Positions 1 to 64,000 of a stretch of 64,000 nucleotides of DNA are shown here, piece after piece. Origin of the DNA: Octopus vulgaris (Eukaryota); contig OX597828.1 of NCBI GenBank assembly GCA_951406725.2, forward strand, positions 19,344,001-19,408,000, given 5' to 3'. The notes under the pieces were generated by a model. The model did not search any database. It had not been told where the DNA came from and saw only the letters and a list, made by a program, of their open reading frames with translations. The position numbers were made by a program, and so were the translations under genes. The first letter of the stretch is position 1. The number at the start of each line of letters is the position of its first letter.

Positions 1-1495
1 GTTATCTAAATTGTAACCTTCCATCAAAATATTATTCTAATTTATGTCCCAAACACCAGTTTAGTAATCCTTTCTACTGGAAGTACAAGGCCTCAAATTT
101 GTGGGAAGGGATTAAGTCGATGACATCGACCCCAGTACGTAACTGGTACTTATTTGATCGACCCCGAAAGGATGATGAGCAAAGTCGACCTTGGTAGAAT
201 TTGAACTTAGAATGTGATGACAGATGAAATACCGCAAAGCATTTTGCCCAGGGTGCTAAAGATTCTGCCAGCTTGCTGCCCTAAAACACCAGCTTAATAA
301 TGACAAAGTTATATCACTAAATTCTTCATTATTTTGAAAATTAATTGGAACAAAGGCAATGCAATTCAGCAGAGATATGGTAGAGAATTAGTTAGAGATA
401 TTTAAACAGAGTTCTCAGCATTTAACACTACTAAATTGAGGAAAACAATCATTATTTAGCTGTAGGTTCACATTGTCTTTGGTCATTATATGTTTCTTTA
501 CTGGCCACACAGGACTGAAATACAGAGGGGAAAAAATATAAAGTAGAGCTTTTCTTTTGGGGAAGAAGAAGAAAAGAAGAAAAAAAAAGTTGGTCGAATT
601 CCGATCAAAAGGGATCGTGAAAAAAAAAAATGGTGGTGGGAGTGTAATCAATAGGGATCGTGTATCACAGAAATGTCAATGTAAAAAGAGAAAACAGATT
701 AAGTTTATCCATGGAAAGAAAAGCCTACAGAAAAGACCACGGAAACCTTCGGCAATAGTGTCATGCAAAAATAAACACATTACAGTAAGTGGCTCTCTTT
801 TCCCCTTTTTTTTTTTGGTTCGTAGGATTATGCTCAAGCTGGCTCTGTCATTCACACATGCCATCCTTGCTACATTCACCCATCTTTTTTTTAAACATTC
901 ACTAGACAAAACTTCCCTCTCTACTCTCACCTTCCTCTTCAAATAATACACATACACATTCTTTCACTATAGCCACAAGTACAATGAAAATGGTTCTTCC
1001 TTCCAGTTTCAAGGAAGGTGGCACGACAATATTCACGATAGACTCATCTTTTGTCATTAGAAATTCTTTAAAGAAACAGGGTTTAATAAATAAATATCTG
1101 AGACAAATAATTGTATAAAACTCTATCCTACGTTTATCACATCTGTATTTTATCTTGGTTCATCATTACTATCATTCTTATGATATTAGAAACTATTTGA
1201 AAAGCCTTGACATTTATGTGTACATCTTATTCTGGATTTCTGTTAAGAGATTTGCTCTACTCACATCTTCAAGTCAGTGCCCCAGTATGGTTGGAGTTTA
1301 ATAACTGAAACGCGTAAAAGAATGAAAATTATGATGAATCCATTTTAGTTTCATGATGGGATAATATAGAACAAACACTAAAGACCAAAAGTACAACTTG
1401 TTGGGTAGTGTTGTAAGACACAGGAATATGTTGGAAGAGTTTTATCACAAAACTTATGGAATCCATATTCAGTGTTAGCAACGTCAAATGTCTTC
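1..1495 (+). repeat. Segmental duplication of the flank downstream of copy 2 (matches 33315-34889)
   Basis: Near-identical from gt(t/c)atctaaattgtaaccttcc to gtcaaatgtcttc. This copy has two small deletions, near 950 and near 1043. Confidence 0.95.
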
Positions 1496-2124
1496 ACCGA
1501 CATATTAAAGGTGATGGCAGCCGTTTTCCTAATGTTAGCCTCATCCTTCTTGATGTAGTGAACAGTGGATCTGTTCACGCTAAAATGGCAGCGAAAGTTC
1601 TCCCTTCCTTCAACATATCCAGAAGTTTCACCTTCTCAGCAATCGACATCATTCTTTGTTTGCATTTAGGCTCAGTATCAGCCTTGGAAGAAGCAGCACG
1701 CTTGGGAGCCATTGCAGGGGATGAAAATGCAAAATTCAACACAAAGAAACAAAAAGAATTACACACTGCACAGCGTAAAATAGTACAGTAAACCACTCAG
1801 CGAGAAAGCTTGAAACGAAATGGCCATGAAAGGGAAGATGCTGCAGATCTGAGCGTCAGTCAAAGCACCAATCACAGGCCAGATTACAAAATAGGAAGCT
1901 GCTATTCGTCATCTCTCTCCATTGCACCAATCACAGCCTGTCTTAAGTTCAAATACCCCTGTATATGCTTTTTTGCTATTTTATGCTTGTTTTGTTGTTC
2001 CTAGACTAGTAAATAATATTTATTATTAATATTTTAATGGATTAAATGAAAAATTTTAGGTGTTCATATATATATATTTTTAAAATCTGTGATAGTTGAA
2101 CTGCGTAGTAGCAAGGGATCAATG
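1496..2124 (-). mobile_element. Tigger/pogo (TIGD1-like) DNA transposon 5' fragment
   Basis: Minus-strand MAPKRAASS...MSIAEKVKLLDMLKEG...STVHYIKKDEANIRK is a CENP-B-type HTH N-terminus. A TIR-like end (gcaagggatcaatg) is followed by TA at 2125. Absent from the paralogous segment. Confidence 0.8.
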
Positions 2125-2478
2125 TATATAAATTTTATGTAATTGAATGGCCTGTGCCTCTCTTCACTTCACCAAACCTTTGACAGGTCTTTGACAGATT
2201 TTACATCCTTCAATGCATCCAGATAGCATCCTACCCACCAAGAACTCTTGGTGTTTTTGCCAGTTTAGTCGTTGACAGTTCAGATATGGTACAGACTGTA
2301 CTAGGTGACATGTTACAAGTGGCAATCATGACTAACATGCCATATTTATATATGAATTGTGTTCCGATTTTGATCTTTACATGTAATTATCATCAGGATC
2401 CTCAATATTTCCATTTTTGGGGTTTTTTTGCATTCATTTTTGTTTATTTTTTTTCTATACAGGTATTTTAAATACAAT

Positions 2479-4556
2479 ATGGATTGTTTAATGGTATTTG
2501 GAATCATCTATGAAAATAAAACAAAGGTTTCTCTTCTCTATGCCACACATACAATTTCCATTAATGGATTTACATCACACGTCAACATCGAGGCTGAATA
2601 TATAAATGAAAGCCAACACAAAACAGAAGCTAAGTTTGTTTTCCCTGTGGAAGAAGACAGTGCCGTATATAAATTCGAAGCTAAAATTGGTGATGTCCAT
2701 TTAGTTGCCAAATCTAAAGACAAAGATGTTGCCAAAAAGGAATACAAACAAGCTGTAGATAAAGGTCAGTCTGCCATTTTGTTGCGAGAGACAAGTACAT
2801 CTGGCGATATTTTTGAGTATAGTTTAGGTAATATTCCAGCAAATGAAAAGATCCATTTACAAATATGCCTTGTTTCTGAACTTTCTTGTGAAGTTGATGG
2901 GGCAGTGAAATTTCATATGCCATTTGTGCTTAATCCCAGATATGGTCTTAAACCTGCAGATGAAAATTATCAAAATGCACCTAAACCAAAAAAGTTTAGT
3001 TTCAATGCCTCTGTCAACTGGAATTCACAAATCAAAGACATCAAATCAGAACATCCAGTTAAGGTGGATTATCAGGATAACAAGTGTCATGCTACTGTGA
3101 GAATGGCAAAGGAATTCAGTTTTGAGAAAGACCTTCTTCTGCAAGTGTACTATGAAGATGTAGAAAAACCACAAGTAATTTTAGAGAAAGGAGATGAGAA
3201 TTCTAAAGGAATGTTTTCTAAAGATATTATGATGATAAATGTGTTTCCAGAACTTCCGCAAGTAAAACAATCTGCCGCTAATGATTATATTTTTGTTATT
3301 GATCGCTCAGGAAGCATGAGTGGAGAGAAAATTGAAGCAGCAAAAGATACTTTGTTACTTTTCTTAAAAGGTTTACCTTTGGGTTGCTCATTTAATGTTA
3401 TCAGCTTCAATAATGATTTTGAATTTCTGTTCAAAGAAGGAAGCCGAGAATATAGTGAAGATTCTCTGAATGAAGCATTGAAATTCCAGAAAAATCTATA
3501 TGCTTCGGGAGGGACAGAAATTCTTAGTGTCCTGAAATCACTCTCTGACAAAAAAACCATTTCAAAATTTCCATCGACAAGTATTCTTAATAACTGATGG
3601 TGAAGTCTACAACACAAACGATGTCATTCAATTGGTCAAGTCACAAGTAAACAACACACGATACTTCACAATTGGTATTGGTTCTGGAGCTTCTACAGAA
3701 TTGGTCAAAGGTATTGCATGAAACTGAGACTAGTTGCAAAAATGTGAAATTGAATCTTTGTGGTAAAATTGATGATGCAGACTTTTCACTTGATTTTGAA
3801 GCAAGATTGTTGGGACAGAATAATAAGGAAATGACAATACACCGTCTTTGTGTGAAAAGGAAAATACAGGAATTGGAATTAAATAAAGATTTGGGTAAAG
3901 GTGATGAAATAAAATCAGAGATTATCGATTTGGGTACAATGGCTAATTTAGTTTCAAAGTACACAAGTTTTGTTGGTTTGGATGAACATGTTCGATTGGA
4001 TTTTCAAATGGCCTCTATAGCAATTCCAAAATATACAGCCAAGTGTGCTTGTGCTTCTTCGCCAATAGTAAGAATGTTCCGTAAGTTAAAAAAAGTTTTA
4101 CAACAATCAGACCCAATGCCAGTACGTCCGAGAGAAGATATAGCTAGAATGTATACTTCCATAAATAATTCCTTAAGTATAAATGCTGAGAATTCAAGAC
4201 AGTCGCCTCACTCAGACTTAACCTCTTCAAAGTGAACAATTAAGGACATTTTAACAGGTTTGTTTGATCTACAAGCTTTCTCTGGTTTCTGGAATCTAGA
4301 TGATCAATTGGCTCAAGCTCTCAATATTTCTCTTAAGGATCTGAACGATGAGAATCCATCTGTTAGTGATAAAGTATGGGCTACAGGTCTTGTTGTTGCT
4401 GTACTAAGAGAAAAATTAGCTTCCCAGCATTGTGAATGGGAATTAATGGAAAAGAAAGCAATTGATTGGCTGGAATCTCAGAATATACAACCACTGTATT
4501 CAGAGAAGTTACTAGAAAAAGCTACAAACTTCATAAAAAACAAAATGGTTGCCTAG
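2479..4556 (+). pseudogene. VWA5A: VWA5A-like (VIT-vWA) paralog, copy 1, disrupted
   Basis: Acceptor ttttctatacAG ends at 2462 and ATG is at 2479 (MDCLMVFG). ORF pieces 2428-3597, 3672-4235 and 4260-4556 align to copies 2/3. Lesions: an extra A in the run at 3550-3556 (7 A vs 6 in copy 3), a 218-bp deletion at 3714-3717 relative to copy 2, and an in-frame TGA at 4233-4235. Ends at the same FIKNKMVA* terminus. Confidence 0.88.
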
Positions 4557-4671
4557 CGATTTCTGTTTATTTCATATTTTAAAACTTTCACTACTGTATA
4601 ACTGAGAAAAATACCTTAACATTTTAACTTGTATATCATTACTTTTACTCAGCTAAATCCTGTAACAGATC

Positions 4672-4718
4672 AATAAACAAATATTTTATATATCTATACA
4701 GCTGTAAAATATAATAAA
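4672..4718 (+). terminator. Polyadenylation signals of copy 1
   Basis: AATAAA at 4672 and 4713; the second is conserved in all three 3' UTRs. Confidence 0.55.
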
Positions 4719-5034
4719 ATATAAAACCATAATCCTTATATTTATTGAACTTGTGTTATTTTCTGTGTGCAATATGAATATATGAAGTTTAAAGACATTC
4801 AAACTGAGTACTGAACATTTAACTCTGCATTGGAACTGAATTATTTAATTTTTTTCTTTTTTAAGCTGTAGGTGCAATAGTCACCAATCTTGGCTTTGCT
4901 TTTTATGCTTTTGATGTCCATAAAAGAATGGCCAATTAAGAAATAAAATTGATTAAATCAATTACATACTCTATACACATTTCTGGCCCTGTACACATTT
5001 TGTGAATCGGAATTTTAATGTAACTATGTGTATA

Positions 5035-5260
5035 GGCAATGGCCTAGTGGTTAGGGCAGCGGACTTGCGGTCGGAGGATCGCGGTTTCGATTCCCAGACC
5101 GGGCGTTGTGTGTGTTTATTGAGCGAAAAAAACACCTAAAAGCTCCACGAGGCTCCGGCAGGAGGTGGTGATCCCTGCTGTACTCTTTCACCACTCTAAA
5201 GGCGGTGCTCCAGCATGGCCGCAGTCAAATGACTGAAACAAGTACAAAAATAAAAAATAA
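5035..5260 (+). mobile_element. tRNA-derived SINE (family C head) fused to a family A tail
   Basis: A box tggcctagtggttag and B box ggtttcgattccc. Homologous minus-strand copies at 22972-23260 and 61173-61426. The 3' end switches to the ggcggtgctccagcatggccgcagtcaaatgactgaaacaag tail. Confidence 0.75.
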
Positions 5261-5609
5261 AAAAAAATACCATATCTCGTCTTTTATCCACAACTCATTT
5301 TGGTCGTTGGACTGCAGCCATTCTAAGTCACAACCTAAAAGGCATTTTTTAGTTAAACACATCAACCCCAAAACTCATTTATTTTAAAATTGGGTAGTTA
5401 TTCCATCAGTCTCTATGGTAGAACAGCTAAATTATGAGGGGGTATAATAAACACACACACACACAAAATGGGCCTCCACCCTGTTCCTGTGTACCAAACA
5501 CACTCACAAGGAATTGGTCTGCTCTCGGCTATAATAGAAGACACTTGCTGAAGGTATTGTCTTGTGGGACTGAACCCTAAATATCATGGTTGTAAAGTTT
5601 TGTAACTAA

Positions 5610-6365
5610 AATAATTTTTTGTAACTAAACACTTTCAAACTTCGTATACTGGTAGAATGTGTCACATAAAACATCTTTTACTCTTGGCGCTGTTGAGAAA
5701 ATTCTCAAATTTTGGAAGTTATTTCTTGTTAAAGTTGTCATATTTCGGTAATTTCAACCAATCAATGACGTGTATTCAGATGAATAAAATTAATGCTGTT
5801 GTTTGTTATCAACAACTTCCGGCAGTGTATATTTCATTTGTCGTTTTATTTATGACATATTTAATCTCAGTTACATTTGTATGAATAAACGAGTGTATCT
5901 GAAGCATGTTTACTTCATGGCACCACCATAACCGTTCATCCTTTATTTTTCATGATTTTCCGTAACTCTAACCCTAAAACGACAACCCTAACCCTAAAAC
6001 TGTAAACCTAATTCTAAAACCCTAACCCTAACCCTAACCCTAAAACCTTAACCCTAACACCTTAAAGCTAAAACCAGTACAAATGCATGAAGAATGTCAA
6101 AAATAACAGTGACAAACACCGCCGATAGTTGTAGTTAACAAACGACAGCAGTAATTTTATTCAGCTGAATACACGTCATTGATTGGTTGAAATTACCAAA
6201 ATACGACAACTTTAACAAGAAATAACTTCCAAGATACAGGATTTTCTCAACAACGCCAAGATTAAAAGATGTTTTATGTGATACATTCTACCAGTATACG
6301 AAGTTTGAAAGTGTTTAGTTACAAAAAATTCTTTTTTAAATCTGTCAGTCAAAAGGTAAAGATCC
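5610..6365. mobile_element. Fold-back MITE with ~230-bp inverted arms and an internal (CCCTAA)n tract
   Basis: 5620-5850 is the reverse complement of ~6105-6330. Degenerate taaccc repeats at 5965-6070; the element ends in GATCC. Confidence 0.8.
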
Positions 6366-7320
6366 CCCTTCACTTTCTGGAAAAATGTCTAGATAGACTA
6401 TTTTCATTTAAAAGTTATTAGTGTGGTACACCCAAAAACTGAAGAATCTGAAATAAAAAAAAACCGAAAGGACGTTACGCAAAATAATGAAAACAAAACA
6501 ATAGTGTTGCTATAGTGTGCAAACCAGCTGGGAAAAGTTTTATCAAAATCGATTCACAGAAAACTATGAAATCCTAAATTTCACTCCTAAGCTATTAGTG
6601 TGGTTCTAGGTGTATAGTAGCAATGCTCCCCGGCGTTGCCAAGGTGTAATGACCTACAGTCACATTGTTTCTTTCTTACGGGCAAAATTAGCACACGTGG
6701 AACATGAAGCAAACAACTCTACCTTATGAACATGCTTTTCGGTCATTTTGTGATTAACAACCCTGCAGTTTCCGTTTACCAAATTCAGTCAGATATCTGT
6801 GGTTGATCTAGGGGCTATAGTAGAAAACACTTGCCCAAGCTACCATGCAAAGCGACTGAACATGGAACCATATGGTTGGGAAGCAAACTTCTCAACTACA
6901 CAGTCATTCGTCCCACTATGTCTCCAAGTTAGAAGTTCATCAAGCAGAGATCTATAAAATAAATGCCAGATTGAAATACGTATTGAGGTGAGTATGATCA
7001 ATTAAATTTTTGAAGGCGATACATCATCATGGCAACAGTCGAAAGAAAACCAAACAAAATAATGTTTAACGACTTAATGGTTTCAAATTTAAGGTAATGG
7101 ATTACTAACCACAGGATAATGAGTTCAAGACTTCGTATTGAACTTCCACTCTATACGGTAACAGTATGTGTGCATCTCAGTCTACTTGACTTCCAACAAT
7201 TAACAATTGTAATCTGAAGTGGGATGGTTGGCAGTAAGAAAGATGACCAGATTTCTTTAAAAATTATTGTGCAAAATATTCCGAGAGAAAGTATTTTTTT
7301 CCCCACAACAAAACACACAT

Positions 7321-7357
<37 letters not shown>

Positions 7358-7464
7358 TGTGTGTGTCTGGTAACTTGAGCTACTACAAATATAGCAAATC
7401 TCTCTTAAAACACCCTTTCATCAAAAGAAACACACACATTTACAGTATTTCAGGGTTTAAAAAA

Positions 7465-7670
7465 ATTCACCTCAATAGACGTCATTGATTGGTTGAAATT
7501 GTCGAAATGCAAGAAATTAAACAACAAATAGCTTACAAACTACAGAATTCTCTCAAGAAAGCCAAGAGAAAAAGATGTTTTATAAACACATTCTACCGGT
7601 ATACGAAGTTTAAAAGTGTTTAGTTACAAAGAAATTATTTTAAAAATCTGCCGGTCAAAGCGAAAAGATA
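7465..7670. mobile_element. Isolated arm of the same fold-back MITE family
   Basis: gacgtcattgattggttgaaatt...cacattctaccggtatacgaagttt...ggtcaaagcgaaaagat; reverse complement of 48203-48410. Confidence 0.75.
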
Positions 7671-8366
7671 ACTAAACCTCTGAAAACAGTGCCCCAACAT
7701 GGCAGATGTCCAATAATTAAAACAAGTAATTGAATAACAGACTATACGTTACAATGTATGCAGGATAGACCCCTTGCATTGAGGAAACCCCCTCCAGGAT
7801 TTGATCACAGAATCTACAATGACAAACATGGCACACAAGAGATATACGATTAGCTATCAACACCAACACCAAATCTTTGGCTTATTCACAGCTTGGTTTA
7901 ACTATGATAATATTATTTACACAAGGATACATATTGCATCCGTTTACACCAAATGAAACTATTTCGTTTCGCAATTAGTTTTTACATTCCTCATTTTTTG
8001 TTGTTTTTCCAATCGAAATATGTTTATTGTAGTATATCACTATATATATAAAGAGGAATATATATATATAAATATTATTATTTTTGTGTCTCTCTGTTTG
8101 TCTCAAAGCCGTAGGGCGCCTGTGTCATTCATGTTTTCAATCGTTACTGTCCCCCAAAAAGATTTTTTGTTTCCTGTTCGTCTCTGTTGCGTTTCATTCT
8201 TTCCTTATGTGGCTGGCTGATTCAGAGCGGATCTCAGAATTAAACAGCCGAAATCTGCGATGAGGGATCAGTTTCTGACTGAAGAATGAAGGCTTGAATG
8301 ACTTGTTTGTCTTTTTGTTCGTCTCTTCGTGTATTTCACGTTATTTATTTATATAAAGGTCTATTA

Positions 8367-8411
<45 letters not shown>

Positions 8412-8799
8412 CATAAAACCACATTAAAATACAAATCCAAACCGAACGCAAACAGGAGCGAAGAGGAGAAAAAAGGAAATAAAAAGTAAGAAAAATATCA
8501 ATTGAACACCAAGAGGTCCCAAGTGGTTGTAGAAAGAGGTTTTCGTAATTGTCAATATAAATGTATTGATGGGCGTTGCTGGCCTCTCCCACGCCTCCTC
8601 TCTCTTTCTCTTTCTCTCTCTTCGTCCTCCCCATCTCTGTCTAATTTGTTGTTGGTGGGGCACTATTATATAATCTGGTTCATCATCTGCTTTGGTATTA
8701 TACTTAAAATTTGTTTTATTAATGAATTTACGTTTCTCGCTTAACCGGGTTGCTCGTACTTTTCTGTTGATGCATTTTACGTGGAGAACAGAACTTCTA

Positions 8800-8992
8800 A
8801 GCTATTAAGATATTCAACCAATCTGTAAGATTACTTTCCACTTAATATATACGCAGTTCCGTTTCGTACAATTTCTTTTGGCAGAAAAGAAACCCGGATA
8901 TATAGCCGTTGTTTATTTTATCCTCTTGAATTATAAACTTTAAACTTATCAACGAGACATATTTCACCTTTTATTTCTCTCAACAGGTAAGT
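8800..8992 (+). promoter_or_regulatory. Candidate promoter and non-coding first exon with splice donor CAG|GTAAGT
   Basis: Consensus donor at 8984-8992 in apparently unique sequence. CCAAT at ~8818, an AT-rich TATA-like motif at ~8844, and an IRF/ETS-like agttccgtttcg at ~8855. The VWA5A-like exons begin with acceptors and need an upstream leader. Confidence 0.35.
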
Positions 8993-10159
8993 AACAACTT
9001 ACTGCGATAATTTTAAAGCTTCTTCATGGACCGTGATAATTGACAAATGACTTAATCTAAACAACGGTCTTTTCTTATAATTAGTTTGTGCTCATTAGTT
9101 TTTCTATTGCTTTTAAACGTATTTTTACCCCTTTTTGAAATCTATTTCCTCGAAGTTGGTGATATTGCTTTTACTTTTCTGTAAAAAGTTGCTAAAACAT
9201 CTATATTGGACTTCGATCATCATTGACTAGTGACATAATCAATATTTATTTTCTCTATAAATGATTTATATTCATTATTTGGGAAATGCTTTTTTATTTT
9301 TAAATTCGGACTTATTTTCCTCCCTTGTCTATGAAGATATATTTTCCACTTGAAATTATAGGATGGCGATATTGACGCCTCTAATTTCATTGCAATTCGC
9401 TTTCACTTTTATATTGACACTATTTTCTTTTTCATCTGTAAACTGCATGTTAACCCGTTATTTTGCCATGGGGCCAGTTGTTACCTTTCTTTTATCATTT
9501 ATTTGTTCCAGTGATTTGATTGTGGTTATGCTGGGGCACCGCCTTAAGGAATCTTAGTCGAATGAATCGACAAAGTAAGTTTGGTCACTATACAGCTTCC
9601 GTCGATGTCGGGTGGGAGACGCACTTGTGTGATGGGTACCTATTATCTTTTACTTGTTTCAGGCATTTGACTGCGGTCATGCTGGAGCACCGCCTTGATG
9701 TGTTTTAGTCGAACAAATCGACCCCAGGACATTTTTAAAACCTAGCACATATTCTATCGTTTTCTTGGTGGGGGTAAAGTGCAAGCTTTTTTTTATTTAT
9801 TTTTCATAACTTTCTTTGGATTCCTACGTTTTCGAAATCGGAGATTACGAGCGACTTTGCTTAAATAAAAACACGTTTTCAAAATTTAACCCCCCCTTCT
9901 CCACCCCAATTTTTAAATTTTTCAGTTTTAAAACATATTTTTTTCTGTTTAATCCTGCTGGAAACATACGGTGATTATGAATATGGAAAAAAAAAAGGAT
10001 CCAATAATGTTTTCTTTTGACACATTCTACCAGTATACGAAGTTTCAAATTTTTTAGTTAACTAGAAAATTCCGTCCATCAAAAAGAAAAGATCCAAAAA
10101 GAATTTTTCATTTCAAATTTTCTTAGGAAACACACACACACACACACACACATACATAT

Positions 10160-10305
10160 CAGGGGCGTATATTCTGGATGTGCTTGGTGTGCGGTGCACA
10201 CCCATCGAAAATAGCAAATTCATTATAAATATTAATCTTACTTATTAATTTAATCATAAATTGTAATGGAAAACTTTTCTAATACCCCTGCTTGAAATAT
10301 GGTGG
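10160..10305 (+). mobile_element. hAT-type MITE left-end fragment
   Basis: Starts CAGGGGCGTA; second copy at 22567-22710; resembles the terminus of the hAT at 15838. Confidence 0.55.
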
Positions 10306-10634
10306 CATTGGCTGTAGCAGCACACACAGGTTCGTTGCAGTTCAACTTGATACAAATACTATTTCTTTATAAACACAACACGAAGATAATTTGTAGCATG
10401 GCAACAAGATTCAAATAGATACAGAGAGTTAAGATTTAGAGAACAGAAAAAAGGGCGTTAAGCTGAGGAAAAGATATTTTTCGGACGTTTAGCTGTTATT
10501 TCTAGCATATCGAGTTTTCTGGTGAGGGCTTCATATTTTGTCGTCTGCTGTTTCAGGTGAAATCTACGCATGCGTAAAACGTACGGACTTTTATGCTTTT
10601 GGAAAGAGATGAGTGGGATACTCGCTTCACATAT

Positions 10635-10861
10635 ACTCTTACTCTTTTTACTCTTCTACTTGTTTCAGTTATTTGACTGCCGCCATGCTGGAGCGCCGCC
10701 TTTAGTCGAGCAATTCTACCCCGGGACTTATTCATTGTAAGCCTAGTACTTATTCTATCGGTCTCTTTTGCCGAACCGCTAAGTAACGGGGACGTAAACA
10801 CACCAGCATCGGTTGTCAAGCAATGCTAGGGGGACAAACAGAAACACACAAACATATACAC

Positions 10862-10930
<69 letters not shown>

Positions 10931-11077
10931 GACAGGCTTCTTTCAGTTTCCGTCTACCAAATCCACTCACAAGGCCCGGGGCTATAGCAGAAGACACTTG
11001 CCCAACATGCCACGCAGTGGGACTGAACCCGGAACCATGTGGTTGGTTAGCAAGCTACTTACCACACAGCCACTCCT
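10635..11077 (-). mobile_element. tRNA-derived SINE family A (internal TA/TG microsatellite)
   Basis: Head ggagtggctgtgtggtaag...ggttcagtcccact, core ttgggcaagtgtcttct, tail ending gaaacaagta(a/g)aagag; many copies in the window. Confidence 0.85.
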
Positions 11078-12561
11078 ATTTTGTGTTTTATTTACTTTGC
11101 TAGGTAGTCGTTTTAGGATCGACTAGTCACGACTAGCTAGCGCTGTTGCGCGAGTACACGAGTGCGCGCACCGGGACCACTCTTTTTAAATAGTACCCAC
11201 TCCTCATATCCTCCATTCTAAAAAAAAAAACTCAGAAGGCTTTGGTAGGTCGAAGGCTACAGTGCAAAACACCTGTCCAAGGTGCTACGCAGTTGAACCG
11301 AATCCGTGACAATGTGATTGGAAAGCAAGCTTTTTACCACACAGCCACGCCTCTTTTGCCTCAAGAAGTTGTTAGATATCTACTTTAACTTCGATAAATA
11401 CATAAAAAATTGTTAGATATCTACTTCGACTATGATAAATCGTTTTGTTTTATTCAACGGTTTCCCCCCGAATTAATCCATTTTCATTTTTTAATTGATT
11501 TTCAACTTTTCTTTATCCATTTTGTTTTTCTTTCCTTACATATTTAACTCGTTCGGGTCAGTGAAATTACATTTTCTTTGCTATAGGAAGTTGTTAAAAT
11601 GTGCTTTATTGAACTGCGATAACTGTTGTCGAGTGACCAAATCAATGTTTTTCTTATCTAATTGATTTGTGCCTATAATTTCTCAGTTGCTTTTCATCTG
11701 TTTATATTCTCTCATCACTAAGAGTTACGTGTTATCGTAACTCCATGACAACACTGATCGAGCGACACCTATGATCAAACCTGCTCCATGCATGCGCCTT
11801 TTCATATATACAGGATAACATAGTCCTGCGTGTATTTCTTTATTTAAGACGGTAGGATGAGATTTCAAAAGAATTGGCTGCTATTTCGTGCAAATTGAGC
11901 AACTTCTAAGGAGCTGCTTCGTTTTCACTGAAATACTTCTCTTTCTCTTTCATACATAAACGCATTCAATCTGTCTCTTCCGCGCCTTCAAACACACATT
12001 CACACACACACACATTCTCCCCATTTCTCTCTCTCTCTCTTTCTCTCTGCCTCACACACACACATTTCCTCTCACTTTTACTCTCTTCCTCTCACATGCA
12101 CACTCTCTCACAGACGTTTCGAATTCACATACTGTGTGTGTGTGAGAGAGAGAGAACTTTGTATTATATAAAGCTTTTAAAATGCCAGAGGTAATAAACA
12201 TGGCATAAAGATAGAACTTAAATAAAACCGATGCGATCTTCCTATTTAAGTCCCGTACCTGTCAGACAGGATGTCAGCTGTATTATCTGTAAACGACCAT
12301 GCGAAGGAGAGGTGACGAGAAAGACCCCTTTAGTACACTACACGGTTGATAGAAGGCTTCGATTGGTTGGGTTGCACATTGGTGTGTAACAGAGCAAGAG
12401 ACAAAAGTGCGCCAATACCAACCAATCAAAGTAGTGGACACAACAGGGTGCAAAACAGTGGCCAAAGGCTAGCTGTTATCTACTACGTCCGTACTCATGT
12501 ATATATAACAGAGAGAGAGAGAGAGAGAGAGTCTGCTACATATCTATTCATTGTAAGAGGA

Positions 12562-12940
12562 CTGTGTGGTAGGAAGCTTGCTTCCCAACCACATAGTTTC
12601 GGGTTCAGTCCCACTGCATGGCACCTTCGGTATGCATTATCTACGAGAGCCTTGGACCGACCAAAGCCCTGTGAGTGGATTTGGTAGATGGAAACTAGAA
12701 GAAGCCTGTCAGGTGTGTGTGTCAGTGTTTGTCCCCCCCCCGCCACCATTTGACAACCAGTGTTGGTGTTTTCATCTCTGTAACTTAGCGGTTTGGCTAA
12801 AGAAACTAATGAATAAGTTCCAGACATAAAGAAAAAAGAAAATAGTTCTGGGATCAATTCATACAAGTAAAAACATTCTTCAAGACGATGTCCCAGCATG
12901 GCCACAGTCTTAATAACTGAAACAAAGAAAAATATAAAAG
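12562..12940 (+). mobile_element. SINE family A, diverged
   Basis: Same head, core and tail as 26411-26881. Confidence 0.75.
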
Positions 12941-13291
12941 TTAAACGGACATTCTTTCGGTATTTTTTTAATTTACTTTTTGCATGCCTTATTCAGTTCT
13001 ATGTACTTCTAGTTGGTCACGCAAGCACACACATACACTCATTATATTTCATATACACATACATACATAAATTCATATGCATACATCTTTTTTGTATATA
13101 TGTGTGCATATATCCACACATATATAAGTATATAAGCATGGCTGTGTGGTAAGAAGCCTGCTTCCCAACCACATGGTTCCAGGTTCAGTCTCACTGCGTG
13201 GCATCATGGGCGAGTGTCTTCTATTACAGCCTTGGGACAACTAAAACCTTGTGGGTGGATTTGGTAGACAGAAACTGAAAGAAGCCTGTAA

Positions 13292-14151
13292 TCTTATATA
13301 TTAAAACTGAAAGTGTTTGTGCGTGTGTTTGTGTATCGGTATGTTCTCGTTTTTGCATCAAAATGGCTTGACCAATTTTTCTTAAACTTCAAACGTACAT
13401 TCCTTATGTATCTGGGGAGGTTTTAAGTATTAATTGATTTCGAAAAAATGTTCGGGTAAACAGCAAGAGGAATAACATTTGGGCATGAGTGAACGGTGTG
13501 AGTAATTATTTTCCCTCCTGGAAATAACCATCAAGGGAAATAACCCATTCATTTTCATTATGCTTATTTCTTAGTATTTGAAGTGTTTTAGTTATCTTCT
13601 CACTTTATCCAAGACAACACTTAAACAAGTAAATAGTATTCTCCTAAACAATAGATCCACTTATTTCGGTTAGTGACTTATTCACAAATATAGCAACACT
13701 AGCGCTGCTGAGGGGAATATTCTCTGGGAACGCACAAAAGCATTTTTTCACAGTTAATTACTCTGAATTCTTATTATCTCATATCTGATAAGCCTGTTAT
13801 TACGTAACATGTTTCACGATTTTAGTATACATATCTTATTAGTATTTCCTCCTAAAATCTATATACTCTGGGAACATATTAAAGCCCTTTTCGGGGCTAC
13901 ATTATTTGAATTCTTACTATAGGGTAATAAATTTCATGTTATTACATAACTGACTTCACAATTTGAGTATTCATAACTTATTGGGAATTCCAAAAAACAA
14001 GATCCTTTGTAAGACAGTTCGGTATTCTCAAGGCTACATACTTTAAGGGCTACATACTTTGTATTGTTGTTACTGAATTAGCAAAACAATTATGAGAACA
14101 GAACTAAGGGATAAGCCCGCTTTCCTGGAAATTATGGGGTATGTCAGCTAC
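13292..14151 (+). mobile_element. Non-autonomous Helitron-like element inserted into a SINE
   Basis: 5' A|TCTTATATATTAAAA plus (TG)-rich sequence as in the other Helitrons here. Degenerate 3' hairpin and CTAC in place of CTAG. Interrupts a family A SINE starting at ~13138. Confidence 0.45.
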
Positions 14152-14337
14152 TATATATATAATATATATATGCTTATTATAGCCTCAGGTCAACCAAAAC
14201 CTTGTAAGTGGATTTCGTACTCGGAAACTGAAAGAAGACTGTCGTGTATATGTGTATGTGTGTGCATGTTTTGTGTTTGTAGCCCAACAATTGCTTGCTA
14301 ACTGGTGTTGCTGTGTTTACATTCCTGTAACTTAGCA

Positions 14338-14571
14338 AAGGCGGCAAGCTGGCAGAGTTGTTAGCACACTGGGCGAAATGCGTAGCCGTATTTCATCTGC
14401 CGTTACGTTCTGGGTTCAAATTCTGTCGAGGTCGACTTTGCCTTTCATCCTTTCGGGGTTGATTAAATAAGTACCAGTTACGCACTGGGGTCAATATAAT
14501 CGACTTAATCCATTTGTCTGTCCTTGTTTGTCCCCTCTGTGTTTAGCCCCTTGTGGGTAGTAAAGAAATAA
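14338..14571 (+). mobile_element. tRNA-derived SINE family B
   Basis: aaggcggcaagctggcagag...ggttcaaattc...ggtcgactttgcctttcatcctttcgggg...gccccttgtggg. Further copies at 75-282(-), 23571-23805, 33389-33596(-), 42605-42810(-), 43305-43530(-), 62651-62879 and 63040-63188(-). Confidence 0.8.
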
Positions 14572-15096
14572 GTTTGGTATAAGACACTGACAGAATGAGT
14601 ACTCGGCTTACAAAGAATAAATCCTGTGGTTGATTTCTTGACCAATGGCGGTGCTCCAGCATGGCCGCAGTCAGATGACTGAAACAAGTAAAACAATAAA
14701 AATCTATGCCATTTTAATCCCACGAAGGCCGGGTATCTCTGCGAGTGTATATTTGTGTGTGTCTGTGTTTGTATCCCCCACCATCACTTGACAACCAATG
14801 TTGGTGTGTTTACATCCTCATAACCTAACAGTCGGCAAAAGAGACCAATAGAATAAGTAGTAGGCATACAAGGAATAAGACCTGGGGTTGATTTGTTCGA
14901 CTTAAGACGGTACTCCAGCATGGACGTAGTCAAATAACTGAAATGAATAAAAGAATACATATACATACGTGTATGTGTGTGTGTGTGTGTGTGTGTTTAT
15001 AGATAGCTAGCTATCTAGACACACAAATGTATAAATATATACAAAAACGTACATACAAAACACACACACATTTATGTGTGTGTGTGTGTGTGTGTA

Positions 15097-15495
15097 TCTC
15101 TATATATATAAAGCTGAAGTTGTCTGTGTGTGGCAGGTTTGGTAGCCTTCAACTAACACTATCTCCTCCGAGACCCTGCGGCACAAGTTGACCAAAATTG
15201 AGTGTATGATAGAATAAGGCTTGCTCTTCCGTCTGTGGAAGAAAAAATTCAAATCGGACCTTGTTAACACCAAAGCTTGTTTACATCAAAAAGGTGCTAT
15301 ATTTTCTATGAAAATCCCTATTTTTTACGATTATTTGACTGCTGTGTCGTCATTTTTCGGGGTATTTCAACCAGAAAAATGTTCACTTAAAGAGAATAAC
15401 AAGCTACATAATGCAAACTTTTTACTTTTCAAAAATTCCAATTCTAAAGGGTCGAAAAGAAAACTAGCTCAAGCAACACTGGGCTATACTGCTAG
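15097..15495 (+). mobile_element. Short non-autonomous Helitron
   Basis: A|TC start (tctctatatatataaag) and 3' gggctatactgCTAG|T, identical to the 3' end of the large Helitron at 39153. Confidence 0.8.
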
Positions 15496-15511
15496 TATAT
15501 GAATATATATA

Positions 15512-15603
<92 letters not shown>

Positions 15604-15784
15604 GTTAATCCGAACATGAACAAAGAGAAAACGCAAGGACGGGGAACAAGTATAGTGTTATTTGGAAGGAAAGAAAGAAGGAGGATTTAAAGTTTCGAGT
15701 GGAGCTCTTCATCAGAAGCAGAAAGAGGAAAGGTCAAAGGAAGGGAAGACAGAAAAAGAAAATCGCCAACAATACACACGCAGT

Positions 15785-15817
<33 letters not shown>

Positions 15818-15837
15818 GTGTATATATATATATATAT

Positions 15838-18800
15838 CAGGGGCGTGCACTCTCAGCAATGCAAGGTATGCGCTGCATGCCTTCCTTGTTTCAAAGAAAA
15901 TACGTCCAGTTGTTTTAGAAATATTGTCTCCACTTCGTACATCTGCTTTGATAAATGCTTTTAGAAGATCGCATGATACACACTCCCTCTCTGTCTGTAT
16001 TAGTTTGTCCTTCCTTCCCTCTCTCTCTCTCTATCTTAGTGACTCGATAAATTTATCGCTTGTCATGCGTTGGGAAGACAGCATGAGTCCCTTCTCTCTG
16101 TCTTTGATAGTTTGTCCCTTCTCCCTCTTTCTTTGTTTAAAAGATATACTACGAGGAATGGTCACCCCCTTCTCTCTCAGCGATTCGACAAATTCAGTTT
16201 GGCGTGTCATGCTGTGCTTAGATCGCATATCACGCCTCTGGCTATTTTGACCGGAACACGAGCCGTCCCATAATTCTTGTTTTAGCCAGCTGAAATGTTG
16301 GAATAGCCTTCGCATGTAAGTTTGAAATTTTTTATCCAAAACATCCGTTTGCACTATCATATTTTTAGAAAGTTTTGAAAGCAAAAATATCTACATTATA
16401 TTTCTTATTTCAGAAATAGCTAATTAATCTTAAATTAATTTAACAAAGGGTATTTTTCCGTTTTGTTGAAATTGACTTAAAATTTACGCCGGCGCTTCCA
16501 CGTGGGTCCTTAAATAAGAGCAGCCTTTTTAAAAATGAGTGAAATGTGTGCTATAAACGATATTTTGAGAACTAGTTTTTCTAAAAGGGACTTCGATGGG
16601 AAAAAATTAATTATAAATCGCGGGAGACCAACACCGAATTTACCTAATTTGCGAAGCTACAACAAGAAATTCACGAGACAATTTCAGGTTAATTCGTATG
16701 AAAAGAAGAAATGGTTAACTGGAAGTGTTGCTCTTAATAAATTATTCTGTTGGCCGTGTTTACTTTTTGGCTTAGAAAAAAATGTTTGGAATGATAAAGG
16801 CTATGATGATTTAAATAATTTACATATGGCTATGCTAAAGCACGAGCGTTCTCAAAGGCATATAAAATGTTTGATAGACCTTAAAATATTCGGGAATGTT
16901 CGCATAGACTTACAATTAGATGCACGTAAAAATCAAAGCGTACAACAGCATAATGAGAAAGTTCGACGAAACAGATCCATTCTGCAACGATTGATCGATG
17001 TTGTTATTTTTTTAGGCCTCCAGGAATTATCGTTTCGGGGTCATTTTGAATCTGAAGGCTCTAATAATCGGGGAAATTATAAAGAACTCGTTTATTTGAT
17101 CAGTAAGTATGACAAACAAATGGAAAGTCATTTAGATACAGCTTCTATCTTCACTGGTCTGTCGAACAGAATTCAAAATGACTTGATCGAAGCAATTCAT
17201 AAAGTTATGTTGAATGAGATGCAGAAGGAAATTGACCAAGCTAAGTTTGTTTCTATTCTTGTTGATGAGACATCTGATGTCTCAGCATCTTCACAACTGT
17301 CAACAGTTTTACGTTATGTTACAGAAGACTGTGTGACGAAAGAACGATTTATCGGTTTTTGTGATGTTAGTGCAGATCGATCTGCAAATGCTTTATCTGA
17401 ACATGTTTTTAAATGCATTGAGACGTGGGAATGTGGAAACAAATTGATTGCGCAGACATATGATGGTGCCGCTACAATGGCAGGACAACTAAATGGGTTA
17501 CAGGCAAAAGTAAGAAAGAAATATGAATGTGCGATCTTTATTCATTGTTGTGCCCATATCCTAAATTTAGTTCTTTCACAATCATGCTCTGCTATGAAAG
17601 AATGCAAGATATTTTTTTCTACAATAAATGAACTCAGTACATTTTTTACGAAATCACCGAAAAGGACTAATGCATTAGATAATATTGTTAAAAAAAGATT
17701 TCCGAAAGCAACAGCAACTAGATGGAATTACTCCTCACGTCTTATTATTACCACAAAGGAAAATTATAATTTCATAATCAGCCTTTTTGAACACATCATT
17801 GAAAATCCTGAAGCATGGGATGAGACCACCATAAATTCAGCAATTGGATTCTTACACATTTTAAAAGCTCCTGATTTCTTATTTTTGTTAGAGGTATTCA
17901 GTGACATTTTTTCTTTTACTGACGTCTTATTTAACATACTCCAGAGTAAAAGTCATGACATAGTGTATTGTAAACAGCAAATAGATAAAACTAGAACTGT
18001 ACTCGAAAACAAACTTGATAATTTTTCAGTCTTTTATGATAGGTTAGGGGAAAAATATGGAGTCGATGCAGGAATCGGAATTCAGAGATCCAAGAATATA
18101 TCTATTGATCCCCAACGACATTATAGAACGCTTTATAACAAAATTATAAGTACAATAGTTGACCAAATAAAAGCACAATATTCATCCTTAGAAGAGTTTA
18201 AATTCATGGAACTTTTGAATTTCAACAAAGTTGATGAGTATTGCAAACAATTTCCTGTGGACTCTTTAGATTCTTTAAGAACAACTTATGGCAGATTTTT
18301 TGATGTAATACGATTACAAAGTGATGTATTCAATGAAAGATTTTAAAAAACCAAGTGTAAGTCATTTAATGAGTTACATTAACAGCACTGATCTTGTTGA
18401 AGCTATGCCAGAACTCTTCAATCTGTGCAAGTTGATTTTGACAATTCCGTCTACCACTGCTTCTGTAGAGCGATCCTTTTCTGCATTAAGTAGAATTAAA
18501 ACATACCAAAGAAATGCGACAGGAGAAAGAAGACTGTCTGGGTTAGCACTAATGTCAATTGAAAAAGATTTATTACAAGAATTGATGAAAAGAGAAGATT
18601 TCTATGAAAATGTGATAGATATATTTGCCCAGAAAGATCGAAGAATTGAATTAATTTATAAATGAGCTAAGTAACATTTTAAAACATTAAAAAAAATATA
18701 TATTAAAGAGCATATATTACAGGTTTTGCTTAGTGTTTGTTATAACGTAAGGTTCGACCTTCTTACATCAGTATTGTTTCGCAGGAGAAATGTTTTGATT

Positions 18801-19622
18801 TCTTCGTGAAACCTACCTACATAGATTTCCCTTTCTGTGCTGCTGGGTGTAGTCTATTTACGGCCGTAAATAAGTGTTTTGTTTCACTTTCAATAAGTGT
18901 CTTGTTTCAACCTCAGAGATGTTGACTTCTGCCACAACAGTTTTGGGAGGCTTTTTACAATGTTGAATTTTCGCTGTCTTTCATTGTGTGCGTATTCATG
19001 TATATGCGTGTATTTTCAATGTTTGTGCGTGAGACGTAGTCCTTTAATGTACGGAGTTCAGTAAGTCTCAGAACAGTCAATAATTTTTCCGGAATTGACA
19101 AGTAGCATGATAAAGAACCTGACTTGTCTTCGAGAGCGTAACGATCTAAAACCATGGCCATATAATGTAACTAAATGTGTTCTTTTAATTAAATCATTTC
19201 ATTCAGCTCAACCGATAGGTATAGGGGCTAATGCAGAATCGCACCCCTTTGAAAAACGAATTTATGTGAAAAATTTTTTTCGGATTCCTACCTTTAACAG
19301 AGATTCTGAATATGCAAAAATATTGACAGAATCCAATTTCATCTTTATTACATTTCACTTATGATTTTTAGACTTTTCTAAGGGAGAATGAGGATGGGAA
19401 AGTACTGACGTTTCGAAGAGCAAAGAATAATACAAACAATACACTTATTTCAGGATCATCTCTGCACAGCCATTTTTTATTCCCTGTTTATTCTGCATAT
19501 TCAGAATCTCTTATATGTAAATCGTAGGAATACGAAAATGTTTTACTGAAAAATTGCCGGTGGGAAGGGGGGGGGGCAATGAAATTAATTGCATGCCCAA
19601 CGCCGGAAGTCACCGCACGCCA

Positions 19623-19625
<3 letters not shown>
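15838..19625 (+). mobile_element. hAT DNA transposon, full length (3788 bp)
   Basis: TIRs CAGGGGCGTGC (15838) and GCACGCCACTG (ends 19625), 1 mismatch in 11. Flanked by ATATATAT on both sides (8-bp TSD, but inside a TA tract). Contains the transposase. Confidence 0.92.
16535..18665 (+). pseudogene. hAT transposase (ZMYM1-like; TTF zinc finger, DDE core, C-terminal dimerization domain) with one frameshift at ~18320
   Basis: WLTGS...LFCWPCLLF...KHERSQRH zinc finger; ILVDETSD, YDGAATM, HCCAHILNL and TRW. A second frame (18321-18665) has LILTIPSTTASVERSFSALSRIKT. Confidence 0.88.
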
Positions 19626-19661
<36 letters not shown>

Positions 19662-19664
<3 letters not shown>

Positions 19665-20374
19665 CACGACCTTCGAACTTTAGGCCTCACCAAGGAAATG
19701 ACTAGTGACCGAGACCCTTGGAAATATGCCGTGCATGAGAAGACTTGGCAAACCAAATGAAACCATAATCTCATGGCCTATGCCAGCGGCGTAACCAGCC
19801 CACTTGTGCATAACCTTTCCTTCTTTGGTCACTAAAACTCTGCTTGTGAAGACCTGTTGAGGCAAGAAAAATCAAATCAAACCAATCAAAAGCAAAATCA
19901 AAATCAAATTTGATGACTGGCGTCCATGCTGGCAGGGTGCAAAGAGCACCATACGAGTGTGATCGTTACCAGCGTCGCCTTACTGGCACTTGTGGCCATG
20001 CTAGTAGGGTGCCAAGAGCACCATCCAAGTGTGATCGTTGCCAGAGCAGCCAACTGACTTCCATGCCAGTGGCACGTAAAAGGGCACCATTCAAGCATGA
20101 TTGTTACCAATGCCACCTTACTGGCACCTGTGCTGGTGGCATGTGTAAAAAGACTCAAGCGAGGTCGTTGCCAGAACCGCCTGACTGGCCCCCATGTCGG
20201 TGTCACATAAAAAGCTTCCACTACACTCTCGGAGTGGTTGGTGTTAGGAAGGGCATCCAGCTGTAGAAACTCTGCCATATCATGATTGGAGACTGGTAAG
20301 ACCATCTGGTTTGCCAGCCCTCAGTCAAAATCGTCCATGCTAGCATGGAAAGCGGACGTTAAACGACGATGATG
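19662..20374 (+). mobile_element. RTE-type LINE 3' end with (GAT)n-like tail
   Basis: KHDLRTLGLTKEMTSDRDPWKYAV resembles an RTE ORF2 C-terminus. The 3' UTR has internal repeats and ends ggacgttaaacgacgatgatg. Confidence 0.65.
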
Positions 20375-20658
20375 TACTAGGCTTACAAAGAACAAGTTAG
20401 AGCTGAACACAGCACGCGAAAAGGAAGGAATTGCCTTTCTAACGTTTATCGGCAATCTTTTGCTTTCACCCTGCAAACATGTCATTACTGTTCATTGATT
20501 TCACCCATCGCTACATTCCGAGTTCAAACTCCACCAAGGTTCACTTTGCCTTTCATCCTGTTAACGTTGATAAATTAAGTACTACTCAAGTAATGGGGTT
20601 GATGTAATCGACTGGTCCCTCCCAACAAATCTGATATCTTGCGCCTATTGTAGAAAGG

Positions 20659-20709
<51 letters not shown>

Positions 20710-21604
20710 GAGTGAGATAGTGGTGCATGCCATCAAAGTAACACTGGGGTAAAATATACAAAGCCCAGTATACCCATCATGACTATCCGTCTGATAAGGA
20801 TACACTGGGCACATGCATCACAACCATATGTGCGCAGGCAGGTACGTTGATAAGCAAGTAGGTCGGGTGGGGTGGGGGGCAGACAGGTAGGTAGATACGC
20901 AGGTTTCTTTCAGTTTCTGTTAACCAAATCCACTCACAAGGTTTTGGTTGGCCCAGGACCAAAGTACAAGACACTTGCACAATGCGACACCCTGTGGGAT
21001 TGAACCTGAGACCACATAGTCAACCCCACAGCAACACCTGCACCTATAACCACAGATGTGCCTAATCACTTCTTCATATTAAATTTTGTTTATTTTTAAA
21101 ACAAAGTACCAATGTCGATCTGAAGACAGCATCTATGCCACTTTGGTCATTAAAAATTCCTAATTTGATGGGTTATATCAAAAGTGCTGCTGAGAACTGG
21201 AGGCCTTGACTTCAGGTTCAAGACCACACTGGTTTGATGAGTCTACTCTGCTACAATAACTTGACATGACTTGGCAGCAGAATGCAGTTTAGTCTCATAC
21301 CTAAAGTAAGTGGACAACAAATACTATGGGGATGTGCAGCTTTTGGTACATTGAATCAAATCATAAGCAGTAATTTTGCTATGCTCAAAAGGAAAGGTCT
21401 TCAGCCAGTGTGTTTTGCTTATGGTAACATAGACTACCAGCAAAAGTTTTGAAAATAAATTAAGATCAACACAAAGAACCATGGAAAGGAGAACGCTAAA
21501 GATTAACAAAAATGGATAAGTGGAGAATCAACAGGATAAGAGCAGCAACAGATTTAACAGATATTACCTGGAAAAAAAAAAATTCTGAAATGGTTTTTTT
21601 GGTA

Positions 21605-22386
21605 GGGACGTAAAAAGCACCATTCGAGCGTGATTGTTACCAGCGTCCCCTTACTGGCACTTGTGCCAGTGGCATATGAAAAAACATTTGAGTGAGGTCG
21701 TTGCCAGTGCCGCTGGACTGGCTCCTGTGCAGGTGGCATGAAAAAAACGCCATTTGAGTGTGGCCATTGCTAGTACCGCCTGACTGGCCCTCGTGCTGGT
21801 GGCACGTAAAAGCACACACTACAGTCTCGAAGTGGTTGGCATTAGGAAGGGCATCCAGCTGTAGTAACTCTGCCAGATCAAGATTGGAACCTGGTGCAGC
21901 CATCTGGATCGCCAGTCCTCAGTCAAATCGTCCAACCCATGCCAGCATGGAAAGCAGATGTTAGAGCGGCTAACCGGCTTCCATGCCAGTGGTACATAAA
22001 AAGCACCATTCGAGTGTGATCATTACCAACGTCGCCTTACTGGCACTTGTACCTGTGCTAGTAGGATGCCAAGAGCACCATCCGAGCGTGATCATTGCTA
22101 GAGGGAACCATTCGTGCGTGATCATTACCAGCGTTGCCTTACTGGCACCTGTGCAAGATTTGAGCAGGGTCATTGCCAGTACCGCCTGACTGGCCTCCAT
22201 GCAGGTAGCACGTAAAAAGCACCCACTACACTCTCGGAGTTGTTGGCATTAGGAAGGGCATGCAGCTGTAGAAACTCTGCCAGATCAAGACTGGAGCTTG
22301 GTGCAGCAATCTGGTTCTCCAGCCCACAGTCAAAATCGTCCAACCCATGCTAGCATGGAAAGCGGGCATTAAACAATGATGATGAT
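21605..22386 (+). mobile_element. Two tandem RTE 3'-UTR-derived repeats
   Basis: Both contain ggcattaggaagggcat(c/g)cagctgtag...tcgtccaacccatgc(c/t)agcatggaaagc; the second ends in gatgatgat. Confidence 0.65.
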
Positions 22387-22566
22387 ATGTGTTTTAAAGA
22401 AAGGACAATAAATGGAATAGCAAATTGACAGAGTGGACACCACATACAGAAGAAATGAAATGAAAGATTATGCAGAAGTTGGAATGAAAACTTTGTTAAA
22501 TTCTTCAGCATCCAAACATGCATGAGGGAAACATCTGGCCATGGTTGGTAGAAAGAACGTACTGAG

Positions 22567-22710
22567 CAGGGGTGTATATCCTGGATGTTCTAGGTGTGCG
22601 CTGCACCATCATCGAAAATGGTAAATTCATTATGAACATTGATCTTACTTATTAATTTAATCATAAATCATAGTGGAAAATTTTTGTTATACCTCTGCTT
22701 GAAATTGGCA
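22567..22710 (+). mobile_element. hAT-type MITE left-end fragment
   Basis: Homologous to 10160-10305. Confidence 0.55.
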
Positions 22711-22971
22711 TGTATCCTGAAATAGCACTGTGCAACTCACAGCTCATTGTATCATAATATAGTACCAGGCATATCATAGAATAATGGGGAAAAGGCAAAA
22801 AATTAATAACAATGGGTGTGTGACAGCTTTGACAGCACAGTCACGTGTTCATTTTTGTTGTGAGAAGTTGTTTGTTTAAATTAATTTAAAATTCCTAAAC
22901 TAAAGCTAATTTTTCTTACAGGTATTTTATCCTTACTATATCATCATATATTCAATTTATTTTATTTATAT

Positions 22972-23260
22972 ACCCTTTTCAAGCCTAGCCAGGTTCATGG
23001 GCCCAGTTTCCCGGTTTCTATGGCATATGTGTCCCCCCCCCCTGCTGGACAGGATGCCAGTCCATCGCAGCATTACTCAAGAAACAGGAAGAGAGAGTGA
23101 GAGAAAGTTGGGGCAAAAGAGTACAACAGGGGTCGCCGCCACCCCCTGCTGGAACCTCGTGGAGCTTTAGATGTTTTTGCTCTATAAACAGACACAACGC
23201 CCGGTCTGGGAATCGAAACTGCGACTCCACTGCCCTAACTACTGGGCCATTGTGCCTCCA
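22972..23260 (-). mobile_element. tRNA-derived SINE family C
   Basis: Reverse complement of the 5035 head and core. Confidence 0.75.
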
Positions 23261-23570
23261 CATATCATCATATAACTGTGATCTTAATTTTTTTTTTCAA
23301 ACTAATAATACACTTTTAGAAGTCAAAAACAAAACCTAAGTTAGATCAAATACTGAAAGATTGTGTTGATATTTTGCTCAGTGAATTTTGTGATTTTCTT
23401 AGTTATGTTCTTAGGCATTTTATTTGAAATTTAATTAGTGTTGATCTTAAATGTTTTTATATTAATAAAAATACACACTTTTAATTTAATTTTCAGTGAA
23501 TATATGCTGATTAGTAACAAAATTTAAGAGCTTCACAGCCTAAATTGTACTTGTGAGATGACTGTTCAGC

Positions 23571-23805
23571 AAGGTGGCAAGCTGGCAGAAATGTTAGCGC
23601 GCCACACAAAATGCTTAGCAGTATTTCATCTGACATTACGTACTGAGTTCAAATTCTGCCGAGGTCGACTTTGCCTTTCATCCTTTCGGGGTCGATAAAT
23701 TAAGTACCAGTTACGCACTGGGGTCAATGTAATCGACTTAATCCCTTTGTCTATCCTTATTTGTCCCCTCTATGTTTAGCCCCTTGTGGGCAATAAAGAA
23801 ATAAG
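23571..23805 (+). mobile_element. SINE family B
   Basis: Full-length match to 62651-62879. Confidence 0.8.
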
Positions 23806-23839
23806 AAACCTGTGTAGCCTAGTATAATACCAAGTAAAG

Positions 23840-24478
23840 TTTTGCATAAATTTGAATGAGGATCATCAGAGGACAATCAGTGACATGGTGGATGTTGTTG
23901 GTCTGTAATATGGGTCCATGCAGGCAATCCTAACATCTGATCTGAACATGTAGCATGTCTCTGCCAAGTTTTTCTCCTACGTGCTGACCACTGAACAAAA
24001 AGAGCATTGTGTTGAAGTCTCTCTTTTACCTGTTTCAGTCATTTGACTGCGGCCATGCTGGAGCACCGCCTTTTAATCGAGCAACTCGACCCCAGGATTT
24101 ATTCTTTTGTAAGCCCAGTACTTATTCTATCGGTCTCTTTTGCCGAACCGCTAAGTAACGGGGACGTAAACACACCAGCATCGGTTGTCAAGCAATGCTA
24201 GGGGGACAAACACAGACACACAAACACACACACATACACACACATATATATATATATACATATATACGACGGGCCTCTTTCAGTTTCCGTCTACCAAATC
24301 CACTCACAAGGCATTGGTCGGCCCGGGGCTATAGCAGAAGACACTTGCCCAAGATGCCATGCAGTGGGACTGAACCCGGAACCATATAGTTGGTTAGCAA
24401 GCTAATTACCACACAGCCACTCCTGTATCTGTTGAGATTCCCATCAATATGCCAATGGTGGCCCCTCCTTCATGTCCT
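23840..24478 (+). mobile_element. Degenerate mariner transposase fragment interrupted by a SINE
   Basis: Translates as EDHQRTISDMVDVVGL*YGSMQAILTSDLNM*HVSAKFFSYVLTTEQKEHCVE (mariner HTH/WVP-region pattern). Appears to resume after the SINE at ~24425. Confidence 0.55.
24019..24424 (-). mobile_element. SINE family A
   Basis: Full-length reverse-complement copy. Confidence 0.85.
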
Positions 24479-24651
24479 GCTGGGTTTCTAGCAACCCCTT
24501 CTCACCAGGTTAGCCTGGTAGGGTTGCTTGTTCAGTTGACAGCAATTCAACCATGAAGTAAATAGGATGTACTGGATTCCATGTTACCATTTAGCATTCA
24601 TGAGAGACCTCACAAGTGATCTCACACACACACACCCATATGGACATATAT

Positions 24652-24873
24652 CTGTGTGTGTATGTGTGTGTGCGTGTGTATGTGTGAGTGTGTGTTTGTG
24701 TGTGTGCGTGTGTGTGTGCATGTGCATGTGTATGTCTGTGTGCATGTGTGTGTGTGCGTGTGTATGTGTGCGCACGTGTGTGTGCGTGTGTGTGTGCGTG
24801 TGCATGTGTGTGTGTATGTGTGTGTGTATGTGTGTGTGTGTGTATGTATGTATGTGTGTGTGTATGTATATGG

Positions 24874-24904
<31 letters not shown>

Positions 24905-24908
24905 CGTG
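24652..24908. repeat. Compound (TG)n microsatellite
   Basis: About 250 bp of degenerate TG/TGCG/TATG repeats. Confidence 0.9.
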
Positions 24909-25129
24909 TCTTTATGCTTATGTTTGTCTCCCACCACCTCTTGACAGCTGCTATTCGCTTCTTTATGTCTCTGTGACTTAGAGGTTCAGCAAAAGAGACG
25001 ACAGAATAAGCACCAGGCTTGAAAATAAGTAATGGGGTTGATTTATTTGACTGACCCCTTCAGGTCACTGCCCCAGTATCATTGCAGTTCAATAATTGAA
25101 ACAAGTAAAAAATAGCAGACAGAAGGTGC

Positions 25130-25167
<38 letters not shown>

Positions 25168-25239
25168 AATCCAAACGGGAAAACAAAAAAACAACAACAG
25201 TGGAACAATTACAGTATTATTATTAATAGGCGCTCGTGC

Positions 25240-25399
25240 AGGAGTGGCTGTGTGGTAAGTAGCTTGTTTACCAACTACATGGTTCCGGGTTCAGTCCCAC
25301 TGCGTGGCACCTTGGGCAAGTTTCTTCTACTATAGCCTCGGGCCAACCAAAGCCTTGTGAGTGGATTTGGTAGACGGAAACTGAAAGAAGCCCATCGTA

Positions 25400-25437
<38 letters not shown>

Positions 25438-25656
25438 TGTGTGTGTTTGTGTGTCTGTGTTTGTCCCCCTAGCATTGCTTGACAAGCGATGCTGGTGTGT
25501 TTATGTCCCCGTTACTTAGCGGTTCGGCAAAACAGCCTGATAGAATAAGTACTGGGCTTACAAAAGAATAAGTCCCGGGGTCGAGTTGCTCAGTTAAAGG
25601 CGGTGCTCTAGCATGGCCGCAGTCAAATGACCGAAACAAGTAAAAGAGTAAAGAGT
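25240..25656 (+). mobile_element. SINE family A
   Basis: Full-length copy. Confidence 0.85.
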
Positions 25657-25663
25657 AATATCA

Positions 25664-26300
25664 ATCATCATCATCATCATCATCGTTTAACGTCTGTTTT
25701 TCATGCTGGCATGTGTTGGACGGTTCGACTGGGGTCTGGGAAACCAGGAGGCTGCACTAGGCCCCAATCTGACCTGGCAGTGTTTCTACAGCTGGATGTC
25801 CTTCCTAACACCAACCACTCCAAGAGTGTAGTGGGTGCCTTTTACATGCCACCAGCACGGAAGCCAGTCAAAGCGGCACTGGCATTGGCCACATTTGGAT
25901 GGTGCTTTTTACGTGCTACCAGCACGGGCTCACAACTACAATTTCCATTTGATTTGATGTTGATCTACTTGACTCAATAGGTCACCTCAAGAAAGGCATG
26001 TCATTCTACGATCCAAGGTACTTTTGAGTGGGCTGGCTATGCAACACTGGTGTAGGTTACAACTGAAGATTCACTTTATTTGCGGGGTCTTCTCAGTCAC
26101 AGCATACCTCCAGAGGTCTCGGTCTTTTGTCATTGCTTCTGTGAGGCTTAATATTTGAAGGTCATGCTTTACCACCTCATCCTATGTCTTCTTGGGTCTC
26201 CCTCTACCCTGGATTCCTACCACTGTTTGGGAGTGGCACTTCTTCACAGCTCTCCTCATCCATCCACAGTATATAACCATACCAACACAAACGTCTCTCA
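25664..26300 (-). mobile_element. RTE-type LINE 3' fragment
   Basis: Begins with (cat)n cgtttaacgtc; partly the reverse complement of 19662-20374. Confidence 0.6.
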
Positions 26301-26410
26301 TTGGTATGGTCATGTACTATGAATGGATGAGGAAAGCTGTACAAAGGACAATCCAATTATCTATTTACATTATAACATAATATACTATGAATATAATATA
26401 ATATAGGTGC

Positions 26411-26590
26411 AGGAGTGGCTGTGTGGTAAGTAGCTTGCTAACCAGCCACATGGTTCCAGGTTCAGTCCCACTGCATGGCACCTTGGGCAAGTGTCTTCTA
26501 CTATAGCCTCGGGCCGACCAAAGCCTTGTGAGTGGATTTGGTAGACGGAAACTGAAAGAGGCTCGTCGTATATATGTATATATATATATG

Positions 26591-26664
<74 letters not shown>

Positions 26665-26881
26665 TGCGTTTGTGTGTCTGTGTTTGTCCCCCTAGCATTG
26701 CTTGACAACCGATGCTGGTGTGTTTATGTCCCCGTTACTTAGCGGTTTGGCAAAAGAGACCGATAGAATAAGTACTAGGCTTACAAGAGAATAAGTCCCG
26801 GGGTCGAGTTGCTCGATTAAAGACGGTGCTCCAGCATGGCCGGAGTCAAATGACTGAAACAAGTAAAAGAGTAAAAGAGTA
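26411..26881 (+). mobile_element. SINE family A
   Basis: Full-length copy. Confidence 0.85.
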
Positions 26882-26974
26882 ACTAACAATTATTTGAAAA
26901 AACAAAACAGCCAACAATTTGTTTCGACTTATATACATTTTTTAATATACAAACGATTCAATTCCCTTATTGAA

Positions 26975-27300
26975 TTTGAATTGAGACCCCTTTCGGTCAT
27001 GACTGACCGTGGGATTGCACCTAGAAAGTTACCCTCCGAGGCACAAGTCCGGGCAAGGTTGTTTATGGAAGACCGGCAGTCCCCTCTTCACGCCACCAGT
27101 GTTATCCAAGGGAAAGGCAAAGGGGCTGATACAGCTTGGCACCTGTGACGTCGCAACTCATTTCTACAGCTGAGTGAAGTGGAGCAACGCGAAATAAAGT
27201 GTCTTGCTCAAGAACACAACATGCAGCCCGGTCTGGGACTCGAACTCACAACCTCATGGTCGTAAGATCGACGCTTTAACCACTGAACCATACACCTTCA
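26975..27300 (-). mobile_element. tRNA-headed SINE (further family)
   Basis: Minus-strand A/B boxes near 27235-27292 and core gaaataaagtgtcttgctcaag. Its tail also occurs inverted at 50575-50698. Confidence 0.6.
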
Positions 27301-27536
27301 CCGGAAGAAATACTGCTAATATATTTGTGCAGCATCCTAACGATTCTACCAGCTCGCCGCTTTTGAGGGCCTAACAATAATGAATGCCAGCGAGTAGAAT
27401 AAAAAGAGAAAGCAAGCGAAATGATGGAACAAGACGCAGTGATGCGAGACTGAAAATATTTCACTTCCGAATAATACAATTCTTCAAAATATTGAAAACA
27501 TGACACATAACACTGAAGAAGTATTTCTACACACCA

Positions 27537-27622
27537 GTTGCCCTGATGAGGCTTATATATAAGGGAATTGAATTGTTTATATATTAAAAAATGTATATAA
27601 GTCGAAACAAATTGTTGGCTAT
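27537..27622 (+). ncRNA. Type I minimal hammerhead ribozyme motif in a Penelope-type repeat
   Basis: GTTGCC-CTGATGA-GGCTTATATAT...GTATATAAGTC-GAAA-CAAATTGT-T-GGC. Core is intact, stem II has 11 bp including G-U pairs, stem III is near-palindromic, stem I is GCC/GGC. Confidence 0.65.
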
Positions 27623-27897
27623 TTTGTTTTTTTAAATGATTGTTTCTTATATTATATTCATAGTATATTATGTTATATTATGATATAAATAAATTATTTG
27701 ATTGTTATTTGTAACTCTCTATTTAATTTATTATACGTAATTTGCATTGTACCCATATTTATGTGGTATTCAACCAACATACAAGTGAATTGGATGTTTT
27801 ACACATACCTTTGAAGGAATTTTTTCCTTTGTTTGTTACCTCATATTTATATATATATATACATTTGCTTCAGTCATTAGACTGTGGCCATACTGGG

Positions 27898-28176
27898 TGT
27901 AGTGTGTGCGCGATTTGAATATAGAGGCACCTACCTTCTCTTCTTAGTGACGGAGACCCTCCAACGGTGACTAGTCCTTCCACACAGCCTCGACCCGAAC
28001 ACTAACGATAGCAGCTGCTAGCCCAAACCCTTAGCGACGTCCTCACACATCTTGTCACCTCCACGACCCACGTTGGAAAGGGCTCAATTCCCCGCTCCCT
28101 GCGCACGCCTGACGCTGGCCCCTTCCGGTTGCCCTAGCTTCCGGTCAACGCACCCGGCTGCTGACGTCATCCCACA
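27898..28176 (-). repeat. 3' LTR of the gypsy element (~279 bp)
   Basis: Termini TGTAGT...CCCACA, directly after the polypurine-like tract on the minus strand. Confidence 0.7.
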
Positions 28177-29860
28177 CGCCACCCTGATCTTAAAGATCAC
28201 AATCTCTCCGCTCCATGTTGTAGTCCACCATCCAACCGGGAGAGCGCCTTGCTCGTCGAGATCTTCTGAAGCTGGGCTCCTCGTTCTCCCCCTCTCCAGA
28301 ATCATCGTCCGTCAAAGCAACAATCTTGCGAAGGTCCAAGACGTGTCGTGGTGTTCCATCTACGGATACGTTGCTTCTGGAATTGATCGCCGTCACCGTT
28401 CCTCTGCTCCATTGAGACGTACAGCACGCCTTTGGTGGCTTGACCCAGACTTCCTCCCCTATTTTCACGCGAACGGGTCCCTTCTCTTCCTCGTGACCCT
28501 CCGGTACTTTGCTCGGGTGCCTACATTCATATTTGAACACAGCTCTCTGCGGCATAGATTCCTCAGCTTGTCCGGATCGGGGAGACAAGTTGTACCAAAA
28601 AAACTGCTTCAAGTGGCGAAATGTGCCCTCTTTCCGCTATGGCCTTGACTGTCCGATGGTGCCTCTCCACGATCCCGTTACCGCTCAGCCTATACGCTGC
28701 TCTGAACAAGCGTCGCACATTCCACCGATCAAGCATAACCCTCAATGCTTCCGAACGAAACGCTGCCCAGTTGTCCATCAGTAGTTCTTCCACGGGACCT
28801 CTCTCTAAAAATATCCCGTTCAGGATCTGCGCAATCTCGTCAGCAATGCCCGATCTCAACTCCTCCAAATGGCCAGCCGGCCCGGCCCGCAGTCGATCAT
28901 GGAGAGGTACATTTGCTGACGGTAGTGTGTCACATCCACAGCTAGCCTTTTCCAGTCCTGCTCCACGGAAAGGCTTCCCTGTTCATGCCCACACGGAGCA
29001 GGGTTGATGGACTGACACCTGTCACAGCTCCCGACCACCTTCCGGACGCTTCTCCTAGTGACGTCAGCATCAATTTTTTTTGCCAGATACAGGGTCCTGT
29101 CCACACCCAGGTGATGCATATCATGCAGTTTCTTCAGTTCAGAGTCATCCAACCAACACGCCACAGCTATCCCTTTCCGGGCCTCCTCCAGTTCTTCCAA
29201 CCACGCTCTTTTCACCCTGGTCAGTACGTCCGCCCTGTTTTTCTCCGAAGGCTCGAAAACCACGTTCAGCTTCAGTCCGAACTCGGCGATCAATTCACCT
29301 AGAACTCCTAGACGGCGCTTCACTAACATCTCCACAGCACCTTTCGTCCGCACTCTCCTGTCACCGGTGATCACCGATCCTACCCAGCCAAGCACAGTGG
29401 CCGAATCCGTCCGGATTTCAATTGTGCGCAGCCCCCATTTCAAGGCCAAGTTCACCCCTTTCAGCAGCGCGTCTAATTCGGCGACATTGATGTGGTTGAA
29501 ATCATCTGCTTTCCAAAGCCAGGCCACGTCCTCCACCGCAGTGCCTTCGATTGCCAATACCACCCCTATCGCTATACTGCTAGCATCACACCAGACGGTC
29601 CCGCATTTCGTCTTGGGCACATACCAGTTCCCCCCGACCGGGTCTTCCGCTCTTGTCCTCTCTAGGATTTCCTGCATCATCGCCACCGTCCCTTCTCCCA
29701 CCTTGTCGCCCCACCTCTCTCCTTCTGCTCGTCTCTTGGTGTAACTACACGCCGTGCGCAGCCATCCAGCGATCGGGTAGTGACCGACCAACATCCCACA
29801 CACCGAGAACAGCTCTCTCCTGCTGACGCTGGAACTGCATGGCATCTTGGAACTCATTGT
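27898..29860 (-). mobile_element. Ty3/gypsy LTR retrotransposon, 5'-truncated (RNase H, integrase, PPT, 3' LTR)
   Basis: Minus ORFs give WCDASSIAIG, NVAELDA and RTDS (RNase H); HDMHH...CDRC, AVDV, MDN and NGIVER (integrase), with frameshifts near 28860 and 28600. A purine-rich tract abuts an LTR (TG...CA) at 27898-28176. GC-rich relative to host. Confidence 0.88.
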
Positions 29861-30398
29861 TTCAACAACAATAACATACCAACAAGAAACAGTAACAAAT
29901 TCTCCCTCATATCACACTCAGCCATCTCTAAATGAGGAGAATCACACTATATAATGTAGAACTAGATAAGCTGTGCATGTACAGAGATGGGATTGTCATG
30001 GGCAATACACTTTTCCCTATCATTGTGGAGGAACAAGGTCAAGCTGGAGCAAAATATGATTGTCTCTGACAACATTGTCATCATTTGTGTACCATCTCTA
30101 CCTCATTCACCAGCACAAGGGCACAACCAGTGGCAACAGTACTTTTTGTAGTAGTAGGAGTTGTAGCAGCAACAGCAGTGGTAATAGATTCTTCATACTT
30201 CCACATACACATACATGTGCACCTCCAAGAACATTATCAGGATAACTGCTGTCAATGGACCTGGCAATTAGAAGTCATATTTACTTAGCACTATCATCTC
30301 TCGCCAAAAATAAAATAACCTTTTAAATGCAACATGTATATATCATTTCTAAATAAGATGTTTCTCCTTCTATTTTATCTAGCACTTTCATTGCAAAC

Positions 30399-32690
30399 AT
30401 GAATAGACTAATGGTATTTGGAATCATCTGTGAAAATAAAACAAAGGTTTCTCTTCTCTATGCCACACACACGATTTCCATTAATGGTTTTACGTCACAC
30501 GTCAATATCGAGGCTGAATATATAAATGAAAGCCAACACAAGACAGAAGCTAAGTTTGTTTTCCCTGTGGAAGAAGACAGTGCCGTATATAAATTCGAAG
30601 CTAAAATTGGTGATGTCCATTTAGTTGCCAAATCTAAAGACAAAGATGTTGCCAAAAAGGAATACAAACAAGCTGTAGATAAAGGTCAGTCTGCTATTTT
30701 GTTGCGAGAGACAAGTACATCTGGCGATATTTTTGAGTATAGTTTAGGTAATATTCCAGCAAATGAAAAGATCCGTTTACAAATATGCCTTGTTTCTGAA
30801 CTTTCTTGTGAAGTTGATGGGGCAGTGAAATTTCATATGCCATTTGTGCTTAATCCCAGATATGGTCTTAAACCTGCAGATGAAAATTATCAAAATGCAC
30901 CTCAACCAAAAGAGTTTAGTTTCAATGCCTCCGTCAACTGGAATTCACAAATCAAAGACATCAAATCAGAACATCCAGTTAAGGTGGAATATCAGGATAA
31001 CAAGTGTCATGCTACTGTGAGAATGGCAAAGGAATTCAATTTTGAGAAAGACCTTCTTCTGCAAGTGTACTATGAAGATGTAGAAAAACCACAAGTAATT
31101 TTAGAGAAAGGAGATGAGAATTCTAAAGGAATGTTTTCTAAAGATATTATGATGATAAATGTGTTTCCAGAACTTCCGCAAGTAAAACAATCTGCCGCTA
31201 ATGATTATATTTTTGTTATTGATCGCTCAGGAAGCATGAGTGGAGAGAAAATTGAAGCAGCAAAAGATACTTTGTTACTTTTCTTAAAAAGTTTACCTTT
31301 GGGTTGCTCATTTAATGTTATCAGCTTCAATAATGATTTTGAATTTCTGTTCAAAGAAGGAAGCCAAGAATATAGTGAAGATTCTCTGAATGAAGCATTG
31401 AAATTCCAGAAAAATCTATTTGCTTCGGGTGGGACAGAAATTCTTAGTGCACTGAAATCACTCTCTGTCAAAAAACCATTTCAAAATTTCCATCGACAAG
31501 TATTCTTAATAACTGATGGTGAAGTCTACAACACAAACGATGTCATTCAATTGGTCAAGTCACAAGTAAACAACACACGATACTTCACAATTGGTATTGG
31601 TTCTGGAGCTTCTACAGAATTGGTCAAAGGTATTGCCCGCGCAGGGAAGGGACAAGCAGAGTTTGTGATGACAAATGACAACCTTAAGGCAAAAGTTATG
31701 CGTTTATTAAAATTGTCAAAGCAACCATTTGTATCTTCGGTTTGTCTCTCTGCTAAACATGGTGAAAACAATAAAGAATTATCCTTTATTTCAGTTCCAG
31801 AAAGGCTGCCATGTATTTTCAGTGAAGAAAAATTAATCCTGTATCTAGTTTTGCATGAAGCTGAGACTAGTTGCAAAAATGTGAAATTGAATCTTTGTGG
31901 TAAAATTGGTGAAACAGACTTTTCACTTGATTTTGAAGCAAGTCTGTTGGGACAGAATAATAAGGAAATGACAATACACCGTCTTTGTGTGAAAAGGAAA
32001 ATACAGGAATTGGAATTAAATGAAGATTTGGGTAAAGGTGATGAAATAAAATCAGAGATTATCGATTTGGGTACAATGGCTAATTTAGTTTCAAAGTACA
32101 CAAGTTTTGTTGGTTTGGATGAACATGTTCCAGAATGTATGCCAATTATGCGTTTAGCAAAACCACAATTATACAGTATGCTTTATGTCGATGCTGAAGG
32201 ATTGGACGACATTGGTAAAGAAATGGATGATGGAGAAATATGTTTGGATTTATCTGATGTTGATTTTGTGGATTCTTCTGGTGCTGATTCTGTGGATTCA
32301 AGTTGCATGCCTCCCTCATTTAAAGTACCACGTGTGACTGACGAGGAATCCTTTATGTCTCTTGGGTCAACAAATAAAGATATTTTAACATGTTTGGTTG
32401 GTCTACAAGCTTTCTCTGGTTTCTGGAATCTAGACGATCAGTTGGCTCAAGCTCTCAATATTTCTCTTAAGGACCTGAACAAAGAGAATCCATCTATTAG
32501 TGATAAAGTATGGGCTACAGCTCTTGTTGTTGCTGTACTAAGAGAAAAATTAGCTTCCCAGCATTGTGAATGGGAATTAATGGAAAAGAAAGCAATTGAG
32601 TGGCTGGAATCTCAGAATATACAACCAATGAATTCAGAGAAGTTACTAGAAAAAGCTACAAACTTCATAAAAAACAAAATGGTTGCCTAG
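30399..32690 (+). CDS. VWA5A: von Willebrand factor A domain-containing protein 5A-like (VIT + vWA + variable linker + PARP4-like C-terminal helical domain), copy 2, 763 aa, single coding exon
   Basis: Uninterrupted 763-aa ORF. VIT motifs (EAKFVFP, AVYKFEAKIG, LGNIPA), MIDAS DRSGS...SGGTE...ITDGE, RYFTIGIG, LVSKYTSFV, and C-terminal LQAFSGFW...WATAL...WELMEKKAIEWL. Polypyrimidine acceptor AG at 30381-30382; AATAAA at 32841. Confidence 0.92.
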   Translation: MNRLMVFGIICENKTKVSLLYATHTISINGFTSHVNIEAEYINESQHKTEAKFVFPVEEDSAVYKFEAKIGDVHLVAKSKDKDVAKKEYKQAVDKGQSAILLRETSTSGDIFEYSLGNIPANEKIRLQICLVSELSCEVDGAVKFHMPFVLNPRYGLKPADENYQNAPQPKEFSFNASVNWNSQIKDIKSEHPVKVEYQDNKCHATVRMAKEFNFEKDLLLQVYYEDVEKPQVILEKGDENSKGMFSKDIMMINVFPELPQVKQSAANDYIFVIDRSGSMSGEKIEAAKDTLLLFLKSLPLGCSFNVISFNNDFEFLFKEGSQEYSEDSLNEALKFQKNLFASGGTEILSALKSLSVKKPFQNFHRQVFLITDGEVYNTNDVIQLVKSQVNNTRYFTIGIGSGASTELVKGIARAGKGQAEFVMTNDNLKAKVMRLLKLSKQPFVSSVCLSAKHGENNKELSFISVPERLPCIFSEEKLILYLVLHEAETSCKNVKLNLCGKIGETDFSLDFEASLLGQNNKEMTIHRLCVKRKIQELELNEDLGKGDEIKSEIIDLGTMANLVSKYTSFVGLDEHVPECMPIMRLAKPQLYSMLYVDAEGLDDIGKEMDDGEICLDLSDVDFVDSSGADSVDSSCMPPSFKVPRVTDEESFMSLGSTNKDILTCLVGLQAFSGFWNLDDQLAQALNISLKDLNKENPSISDKVWATALVVAVLREKLASQHCEWELMEKKAIEWLESQNIQPMNSEKLLEKATNFIKNKMVA

Positions 32691-32840
32691 CGATTTCTGT
32701 TTATTTCATATATTAAAACTTTCACTACTGTATAACTGAGAAAAATACCTTAACATTTTAACTTATATATCAATACTTTACTAATTCTTCTAAAATATCT
32801 GTAAACAAATATTTCATATATCTATACAGCTATAAAATAT

Positions 32841-32846
32841 AATAAA
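32841..32846 (+). terminator. Polyadenylation signal of copy 2
   Basis: AATAAA about 150 nt after the stop, at a conserved position among paralogs. Confidence 0.55.
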
Positions 32847-32864
32847 ATATAAATCCATAATCCT

Positions 32865-33196
32865 ATATTGTTGTATTTCGGAATGGTCATTTTGCCAGTT
32901 TAGCCAATAAAAACACACGCACTATATATTTGGTGTTACTTTGCTTCAGTGTTATTTATTTTTTACATTAATCTTAATCTTATTTCGGCCAGAGTTCTTT
33001 CGTCACACTCCTGTGACCACATCAGTGGTCCTTTGCTTTCTTCTTTCTTATTTGTGTCTCACCTTACTAACTGTCAGCCATTTTGTGTTTCTATTGTATG
33101 TGTCTTCATTTGCGCATGTGTATATCTCTATGTGCGTCTATGTTTCAACACACAACTTCACATAAAAAATCTTGCTCAACAAATATATAAACGTAG
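32865..33196 (-). mobile_element. 332-bp insertion with 9-bp target-site duplication, carrying a hammerhead-like motif
   Basis: cataatcct is duplicated at 32856-32864 and 33197-33205 and is single in the copy 1 and copy 3 flanks. Minus strand reads CCA-CTGATGTG-GTCAC..GTGAC-GAAAG-AA-CTC-TGG at 32987-33031. Confidence 0.65.
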
Positions 33197-33314
33197 CATA
33201 ATCCTGTAATTGTTGATTTTGTGTTATTATTATTGTTTATTTTTTTTTGTGTGTATCAAGTGTGAATATATTTCCAAGACTTTGCAGGTTCTGTGACAAA
33301 CTTCTTACTTTTAT

Positions 33315-34889
33315 GTCATCTAAATTGTAACCTTCCATCAAAATATTATTCTAATTTATGTCCCAAACACCAGTTTAGTAATCCTTTCTACTGGAAGTAC
33401 AAGGCCTCAAATTTGTGGGAAGGGATTAAGTCGATGACATCGACCCCAGTACGTAACTGGTACTTATTTGATTGACCCCGAAAGGATGATGAGCAAAGTC
33501 GACCTTGGTAGAATTTGAACTTAGAATGTGATGACAGATGAAATACCGCAAAGCATTTTGCCCAGGGTGCTAAAGATTCTGCCAGCTTGCTGCCCTAAAA
33601 CACCAGCTTAATATTGACAAAGTTATATCACTAAATTCTTCATTATTTTGAAAATTAATTGGAACAAAGGCAATGCACTTCAGCAGAGATATGGTAGAGA
33701 ATTAGTTAGAGATATTTAAACAGAGTTCTCAGCATTTAACACTACTAAATTGAGGAAAACAATCATTATTTAGCTGTAGGTTCACATTGTCTTTGGTCAT
33801 TATATGTTTCTTTACTGGCCACACAGGGCTGAAATACAGAGGGGAAAAATACAAAGTAGAGCTTTTCTTTTGGGGAAGAAGAAGAAAAGAAGAAAAAAAA
33901 GTTGGTCGAATTCCGATCAAAAGGGATCGTGAAAAAAAAAATGGTAGTGGGAGTGTAATCAATAGGGATCGTGTATCACAGAAATGTCAATGTAAAAAGA
34001 GAAAACAGATTAAGTTTATCTATGGAAAGAAAAGCCTACAGAAAAGACCACGGAAACCTTGGGCAATAGTGTCATGCAAAAATAAACACATTACAGTAAG
34101 TGGCTCTCTTTTCCCCTTTTTTTTTGGTTCGTAGGATTATGCTCAAGCTGGCTCTGTCATTCACACATGCCATCCTTGCTACATTCACCCATCTTTTTTT
34201 TAAACATTCACTAGACAAAACTTCCCTCTCTACTCTCACCTTCCTCTTCAAGTAATACTTAAAGAAGTTGATGAGAGATTCACCAGAGAGGAAAGTGTTT
34301 GTCTCTAGACCATTCAGTCATGTCCACCATACACATTCTTTCACTATAGCCACAAGTACAATGAAAATGGTTCTTCCTTCCAGTTTCAAGGAAGGTGGCA
34401 CGACAATATTCACGATAGACTCGGTTGATAAACTGACTCATCTTTTGTCATTAGAAATTCTTTAAAGAAACAGGTTTTAATAAATAAATATCTGAGACAA
34501 ATAATTGTATAAAACTCTATCCTACGTTTATCACATCTGTATTTTATCTTGGTTCATCATTACTATCATTCTTATGATATTAGAAACTATTTGAAAAGCC
34601 TTGACATTTATGTGTACATCTTATTCTGGATTTCTTTTAAGAGATTTGCTCTACTCACATCTTCAAGTCAGTGCCCCAGTATGGTCGCAGTTTAATAACT
34701 GAAACAAGTAAAAGAATGAAAATTAAGATGAATCCATTTTAGTTTCATGATGGGATAATATAGAACAAACACTAAAGACCAAAAGTACAACTTGTTGGGT
34801 AGTGTTGTAAGACACAGGAATATGTTGGAAGAGTTTTATCACAAAACTTATGGAATCCATATTCAGTGTTAGCAAAGTCAAATGTCTTC
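33315..34889 (+). repeat. Segmental duplication partner of 1-1495
   Basis: Direct near-identity with window positions 1-1495. Confidence 0.95.
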
Positions 34890-36160
34890 GACTTCACATC
34901 ATCATCATCATCATCATTATATTATTGTTGTTTACTTTTGTATGTGCCGTGCAGAATTCGTTAATGTATGAACAGGTCAGCTTTGCTGTCACTGACACTT
35001 ACCTGTTTCCAAGTTAGGTTATATTTCCTCATAGCCAGATATGTTTCCAGTAAGCTTTCAGAATGGAGGACAGAGCTTGTACAATATCCACACTTGTCAG
35101 TGACTGTGATATCATGTCAAACCAAGAAGACACAAAACACACACACACATACATCTATACATAGAGATTCAATTATACTGGTAAAGAAATTAGGTACAGG
35201 AATAATATCGAATATATTATATAAAATGGTTTATAATTGCTTAAATATTAAATGTAATAGTTTATAATAATGTTTATTTGCATAATTCCCTCTATATCTG
35301 CTCAACCCTTTACCTTGCAGAATCAGTCCCCTGTAAAGACAATGCAATTTAAGTTTGAATATTTTGAGCATTATACTGAGAGACTCTGGATTTTGTATTT
35401 GGGTTGCATACATATCTATAAGTGAATTCTCCCATGAGCTTCTCATTATTATAGCCATAAATGTATCCAGAGTGCAAGGAAGATGGCAGCAAAGAACGAG
35501 GGAGGAGAAATGGAAAGTATAGATGATTGTAGAGGGATAGAGAGAAAGAAAGAAAAGTGGTATTCAGTTATAAATAAATAAAAAATACACATCAAGTACA
35601 GGACATCACCGAGTGAAGAATACGTAAACACACAGAGATAAGCACAGGATAAAATACCAAAAGTCTAACTCATTCCGTTGTCAACTGTTTTACTACTCCC
35701 TATTTTGTTGTAACGAGATTGGATATCATGTATTTAGACATGATTTGATTTCAGTGGTGAAGTTTTGTGTAGGAGCAGTCACACATTTGAGAAATGATGA
35801 TAGCAGACAAATGATGAAAATATTTGCAGCAAATTCAGTGAATCACATATCGGAGGCTATTCTCTTAGAGATTTCCATCTTCTAGTTTAGATGCATTTTT
35901 ACATGGCTGTAATCATCTGAGAAATGCAAACCAGAGACCAAATCAGAAATTTGCAAATTCTTACATGTATAAATTTAATGTAATTGAATGACCTGTGCCT
36001 CCTCAGACTTCATCAAACCTTTGACAGATCTTGTTTTTCATTCTTCAGTGAATCCAGAAAGCATTCTACACACCAAGCAGTCCTGGTGTTTTTGCCAGTT
36101 TAGTCACTGAGAGTTCGGATATACACAAGTGACAATCATGACTGACCTGCCATATTTATA

Positions 36161-39153
36161 TCTGTATATATAAAAGGCAGGATGTGTGTGTGTGTGTGTA
36201 CGTGAATGTTGTTTATGCACGTCCACAAATTAGCACTCATGTCACTCCAATTATAGGAGGACATTCGTTGAATTATTTTTCTCTAGGCACCTGCAGGTAG
36301 TAGTAAAAGTCGATTTTCAACCTTAACTTTTACCAATTTTGAAGTTTGCTAACATGAGTTAAGTCCCTTTTTGCTATAGCGAAGTGAAAATGTGTGTGTG
36401 TGTGTGTGTGAGGTAGAGAAAAGTTGTGTTCTGATGTATGTGTGTGTGTGTGCGTGCGTGTGAGGGAGAGATAGAGAAAATGACAGCGTTCACCAAAAAT
36501 AGAAATGTAAAAAATTTTTTTCCTTAAACACGAGATATAGTTTTCAAATTTAGGATGTTTTTAAAAGACGCTATTTTTTATAATCAGATTATATATACTT
36601 TCTCACACAACAATTAAAATTTATTTATTTTAAATCGTTCATCTTTCTCCCCACCCCCTCTCACACACACACATTACTTTGGGTGCGAAAGAGATTTGTT
36701 TTTATTTTACGCAGAGAAAAAAGTGTTTTGTTGAGAATCCATTTATTTAACAACATAGAAGCAAAGAGGTAGGTAACAATTTGTTAGTGAATTACACAAT
36801 ATAAATGGGTAAAATTTCTGGGGCTTCACCACACCCCACCCCACCCATTTCTCGGACCACAAAAAGGGTTTTGTAGCATATTAGGAGGCCAGGGTAGTTG
36901 ATTCCCTGCAAAAAATCCAATTTTTTTTTCTTAGTGAAAATTGTGCAAGTGTTGTCTAAAAATTTGCCTGGAGTTTTTCATGGTAAATTTGAGATTAAAA
37001 AAAAATGTTTTCCATATTCTTAATCTCCATATTTTCCCACATACATTGAAAAATATATGGTGAAATTTCCGAGGCTTCCACCACACACCACCCCGTTTTT
37101 CAGACCACAAAAAGGGTCTCATAGCATATTAGTAGTTGATTCCATGCAAAAAATCCAATTTCTTTTTTTCTTAGTGAAATTCGGGCAAGTGTTAATTTAA
37201 AAATTTAATCTAAAACCTTTTTCCATTCATTTCTGTTTATGAAATTCTCTGTACGTAATTTTGCTTTCTCAGTGGTCAAGGCAAATGATGGCTGGCAAAG
37301 CAACAGTGCCCTAATGCTGACATTGGATACAATGACCTGATCTACAATAATGCGCTGATTGAAATCGAGGATGCCCTGCTCAAAATGGGTGGGGCAGCAT
37401 CGAACACATTTAGTTTGCCATCCTCATTGTGACAGGACGTTAACACACTCCCACCAAAGTTACTTCTGGAGTTGTCGTATGATGACGATGGCCTTGCAGA
37501 GTACACGAGAGTAAATGAATCGAAATTGCTCCCTGATCAGAGGCTGGTGTACGAAACTGTCATCAGTGCCATTGAAAAACAGGCAGGCGGCATTTTTTCC
37601 TCAATGCTGCTAGAGGTACTGGCAAATCCTTTGTAACACAATTAATACTTGCTAAGATTCGTCACGAGAAACAAATTTCATTAGATGTTGCTTCCTCAGA
37701 AATCGCTGCTACGTTATTGCCGGGAGGTAGGACAGCGCACTCAGCATTCAAGCTGCCTTTACATTTGGCGAGGGCCAAGGTTCCTTCTTGCAACATTGGC
37801 AAAAATTCAGCTGAAGTTCTTAGACTGTACCGTCTCATTGTATGGGACGAATGCACAATGACCAATAAGGGTGCCCTTGAGGCACTGGACCGGTCACTGA
37901 AAAGTATCAGGGATTCTACAGCTTCTATGAGTGGTGTAACTCTATTGCTTTCAGATTTCTGGCAAACCCTTTCTATCATCCCTAAAGGGAGCCGGGCTGA
38001 TAAGTGTGCGCATGCCTAAAGTCATCCGTGTTGTGGCTCCAGGTTACGACCTTAAGCCTAAGTACAAACATGCATGTGCACTTGCTTGGTGATAGCACAT
38101 CTGCAGCATTTGCTTAAGACATTTTAGCCCTTGGAGAAGGCAAGGTCCCTCAGAATGATAGGGGTGACATATCCATCTCTGAAATGTGCAACACCATGGA
38201 CAACCCTTCCGATCTTTTGGAAAAGTGTTCCTTAATCTGGAAAGTAATTATGCAGACGTCAATTGGTTCAGTGAAAGAACCATCCTGGCCCCCACAAACG
38301 TAGCTGTCAATGCTATCAACGACCAGCTCATAAGCCAAATTCCGGGTGAGGAGAGCATCTACAAATTGATTGACCGGACCTCTGACCACCAAGAAATTGT
38401 CAGTTACCCTGTCAAGTTTCTCAACTCGTTGGAGCTAGCAGGGCTTCCACTTCACATTCTTAGGCTAAGGGTTGGATGCCCAATTATGCTAATCAGAAAC
38501 TTGCTTCCGCCTAAACAGTGCAATGAGACCCACTTAGTAATCAAGTCCCCGACGCCCCTCTTGACTGAGGCCACCATTGTTACAGGATGTGGGAGGGGTG
38601 AAAATGTTTTCATTTCAAGGATGCAGCTTTATCCCTCGGTGTTGGACATGCCTTTTGACTTCTGCAGATCGCAGTTCCCAGTGAGACCATGCTTCGCCAT
38701 GTCCATCAACAAATCCCATGGCCAAACACTGTCAGTGGCAGGTATCCATTTGGGGTTTTCCATTCAATCAGGATAAAAAAATTGATAAACCGATTCCTTA
38801 TAGGATTTCTCACTAAAATTGGCTACACCCCATTTTCAACCAAAACTTTTACCAATTTTGACATATTTTACTCAAACTTGATGCCAGTATTACTTAGGAC
38901 TCATAGGATCTTTGAATGCTTTAAGTTCTCAAAAAAAAAAAAACAATCGATGAGTGGAAATAATCGATAAACCGATTCCTTATAGGATTTCCCAATCAAA
39001 TTGCCTGCAACCTATTTTCAGCCAAAAGTTTACCAATTTCAACGGATTTCTCTCAAATTTGATGTCGATGTCACTTATTTTGGTTTCAAATAAAGTGCTT
39101 GATCACTTAATAATCCTAACTTAATCCCAGCCAACGCCGGGCTATACTGCTAG
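36161..39153 (+). mobile_element. Helitron (non-autonomous, with decayed PIF1-family helicase segment)
   Basis: 5' A|TC and 3' hairpin cccagccaacgccggg plus CTAG|T, with no TSD. Empty site catatttata|tatgaat at 2350/2351 in the paralogous segment. Confidence 0.92.
37290..38755 (+). pseudogene. Helitron PIF1-like helicase remnant
   Basis: GTGKS, GGRTAHSAFKLP, LIVWDECTM, ILAPTN, LRLRVGCPIMLIRNL and QFPVRPCFAMSINKSHGQTL occur across several frames with stops. Confidence 0.88.
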
Positions 39154-39287
39154 TATGAATTAATTGTGTTGCTATTTTAATCTTTGCATGTAATTATCAT
39201 CAGGATCCTCAATAATTCCATTTTTTGGGGTTTTTTTGCATTCATTTTTGTTTATTTTTTTTTCTATACAGGTATTTTAAATACAAT

Positions 39288-41795
39288 ATGGATTGTTTAA
39301 TGGTATTTGGAATCATCTGTGAAAAGAAAACAAAAGTTTCTCTTCTCTATGTCACACACACGATTTCCATTAATGGATTTACGTCACACGTCAACATCGA
39401 GGCTGAATATATAAATGAAAGCCAACACAAGACAGAAGCTAAGTTTGTTTTCCCTGTGGAAGAAGACAGTGCCGTATATAAATTTGAAGCTAAAATTGGT
39501 GATGTCCATTTAGTTGCCAAATCTAAAGACAAAGATGTTGCCAAAAAGGAATACAAACAAGCTGTAGATAAAGGTCAGTCTGCCATTTTGTTGCGAGAGA
39601 CAAGTACATCTGGCGATATTTTTGAGTATAGTTTAGGTAATATTCCAGCAAATGAAAAGATCCGTTTACAAATATGCCTTGTTTCTGAACTTTCTTGTGA
39701 AGTTGATGGGGCAGTGAAATTTCATATGCCATTTGTGCTTAACCCCAGATATGGTCTTAAACCTGCAGATGAAAATTATCAAAATGCACCTAAACCAAAA
39801 GAGTTTAGTTTCGATGCCTCTGTCAACTGGAATTCACAAATCAAAGACATCAAATCAGAACATCCAGTTAAGGTGGAATATCAGGATAACAAGTGTCATG
39901 CTACTGTGAGAATGGCAAAGGAATTCAGTTTTGAGAAAGACCTTCTTCTGCAAGTGTACTATGAAGATGTAGAAAAACCACAAGTAATTTTAGAGAAAAG
40001 AGATGAGAATTCTAAAGGAATGTTTTCTAAAGATATTATGATGATAAATGTATTTCCAAAACTCCCACAAGTAAAACAATCTGCCGCTAATGACTATATT
40101 TTTGTTATTGATCGCTCAAGAAGCATGAATGGAGAGAGAATTAAAGCAGCAAAAGATACTTTGCTACTTTTCTTAAAAAGTTTACCTTTGGGTTGCTCAT
40201 TTAATGTTATCAGCTTCAATAATTATTTTGATTTTCTGTTCAGAGAAGGAAGCCGAGAATATAGTGAAGATTCTCTGAATGAAGCTTTGAAATTCCAGAA
40301 AAATCTATATGCTTCAGGTGGGACAGAAATTCTTGATGCACTGAAATCACTCTCTGACAAAAAACCATTTCAAAATTTCCATCGACAAGTATTCTTAATA
40401 ACTGATGGTGAAGTCTACAACACAAACGATGTCATTCAATTGGTCAAGTCACAAGTAAACAACACACGATACTTCACAATTGGTATTGGTTCTGGAGCTT
40501 CTACAGAATTGGTCAAAGGTATTGCCCGTGCAGGGAAGGGACAAGCAGAGTTTGTGATGACAAACGACAACCTTAAGGCAAAAGTTATGCGTTTATTAAA
40601 ATTGTCAATGCAACCATTTGTATCTTCGGTTTGTCTCTCTGCTAAACATGGTGAAAACAATAAAGAATTATCCTTTATTTCAGTTCCAGAAAGGCTGCCA
40701 TGTATTTTCAGTGAAGAAAAATTAATCCTTTATCTAGTTTTACATGAAGCTGAGACTAGTTGCAAAAATGTGAAATTGAATCTTTGTGGTAAAATTGGTG
40801 AATCAGACTTTTCACTTGATTTTGAAGCAAGTCTGTTGGGACAGAATAATAAGGAAATGACAATACACCGTCTTTGTGTGAAAAGGAAAATACAGGAATT
40901 GGAATTAAATGAAGATTTGGGTAAAGGTGATGAAATAAAATCAGAGATTATCGATTTGGGTACAGTGGCTAATTTAGTTTCAAAGTACACAAGTTTTGTT
41001 GGTTTGAAGCAATGTATTCCAGAATGTATGCCAAAGTCCTGCATGGTTTCTTCTTCACCACCACCACCACCTCAACCTCTACAAGCTTCTAGTTGCCCAG
41101 CCAATCAGTCCGATCTTGATTTAGAAGAAGACTTTGAATATATAAATGTTGATTGTGTGGATTCTGGTGCTGATTTTGGGCATTCTGACTTTGAGTTTGT
41201 CGATTTAAATTGCTTGTCTCAGACATTTAGAAGACCATCCAGTATGAGTGATGAGAAATCGTTTCTCACTTCTGGGACAAAAAATAAAGAGATTTTACCA
41301 TGTATGATGGGGGAAGCAAATCAGAATTGTTATTTGGAAAATGTAGTTGACAATTCTGGGATTTTTTATAAACATGATTCTGGTACTGATTCTGTGGGTT
41401 CCAATTGCTTGTCTCGGACATTTAGAAGATCATTAAATGTGAGTGATGTAGAATCCTTTATGTCTTCTGAGACAACAATTAAGAACATTTTAACATGTTT
41501 GGTTGACTTACAAGCTTTCTCTGGTTTCTGGAATCTAGACGATCAATTGGCTCAAGCTCTCAATATTTCTCTTAAGGATCTGAACAAAGAGAATCCATCT
41601 GTTAGTGATAAAATATGGGCTACAGCTCTTGTTGTTGCTGTACTAAGAGAAAAATTAGCTTCCCAGCATTGTGAATGGGAATTAATGGAAAAGAAAGCAA
41701 TTGTTTGGCTGGAATCTCAGAATATACAACCACTGAATTCAGAGAAGTTACTAGAAAAAGCTACAAACTTCATAAAAAACAAAATGGTTGCCTAA
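39288..41795 (+). CDS. VWA5A: VWA5A-like, copy 3, 835 aa, single coding exon
   Basis: ORF 39225-41795. The likely start is ATG 39288, after acceptor ttttctatacAG ending at 39271 (same 5' junction as copy 1). MIDAS DRSRS; longer linker; AATAAA at 41951. Confidence 0.92.
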   Translation: MDCLMVFGIICEKKTKVSLLYVTHTISINGFTSHVNIEAEYINESQHKTEAKFVFPVEEDSAVYKFEAKIGDVHLVAKSKDKDVAKKEYKQAVDKGQSAILLRETSTSGDIFEYSLGNIPANEKIRLQICLVSELSCEVDGAVKFHMPFVLNPRYGLKPADENYQNAPKPKEFSFDASVNWNSQIKDIKSEHPVKVEYQDNKCHATVRMAKEFSFEKDLLLQVYYEDVEKPQVILEKRDENSKGMFSKDIMMINVFPKLPQVKQSAANDYIFVIDRSRSMNGERIKAAKDTLLLFLKSLPLGCSFNVISFNNYFDFLFREGSREYSEDSLNEALKFQKNLYASGGTEILDALKSLSDKKPFQNFHRQVFLITDGEVYNTNDVIQLVKSQVNNTRYFTIGIGSGASTELVKGIARAGKGQAEFVMTNDNLKAKVMRLLKLSMQPFVSSVCLSAKHGENNKELSFISVPERLPCIFSEEKLILYLVLHEAETSCKNVKLNLCGKIGESDFSLDFEASLLGQNNKEMTIHRLCVKRKIQELELNEDLGKGDEIKSEIIDLGTVANLVSKYTSFVGLKQCIPECMPKSCMVSSSPPPPPQPLQASSCPANQSDLDLEEDFEYINVDCVDSGADFGHSDFEFVDLNCLSQTFRRPSSMSDEKSFLTSGTKNKEILPCMMGEANQNCYLENVVDNSGIFYKHDSGTDSVGSNCLSRTFRRSLNVSDVESFMSSETTIKNILTCLVDLQAFSGFWNLDDQLAQALNISLKDLNKENPSVSDKIWATALVVAVLREKLASQHCEWELMEKKAIVWLESQNIQPLNSEKLLEKATNFIKNKMVA

Positions 41796-41950
41796 CGATT
41801 TCTGTTTATTTCATATTTTAAAACTTTCACTACTGTATAACCGAGAAAAATACTATAATATTTTGAATTATATATGTATATTTCACTCAACTAATTCCTC
41901 TGAAATATCAGTAAAAAAATATCTTGTATATCTATACAGCTGTAAAATAT

Positions 41951-41956
41951 AATAAA
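41951..41956 (+). terminator. Polyadenylation signal of copy 3
   Basis: AATAAA about 155 nt after the stop, followed by GT/T-rich sequence. Confidence 0.55.
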
Positions 41957-43187
41957 ATATAAAACCATAATCCTGTATTTATTGATTTTGTGTTATTTTT
42001 TGTGTGAAATGTAAATATATTTCCAAGACTGAAAACAAGATTAAAAAAAAACATTTAAGCACTTTTGAGGATTCAGTGACTCAAACTTCCTGTTTTTATG
42101 TCATCTAAATTATAACCTTCCCTCAAAATATCATTCTAATTTATGTCCCAAAAGAGACTGGTAGAATAAGTATTAGACTTTCAAAGAATAAGTCCTATAG
42201 TCGATTTGTTTGAGACTAAAGACGGTGCTCCAGCATGGCTGCAGTGAAATGACTGAAACAAGTAAAAGAATAAAAGACTAAAAGAATGTGTGAATATTAG
42301 CCCAAATGTTAAATTTCTGAGGAAGACTTTCTGCACTTACTACATACATCATTTCATCTAAATAGTCCTACAAATGTTTACACTGCAAACACATACATCA
42401 CTAACGCTTGCAGTACTGAGGTGACTATGACTCCCCCTTGTGCTACCAGGACTTATATCAAAGACCTTCTAATTCTTACACCAGTACAATGAATTCTTAT
42501 TCTGATTCACCAATAAACTAATTCCCATACCAGTTAACCCACTGGCACGACGACACAAGTTTCGATTGATCCAATCGATGGGACGGCCTGTTCGTGAAAT
42601 TCTTTTCTACTCTTGGCACAAGGCCCGAAATTTTGTGGGGAGGGTGTCAGTCGATTAGATCGACCCCAGTACGCAACTGGTACTTAATTTATCGACCCTG
42701 AAAGGGTGAAATACAAAGTCGACTTCAGTGGAATTTGAACTCAGAACACAAAGACAGACGAAATACTGCTAAGCATTTCACCCAGCGTGCTAATGTTTCT
42801 GCCAGCTCACTGTACAAGTGGCTGAGTATTCAACATACACGTATCCTCTTAACATAGTTCTCAAGAATGTAACAAGGCTGAATGTGATAAATCCTTCGAA
42901 TTACAAGCACTACTCAATTTCTTCCCACTGAACAGACTGGAACAGTATGAAATGAAGTGCTTTGCTCCAAAACACAGCGCGAGGACAGGAATCGAACTCA
43001 CGACCTTACCGAATAACCCAACCACTAACACGTCACTAAATCCAACTTTCATATAAATAAACTCACTAACATTTACACCTTCTGCCCTCAAGTCGGAGTG
43101 GTTGTTCCAGCGCGTCCCCCGTGTATTCTTTGTTTTGCCAAGGAAAATATGAGATGGTTTTGGCGAGAACACAAAGTATGTGTGTGC

Positions 43188-43271
<84 letters not shown>

Positions 43272-43654
43272 CATCCCATTGATGACACATGAATGAATAA
43301 CATTTCTACTATAGGTACAAAGCCTGAAATTTGGGTGGTGAGGGATTAAGTCGATTAAAATCGATCCCAGTGCGTAAATGGAACTTAATTTATCGACCCC
43401 GACAGTGCGTAAATGGAACTTAATTTATCGACCCCGAAAGAATGAAAAGCAAAGTCGACCTCGGCAAAATTTGAACTCAGACGGGCGAAATACCGGTGTC
43501 CAGCCTGCTAACGATTCTGCCAGTTCGCCACATTGAGACGTGAATGAATAACGTATTAAGTTGGTTGGAAGAGTACAAGGGAAATCACTCGTGTAATTTT
43601 TTCTGCTAGTGGAAGTTATTTCCCTTGCACGCACGCACGCATACCCAGAGAAGG

Positions 43655-44030
43655 GAGACTGCGGATGTTAACATATAGCTGAAGATCAGTGAAAAACAGA
43701 ACACCTATGCTGAACTATTGAGAAATCTACAGTTACTCTATCCAGATTACAAGTTCAGGTTTATATCTGTAATTATTGAGGCTCTAGGATATATAACACA
43801 TTGCCTAAATAACACTCTCGAGAAATTAGGCTTCTCAGAACCAGAAAGGAGAAAGCTAATTCGAAGACTACAGATCCTATCCATCACTGGAACTGTAAAA
43901 ATCTGTAAAACTTTCCAGAAGTTTATCACTTAAATATATATGAGCATGTCTAGATATGCAACTATGTGCTTGAGAATGCATACAAAAAATAAAACATGCA
44001 AATCTCCACTTATACATTCATACATACATG
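43655..44030 (+). mobile_element. 3' fragment of an RLE-clade non-LTR retrotransposon (R4/NeSL-like)
   Basis: KISEKQNTYAELLRNLQLLYPDYKFRFISVIIEALG...ITGTVKICKTF* resembles a restriction-like endonuclease C-terminus. Confidence 0.6.
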
Positions 44031-44163
44031 TTTATATTCTTTGAAAAATATACATACATACGTGTTTATATTCTTTGGAAAACAAGGGGGTATTCGTGAT
44101 GGTGTTCACTGAACAAATTAAACACACTACTCGGCAGTGGCTAAAACGTGAACCAATCAAGTT

Positions 44164-44201
<38 letters not shown>

Positions 44202-45253
44202 CAAAATAAGCAACAAGAATGACTCCGGTAATTTGGTACGATCATTTCGTACTACATCATTTTATTAAATGTTGTAAGTATTACAACAGATTTAAGATGC
44301 TGAGTACTCATCAGCCAATTATAGAGGTTTTCCATTAATACAAAAACTTTCAAATCAAGTGGCAACATTATAGAGAAAGTAGATATATAGATATATATAT
44401 ATATATATATATGTTTGTTTCCTTTCATACAATATTAAAACAATGGCTAAAAGTTTTCTGAAGCTGCACCCCAACTAATTTTATCTACGAGCCACCACTG
44501 CTCACGACCTTATGATTGTTAGTCAAATATCCTAATCACTTAGCCACGTGCGTTCGCACTCAAAAACATTAGCATGTGTGTGGACGAGTACTCCGTAGAC
44601 AGGTGTACAGTAAAATCAAACCCGAAGTAGAATTAGTGTGAAACTCCGTATGAGGAAGGTGGGTCTTTGTATCGCAGGATGCAACATAGCTAAATGGTAA
44701 GAAATTCGTTTTACAACCTTAAAGAACCGATTCTATCTCATTCGCAATATTCTAAGCAAGTGATTTTTGGTATATAGCCTTGTGTCGCCCCAAGCTCTCT
44801 AAGGGCAACTGCGCGGGCGGGACCTGTTTGGGAGCCCGTTACGTGGATTGGAGTATGAAAATCAACACTATTGTTAAACCAGCTAACAGGTATATATCTA
44901 GAAATTGAACTCGAACCCTCTGTGCTCAGACGTAAAAATAATTGTAAACACCCAAAAAGATTTGTCAGGGATTTATGACATCAGCATGCAGCTAACCATT
45001 CAGGTCCCTCGTAAACACACTAAGAATTTGTTTTTATCAGTTGCTGGGTTGACCTTTGACGATGTTGTAAAACAAAAAACAAAAAAAACCCTAACCATTT
45101 TGGGGATAAGCAACCTATCATTAACAATCTTGTCTTTGGCGCCTTTTCTTCTACAGACCATCTTGTGTGTGTGTGTGTGTGTGACGCTGCACAAGCATCA
45201 ACAGCTGACATAATTTCTTCGGGCGCAAATCTATGGCCTCTCAAGACCGACAG

Positions 45254-45286
45254 ATACTACTACTACTCCTCCTCCTCCTCCTCCTC

Positions 45287-45334
<48 letters not shown>

Positions 45335-45349
45335 TCTCTCCCTCGCCCC

Positions 45350-45412
<63 letters not shown>

Positions 45413-45425
45413 ATTATTTTACATT

Positions 45426-45498
<73 letters not shown>
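45254..45498. repeat. Compound microsatellite (TAC)n/(TCC)n/(CT)n/(TA)n/(CA)n
   Basis: Directly visible. Confidence 0.95.
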
Positions 45499-45502
<4 letters not shown>

Positions 45503-45849
45503 ATCATGCAGGCATGAAGTGGATTTCGATCCACCATAGCCAAATTTCAAGTAACAGTTCAACAGAACTTTTCTCACGTTGGAACAATAATTTTCCTGTG
45601 ACAGTTTACATTTGTCAGATGTCTTAGCTAGGCCGAAATGCGTAATGTCTTCAGCAATTGACCCTTCTAACCCCTTCTACTTCACCAAAAGCTAGAATTA
45701 AGATAACAAGTACCACCAACGAAATCCATTATTCTCAACGATATGTCTATCCTTCTAGATAGTTATAAAAACAAGAACCCCCAAGCAAAAATCAGTTAGT
45801 CACTTGTTGACAACTCAATTAGTCAGGGATACAAAAAAGGAGACAAGAA

Positions 45850-46485
45850 TGCAAAACATCCAGACAAATGATACAAAAAAGGGACAGGAAAAAACAAGGA
45901 CGGGTCATTCGGAGTTTTCTTTCCTCGGTCGAGTTCCAGATTATCAATGCAATTTCGGCTGGTTATACTCGAGATTGCTCCAATCTGGCCAGCCCCAAGG
46001 AAAAACTAAGCTAAGAGCACTAGATTCATTGGAAGAAAGCAGCGAATGTATACAAAAACTAGGACAGAAAAAATGGAGACACAAATACAAATGCAAATAA
46101 CAGGACATTAACAACAGGTGTCTTTCGACTAAGGATGAATTAAATCAAGCTGGCGTGTGCGGAAGTGAAGCCTTACGACAGAGACATAAGAGATGACAGG
46201 CATGGGGAGGAATATAAACGTTGCACGGATGGTAGTCGAACCAAGAAAGAAAGGTCAGGCCGAACACCGGTTACGTGAAGAGAGAGGAGGGAAGTAGAAG
46301 CAAAGAGATTGAAGAATTAAGGAAGGACGGGAAAAAAGACAGAGTGAAGTGAAAGAGGGGGGAAGGTAAGAATGAAGAGAAAGCCAGGAAATGTGAGAGG
46401 GGAAATGAAAGAATGAAGTGTGGAAAGAGTGAAGTAAGTGTGAAGGGGCTGATAGAAAGAAAGAATGAAAGGATAACAGAGTCGT

Positions 46486-46517
<32 letters not shown>

Positions 46518-46710
46518 CTTACATATAAGAAACCAAAGTGTACGTACCCCGCCATATGTATATAAAAAGGAATATAAAAATGGGACAAGAACAAGGACGG
46601 GTCATTCGGAGTTTTCTTTCCTCAGTCGAGTTCCAGATTATCAATGCAATTTCGGCTGGTTATACTCTAGATTGCTCCAATTTGGCCAGCCTCAAGGAAA
46701 AAACCAAATT
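45850..46710 (-). mobile_element. Penelope-like repeat with a partial direct repeat
   Basis: About 45880-46010 is repeated at 46580-46706. A related sequence lies in the opposite orientation at ~8190-8345. Confidence 0.45.
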
Positions 46711-46799
46711 TAAACAGAGAGACAGACAGACTGACAAAATGACACACGTGCATTGCTGTGCAATGACAATTAATGTGACCATTACTTCTTCTGCGTAAG

Positions 46800-47400
46800 T
46801 CAGCTTTGAATTTATTTTTCGCTGGTGATTCTGGGTGTTTACGATCCATTCTCTGCCTTTTGAATTCTGACTCAAAGTAATGGAACCAGTGCACATCTCC
46901 TGTGGCTATTCATTAAAAAAAACGCTTCACCATCATCGTGGTAGCTGTTGGCAGAGCTTCACACGATTGCGCTTATGTGCTTCGGTAAGCTCTTTTGGTA
47001 CTGATAGTATCTCTCGCACAGACTTTATGGAAGTGAAGCTTATCCTGAGTGATTTCATATGCTGAACCTTGACTAATTTGCGTAGAACATACCACCTCAT
47101 CGATGATCAGTTATTGTTTCGGCAGAGCCCTTCCTCGAGCTTCTTGGATCTTCATGTCAGCGGTGGAGATTGATGGGCATCGTGCTCCCACTTCGACTTC
47201 ACTCTTGTCCTGCCGTTTTTTAAACTTCTCGACTCACTCATACATATTACTCCTACATGGTAGCGTGCTTTCCCTATATTGTAATGAAAACCTGCGGTGA
47301 ATTTCAGCCCCTGACACACCTTCAGACCAGAGAAATCGGACCACTGATCTCCGTTCTTCCTTGGTGCACACTGCCACCGGAGCGACCGTATTCATTCCAT
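46800..47400 (-). mobile_element. Mariner transposase remnant
   Basis: Minus strand gives VCTKEERRSVVRFLWSEGVSGAEIHRR, EKFKNGRT, ISQGSAYEI, LHFHKVCAR, PKELTEAHK and TGDVHWFHYFESEFKRQ...HPESP (N-terminal HTH through the first catalytic D). Confidence 0.75.
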
Positions 47401-48202
47401 AACACAAGAAAGAACGGTCAAACCACGGTTACTTAACCACAAGAGTACCTCCTTTCAGCATGCGAAAACTGAAGGCAGTGCGGCCAACCAAGAGGAAGTT
47501 ATAGTGAAGGGGTCACCGACTGTCTTTGGTCATTAGTATAGTGAAGGTGGTCACTATTATAGTGAATTTGTCACTACTTTGTAGCTTGTTGCTATAACAC
47601 AATGAAGTGTCCACAGTGGTATCTCGTTAAAAACTGTGTCTATGTGTTTGTTCAATAGTAAGGAAGGACGGGAAATTGGTATACAGAAACAGACGGACAG
47701 AACTCAACTGGTTCAATTGTAAAGTTTATTCACAGCAGTGGGTTACATACAATGTAATGCCTTGTATAAGATTTCGGTAAAGTTGTGTTCTATAGAGATG
47801 CCTGTAGTGGTGAATGAATGTGTGAAGACATTAGATGTACTTTGTGTATATAGAAAGAGACTTGATAGAAATGTTTCTAGTAAACATGGGAGATAACGGC
47901 ATTGAGATTGGTCGATACTGTTAGCGCACTTGGACGAAGAGTTGTTCTTGTCAGAGAGACGCCAGCGCAAACACGATAGAACCAAACTACAAACTCTTGG
48001 AGAAACGAAGTTAAGGAACTCAATTAAACATGGCCGCAGACACATTATATAAGTGACAATTGGACGCAGTAGAGGGAGCTTATTTATTCGGCCAACCACA
48101 GACCAAGGATAGAGCTGTAAGCTTACAGTGTTGTTTCAGCCTACTTTGAGATTAAAAATGTATGTATAAAACTAATGCTAGTATAGACATACTTGAAAGT
48201 TT

Positions 48203-48550
48203 GGATCTTTTCACTTTGACCGGCCGATTTAAAAAATAATTTCTTTGTAACTAAACACTTTTAAACTTCGTATTCTGGTAGAATCTGTTACATAAAACAT
48301 CTTTTTCTCTTGGCTTTCTTGAGAAAATTCTGTAGTTTGTAAGCTATTTGTTATTAAATTTCTTGCATTTCGGCAATTTCAACCAATCAATGACGTCTAT
48401 TGAGGTGAATACAATTTCTGCTGTTATTTATCAACAACTTCCTGCGGTCTCAATTTAGTTTGTCACTGTTATTTATGACATATTTCATATCAGTCACGTT
48501 CGTATAAATGAAAGATTGTGGGGTTAGGGTTAAGGGTAAGGGTAAAGGTT
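48203..48550. mobile_element. Fold-back MITE arm followed by a TTAGGG-like tract
   Basis: Starts GGATCTTTTCACTTTGAC, matches 5620-5890, then gggttagggttaagggtaagggtaa. Confidence 0.75.
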
Positions 48551-48609
48551 TTTTTTTCCTTCAGAAATGTAAATAAACACACGTGGGTTTATAAGTGACA
48601 GCTGCACCG

Positions 48610-49950
48610 CCGGAAATTCTTGTTGAACTTTCCATAAAATCCTCGGAAATTTCCATGAAGTTTTCAACCAATTTTCCAGGAAGTTATACAATCCTCGGAA
48701 CTTTCTAGGAAGTTTTCGACCAATTTTCCAGGAAGTTAGAAAATCCTCGGATCTTTTCAGGACGTTTTCGACCAATTTACAAGGAAGTTAGATAATCCTC
48801 GGAACTTTCCAGGACGTTTCCCGACCAATTTCCAGGAGGTTGGAAAATTCTCGGAACTTTCCAGGAAGTTTTCGACCAATTTACAAGGAAGTCAGAAAAT
48901 CCTCGGAACTTTCCAGAAAGTTTTCGACCAATTTACAAGGAAGTTAGAAAATCATCGTAACTTTCCAGGAAGTTTTCGATCAATTTCCAGAAATTTACAA
49001 AAATCTTCTGAACTTTCCAGGAAGTTTTCGACCAATTTACAAGGAAGTTAAAAAATCCACGGAACTTTCCTGGAAGTTCTCGACCAATTTACAAGGAAGC
49101 TAGAAACTCCTCGGAACTTTCCAGGAAGTTTTCGACCAATTTACAAGGAAGTTAGATAATCCTCGGAACTTTCTAGGAAGTTTTATACCAATTTACACGA
49201 AGTCAGAAAACCCTTGGAATTCCCATAAAATCCACGGGACTTTCCAAGAAGTTTTCGATCAATTTTCCAGGAAGTACGGGAATCCCCGGAACATTCCATG
49301 AATTCATCGGAACATTCCAGGAAGTTTCTGAATATTTTCCCATGAATTTGGGGAATCACCGGGACTTTCCATGAAATCCTCGGAACTTCCCAGGAAGTTT
49401 CCAAGAAGTTTAGGAAATTTCCTGAAGCTTCCATGAAATCCTCGGAACTTTCTGACAAATTTTTCAGGATGTTTTGGAATCCGCGGAATTTTCCACGAAA
49501 TCCCCGGAACTTTCCAGGAAGTCTCCGACCAACTTTCCAGGAAATTGGTGGAATCCCCGATACTTTCCATTGAATCGTCGGTACTTTCCAGGAAATTTCC
49601 GACCGATTATCTAGGAAGTTGGGGAAATCCTGGAACTTTCCATGAAATCCGCGAAACTTCCAAGGAAGTTTCCGACCAATTTTACAGAAAGTTGAGGATA
49701 TCCCCATAACTTTCCATGAAATCCTCGGAACTTCCAATGAATTTTCCTACAAATTTTTGCAGCAAGTTGGGGAATCTCGGAACTTACCATGAAATCCTCG
49801 AAACTTCCCAGGACGTTTCCGGCCAATTTTCTTGGGTGTTGGGTAATACCTTGAACTTTCCATGAAATCCTTGGAACTTTCAAGGAAGTTTCCGACCAAT
49901 TTTCTAGGAATTGGGGAATCTCCGCAACTTTCCATGAAATCTTCGGAACT
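48610..49950. repeat. 52-bp satellite (consensus ~aaaatcctcggaactttccaggaagttttcgaccaatttacaaggaagttag), block 1
   Basis: cgacc recurs at 48873 and 48925. The distal part shifts to a longer variant containing tttccatgaaatcctcgg. Confidence 0.92.
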
Positions 49951-51129
49951 GACTAAAAGCGCGACTGTGGTTATATGATCGCAAAGCGTTAACGCTTATG
50001 TATCTTTTTGTTGCGATAAAATGATTTGTCAAGGTTTGAGAAATGACAGAACCATCAGTTTGTTTATAAAATATTGCAGAAGGTTGAGTCAGGATGAACA
50101 AATGCGAGGAGTGTCATGGAATTTGTAATGTCTGTATAATAGGTACACACTCGGAAAAAAGCGTATGGACAAAACTTGAGACAGATAGTGGTAGACAGAA
50201 GGCTTAGATGTTTAGTGTAGAGCAAGGAAACTCTTGTGATTTAGCAGACCTCATTGCGAGGAAAAACACAACTGTGGTTACACGACCTCAAAATGTTCGC
50301 GCTGTTTTTGTGGAGATAACATGATTTATCTGAGTAACAGCAGTTACCAATAAAAGTGAATAATCGGTTTATGTGATCTTCATAAAAGATTTCAGAGAAC
50401 TGTTTGCTGTTAACATGAGAAACACGGAATTTGTCTGTAATGCTAGTATGATACGTAGATGCTCGGAAAAAGTAGACCGCCTAACATTTTTGAGACAGTT
50501 ACTAGAAGGCAGAAGGCCTAGATGTTTCATACGTAGAACAAGAAAGAATTTAAATGTCCTCGGTGGCGTGGAGAGAGAGGAGACTGGTATGCATGGGCGT
50601 CTACTGGTCTTCCATAAACAACCTTGCCCTGACTTGTGTCTAGGAGGGTAACTTTCTAGGTGCAATCCCATGGTCAGTCATGACCGAAGGGGGTCTCAGT
50701 ATATTATCATTTGAGTAAGGCGGCGAGCTAGGAGAATTAGTAACGCTTCGGATAAGATGCTTAGTGTTATCACGTCCAGCATTAGATTTTGAGTTCGGCT
50801 TTGCCTATCTTTCCTTCGGGCTCAATAATTTATGTACCAGCTGCGCACTGGGGTCAACCCGAATATCCGAGTTCCCCTTTCCAAGTATTGAGCTTATAGT
50901 AAAAAGGATTATTATTACTATTGTGAGGTTGGTAGTATTGATAGTAGTGCTCATGGTGGTAGTGATGATGATGATGATGATGATGAAGAGGAGGATAATG
51001 GCGTTGATGGCGATGATGATAAAAGTTATGAAAGCATGCATGATGCAAGGAAGGGAAAAAGAAAAGAAGGTAAGCGATGACGCCTTTGGTGCTAATAATG
51101 CTTGTGCTGTGGCTGCTGCTGTTGCTGAT

Positions 51130-51186
51130 AATGACGACAACGACGACGATGACGACGACGACGATGATGATGACGACGACGACGAT

Positions 51187-51218
<32 letters not shown>

Positions 51219-51260
51219 CGACGACGATGTTGATGATGATAATGAGGACGACGGTGATGA
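51130..51260. repeat. (GAC/GAT)n trinucleotide repeat
   Basis: Directly visible; produces a poly-Asp artefact ORF. Confidence 0.9.
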
Positions 51261-51768
51261 TAGAAGACCAAAACGCTAATGATATTAAAATGTAGGGCTA
51301 ATTTATCGGCAAGAAATGCGATACGGTAACAAAATAATGAGTGATTTGTAGAACAATTAACTGAGACAAGCAAACAAATATGTAATAACGACCATAATAA
51401 TAATAATAATGATGATGATGATGATGATGATGAGGATGATGAGGATGATGATGAGGTTTATGATAATCACGGTAATAATGATAATGATAATAGCAATAAC
51501 AAACTGTAACAAACATAAAGCCCCAACCAAAACATACAACACTTTAATATGAACGATTAGAAAATTAGAAAATAGCAGTTAATGGCGTCATTTAAAGGAT
51601 GTTCTTTGTTTATTGAAATAAGGACAGAGGAAAGAATGTGAAGTGGAAGGAAGGTAGGCAGGAAGGTAGGAAGGAAGAAAGGAAGGGGGGAGTAAAGAAG
51701 TGAGAGAAAAAGAGAGAAACGAAGATGTGAATGTTAGTCATTTAATACAGAGGGATGGAGAATGCAAT

Positions 51769-51799
<31 letters not shown>

Positions 51800-51949
51800 T
51801 GAGGGCGAGAGAGGGAAGAGGGAAGAGGGAGGGACAGAGAGTATGTGAGAGTGAGATGGAGAAAAGTAAAGAAAGAAGTGCTGGAAAAAAAAATTTCCAA
51901 AGAATGTTTGAATGAGCGAAGGAGAGAAAAGTAATGTAAATTGATAGAT

Positions 51950-54445
51950 GTGAGACATTTTCATCAGACATTTTCCTCAAACATTTTCATCAGATATTTT
52001 TATCAAACATTTTCATCAAACATTTTTATCAAACATTTTCATCAAACATTTTTCATCAGATATTTTCAGCAAGCAGTATCATTACACATTTTCAACAGAA
52101 ATTTTCATCAGACATTTTCATCAAACATTTTCATCAAACATTTTCAGCAGACATTTTTATCAAACATTTTCATCAGATATTTTTATCTAACATTTTCATC
52201 AAACATTGTCATCATACATTTTCATCAGACATTTTCATCAAACATTTTCATCAGACATTTTCATAAACCATTTCATCAAATATTTTCATCAGATATTTTC
52301 ATCAAACATTTTTATCAATCATTTCATCAAACATTTTCAGACATTTTCATCAGATATTATCGTCAAACAATTCATCAGATATTTTCATCAGACATTTTCA
52401 TCAAACATTTTCATCAAACATTTTCATCAGACACTTTCATCAAACATTTTTATCAAACATTTCATCAAACATTTTCATCATTGTTATCAGACATTTTCAT
52501 CAGACATTTTCATCAAATATTTTCATCAAACATTTTCATCAGACATTTTCATCAAACATTTTCATCAAACATTTTCATCATACATTTGCATCAAAAATTG
52601 ATAGATGTGAGAAAGAAACAAAGTGTGAAATCATCAAACCTTTTCATCAGACTTTTTTATCAAACATTTTCATCAGACATTTTCCTCAAACAATTTCATC
52701 AAACATTGTTATCAGACATTTTCATCAGACATTTTCATCATATGATGAATGACATTTTTATCAGATATTTTCATGAAACATTTTCATCTGATATTTTCAT
52801 CAAGCATTTTCATCGAACATTTTCATCAGATATTTTCATCAAATATTTTTTCTCAAACATATCAAGCATTTTCATCAGACATTTTCATCAGATATTTTCG
52901 TCAAACAAATTCATCCCACATTTTCATTAAACATTTTCATCAGATATTTTCATCAAACATTTTCATCAAACATTTGTATCAGACATTTTCATCAAACATT
53001 TACATCAAACATTTTCATCAAATATCTTTATCAAACATTTTCATCAAACATTTTTCATCAGATATTTTCATCAAACATTTTCAGCAAACATTTTCACATT
53101 TTCATCAAACATTTTCATCATACATTTTCATCAAAAATTGATAGCTGTTAGAAAGAAACAAAGTGTGAAATCATCAAACATTTTCATCAGACATTTTTAT
53201 CAAACATTTTCATCAGACACTTTCCTCAAACATTTTCATGAGACATTTTTATCAAACATTTTCATCAGACATTTTTATCAAACATTTTCATCAAATATTG
53301 TTATCAGACATTTTCATCAGATATTTTCATCAGACATATACATCAAACATTTTCATCAGACATTTTTATCAAACATTTTCATCAAATATTGTTATCAGAC
53401 ATTTTCAGACATTTTCATCATACATTTTCATCAAACATTTTCATCAGACATTTTCATAAAGCATCTTCATCAGACATTTTCATCAGATATTTCATCAAAT
53501 ATATTCAGACATCTTTATCAGATATTTTTGTCAAACACTTTCATCAGACATATTCATCAAACATTTTCATCAGACATTTGCATCAAACATTTTCATCAAA
53601 CATTTTCATCATACATTTGCATCAAAAATTGATAGCTGTTAGAAAGAAACAAAGTGTGAAATCATCAAACATTTTCATCAGACATTTTTATCAAACATTT
53701 TCATCAGACATTTTTATCAAACATTTTCATCAAATATTGTTATCAGACATTTTCATCAGACATTTTCATCATACATTTTCATCAAACATTTTCATCAGAC
53801 ATTTTCATAAAGCATCTTCATCAGACATTTTCATCAGATATTTCATCAAATATATTCAGACATCTTTATCAGATATTTTTGTCAAACACTTTCATCAGAC
53901 ATATTCATCAAACATTTTCATCAGATATTTTCATCAAACCGTTTAATCAAACATTTTATCAGATATTTCATCAGACATTTCCATCAAATATTTTCATCAA
54001 ACATTTTCATCAGATATTTTCATCAAACATTTTCATCAAACATTTTCATCATACATTTGCATCAAACATTGCATCAAACATTTTCATTAGTTATATTCAT
54101 AAACATTTTCATCATTGTTATCAGAGATTTTCATTAGACACTTTCATCGGACATTTTCATCAAATATTTTCATCAGACATTTTCATCAAACATTTTCATC
54201 AGACATTTTTATTAAACGTTTTCTTCAAACATTTTCATCAGACATATTCATTAGACATTTTGCATCAGACATTTTGCATCAGACATTTTGCATCAGACAT
54301 TTTCATCAAACATTTTCATCAGACATTTTCATCAAACATTTCATCAAGCATTTTCAGCAGAGATTTTTATCAAATATTTTCATCAGATATTTTTATCTAA
54401 CATTTTCATCATTTTCATCAAAAGTTTTCATCAGATATTATCATC
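51950..54445. repeat. 13-bp satellite (cattttcatca[a/g]a)n with ~0.5-kb higher-order units
   Basis: The monomer is repeated across 2.5 kb. The spacer aaaaattgatag(a/c)tgt(g/t)agaaagaaacaaagtgtgaaatc recurs at ~52593, ~53133 and ~53624. Confidence 0.95.
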
Positions 54446-56146
54446 AGGAAGTTTTCGACCAATTTCCTCGAAGTTAGAAAATCCTCGGAACATTCCAGGA
54501 AGTTTTCTGCCAATTTACAAGGCAGTTAGAAAATCCTCGGAACTTTCCAGGAAGTTTTCGATCAATTTTCCAGGAAGTGTAAATAGCCTCGGGTTTTTCC
54601 TGGAAGTTTTTTACCAATTTACAAGTAAGTTAGAAAATCCCCGGAACTCCCCAGGAAGTTTTCGGCCAATTTCCAGGAAGTTGTAAAATCCTCGGAACCA
54701 GGAGGTTTTCGACCAATTTCGAGGATGGTAGAAAATCATCGGAACTTTACACGAAGTTTTAGATCAATTTACAAGGAAGTTAGAAAATCCTCGGAAGTTT
54801 TCGGCAAATTTCCAGGAAGATTGATATTCCTCAGAACTTTCCAGGAAGTTTTCAACCAATTTACAGGAAGTTAGATAACCCTCGGAAGTTTCCGACCAAT
54901 TTCCACGAAGTTAGAAAATCCTCGGAACATTTCAGGAAGTTTTCGGCCAATTTCCAGAAAGTTTCATAATCCTTGGAAATTTCCAGGAAGTTTTCGACCA
55001 ATTTACAAGGAAGTTAGAAAATCCTCGGCAGTTTCCAGGAAGTTTTCGACCAATTTCCACGAAGTTAGAAAATCCTCGTAACATTCCAGGAAGTTTTCGG
55101 CCAATTTCCAGAAAGTTTCATAATCCTCGGAAATTTCCAGGAAGTTTTCGACCAATTTACAAGGAGGTTAGAAAATCCTCGGAACTTTGCAGGACGTTTT
55201 CGACCAATTTACAAGGTAGTTCGATAATCCTCGGATCTTTCCAGGAAGTTTTCGATCAATTTTCCAGGAAGTTAAAAAATTCCTCGGAACTTTCCAGGAA
55301 GCTTTTTACCAATGTTGCAGGAAGTTTTAAATTTCGTGGAAGTTTCCAGGAAGTTCCCTACTAATTTTCTAGGAAGTTAGAATCACCTTGGAACTTTTCA
55401 TGAAGTCATCGGTAATTTCCAGGAAGTTTTCGACTAAATTTCGAGGAAATTAGAAAATCGTCGGAACTTTCCAAGAAGTTTTCTGCTAATTTTCCGGGAA
55501 AATCGATATCCTCGGAACATTCAATGAAGTTTATGACCAATTTTCCAGAAAGTTAGAAAAATCTTGGAACTTTCCATCAGATCCTCGGAACTTTCCAGGA
55601 GTTTTCCAACAAAATTTCTAGGAGGAAATAAAATCCTTGGAACTTTTCGACCAATTTTTGCAGGAACATTTTGAACAATTTCCACAATTAATTAAATCCT
55701 TGGAACTTTCTGTAAAATCTTTTCCCAGGAAGTTACAAAATCCTCGGAACTTTCCAGGAAATTCTCGATGTTTTCCAGTTTCATCCTCGGAATTTTCCAT
55801 GAAATCCTTTGAATTTTCCAGGAAGTCTGATCCTTGGACCTTTCCCGGAAGTCTTTCATTAGTGGAAATTTCCATGAAATCCCTGGAATTTTTCCTTGAA
55901 TTGCTCTCAACTTTCCATGAAGTGTTCATCCTCGGAACTTTCAGGGAACTCCTCGGAATCTTCCATGAAGTCTCATCCTCGGAACTTTTGTATGAAATCC
56001 TCGGAATTTTCCAGGAAATATCCACGGATCTTTCCTAAAACTCCTTGGAATTTTCCAGCAATTCTACTCCTCGGAACTTTCCATGAAATACTAGGGATTT
56101 TCCATGAAATCTCATCCTCGGAACTTTCCATGAAATCCTTGGAAAT
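54445..56146. repeat. 52-bp satellite, block 2 (same family and orientation as 48610-49950)
   Basis: Same consensus; decays into shorter tcctcggaactttccatgaa subunits distally. Confidence 0.92.
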
Positions 56147-56149
56147 TAT

Positions 56150-56410
56150 ATACGTTATTTACATTATTTACATTCGATGGATATTTGTCCTCATCTTGTT
56201 TGTTGTTAACACAACGTTTTGGCTGATATACCCTCCTGCCTTCTTCATGTGTCTTGGGGAAATTTCGAACCTGTGTTCTCATTCCTAAGGTCTTTTTCGA
56301 TGTTATTATTATTGTTGTTTTTGTTGTTAGTGTTCAGATCACTGCTTGGAATCGAACTTGGAATCTTGGGGTTAGTAGCCCGCGCTCTTAACCACTACGC
56401 CATATGTCCC
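56150..56410 (-). mobile_element. tRNA-headed short element containing a degenerate hammerhead motif
   Basis: Minus strand: tggcgtagtggttaag (A box), gggctactaaccc stem-loop and gttcgattcc (B box) at 56342-56410, then ACAC-aTGAAGA-A-GGCAG...CAGCC-aAAACGTT-GTGT at 56208-56253. Confidence 0.55.
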
Positions 56411-57404
56411 CCAACAATTTTCCATATGAATGTGATAGTATATATTTCTCTTTGGTGTCAAGAGACTCAGCGCTTTCAGACATTCTCGGTAAATAAGACT
56501 TTTAACTGAAGGTATTTTACCAGTGAACATTCCTTGTAACCCTTCAATTTCTTCTATGAGACCGGATGAGCTAGCAGATTAAAATTGTAAGCAGTAATAT
56601 AAACTGCTCAGAACTAGGGTTTTCCCTAAAAATAAAACTACCGGTTCCCTTGTCATGAATGTTCGTAGGATGCAGCCTATGAGTTTGCTGCATTTAAAGG
56701 TTAGTTTGATAATATGGCTGATGGAAAAGGCATCATTTGACATGATTACACCTAAGTCCTGTATGTCATTAGCGTTCTGAATCATTATGTTACCTTGTGT
56801 CAAATATTACGATTTGGGTGAATTTGTTTGTAATGAAGAATCTGAAATTTTGATGTACAAATTTTCGTATTTTTTCAGGTTTAGCTCCTAGCCATCGATA
56901 TTCTTGTGTAATTCATTCCCTGATGTATGCGACGTATTACATGTAACTTAGAGAGAAATCCATTTGCAGTTATAGGTTGACTCCTACCGTGTGGGGAGTT
57001 AAAGAACCATTCTCTGACTTTTCCTGTGATACCAAGATTTCTTAAATTATGGCATATGATTCCATGATCAGTCTTATCAAACGCCTTAACAATATCAAGG
57101 TTTTAACAGTCAATGATCTTTTCCCCTAAGAGATTATTAGAGGTAGTGTTATGATGCTGTAAGAATTGTGACAGGCAGCTTCGTTCAGTCCGAAAGCTAT
57201 ACCGAGTGTCATCTAAGTTGTTTTCATCCAGGTATGTTATTACTTTTTGTCTTCGGACAAGGCATTGGATAATTTTAGATGTGTAAGACGTGAGGGAAGC
57301 AGGTCTGTAATTTTTAGCTTCAGCACTGCTACCTCCTTTGTACCTATATAGGTTTTATTGTAGCTTCTTTCAATAGTCTCGGGAATATGGCGGTATCTGG
57401 CGAC

Positions 57405-57550
57405 AGGAGTGGCTGTGTGGTAAGTAGCTTGTTTACCAACCACATGGTTCCGGGGTTCAGTCCCTTGGGCAAGTGTCTTCTACTATAGCCTCGGGCCGAC
57501 CAAAGCCTTGAGAGTGGATTTGGTTGACGGAAACTGAAAGAAGCCCGTCG

Positions 57551-57581
<31 letters not shown>

Positions 57582-57799
57582 CGCGTGTGTGTGTTTGTGT
57601 GTCTGTGTTTGTCCCCCTAGCATTGCTTGACAACCGAAGTCCCCGTAACTTAGCGGTTCGGCAAAAAAGACCGATAGAATAAATACTGGCTTACAAAAGA
57701 ATAAGTCTCGGGGTCGAGTTATCGATTAAAGGCAGTGCTCCAGCATGGCCGCAGTCAAATGACTGAAACAATTAAAAGAGAGTAAAAGAGTAAAGAGTA
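57405..57799 (+). mobile_element. SINE family A
   Basis: Copy with small internal deletions. Confidence 0.85.
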
Positions 57800-57959
57800 C
57801 CTTTAATGATTTCATGAGGTGGTTTTTGCACGTTTTTTAGCAATATAACTGGAATACTATTTGGTACAGATGCTGAGTTTGGGTCTAAATCATTAATACC
57901 CGCAAGTATATCAACTTCCATATTAATTTTAAGTTGTGTCTCTGCACCTGAGTTGTGGG

Positions 57960-59580
57960 ATCAAAGAATTCGCTTAGATTATGCACGGGGCTGCGATACG
58001 GACAGAGAATGCGGCCTTCTGCCTGTTGAAACGAAAGTGTCGGGGATAGAGTTTGCGATTATGCCCGCAAATGGTAGGTTTACATGTCCGTTGAAGATGT
58101 TGAAAGCCGGATGAGATCTCCCTGCATCCTCCGTCGTTTGAGTGAAGGCAATGCCAGCCGTTGGAGATGTTCCTCTTACACAAGCTTAGGCAAGCCCGTT
58201 CCCATTCGGGTGGCCAAGTGGTGAACCCATTCCAGGTGCTGAATGTCTTTCTGGAGATATGGGTTTGAGGTATGGATGCAATATTCGAGGATGGGTCTGT
58301 AACGGGAATGAGTAGCTTTTTGCACTTTTAGGGTGCAACTGGTGCAATCACAATTTCCGTTGCTTTACTTTCCAGATTCTACCAGTCAGAAAACACAAGA
58401 CGCAAACGTAAAAAATATATACTCTTTATTGTCTTATCCACAGAACGAAATAAGTGGTGTATCTGGTATCCCTTGGTTCTGGATGTGCAAGGCTGAACTT
58501 TAACGCTGTAAGATTTCACAAGTTCAACTGCAAACAGAACTGGTCATAATGGCGTCCTAGGGAGCGAAGAGAAATACGGTCTGCAACCTTTGATCGCTGT
58601 GCCTCAAGTCTCTGCCTACTGCTGACTGCTGCTATATCTCTCTCTGTCTTTTTAAGGTTCACGCTCCCTTCGCCTAATCAGCTAACGCCACATCAGCAAA
58701 TCCCTTCTTCCGGTCTTCGCGCATGCGCGAGAGGGCTCTTCCCTTCTGCCTTTCCTGAAGGACTCCAACCCCGCACACGCGAAACTGAAGTGGCGTTGCA
58801 CGCGCGCGCGCTGTTGGATAGCGTCACTACAGGTCGAACTAGAGTGATATATACAGGCCAAAAGAGTCCATTGAAAGGTTGGCAAAGGATCTGTGCATGA
58901 GGAAAAGATTCCTTCTGGCTTTGTTCGCCGCCTCGATACCCTGCCGTGGTAGTTTGAAAGTGTATCGATCATTATGCCGAGATCCTTTTCTTCAGTGACC
59001 ATCTTAAGATGTTGGTGTTTGTGGCCAAGAGTCAAGGGAGAGTTTGGAGGTGAACCTATTGGCAAATGGCTGCATTTTGAGGCGTTCAAGTTAAGATTCC
59101 ATTCTTCCGCCCAATTCCAAGCTTGGTTCAGCGACGATTGGAGTATATCGTATTGATTCCTAGGTGAGACAAGTTTGACGTCGTCTGCAAATAGGAGAAC
59201 TCTTCCACCAAGAAAATCTGGCAGGTCGGTGATATAGAGATGGAAAGTATTGGCCCCAGCACCGACCCCTGGGGAACGCCGCTGCATGCATTCGTCTCCG
59301 CGGGGAGATCTCCATTTATCTGCATCCAAATGGTTCGATAGCTCAGGAAGGAAGAAATCCGAAAAGTCACCAATTAATGAATCTTGAATGCTCGAAGTTT
59401 GCGCAAGAGAAGTCAGTGATTAACGGAGTCAAACGCCTTTGCGAAGTCCAAAAATACCACGCCCGCCAAGTCTTTTTCATCTATGGTCCTTGTAATCCAT
59501 TCTTCAAGAAGGAGAAGATTTATTAGGCAAGATCTTCAGGGTAGAAATCCATGCTGCGAGTCGGATATTTCTTTGTACCA
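57960..59580 (-). mobile_element. CR1/L2-type LINE 3' portion (reverse transcriptase), split by a solo LTR
   Basis: DFAKAFDSV, SGVPQGSVLGP, LLFADDVKL, EEKDLGI, ITLVRP|ILEY (rejoined across the insertion) and FSVR; several frameshifts. Confidence 0.85.
58298..58831. mobile_element. Solo LTR (534 bp) with 4-bp TSD GGTC
   Basis: TGTAAC...ACTACA termini with ggtc at 58294-58297 and 58832-58835. Removing it restores the LINE peptide ITLVRPILEY. Minus-strand AATAAA near 58425. Confidence 0.85.
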
Positions 59581-60800
59581 TATACAGATAATTGTATAAT
59601 GCTTTGGTTGGAAATAGCTGTGGGAATGACCTGAACATTGTGAATAAAGACAAAGTCGAGTATGTTATTTTCTCCTAATTGGACGAGTAATGATTTGTTG
59701 TATGGGAAAGTCTTTTGTTGTATCGAGGAAAGGGTTCATATCCCTCCACTTCAGTTGCTTAGTTCCAGGCTAGATATAATCCTCGGACCAGCTAAGATTA
59801 GTAAAATTAAAGACCCCTGTTAAAAGCATGTTAGCCTGTGTGCTGGCTTCAGCTAGGGTTAGACTTATGAACAAAAAAAAAGCACCTCTGAAGTGATTTT
59901 CGTGGTTAACCGCGTCAGGGTGACGGTAGGTAATGCTTTTAATATCATTTCCTTTTAATATAAATTAATTTGAAATTGTCGAATACATTTCTTTGCAAAT
60001 TAGGTAATTTCGGTTGTTGGTCTGCAATCATTTATAGTTAAATGTTTCCTTTCAAAATCTCTAGTATTTCGAATGAGCAATATGTATCAAAGCATTTAAC
60101 AATGAGCATTAAATATCAAAGATAAAAATAAATCATTTTGTTCCCTTGTCAAACTTTGGACCTAACAACATAAATGAGAAAACCGATATGACTGAAAGAA
60201 TTTTTAAAGGGCTTTTATTTTTAGGCTGAGGTCAAACAGTCGAATCCATTCAACCATGTCGTCAGTCTTTAGCAAGATCAACTACAAAGAACTTGAGAGG
60301 GGACAAGAACCTTCACACATTTTCAGCATTGCAAGATTTTGGAGTTATTTTTGTCAGAATAGAGCTGTCTTCAAGAATCCAAGTAATGTTATGTATTGAA
60401 GAGTAGCCGTAGATGCTGGTCATGTTGTTTGCTGCAACTGTTGTTGTCACATACTTTTTATTTTGACGCTACTTTGCTTCAGAAGTTGGTTAGTTATAAA
60501 TTCCCTTGGGAATTTTAAGCCCAGCTTCATCACTTTTATTTATATATTTTCGTTCTTTGTTTTTGCTTTGAAACGAAATCTAGCTTCAAGCATTTTATAC
60601 AGATAATTTTTTAGACACTATTTTCTGAAACTGGTAAAATTATGTAGGGGGTGCAAATTTTGATCTTGCACCACCTGAAAATTCCAAGGGGTGCACCCGC
60701 TGCAACCCCTGTTCCCGGGCCCTTGCTCAGTTGATCTCAGCTATGTTGATGTCAAGTACTACACTATTTTCACTAAATTTCTTTTGGAAGTAAAAGGCGT

Positions 60801-61172
60801 AGGAGTGGTTGTATGATAAGTAGCTTGCTTACAAACCACATGGTTTCGGGTTCAGTCCTACTGCGAGGCACCTTGGGCAAGTGTCTTCTACTATAGCCTC
60901 GGGCCGACCAAAGCCTTGTGAGTGGATTTGGTAGACGGAAACTGAAAGAAGCCTGTCGTATGTGTGTGTGTGTGCGTGTGTGTGTGTGTGTGTGCTTGTG
61001 TGTCTGTGTTTGTCCCCCCAACATCGCTTGACCGATGCTGGTGTGTTTACGTCCCCGTAACTTAGCGGTTCGGCAAAAGAATAAGTCCTGGGGTCGATTT
61101 GCTCGACTAAAGGCGGTGCTCCAGCTTGACCACAGTCGAACGACTGAAACAAGTAAAGGAGTAAAAAGTAAG
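60801..61172 (+). mobile_element. SINE family A
   Basis: Head, core and tail match the other copies. Confidence 0.85.
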
Positions 61173-61426
61173 TAACGTAGTTCTCGGGGATATTCAGCGT
61201 GACACAAAGAGTGACAAGGCCGGCCCTTTGAAATACAGGTACAACAGAAACAGGAAGTAAGAGTGAGAGAAAGAGCACAGCAGGGATCACCACCATCCCT
61301 GCCAGAGCCTCATGGAGCTTTAGGTGTTTTCGCTCAATAAACACTCACAACGCCCGGTCTGGGAATCGAAACCGCGATCTTACGACCGCGAGTCCACTGC
61401 CCTAACCACTGGGCCATTGCGCCTCC
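61173..61426 (-). mobile_element. tRNA-derived SINE family C
   Basis: Reverse complement of ggcgcaatggcccagtggttagggcag...ggtttcgattcccagaccgggcg. Confidence 0.75.
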
Positions 61427-61932
61427 ACACAAGCTAAATATCCTTGATACGATCAATTGACTGAAAGTTTTGCATGGTAGAGGCAATGCGGATTGTAGAG
61501 ACTCGGGTAATAATACCTGAGGACAATGTACATCACTGAGAAGGTTTAATAAGATAGAAATATTGCTTGTAATTATCAACAGTTGGCTTTTAAGATTACC
61601 AACTCCAACTCTCACTCCCAATCGGCATTTTCTGTATTGTCCCAAAATTTCGATCAACGTGTGTGTGTGTGTGTGCGCGCGCGCGCAAACGTGTGGCTTG
61701 TCCTTCAACATCGCTTGACAACCGGTGCTGGTTTGTTTATATCCTTGTAACTCAGAGGTTCGGGCAAGATCGACCGATAGAATAAATACCAGATTATGAA
61801 AAAGAAAATAAGTCCTGGGGTCGATTTGTTCGACCTAAGCCCTTCAGGGTAGTGCCACACAGTATGACTGCAGTCCAATCCCTGAAACATGTAAAAGATA
61901 ACAAGACAACCTTGAAAACAAGTTTCTTATAT

Positions 61933-62329
61933 ACTCTTTTCTCTTTTATTTGTTTCAGTCATTTGACTGCGGCCATGCTGGAGCACAGCCTTTAGTCGAG
62001 CAAATCGACCCCGGGACTTTGTAAGCCCAGTACTTATTCTATCGGTCTCTTTTGCCGAACCGCTAAGTTACGGGGACGTAAACACACCAGCATCGGTTGT
62101 CAAGCAATGCTAGGGGAACAAACACAGACACACAAACATATTCACACACACTTATATATATATACATATATACGACAGGCTTCTTTCAGTTTCCGTCTAC
62201 CAAATCCACTCACAAGGCATTGGTCGGCCCGGGGCTATAGCAGAAGACACGTGCCCAAGATGCCACGCAGTGGGACTGAACCCGGAACCATGTGGTTGGT
62301 TAGCAAGCTACTTACCAAACAGCCACTCC
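61933..62329 (-). mobile_element. SINE family A
   Basis: Full-length reverse-complement copy. Confidence 0.85.
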
Positions 62330-62547
62330 CGCGCCTATATGTATAAACTCCTTCCATAATTAGTCCGCCATTTAACTCTCTCCTCTCCATTTTTTCTCAC
62401 TCTTCTTCCCCCTTCGTTCTTCTCCGAAGTCTGATATACTCTCTCACATTTTTTTTTATGTATGTGTTGTGTATGGTGTCCCTTTACTCATTGCCTGCCA
62501 TCATGCTTCGTATGTTAACTCACTTTCAATCTCTCTTTTACTTTCTC

Positions 62548-62586
<39 letters not shown>

Positions 62587-62650
62587 TGCCATTCCCTCTG
62601 TGTATGACTTAGAGCGTGGCTACAGACAACATCCAATCAACATTTATATC

Positions 62651-62879
62651 GGCGGCGAGCTGGCAGAATCGTTAGCACGTCGGGTGAAATGCTTAGCGTT
62701 AGTTCGTCTGTCGCTACGTTCTGAGTTCAAATTCCGCCGAGGTCGACTTTGCCTTTCATCCTTTCGGGGTCGATAAATAAAGTACCAGTTTCGCACTGGG
62801 GTCGTTGTAATCGACTTAATCCGTTTGTCTGTCCTTATTTGTCCCCTCTATGTTTAGCCCCTTGTGGGCAATAAAGAAA
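62651..62879 (+). mobile_element. SINE family B
   Basis: Full-length copy; an inverted partial copy lies at 63040-63188. Confidence 0.8.
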
Positions 62880-64000
62880 AATATTTAATTAGGTAGAGAT
62901 GTGTGACAACCATGCAGTCATGCAGAACGCTTCTTAAAGGTGTCACTCTACTCCTCATCACTCAGTATATCTACATTTATCTGTCCTTACGACACCTACC
63001 AATTCACAAATTCCCCTCCTCTATAGAACTATTACCTATTTCTTTATTACCCACAAGGGGCTAAACAAGGACAGACATATGTATTACATCGACCCCAGTG
63101 CGTAACTAGTACTTAATTTATCGACCCCGAAAGGATGAAAGGCAAAGTCGACCTCGGCGGAATTTGAACTCACAACGTAGCGGCAGACCTATAAAACCTC
63201 TCTTAATTTTATCTTCTGCCAACACACGAATGACTATATCTTTCTCCTCTCCAGTTTTATTAATCTACCTCTTTAATTTTCTCTTCCTATTACCCCTATA
63301 AACAATGCACCTTTCCTCATTCTTTCTCTCGCTTCGCTACAAAACTCCTACTACCTCTCATATAATACCACCACCTCTCTTCCCACCCCTATTGTATTTA
63401 TTATTCGCTCTTTCTGCTCTATCTACCACTCACTCCCCTTGGAAAGTACGCTACTTTCACTACACCTCATTACCCCTCTCTCAGTTTGTTTTACTTATCG
63501 ATTTCTCACAAAAAGTACACTATTTCTCTCTTTCTCTTCCCCCTTTTTTGTATTACGCTGTCTACTCTACCTACTACTAACACGCAAAGCACACTCTCTC
63601 TTATTCTCACTCTCTCTTCTTACCTCAAAATCATTCACTCTTTATTTCTCTATCGCTATTTGCTCTCCAGCTTCACAGAACACACGTCTCTCTCTTTCTC
63701 TCTAAATATATACCTCTTTCTCTCTCTCCCTCATTATTTACTTACTCCTACCACATAAGCGGTGGTTTGGCAGAGGCGTAAAAATGCTTTCGGTATTTAG
63801 TTACATCCCCTTACATTCTCGAGTTCAAATTCCGCCAAGGTCAACTTGATTTTTCCATATTTCTGTTGTCAGCAACAATAAAATAGAATACTAATCAAGT
63901 TTTGGGGACGATTTAATATTCTAGGCATAAATGGAATTATAAGAGAAGGCTTCTACGGAACACACAACATACTCATGCTCCATCTCTACATAAAATGTCG

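Follow-up and report, generated by a model that had tools for sequence, protein, structure and literature searches.

The VIT-vWA array and its damaged copy

The window, a 64,000-nucleotide stretch of Octopus vulgaris DNA, contains three VIT-vWA gene copies on the forward strand, with starts at 2479, 30399 and 39288; three same-strand copies are also what the sequence-only reading had. Copy 2 (30381..32690) has a splice acceptor AG at 30381-30382 and an intact single-exon ORF of 763 aa (30399-32690), which holds a VIT domain, a vWA domain with its MIDAS at 31221-31235, a linker and a C-terminal domain (32403-32687). Copy 3 (39270..41795) has its acceptor AG at 39270-39271 and an intact single-exon ORF of 835 aa (39288-41795), with the MIDAS at 40110-40124 and the C-terminal domain at 41508-41792. 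The linkers of copies 1, 2 and 3 are 96, 95 and 167 codons long (3981..4268, 32118..32402 and 41007..41507, all on the forward strand), at the lengths and positions first reported. The pattern of a constant scaffold with a variable linker is real.

Copy 1 (2479..4556, forward strand, acceptor AG at 2461-2462) is a broken VWA5A-like gene. The run at 3550-3556 carries an A too many, which shifts the frame and leads to a stop at 3595-3597; a 218-bp deletion at 3716/3717 has removed the region after the vWA domain; and codon 85 of the basic-type linker is its one stop, an in-frame TGA (4233-4235). Because of these three lesions the basic cassette is not translated from this haplotype, and the earlier picture of three working paralogs, one of them displaying a basic cassette as protein, is not supported. 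A stop-free form of the copy 1 linker is present in contigs of 4/4 public sequencing runs examined. The deletion junction and the extra base were found in no public contig examined, an absence that weighs neither way, as scaffold contigs may derive from paralogs. The copy 1 linker is a mosaic that begins like the O. sinensis P0003 type and closes like the P0005 type, a stop-free basic one, with a 92% match across the final 40 aa.

The array is two intact genes and one broken gene of VWA5A type with nearly identical scaffolds and one loop that differs. The near-identity claimed for the paralogs holds for the 5' coding region (96.7-97.8% identical) and fails for copy 1 as a whole, which is not intact. 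Paralogs were taken from protein databases, where P0002 is a fourth, and dN/dS was calculated from window DNA only. Scaffolds are homogenised (dS 0.05), probably by gene conversion or unequal crossover. A cluster of changes in copy 3 (codons 195-384, 14 nonsynonymous and 7 synonymous) was considered as positive selection on the vWA face and set aside, as a less recently converted tract fits equally. The spacer at 1..1495 on the forward strand matches the DNA 3' of copy 2 (33315-34889; 98.4% and 95.6%), which suggests that a unit of two genes was duplicated and that another copy lies upstream of the window.

One leader exon appears to be spliced to copy 2 or copy 3. The 3' end of this non-coding exon and its GT donor lie at 8957..8992 on the forward strand, with the exon ending at 8986, and it is present once in the window. 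The linker is retained in the contigs, which continue from scaffold into linker and from linker into C-terminal domain, in runs of which X1, X2 and X6 are RNA by guess only and are listed without tissue or infection state. The sole joint across a linker has GA..TG ends and is accounted for by another linker type, so that splicing out of the linker was rejected. RNA editing as a source of variation was also rejected because in the large run X19, too, A>G outnumbers every other difference.

Domain architecture and known relatives

Copies 2 and 3 match the Pfam families VIT (E 3e-28) and VWA_3 (E 9e-24); only VIT and vWA families were recovered, and there was no Pfam match to ADP-ribosyltransferase, macroglobulin or thioester families. 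The C-terminal domain extends 95 aa from the LQ anchor and is conserved among homologs, while the linker is not. The sequence-only reading had pointed to ITIH4, a VIT-vWA protein that inhibits proteases. ITIH4 requires its MIDAS for complex formation (PMC7793589), and the MIDAS residues D275, S277, S279, T346 and D373 are intact in copies 2 and 3, as trapping of the ITIH4 type would need. All five are invariant in 87/87 aligned homologs, one of which has a gap at one position.

A cytosolic location had been proposed from the lack of a signal peptide, and this is borne out by the alignment, in which the profile is within the fold almost from its first residue, position 5 pairing with PARP4 residue 610. 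No 19-residue window exceeds a hydropathy of 1.61, a measure that stands here in place of a dedicated signal-peptide predictor. Secretion and a C-terminal beta-propeller, as in ITIH4, were not found in the octopus proteins, which leave no room for a signal peptide and end in a 95-aa tail like the helical one of PARP4. The classification of the octopus copies as probable VWA5A-type cytosolic proteins is supported by these sequence features.

The octopus proteins share with VWA5A/BCSC-1 and with Dictyostelium Vwa1-5 (clade B2 of PMC10539598) the VIT domain, the MIDAS-bearing vWA domain, a long variable loop and a C-terminal domain of ~95 aa, as well as lineage-specific expansion and the database names of their relatives. 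They differ in having a single coding exon, apparently off a shared leader, and discrete linker types of DxVD/S or basic character. PARP4 is the closest solved relative and is arranged alike, with the core followed by a disordered, fast-evolving segment and then by a helical C-terminal domain, whereas the octopus proteins lack BRCT, WGR and catalytic domains and their linkers are 95-167 aa rather than about 360. The PARP4 segment equivalent to the linker is under positive selection (PMC4038475) and has been proposed as a viral cleavage site (PMC10450202).

The VIT-vWA core is homologous to that of ITIH4 (E 2.5e-11, or 2.4e-31 by profile) with an intact MIDAS in both, and the exposed region directly after the core occupies a shared position, where the octopus equivalent is enriched in DxxD/[GSA] motifs. 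ITIH4 differs as a secreted plasma protein with a beta-propeller end, in contrast to the octopus proteins, which start directly in the fold and end in helices. Trapping is known for ITIH4 only. The likeness to alpha-2-macroglobulin is an analogy confined to the idea of a variable bait, and the octopus proteins lack its macroglobulin and thioester families. In plant NLRs with integrated decoys and in the NLRP1 and CARD8 protease tripwires, the variable part of an otherwise constant receptor presents cleavage sites or look-alikes of host targets. The octopus proteins differ from these in lacking NLR, FIIND and CARD domains, in having linkers that hold motifs rather than domains, and in having no known signalling output.

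Linkers in octopods and other relatives

The acidic linker of copy 2 contains DFVDS (32262-32276) and DSVDS (32286-32300) within a 24-bp tandem repeat, and the Pro/acidic linker of copy 3 contains DCVDS (41151-41165). These caspase-type DxVD/S motifs include a site at residue 622 in both proteins and are absent from copies 2 and 3 outside the linker. In 9 octopod linkers DxxD[GSA] occurs 12 times against 1.6 in shuffled sequences. DxVD[GSA] occurs 9 times against 0.14, a pattern picked post hoc in these 9 related linkers with a shuffling that breaks up acidic clustering. P0294, a copy-3-type protein with 72% overall identity, also keeps the DxVD/S site, and orthologous linkers conserve the motif.

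The internal duplication described for the copy 3 linker was recovered (41192-41306 against 41387-41501, 76.5%). Of the sharp difference reported between linkers, the distinctness of the types stands, and it stops short of the final 44 linker codons, over which copies 2 and 3 align. Nor are the linkers without kin, since close relatives of each type occur in other species of Octopus; the last 40 aa of the copy 3 linker are 85% identical to O. bimaculoides P0017 and 52% to copy 2. Linker types are older than the scaffolds (dS 0.27, dN/dS about 1). dN/dS is 1.1 over the 44 alignable linker codons and 1.0 between the copy 3 repeat units, both from window DNA; no positive selection is shown by values near 1 because neutral drift gives the same value. 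Against O. sinensis P0122 the linker of copy 3 carries an extra Pro and 0 substitutions, so it is not fast-changing at present. Rapid positive selection on the linker is not supported by these two results.

Pfam and Atlas searches gave no host-protein match for the octopus linkers; a host-protein origin of the copy 1 basic linker was rejected, with Atlas matches only at 0.83 or lower. The DP dipeptide of ITIH-type Asp-Pro self-cleavage is absent in 4/4 octopus proteins checked.

Across the family the linker is variable, ranging from 30 to 962 aa in 215 relatives. It is pan-eukaryotic and found in bacteria too, contrary to the initial suggestion of a cephalopod-specific system. In at least 16/215 linkers a segment of some other protein can be recognised, in every case lying between the two anchors, in a survey whose Pfam scan covered 28/132 new representatives; about 200/215 have no recognised captured piece. 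The pieces are ubiquitin (3), synaptobrevin (7, with 3 above and 4 below the Pfam cut-off), actin (1), Nup98 FG+GLEBS (1), FG repeats (2), histone H4 (1) and FHA (1). Two further ubiquitin carriers, P0118 and P0144, lie beyond the 215. Profiles of the ubiquitin and synaptobrevin pieces match linkers only, neither cores nor tails, and a search for shorter fragments yielded 2 proteins from 493 candidates. As judged from sequence, captured host-protein pieces in the VWA5A slot are new here. No description of the VWA5A linker as bait or decoy was found in the open-access literature, and the part of PMC10539598 available contains none of decoy content in the VWA5A loop.

In a tree of 36 chosen rows, a single clade was rejected for the ubiquitin carriers (p-AU 1e-4) and for the synaptobrevin carriers (p-AU 6e-38), tests with which an ancient gain of the pieces followed by many losses is also compatible. 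By alignment, the ubiquitin insert from mussel departs from ubiquitin in sequence but retains the cleavage tail in full; the insert of P0254 lacks the last Gly. Tail-like RL[RTS]GG motifs were counted 10 times, where shuffled sequences gave 0.14, and occur also in carriers without a ubiquitin fold (P0110, P0112, P0114 and P0269, the last with three).

Readings of the variable loop

As related proteins in other organisms have time and again taken fragments of essential cellular proteins into this loop, it may well be bait for enzymes that attack the cell. We consider the chances about even that it is an exchangeable bait in a cytosolic, ITIH4-like bait and trap. The loop between the VIT-vWA core and the helical C-terminal domain would be swappable, its cutting or binding would free the C-terminal domain, and the metal-binding vWA site would then trap the attacker in the manner of ITIH4 in plasma. 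Two steps are borrowed for octopus: docking of the C-terminal domain on the vWA domain from AlphaFold models of homologs (PMC10539598), and cleavage-triggered capture from ITIH4 (PMC7793589). Acidic octopus linkers would be putative substrates of caspase-type enzymes and basic ones of proteases that cut at Arg or Lys. Against a bait it counts that the genes behind the captured pieces are very abundant ones, also the likeliest to give accidental insertions or chimeric gene models, and that a flexible loop best tolerates insertion.

A broader proposal is more tentative, and we lean somewhat against it. VWA5A proteins may be ancient cytosolic decoy-traps, the intracellular counterpart of ITIH4, on a scaffold that runs from bacteria to mammals with one slot for the most-attacked proteins or for cleavage sites. 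Ubiquitin with its tail, synaptobrevin, Nup98, actin, histone H4 and caspase sites would be displayed in the slot, engagement would unlock a metal-dependent clamp, and octopus would recombine baits as alternative last exons off a shared leader. No mechanism is established for VWA5A, a candidate human tumour suppressor, or for the homologous PARP4 region. Were the loop a bait, the family would be a readable catalogue of the host proteins attacked in each lineage, the localised rapid evolution of PARP4 would be explained, and ITIH4 trapping would extend into the cytosol. The octopus copies, with near-identical scaffolds, naturally swapped loops and defined caspase-type sites, make the bait idea directly testable.

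Rather doubtful, in our judgement, is an ordinary birth-and-death array with no more than an inert tether for a linker. The scaffolds would stay alike through gene conversion and recent duplication, while a diverged tether would drift, resist conversion and occasionally gain fragments of abundant genes. A linker dN/dS of about 1, linkers that vary in all lineages, the pseudogene state of copy 1 and the linkers of just 40 aa in the paralogs P0008, P0009 and P0010 all fit such a tether. It accounts poorly for the repeated gain of the same few pieces, for a ubiquitin tail kept while the remainder diverges, or for tail motifs in tandem and without the fold; nor would it predict DxVD/S sites that tandem duplication has multiplied and that persist from one species to another, or linker types that outlast species splits.

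We regard as unlikely an uncut linker that works as an address or adaptor without a bait role, which would position the VWA5A scaffold in the cell through SNAREs, Rae1-type partners, ubiquitin readers or Atg8-type partners, perhaps next to ubiquitin-ligase complexes. A cullin and an F-box protein co-purify with Vwa1 of Dictyostelium (PMC10539598), and several relatives have N-terminal UBA or ZZ domains. LIR-like motifs are enriched in octopod linkers (9 against 2.9 shuffled) but not family-wide (47 against 47.2). Orthologous adaptors usually retain one partner, whereas the linker modules turn over between paralogs.

Very improbable is a vault cargo adaptor, in which the C-terminal domain would dock in the vault as PARP4's MVP-interacting domain does and the linker would only space or release the core: PARP4 is the best solved relative (E 1e-37) and a structural likeness to that domain is reported (PMC10450202), but the weak alignment of the C-terminal domain to PARP4 1553-1641 is by itself not significant (i-E 1.3), human VWA5A lacks the Arg1689-equivalent residue (PMC10450202), VWA5A has 0 occurrences in the portion of PMC12280208 available, and bacterial relatives carry the same C-terminal domain.

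The bacterial relatives showed no recurring defence neighbours among 80 loci and 0/4 matches with PADLOC. By eye, a motif like the FtsZ tail was seen in the linker of P0248, which a pattern search of 27 bacterial linkers did not find; two bacterial linkers, L007 and L062, resemble it by eye.

A variable linker across the VWA5A family

The octopus genes belong to the VWA5A family and not to ITIH4, PARP4 or the alpha-2-macroglobulins. The linker between their VIT-vWA core and the C-terminal domain had been taken by the sequence-only reading to mark a candidate cephalopod innate-immune system. Of 277 related proteins, 230 have both conserved anchors bordering the linker, and 215 linkers remained after 16 fused or multi-copy models were dropped. 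These range from 30 to 962 aa with net charges of -78 to +28 (n=215), unlike the core and tail, whose lengths are narrow across the family. Because 215 relatives vary in the linker and bacterial relatives share this layout of core, variable linker and C-terminal domain, the variable linker is a trait of the whole family and not cephalopod-specific. The main interest lies in a candidate decoy slot across the family rather than in a three-gene repertoire. A small gene lies directly upstream of the bacterial VIT-vWA match in 57/80 loci (L001-L080); 3/3 of those tested encode MerR-type regulators. A VIT-vWA cluster (P0004, Atlas rank 15) has 43% viral members, mainly Nucleocytoviricota, and is a lead only.

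A piece of another protein lies between the anchors in at least 16/215 linkers, a lower bound from precomputed Pfam lists for 143 proteins and a scan of 28/132 new representatives picked by eye. Mussel-clade proteins and Anaeramoeba ignava carry ubiquitin, bivalves and Stenamoeba carry synaptobrevin motifs (3 pass Pfam's cut-off and 4 fall below it), and two Anaeramoeba flamelloides records carry actin. Further pieces are Nup98 FG repeats plus GLEBS (Solemya), FG repeats (crayfish), histone H4 (Haliotis) and FHA (a protein of the bacterial clade). P0118 and P0144 (Paratrimastix) are two more ubiquitin carriers beyond the 215. As general background, the source proteins are frequent targets of pathogen enzymes. 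The mussel insert keeps the whole ubiquitin cleavage tail, with much of the fold altered. Chance insertions or chimeric gene models must be weighed as the origin of these pieces, since the source genes are very abundant, but the pieces recur in several species and have diverged from the proteins they came from, which speaks against pure artefact. Carriers of ubiquitin, synaptobrevin and RLRGG are each spread over the entire core-only tree (212 rows). A single clade was rejected for ubiquitin carriers (p-AU 1e-4, with P0144 a long branch) and for synaptobrevin carriers (p-AU 6e-38) in a 36-row subset selected after the first tree was viewed, the tested groups being defined by linker content.

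In Haliotis asinina the H4-like piece is present in P0077 (isoform X2) and absent from P0031 (isoform X4), apparently of one gene, suggesting a spliced-in cassette. The linker of rotifer P0209 shows heptads of the RNA polymerase II tail type (5, against 1.2 when shuffled). P0035 has a weak WH2 match (E 0.039) plus polyproline, and P0233 has tandem Tyr-Glu-Cys-Val repeats.

Octopus linkers and a possible bait and trap

No host domain match was found for the octopus linkers. The pattern DxxD[GSA], that of executioner caspases, occurs 12 times in nine octopod linkers (1.6 in shuffles) and DxVD[GSA], picked after inspection, 9 times (0.14 in shuffles); the nine linkers are relatives of one another, and shuffling takes no account of acidic clustering. 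No such sites were found beyond the linker in copies 2 and 3. One site starts at residue 622 in both copies, and both sites of copy 2 lie within a 24-bp tandem repeat. The P0017 linker has three sites, and the motif is kept in P0294, a copy-3-type protein. Basic-type linkers have 0 sites and paired Arg/Lys in place of them. Caspase-3, -6 and -7 transcripts are expressed in O. vulgaris hemocytes, and the accessible part of that report does not mention this VWA5A-like gene (PMC4199593).

PARP4 and ITIH4 are homologs of this core, and the metal-binding MIDAS is invariant among 87 aligned homologs. In ITIH4, cleavage in a region that follows the core precedes MIDAS-dependent binding of the protease (PMC7793589; PMC11538491). 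The octopus proteins may act in a similar way to ITIH4. Models of Vwa1 from Dictyostelium and of human VWA5A show a long disordered loop carrying the C-terminal domain, which lies against vWFA, and autoinhibition was proposed (PMC10539598). The equivalent PARP4 segment is positively selected (PMC4038475) and was suggested as a viral cleavage site in a paper naming VWA5A as the single similar human protein (PMC10450202). Joining these facts, we give even chances to the octopus copies acting as bait and trap: the bait loop would be cut or bound, the C-terminal domain would be let go, and the vWA clamp would then shut on the attacking enzyme. It is unlikely that the linker is merely an inert tether, more doubtful that it is an address module, and very improbable that it serves vault docking. 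Searches of the open-access literature, with passages of PMC12280208, PMC7159879 and PMC12540739, gave no account of the slot as a decoy site or of the octopus array; the supplement alignments of PMC10539598 may be relevant here.

Three genes with linkers of different types

Three VIT-vWA genes lie on one strand of the window, and their closest named relatives are VWA5A-like proteins from Octopus vulgaris, O. sinensis, O. bimaculoides and Argonauta. They had been described as near-identical paralogs with linkers of 96, 95 and 167 codons in copies 1, 2 and 3. The lengths were borne out, and copy 2 (30399-32690, +) and copy 3 (39288-41795, +) are intact single ORFs of 763 and 835 aa, but copy 1 is broken; the earlier observation is real, yet partly misread at this locus. 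The copy 1 frame closes at 3597 after an additional A in the run 3550-3556, 218 bp are absent between 3716 and 3717, and TGA interrupts the linker at 4233-4235. Together (+1, -218) the frame stays lost. A few bases are common to both ends of the deletion, as is frequent in real deletions. Because one contig of sequencing run X1 is identical to 4175-4293, TGA included, an assembly error is unlikely at the stop. DNA 3' of copy 2 recurs at 1-1495 and P0002, on a contig as long as that of the window, is a fourth paralog, suggesting that the array includes a duplicated two-gene unit.

Between copies 2 and 3, dS is 0.053 and dN/dS 0.31 in the scaffold (569 codons), and 0.062 and 0.32 in the C-terminal domain. 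The linker had been called hypervariable. Over its last 44 codons, the alignable part, dS is 0.27 and dN/dS 1.1; this dS is above that of the scaffold, indicating that the linker predates the present scaffold similarity, and the dN/dS does not demonstrate positive selection. The 3' flanks of copies 1-3 are 89-93% identical. An older linker amid more similar scaffold sequence suggests that conversion or unequal crossover acted on each side of it. In the last 40 linker aa, copy 3 has an identity of 100% with O. sinensis P0122, 85% with O. bimaculoides P0017 and 52% with copy 2, and copy 1 has one of 92% with O. sinensis P0005 and 22% with copy 2. C-terminal domains of the same Octopus copies are 88-100% alike. 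By these comparisons, linker types cross species boundaries. Mosaics occur: the copy 1 linker starts P0003-like and ends P0005-like, and P0003 has an acidic-type end. Copy 3 and P0122 differ at 4 scaffold residues, with 0 linker substitutions and one extra Pro, which counts against rapid change. The O. bimaculoides models P0012, P0015 and P0017 have no vWA domain owing to internal gaps; as possible assembly fragments or broken copies, they are weaker as orthologs. Copy-3-specific changes common to P0122 cluster near the MIDAS loop at 40059-40337 (residues 258-350: G278R, S281N, K284R, E286K, D313Y, E315D, K319R, S350D).

Transcripts, a probable leader exon and neighboring elements

Contigs from four runs, three of them guessed to be RNA, were placed on 2200-4900. 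A basic-type linker in which 4233 is G, hence no stop, is seen in all four; X1 carries both this version and that of the window. Splicing-out of the linker had been raised as a possibility, and linkers are retained in the contigs examined: one X6 contig spans 3987-4297, from linker to C-terminal domain, and a second links scaffold sequence with the beginning of the copy 3 linker. Loose contig ends at 3980/4029 revealed a P0003-like mosaic linker, missing from the window, in X1, X2 and X6 and an additional copy-3-like linker start in X19; the repertoire is thus larger than the three window types.

One X6 contig joins 30 letters matching 8957-8986, a sequence single-copy in the window with a GT donor directly 3', to a copy 1/3-type acceptor. 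Over 2459-2598, 7 differences separate this contig from copy 1, as many as copy 3 shows. The exon's last four letters precede the copy 2 acceptor in X1, X2 and X6 contigs. Most simply, a single leader would be spliced to one or the other intact ORF, 21 or 30 kb off, with one contig showing the copy 3 junction; a second leader exon may lie beyond the window. Within the intron that a single leader would imply lies a hAT-type transposase in two ORFs (16535-18665, +; DUF4371, hAT dimerisation). Database model P0121 merges part of it with copy 2, probably a gene-model artefact.

A GC-rich LTR-retrotransposon remnant (28190-29857, -; DUF7047, RVT_3, integrase zinc-binding) stops ~520 bp ahead of the copy 2 acceptor, and a reverse-transcriptase fragment (RVT_1, under the Pfam cut-off) lies at 58682-59287 (-). 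Low-complexity satellite DNA forms long, strongly strand-skewed blocks at 48.6-50 kb and 51.9-56.1 kb (48600-56150), partly inverted relative to one another by composition. A degenerate (AACCCT)n telomere-like repeat is found internally at 5963-6075.

Follow-up and report, generated by a model that had tools for sequence, protein, structure and literature searches.

The locus examined here raises the question of why tandem genes should encode proteins whose folded parts are almost the same and whose connecting linkers are not, and of what the caspase-type motifs in those linkers signify. The window, by which we mean the whole 64-kb stretch of DNA that was analysed, holds three tandem VIT-vWA gene copies, of which copies 2 and 3 are single open frames. 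A preliminary description had read clustered DxVD-S motifs in the linkers of these two copies (the hyphen before the last residue marks the cleavage position) as making the proteins caspase substrates, decoys or switches. Taken more widely, the evidence favours a variable bait linker of a general kind over a caspase-specific device. At stake is the working of VWA5A/BCSC-1, which is conserved, is a candidate tumour suppressor in humans and is described as poorly understood in its mechanism (PMC12540739, PMC10539598).

Three tandem genes of the VWA5A family

2479..4556 (+), copy 1, broken paralog, its linker (3978-4232) basic
30399..32690 (+), copy 2, intact single-ORF VWA5A-like gene of 763 aa, 100% to P0005
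32115..32378 (+), hypervariable acidic linker of copy 2, residues 573-660
32379..32687 (+), helical C-terminal domain (CTD) of copy 2, predicted to dock on vWA helices
39288..41795 (+), copy 3, intact VWA5A-like gene of 835 aa, whose linker is longer and contains an internal duplication

Copy 2 is laid out as a VIT domain, a vWA domain with an intact MIDAS, a linker and the helical CTD. Pfam gives VIT and vWA as the sole matches in copies 2 and 3, with the VIT domain (PF08487) at the N-terminus at E 3.7e-28 and 2.8e-28 in the two intact copies and the vWA domain (PF13768) at E~9e-24. The MIDAS (DxSxS...T...D) is intact in both, reading DRSGS/DRSRS, GGTEI and TDG, and its residues are invariant or nearly so across the aligned family. 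Pfam found neither PARP catalytic nor BRCT domains in copies 2 and 3, whose 763- and 835-aa ORFs have a stop bounding them on the upstream side, and no ITIH-type C-terminal domain at E<=0.1, the CTD being of the VWA5A type; membership of the ITIH and PARP4 groups was rejected on the absence of these domains. As to a signal peptide, the alignment places the N-terminus at the family start, without extension. Among homologs that carry a name, the closest (87-93%) are proteins labelled VWA5A-like from Octopus vulgaris and O. sinensis, followed by those of Argonauta and then of bivalves, amphioxus and vertebrates. By sequence, the window genes are tandem Octopus paralogs of the known VWA5A family.

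Copy 1 is damaged by a frameshift near 3551-3570, a deletion of ~218 nt near 3717 and an in-frame TGA at 4233-4235. Its linker had been described as offering Arg/Lys-rich sites, and by count it is basic, with 13 K/R vs 8 D/E in 85 aa; intact relatives of this basic-linker type are O. sinensis P0009 and P0010. The flanks upstream of copies 1 and 3 (1-1495 vs 33315-34889) are 95-98% identical, the mark of a segmental duplication, and the protein starts with MDCL in copies 1 and 3 and with MNRL in copy 2. The window also contains transposon remnants at 16514-18346 (+; DUF4371, which we take to be hAT-like), 28856-29911 (-; a DUF7047/RVT_3/integrase-zinc retroelement piece), 38183-38776 (+; a Pif1 2B fragment) and 58682-59419 (-; an RT fragment), together with satellite arrays at 48636-56144, in which a 13-nt unit repeated 194 times (51955-54446) has 52/73-nt arrays on either side.

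Caspase-type motifs in the linkers of copies 2 and 3

32181..32195 (+), LYVD-A, weak site without P4 Asp, copy 2
32245..32292 (+), 24-nt tandem microduplication (79% identity), source of the copy 2 site pair
32262..32276 (+), DFVD-S, caspase-3/7-type site, repeat unit 1, copy 2
32286..32300 (+), DSVD-S, caspase-3/7-type site, repeat unit 2, copy 2
41151..41165 (+), DCVD-S, sole DxxD-G/S/A site of copy 3
41182..41501 (+), 125-nt internal duplication in the copy 3 linker (41182-41306 / 41377-41501)
41193-41207, EFVD-L, poor site, copy 3
41340-41354, NVVD-N, poor site, copy 3

Checked letter by letter, the motifs quoted earlier for copies 2 and 3 are all present where they had been placed, and they differ in quality. 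DFVD-S, DSVD-S and DCVD-S are good sites because they match the caspase-3/7 preference DEVD-G/A/S (PMC13071377), whereas EFVD-L and NVVD-N lack both the P4 Asp and a small P1' residue, and LYVD-A is weak and absent from close homologs. Sequencing contigs across 32107-32308 showed 0 differences in 4/4 runs from four studies, and the copy 2 motifs are therefore not an assembly error. Contigs from other samples carry six differences at 32316-32362, just downstream of DSVD-S, which amount to four amino-acid changes and agree with the P0006 type. Other linker types also appear in these contigs, among them the end of a copy-1-type linker that lacks the stop. Paralogs or alleles outnumber those in the window.

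The reading of these motifs as a cluster does not stand. The copy 2 pair comes from one 24-nt microduplication, copy 3 has one site, and under local shuffles P=0.14 for copy 2 (0.12-0.16) and 0.30 for copy 3 (0.27-0.30). When the whole copy 2 linker is shuffled, its 2 sites compare with 0.38 expected (P=0.05); the whole-linker shuffle (36 vs 13) was dropped in favour of local shuffles, being unfit as a null because acidic residues cluster, with a ~2x excess of D-D pairs whichever spacing between 0 and 5 is taken. Judged on the window alone, the sites of copies 2 and 3 are within chance. The copy 3 linker also has a 21-nt repeat related to the 24-nt repeat of copy 2, and its unit orthologous to the DSVD-S of copy 2 reads DSVG-S at 41388, with P1 lost; a further repeat unit, DFGH-S, has lost P1 as well. 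The VDS(S)GAD core, singled out earlier as one of few shared segments, is indeed common to copies 2 and 3, but it is not isolated, since the entire C-terminal third of the linker is shared.

Linker variation and site retention in octopods

Among five Octopus proteins the body is 94.6-98.3% identical and the CTD 91-99%, and the linker 15-59%. Between copies 2 and 3, the body has a pN/pS of 0.34 and the CTD one of 0.26, and the ratio reaches 0.56, 1.11 and 1.33 in the three short pieces of the linker that can be aligned; synonymous divergence is higher in these pieces (0.17-0.28 vs 0.05). Such values would fit bodies that have been homogenised and linkers that are older and free-running, and a linker pN/pS near 1 would be as compatible with relaxation as with selection. 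In O. sinensis P0007 the start is of the copy-1 type and the end of the copy-2 type, and linkers therefore appear to recombine.

A DxxD-G/S/A site is found in 7/10 octopod-type linkers (copies 2 and 3, P0006, P0007, P0016, P0125 and P0011). The DSVD-S of copy 2 is kept in P0006 and P0007 and reads DFVD-S in O. bimaculoides P0016, the DCVD-S of copy 3 reads DSVD-S in its homolog P0125, and Argonauta P0011 has DEMD-S at a non-homologous position. No site occurs in the octopod basic linker, in both tested 40-aa linkers, or in the cephalopod-clade linkers P0017, P0018 and P0020. Acidic Octopus linkers keep the site, near background identity (31/70 and 92/136 columns invariant). Across the family, linkers range from 32 to 448 aa in length.

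Motif frequency across VWA5A linkers

Motif counts were made by sequence cluster and compared with local shuffles of the linkers (12-residue shuffles in the animal-clade counts). Set 1 comprised 93/98 aligned linkers in 70 clusters; set 2 comprised 104/140 new representatives, with 32 left out for want of an anchor and 4 as too like set 1. In set 1 the plain motif DxxD-[GSA] counted 17.6 vs 11.5 expected (P=0.02), and a refined motif, D-x-[VILMCFTAW]-D-[GSA], whose P2 class was picked after seeing this set, counted 11.2 vs 4.5 expected. In set 2 the result for the plain motif was not reproduced: it counted 16.5 vs 13.3 of 100 (P=0.16), and DxD-[GSA], a control, was no lower (18.5 vs 13.3). The refined motif stood there at 10 vs 5.2 (P=0.04).

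Animal and other linkers were told apart by a FastTree tree in which named sequences of set 1 served as anchors, and an 8-member subclade including Paramuricea was excluded from the clade counts. In animal-clade linkers without octopods the refined motif counted 14.2 vs 5.7 of 104 clusters, and in the new animal-clade sequences alone 6.0 vs 1.5 of 41 clusters (P=0.004). Clustering the animal set at 70, 60 and 50% body identity gave observed/expected counts of 11.8/3.6, 8.7/2.5 and 6.2/1.3. Over all these animal counts the motif occurs at 2.5-4.8x the local-shuffle expectation. Reversed, shifted and P1-Glu control motifs showed no significant rise in animal linkers; the refined motif had no excess in the other, non-animal clade (4.0 vs 3.6 of 54) and counted 1 vs 3.6 in the remaining loops and the tails of these proteins (11,097 aa). 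In comparisons made within VWA5A proteins, there is a family-wide motif excess in animals. The site is carried by 17.2 of 110 animal clusters (~16%).

The test suggested earlier, of DxxD-[GSA] enrichment in mollusc linkers over shuffled controls, gives no excess of the refined motif in the named bivalves (2.0 vs 1.9 of 19 clusters) and 7.0 vs 4.4 for the plain motif (P=0.10). A third set, mostly fish, gave 0 vs 0.4 of 17 and has no statistical power. A bacterial set of 54 post-body segments from 79 loci, with a CTD in 5 only, showed a mild rise of the motif (4.0 vs 2.3) and of the controls alike, and is a weak control; the full body-linker-CTD layout occurs in bacterial homologs L001, L003, L004, L006 and L009 (Acidobacteriota and MAGs). 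Searches at longer length returned tandem-fused gene models and no PARP4 set, with linkers lacking power, and those at shorter length returned 2 proteins. Fish, anemone and frog gene models (P0267-P0276) combine several tandem VWA5A copies whose linkers are all different, and tandem expansion with linker diversification is therefore not limited to octopus.

Inserts and mimics in other linkers

Pfam, run on 20 hand-picked proteins, gave linker-insert matches in 7, one of them weak: synaptobrevin in P0032, P0203 and weakly P0038, ubiquitin in P0047, actin in P0215, FG-nucleoporin repeats in P0148 and FHA in P0247. SNARE-like linkers are those of P0032, P0049, P0038, P0084, P0203 and P0222, and such stretches occur in bivalves and in one 30%-identical distant member. 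YSPTSPS-like heptads were seen by eye in the P0200 linker. LRGG or RLRGG, resembling a ubiquitin tail, is present in P0047, P0072, P0077, P0103, P0110 and P0271, from mussel, marsupial, amphioxus, lizard and tilapia homologs. The count of LRGG in animal linkers is 3.5 vs 0.4 of 110 clusters, an excess that shrinks to 0.2 vs 0.1 at 50% clustering. LRGG linkers are a possible deubiquitinase bait. An enrichment of LxGG in set 2 was rejected, GGxL being raised equally. Single-domain inserts could be mis-joined gene models; inserts at a shared linker position look like integrated decoys.

Predicted disorder of the linker and docking of the CTD

AlphaFold2 models copy 2 with a confident body and CTD and with pLDDT <50 over most of 578-659, as expected of a disordered linker. 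The full-chain pTM of 0.83 is above the ~0.75 share of the chain taken by the body, and the CTD therefore appears to be placed. When the body and the CTD were folded in trans, the score was 0.66 vs 0.00 for the best control, with >=92% of contacts in common between runs and a partner pLDDT of at least 83; the same docking mark is reached by 51/78 solved vs 2/108 mismatched microbial pairs and by 39/65 solved vs 2/126 mismatched eukaryotic pairs. This pass may be memory, because the solved member 9e5c contains both parts. The predicted interface lies on vWA helices 290-300, 326-330 and 430-438, distant from the MIDAS, and brings K297/S298 into contact with Q670/E724/W725/K731; these six core residues are conserved in 91-98 of 98 proteins.

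A docked CTD on the vWA domain is thus predicted; such docking, with autoinhibition, has been proposed for Dictyostelium Vwa1 and human VWA5A (PMC10539598, available text). This runs against the earlier suggestion that cleavage would separate the VIT-vWA body from the CTD: because the CTD is predicted to be docked, a cut in the linker would nick the tether rather than simply part the halves, and departure of the CTD would depend on its affinity for the vWA domain.

Folded alone, the CTD (modelled from window positions 32370-32687) reaches pLDDT 94. Its best fold match is 9e5c, the C-terminal part of a VIT-vWA family chain (Z 11.9, rmsd 2.5, 96 aligned), and it also resembles the vault-bound C-terminal domain of PARP4 (Z 6.6, rmsd 3.4, 92 aligned); a sequence search of the PDB with the CTD gave no match, nor did Foldseek at E<=0.001. 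Lower fold matches (Z 5-6.5) are the thioester-domain helices of C4, CD109, A2M and TEP1 and terpene-cyclase/prenyltransferase barrels. Likeness to thioester-domain and cyclase helices may reflect a common helical arrangement. The conserved Q-x3-G-x-W of the CTD presumably resembles a QW repeat.

Proposed mechanism and alternatives

We tentatively propose, with confidence a little short of even, that the linker is a variable bait loop, that the octopus DxVD-S motifs are its caspase-directed version and that caspases are one of several triggers. Near-identical VIT-vWA bodies would be tethered to a small helical CTD by a hypervariable, predicted-disordered linker in which the DxVD-S motifs are candidate caspase-3/7 bait sites. 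A caspase cut is expected to loosen the CTD docked on the vWA domain, and the loosened CTD would relieve autoinhibition, so activating the protein to sense or trap proteases in the manner of ITIH4; the activated body could then engage in MIDAS-dependent trapping or signalling. Paralogs may widen the range of proteases by swapping linkers, acidic with DxVD-S in copies 2 and 3 and basic in the copy-1 type, and in other organisms the ubiquitin-, SNARE-, actin- and FG-like linkers may play the same part. What survives of the proposed caspase substrate is therefore a predicted potential, resting on the match to preference, the disordered loop, the octopod carriers and the animal enrichment, and not a device specific to caspases. 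Counting against the bait loop are the post hoc P2 class, the unreplicated plain motif, the bivalves without excess, the ~16% of carriers and the loss in copy 3 of the site orthologous to that of copy 2.

It is also possible, though we consider it rather unlikely, that VWA5A as a whole is an ancient cytosolic bait-and-trigger system. Its linker would mimic the targets of proteases or effectors (caspase sites, ubiquitin LRGG tails, SNARE motifs, actin, FG repeats), the attackers would be host and pathogen proteases or effectors, and a cut would unlatch the CTD, with the enzyme trapped or a signal raised.

The simplest alternative holds that the linker needs length and flexibility only and drifts by slippage, duplication and recombination, so that an acidic patch yields DxxD-S by chance and caspase cuts are bystander events. 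Much of the above is what such a spacer would give: microduplications that account for the site pair, local-shuffle probabilities within chance in both copies, the twofold D-D enrichment, a linker pN/pS of ~1, lengths differing as much as 32 to 448 aa, site-free 40-aa linkers in octopods and bivalves without motif excess. Drift of this kind does not account for a full motif at 2.5-4.8x expectation when its reversed, shifted and P1-Glu variants are not raised, an excess confined to the animal clade and to the VWA5A linker, and repeated SNARE, ubiquitin and LRGG inserts are hard to explain by it. We regard a neutral spacer as possible and on the unlikely side; if it is correct, there is nothing more at the locus than a usual cluster of paralogs whose spacer drifts.

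Two more specific readings strike us as improbable. A dedicated apoptotic switch, in which effector caspases cut a conserved site and release the CTD as a signalling fragment, is consistent with the optimal-type sites in 7/10 octopod-type linkers, with a CTD that folds alone and resembles the vault-bound domain of PARP4, and with the finding that C-terminal fragments, when expressed, perturb development in Dictyostelium (PMC10539598, available text); against it, neither the position nor the presence of the site is conserved, as the share of animal carriers and the loss in the orthologous unit of copy 3 illustrate, and the CTD is predicted to remain docked via a highly conserved interface. We likewise give little weight to a linker that acts without proteolysis, either as a fast-changing binding or decoy surface for pathogen or host proteins, as proposed for PARP4 exon 30, or as an acidic, Ser-rich phosphorylation patch tuning CTD autoinhibition. 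The motifs do lie in Ser/Asp-rich patches, whole-domain inserts (actin, FHA, ubiquitin) can serve as binding or modification decoys, and the linker occupies the same position as the PARP4 exon; the directional P4-P1' pattern is left unexplained, the reverse motif not being enriched.

Comparison with known systems

Within the literature covered, from which subscription journals largely fall outside, we found no report of VWA5A linker cleavage or bait function, and the available part of the BCSC-1 interactome paper does not mention caspases. Executioner caspases of oyster cut DEVD (PMC3923871, available text), and the majority of caspase substrates are bystanders (PMC7225963, available text). 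Human VWA5A (BCSC-1) and Dictyostelium Vwa1 share with the octopus proteins the VIT-hybrid-vWA body, an intact MIDAS, a disordered linker and a helical CTD of ~100 aa predicted to dock away from the MIDAS (PMC10539598, available text); they differ in that the octopus paralogs lie in tandem, consist of one ORF each and have exchanged linker types. The Dictyostelium Vwa1 paper, in its available text, proposes autoinhibition by the CTD but not linker cleavage as its trigger (PMC10539598). A cleavable bait linker over a predicted autoinhibitory CTD would offer a directly testable mechanism for VWA5A, and the octopus paralogs, with bodies 96-98% identical and different linkers, are a natural experiment.

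ITIH4 has a homologous VIT-vWA body (E 9.5e-32) and a MIDAS, and directly after them a region that is unstructured, long and variable. The octopus linker starts where the profile match to ITIH4 stops, at residue 612, just ahead of the protease-susceptible region 633-713, which is long and species-variable and serves as bait for MIDAS-dependent trapping (PMC7793589, available text). ITIH4 differs in being a plasma protein with another C-terminal domain, and trapping has been demonstrated for ITIH4, whereas in octopus VWA5A it would follow from our proposal. PARP4 is the closest solved sequence relative of the octopus genes (E 8e-96), and their linker fills the gap between PARP4 residues 1190 and 1558, where exon 30 lies; this exon is disordered and positively selected, and its authors read it as a pathogen-binding surface (PMC4038475, available text). 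Both proteins thus have a fast-evolving disordered region between the body and a C-terminal domain of like fold, although the octopus genes lack PARP and BRCT domains and positive selection has been demonstrated for PARP4 alone. The bait-linker reading would link the bait region of ITIH4 with the positively selected exon of PARP4.

Further likeness is found outside the VIT-vWA scaffold. The bait region of alpha-2-macroglobulin is variable and disordered and turns its cleavage by a protease into a response, and the NLRP1/CARD8 protease tripwires likewise use a variable disordered bait to this end. The scaffolds of these proteins are different, with the octopus CTD weakly like thioester-domain helices (Z 5-6.5). 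If the bait-and-trigger proposal is correct, VWA5A would be to the inside of the cell what ITIH4 and alpha-2-macroglobulin are elsewhere, and in octopus tandem duplication and the swapping of linkers would have diversified it.
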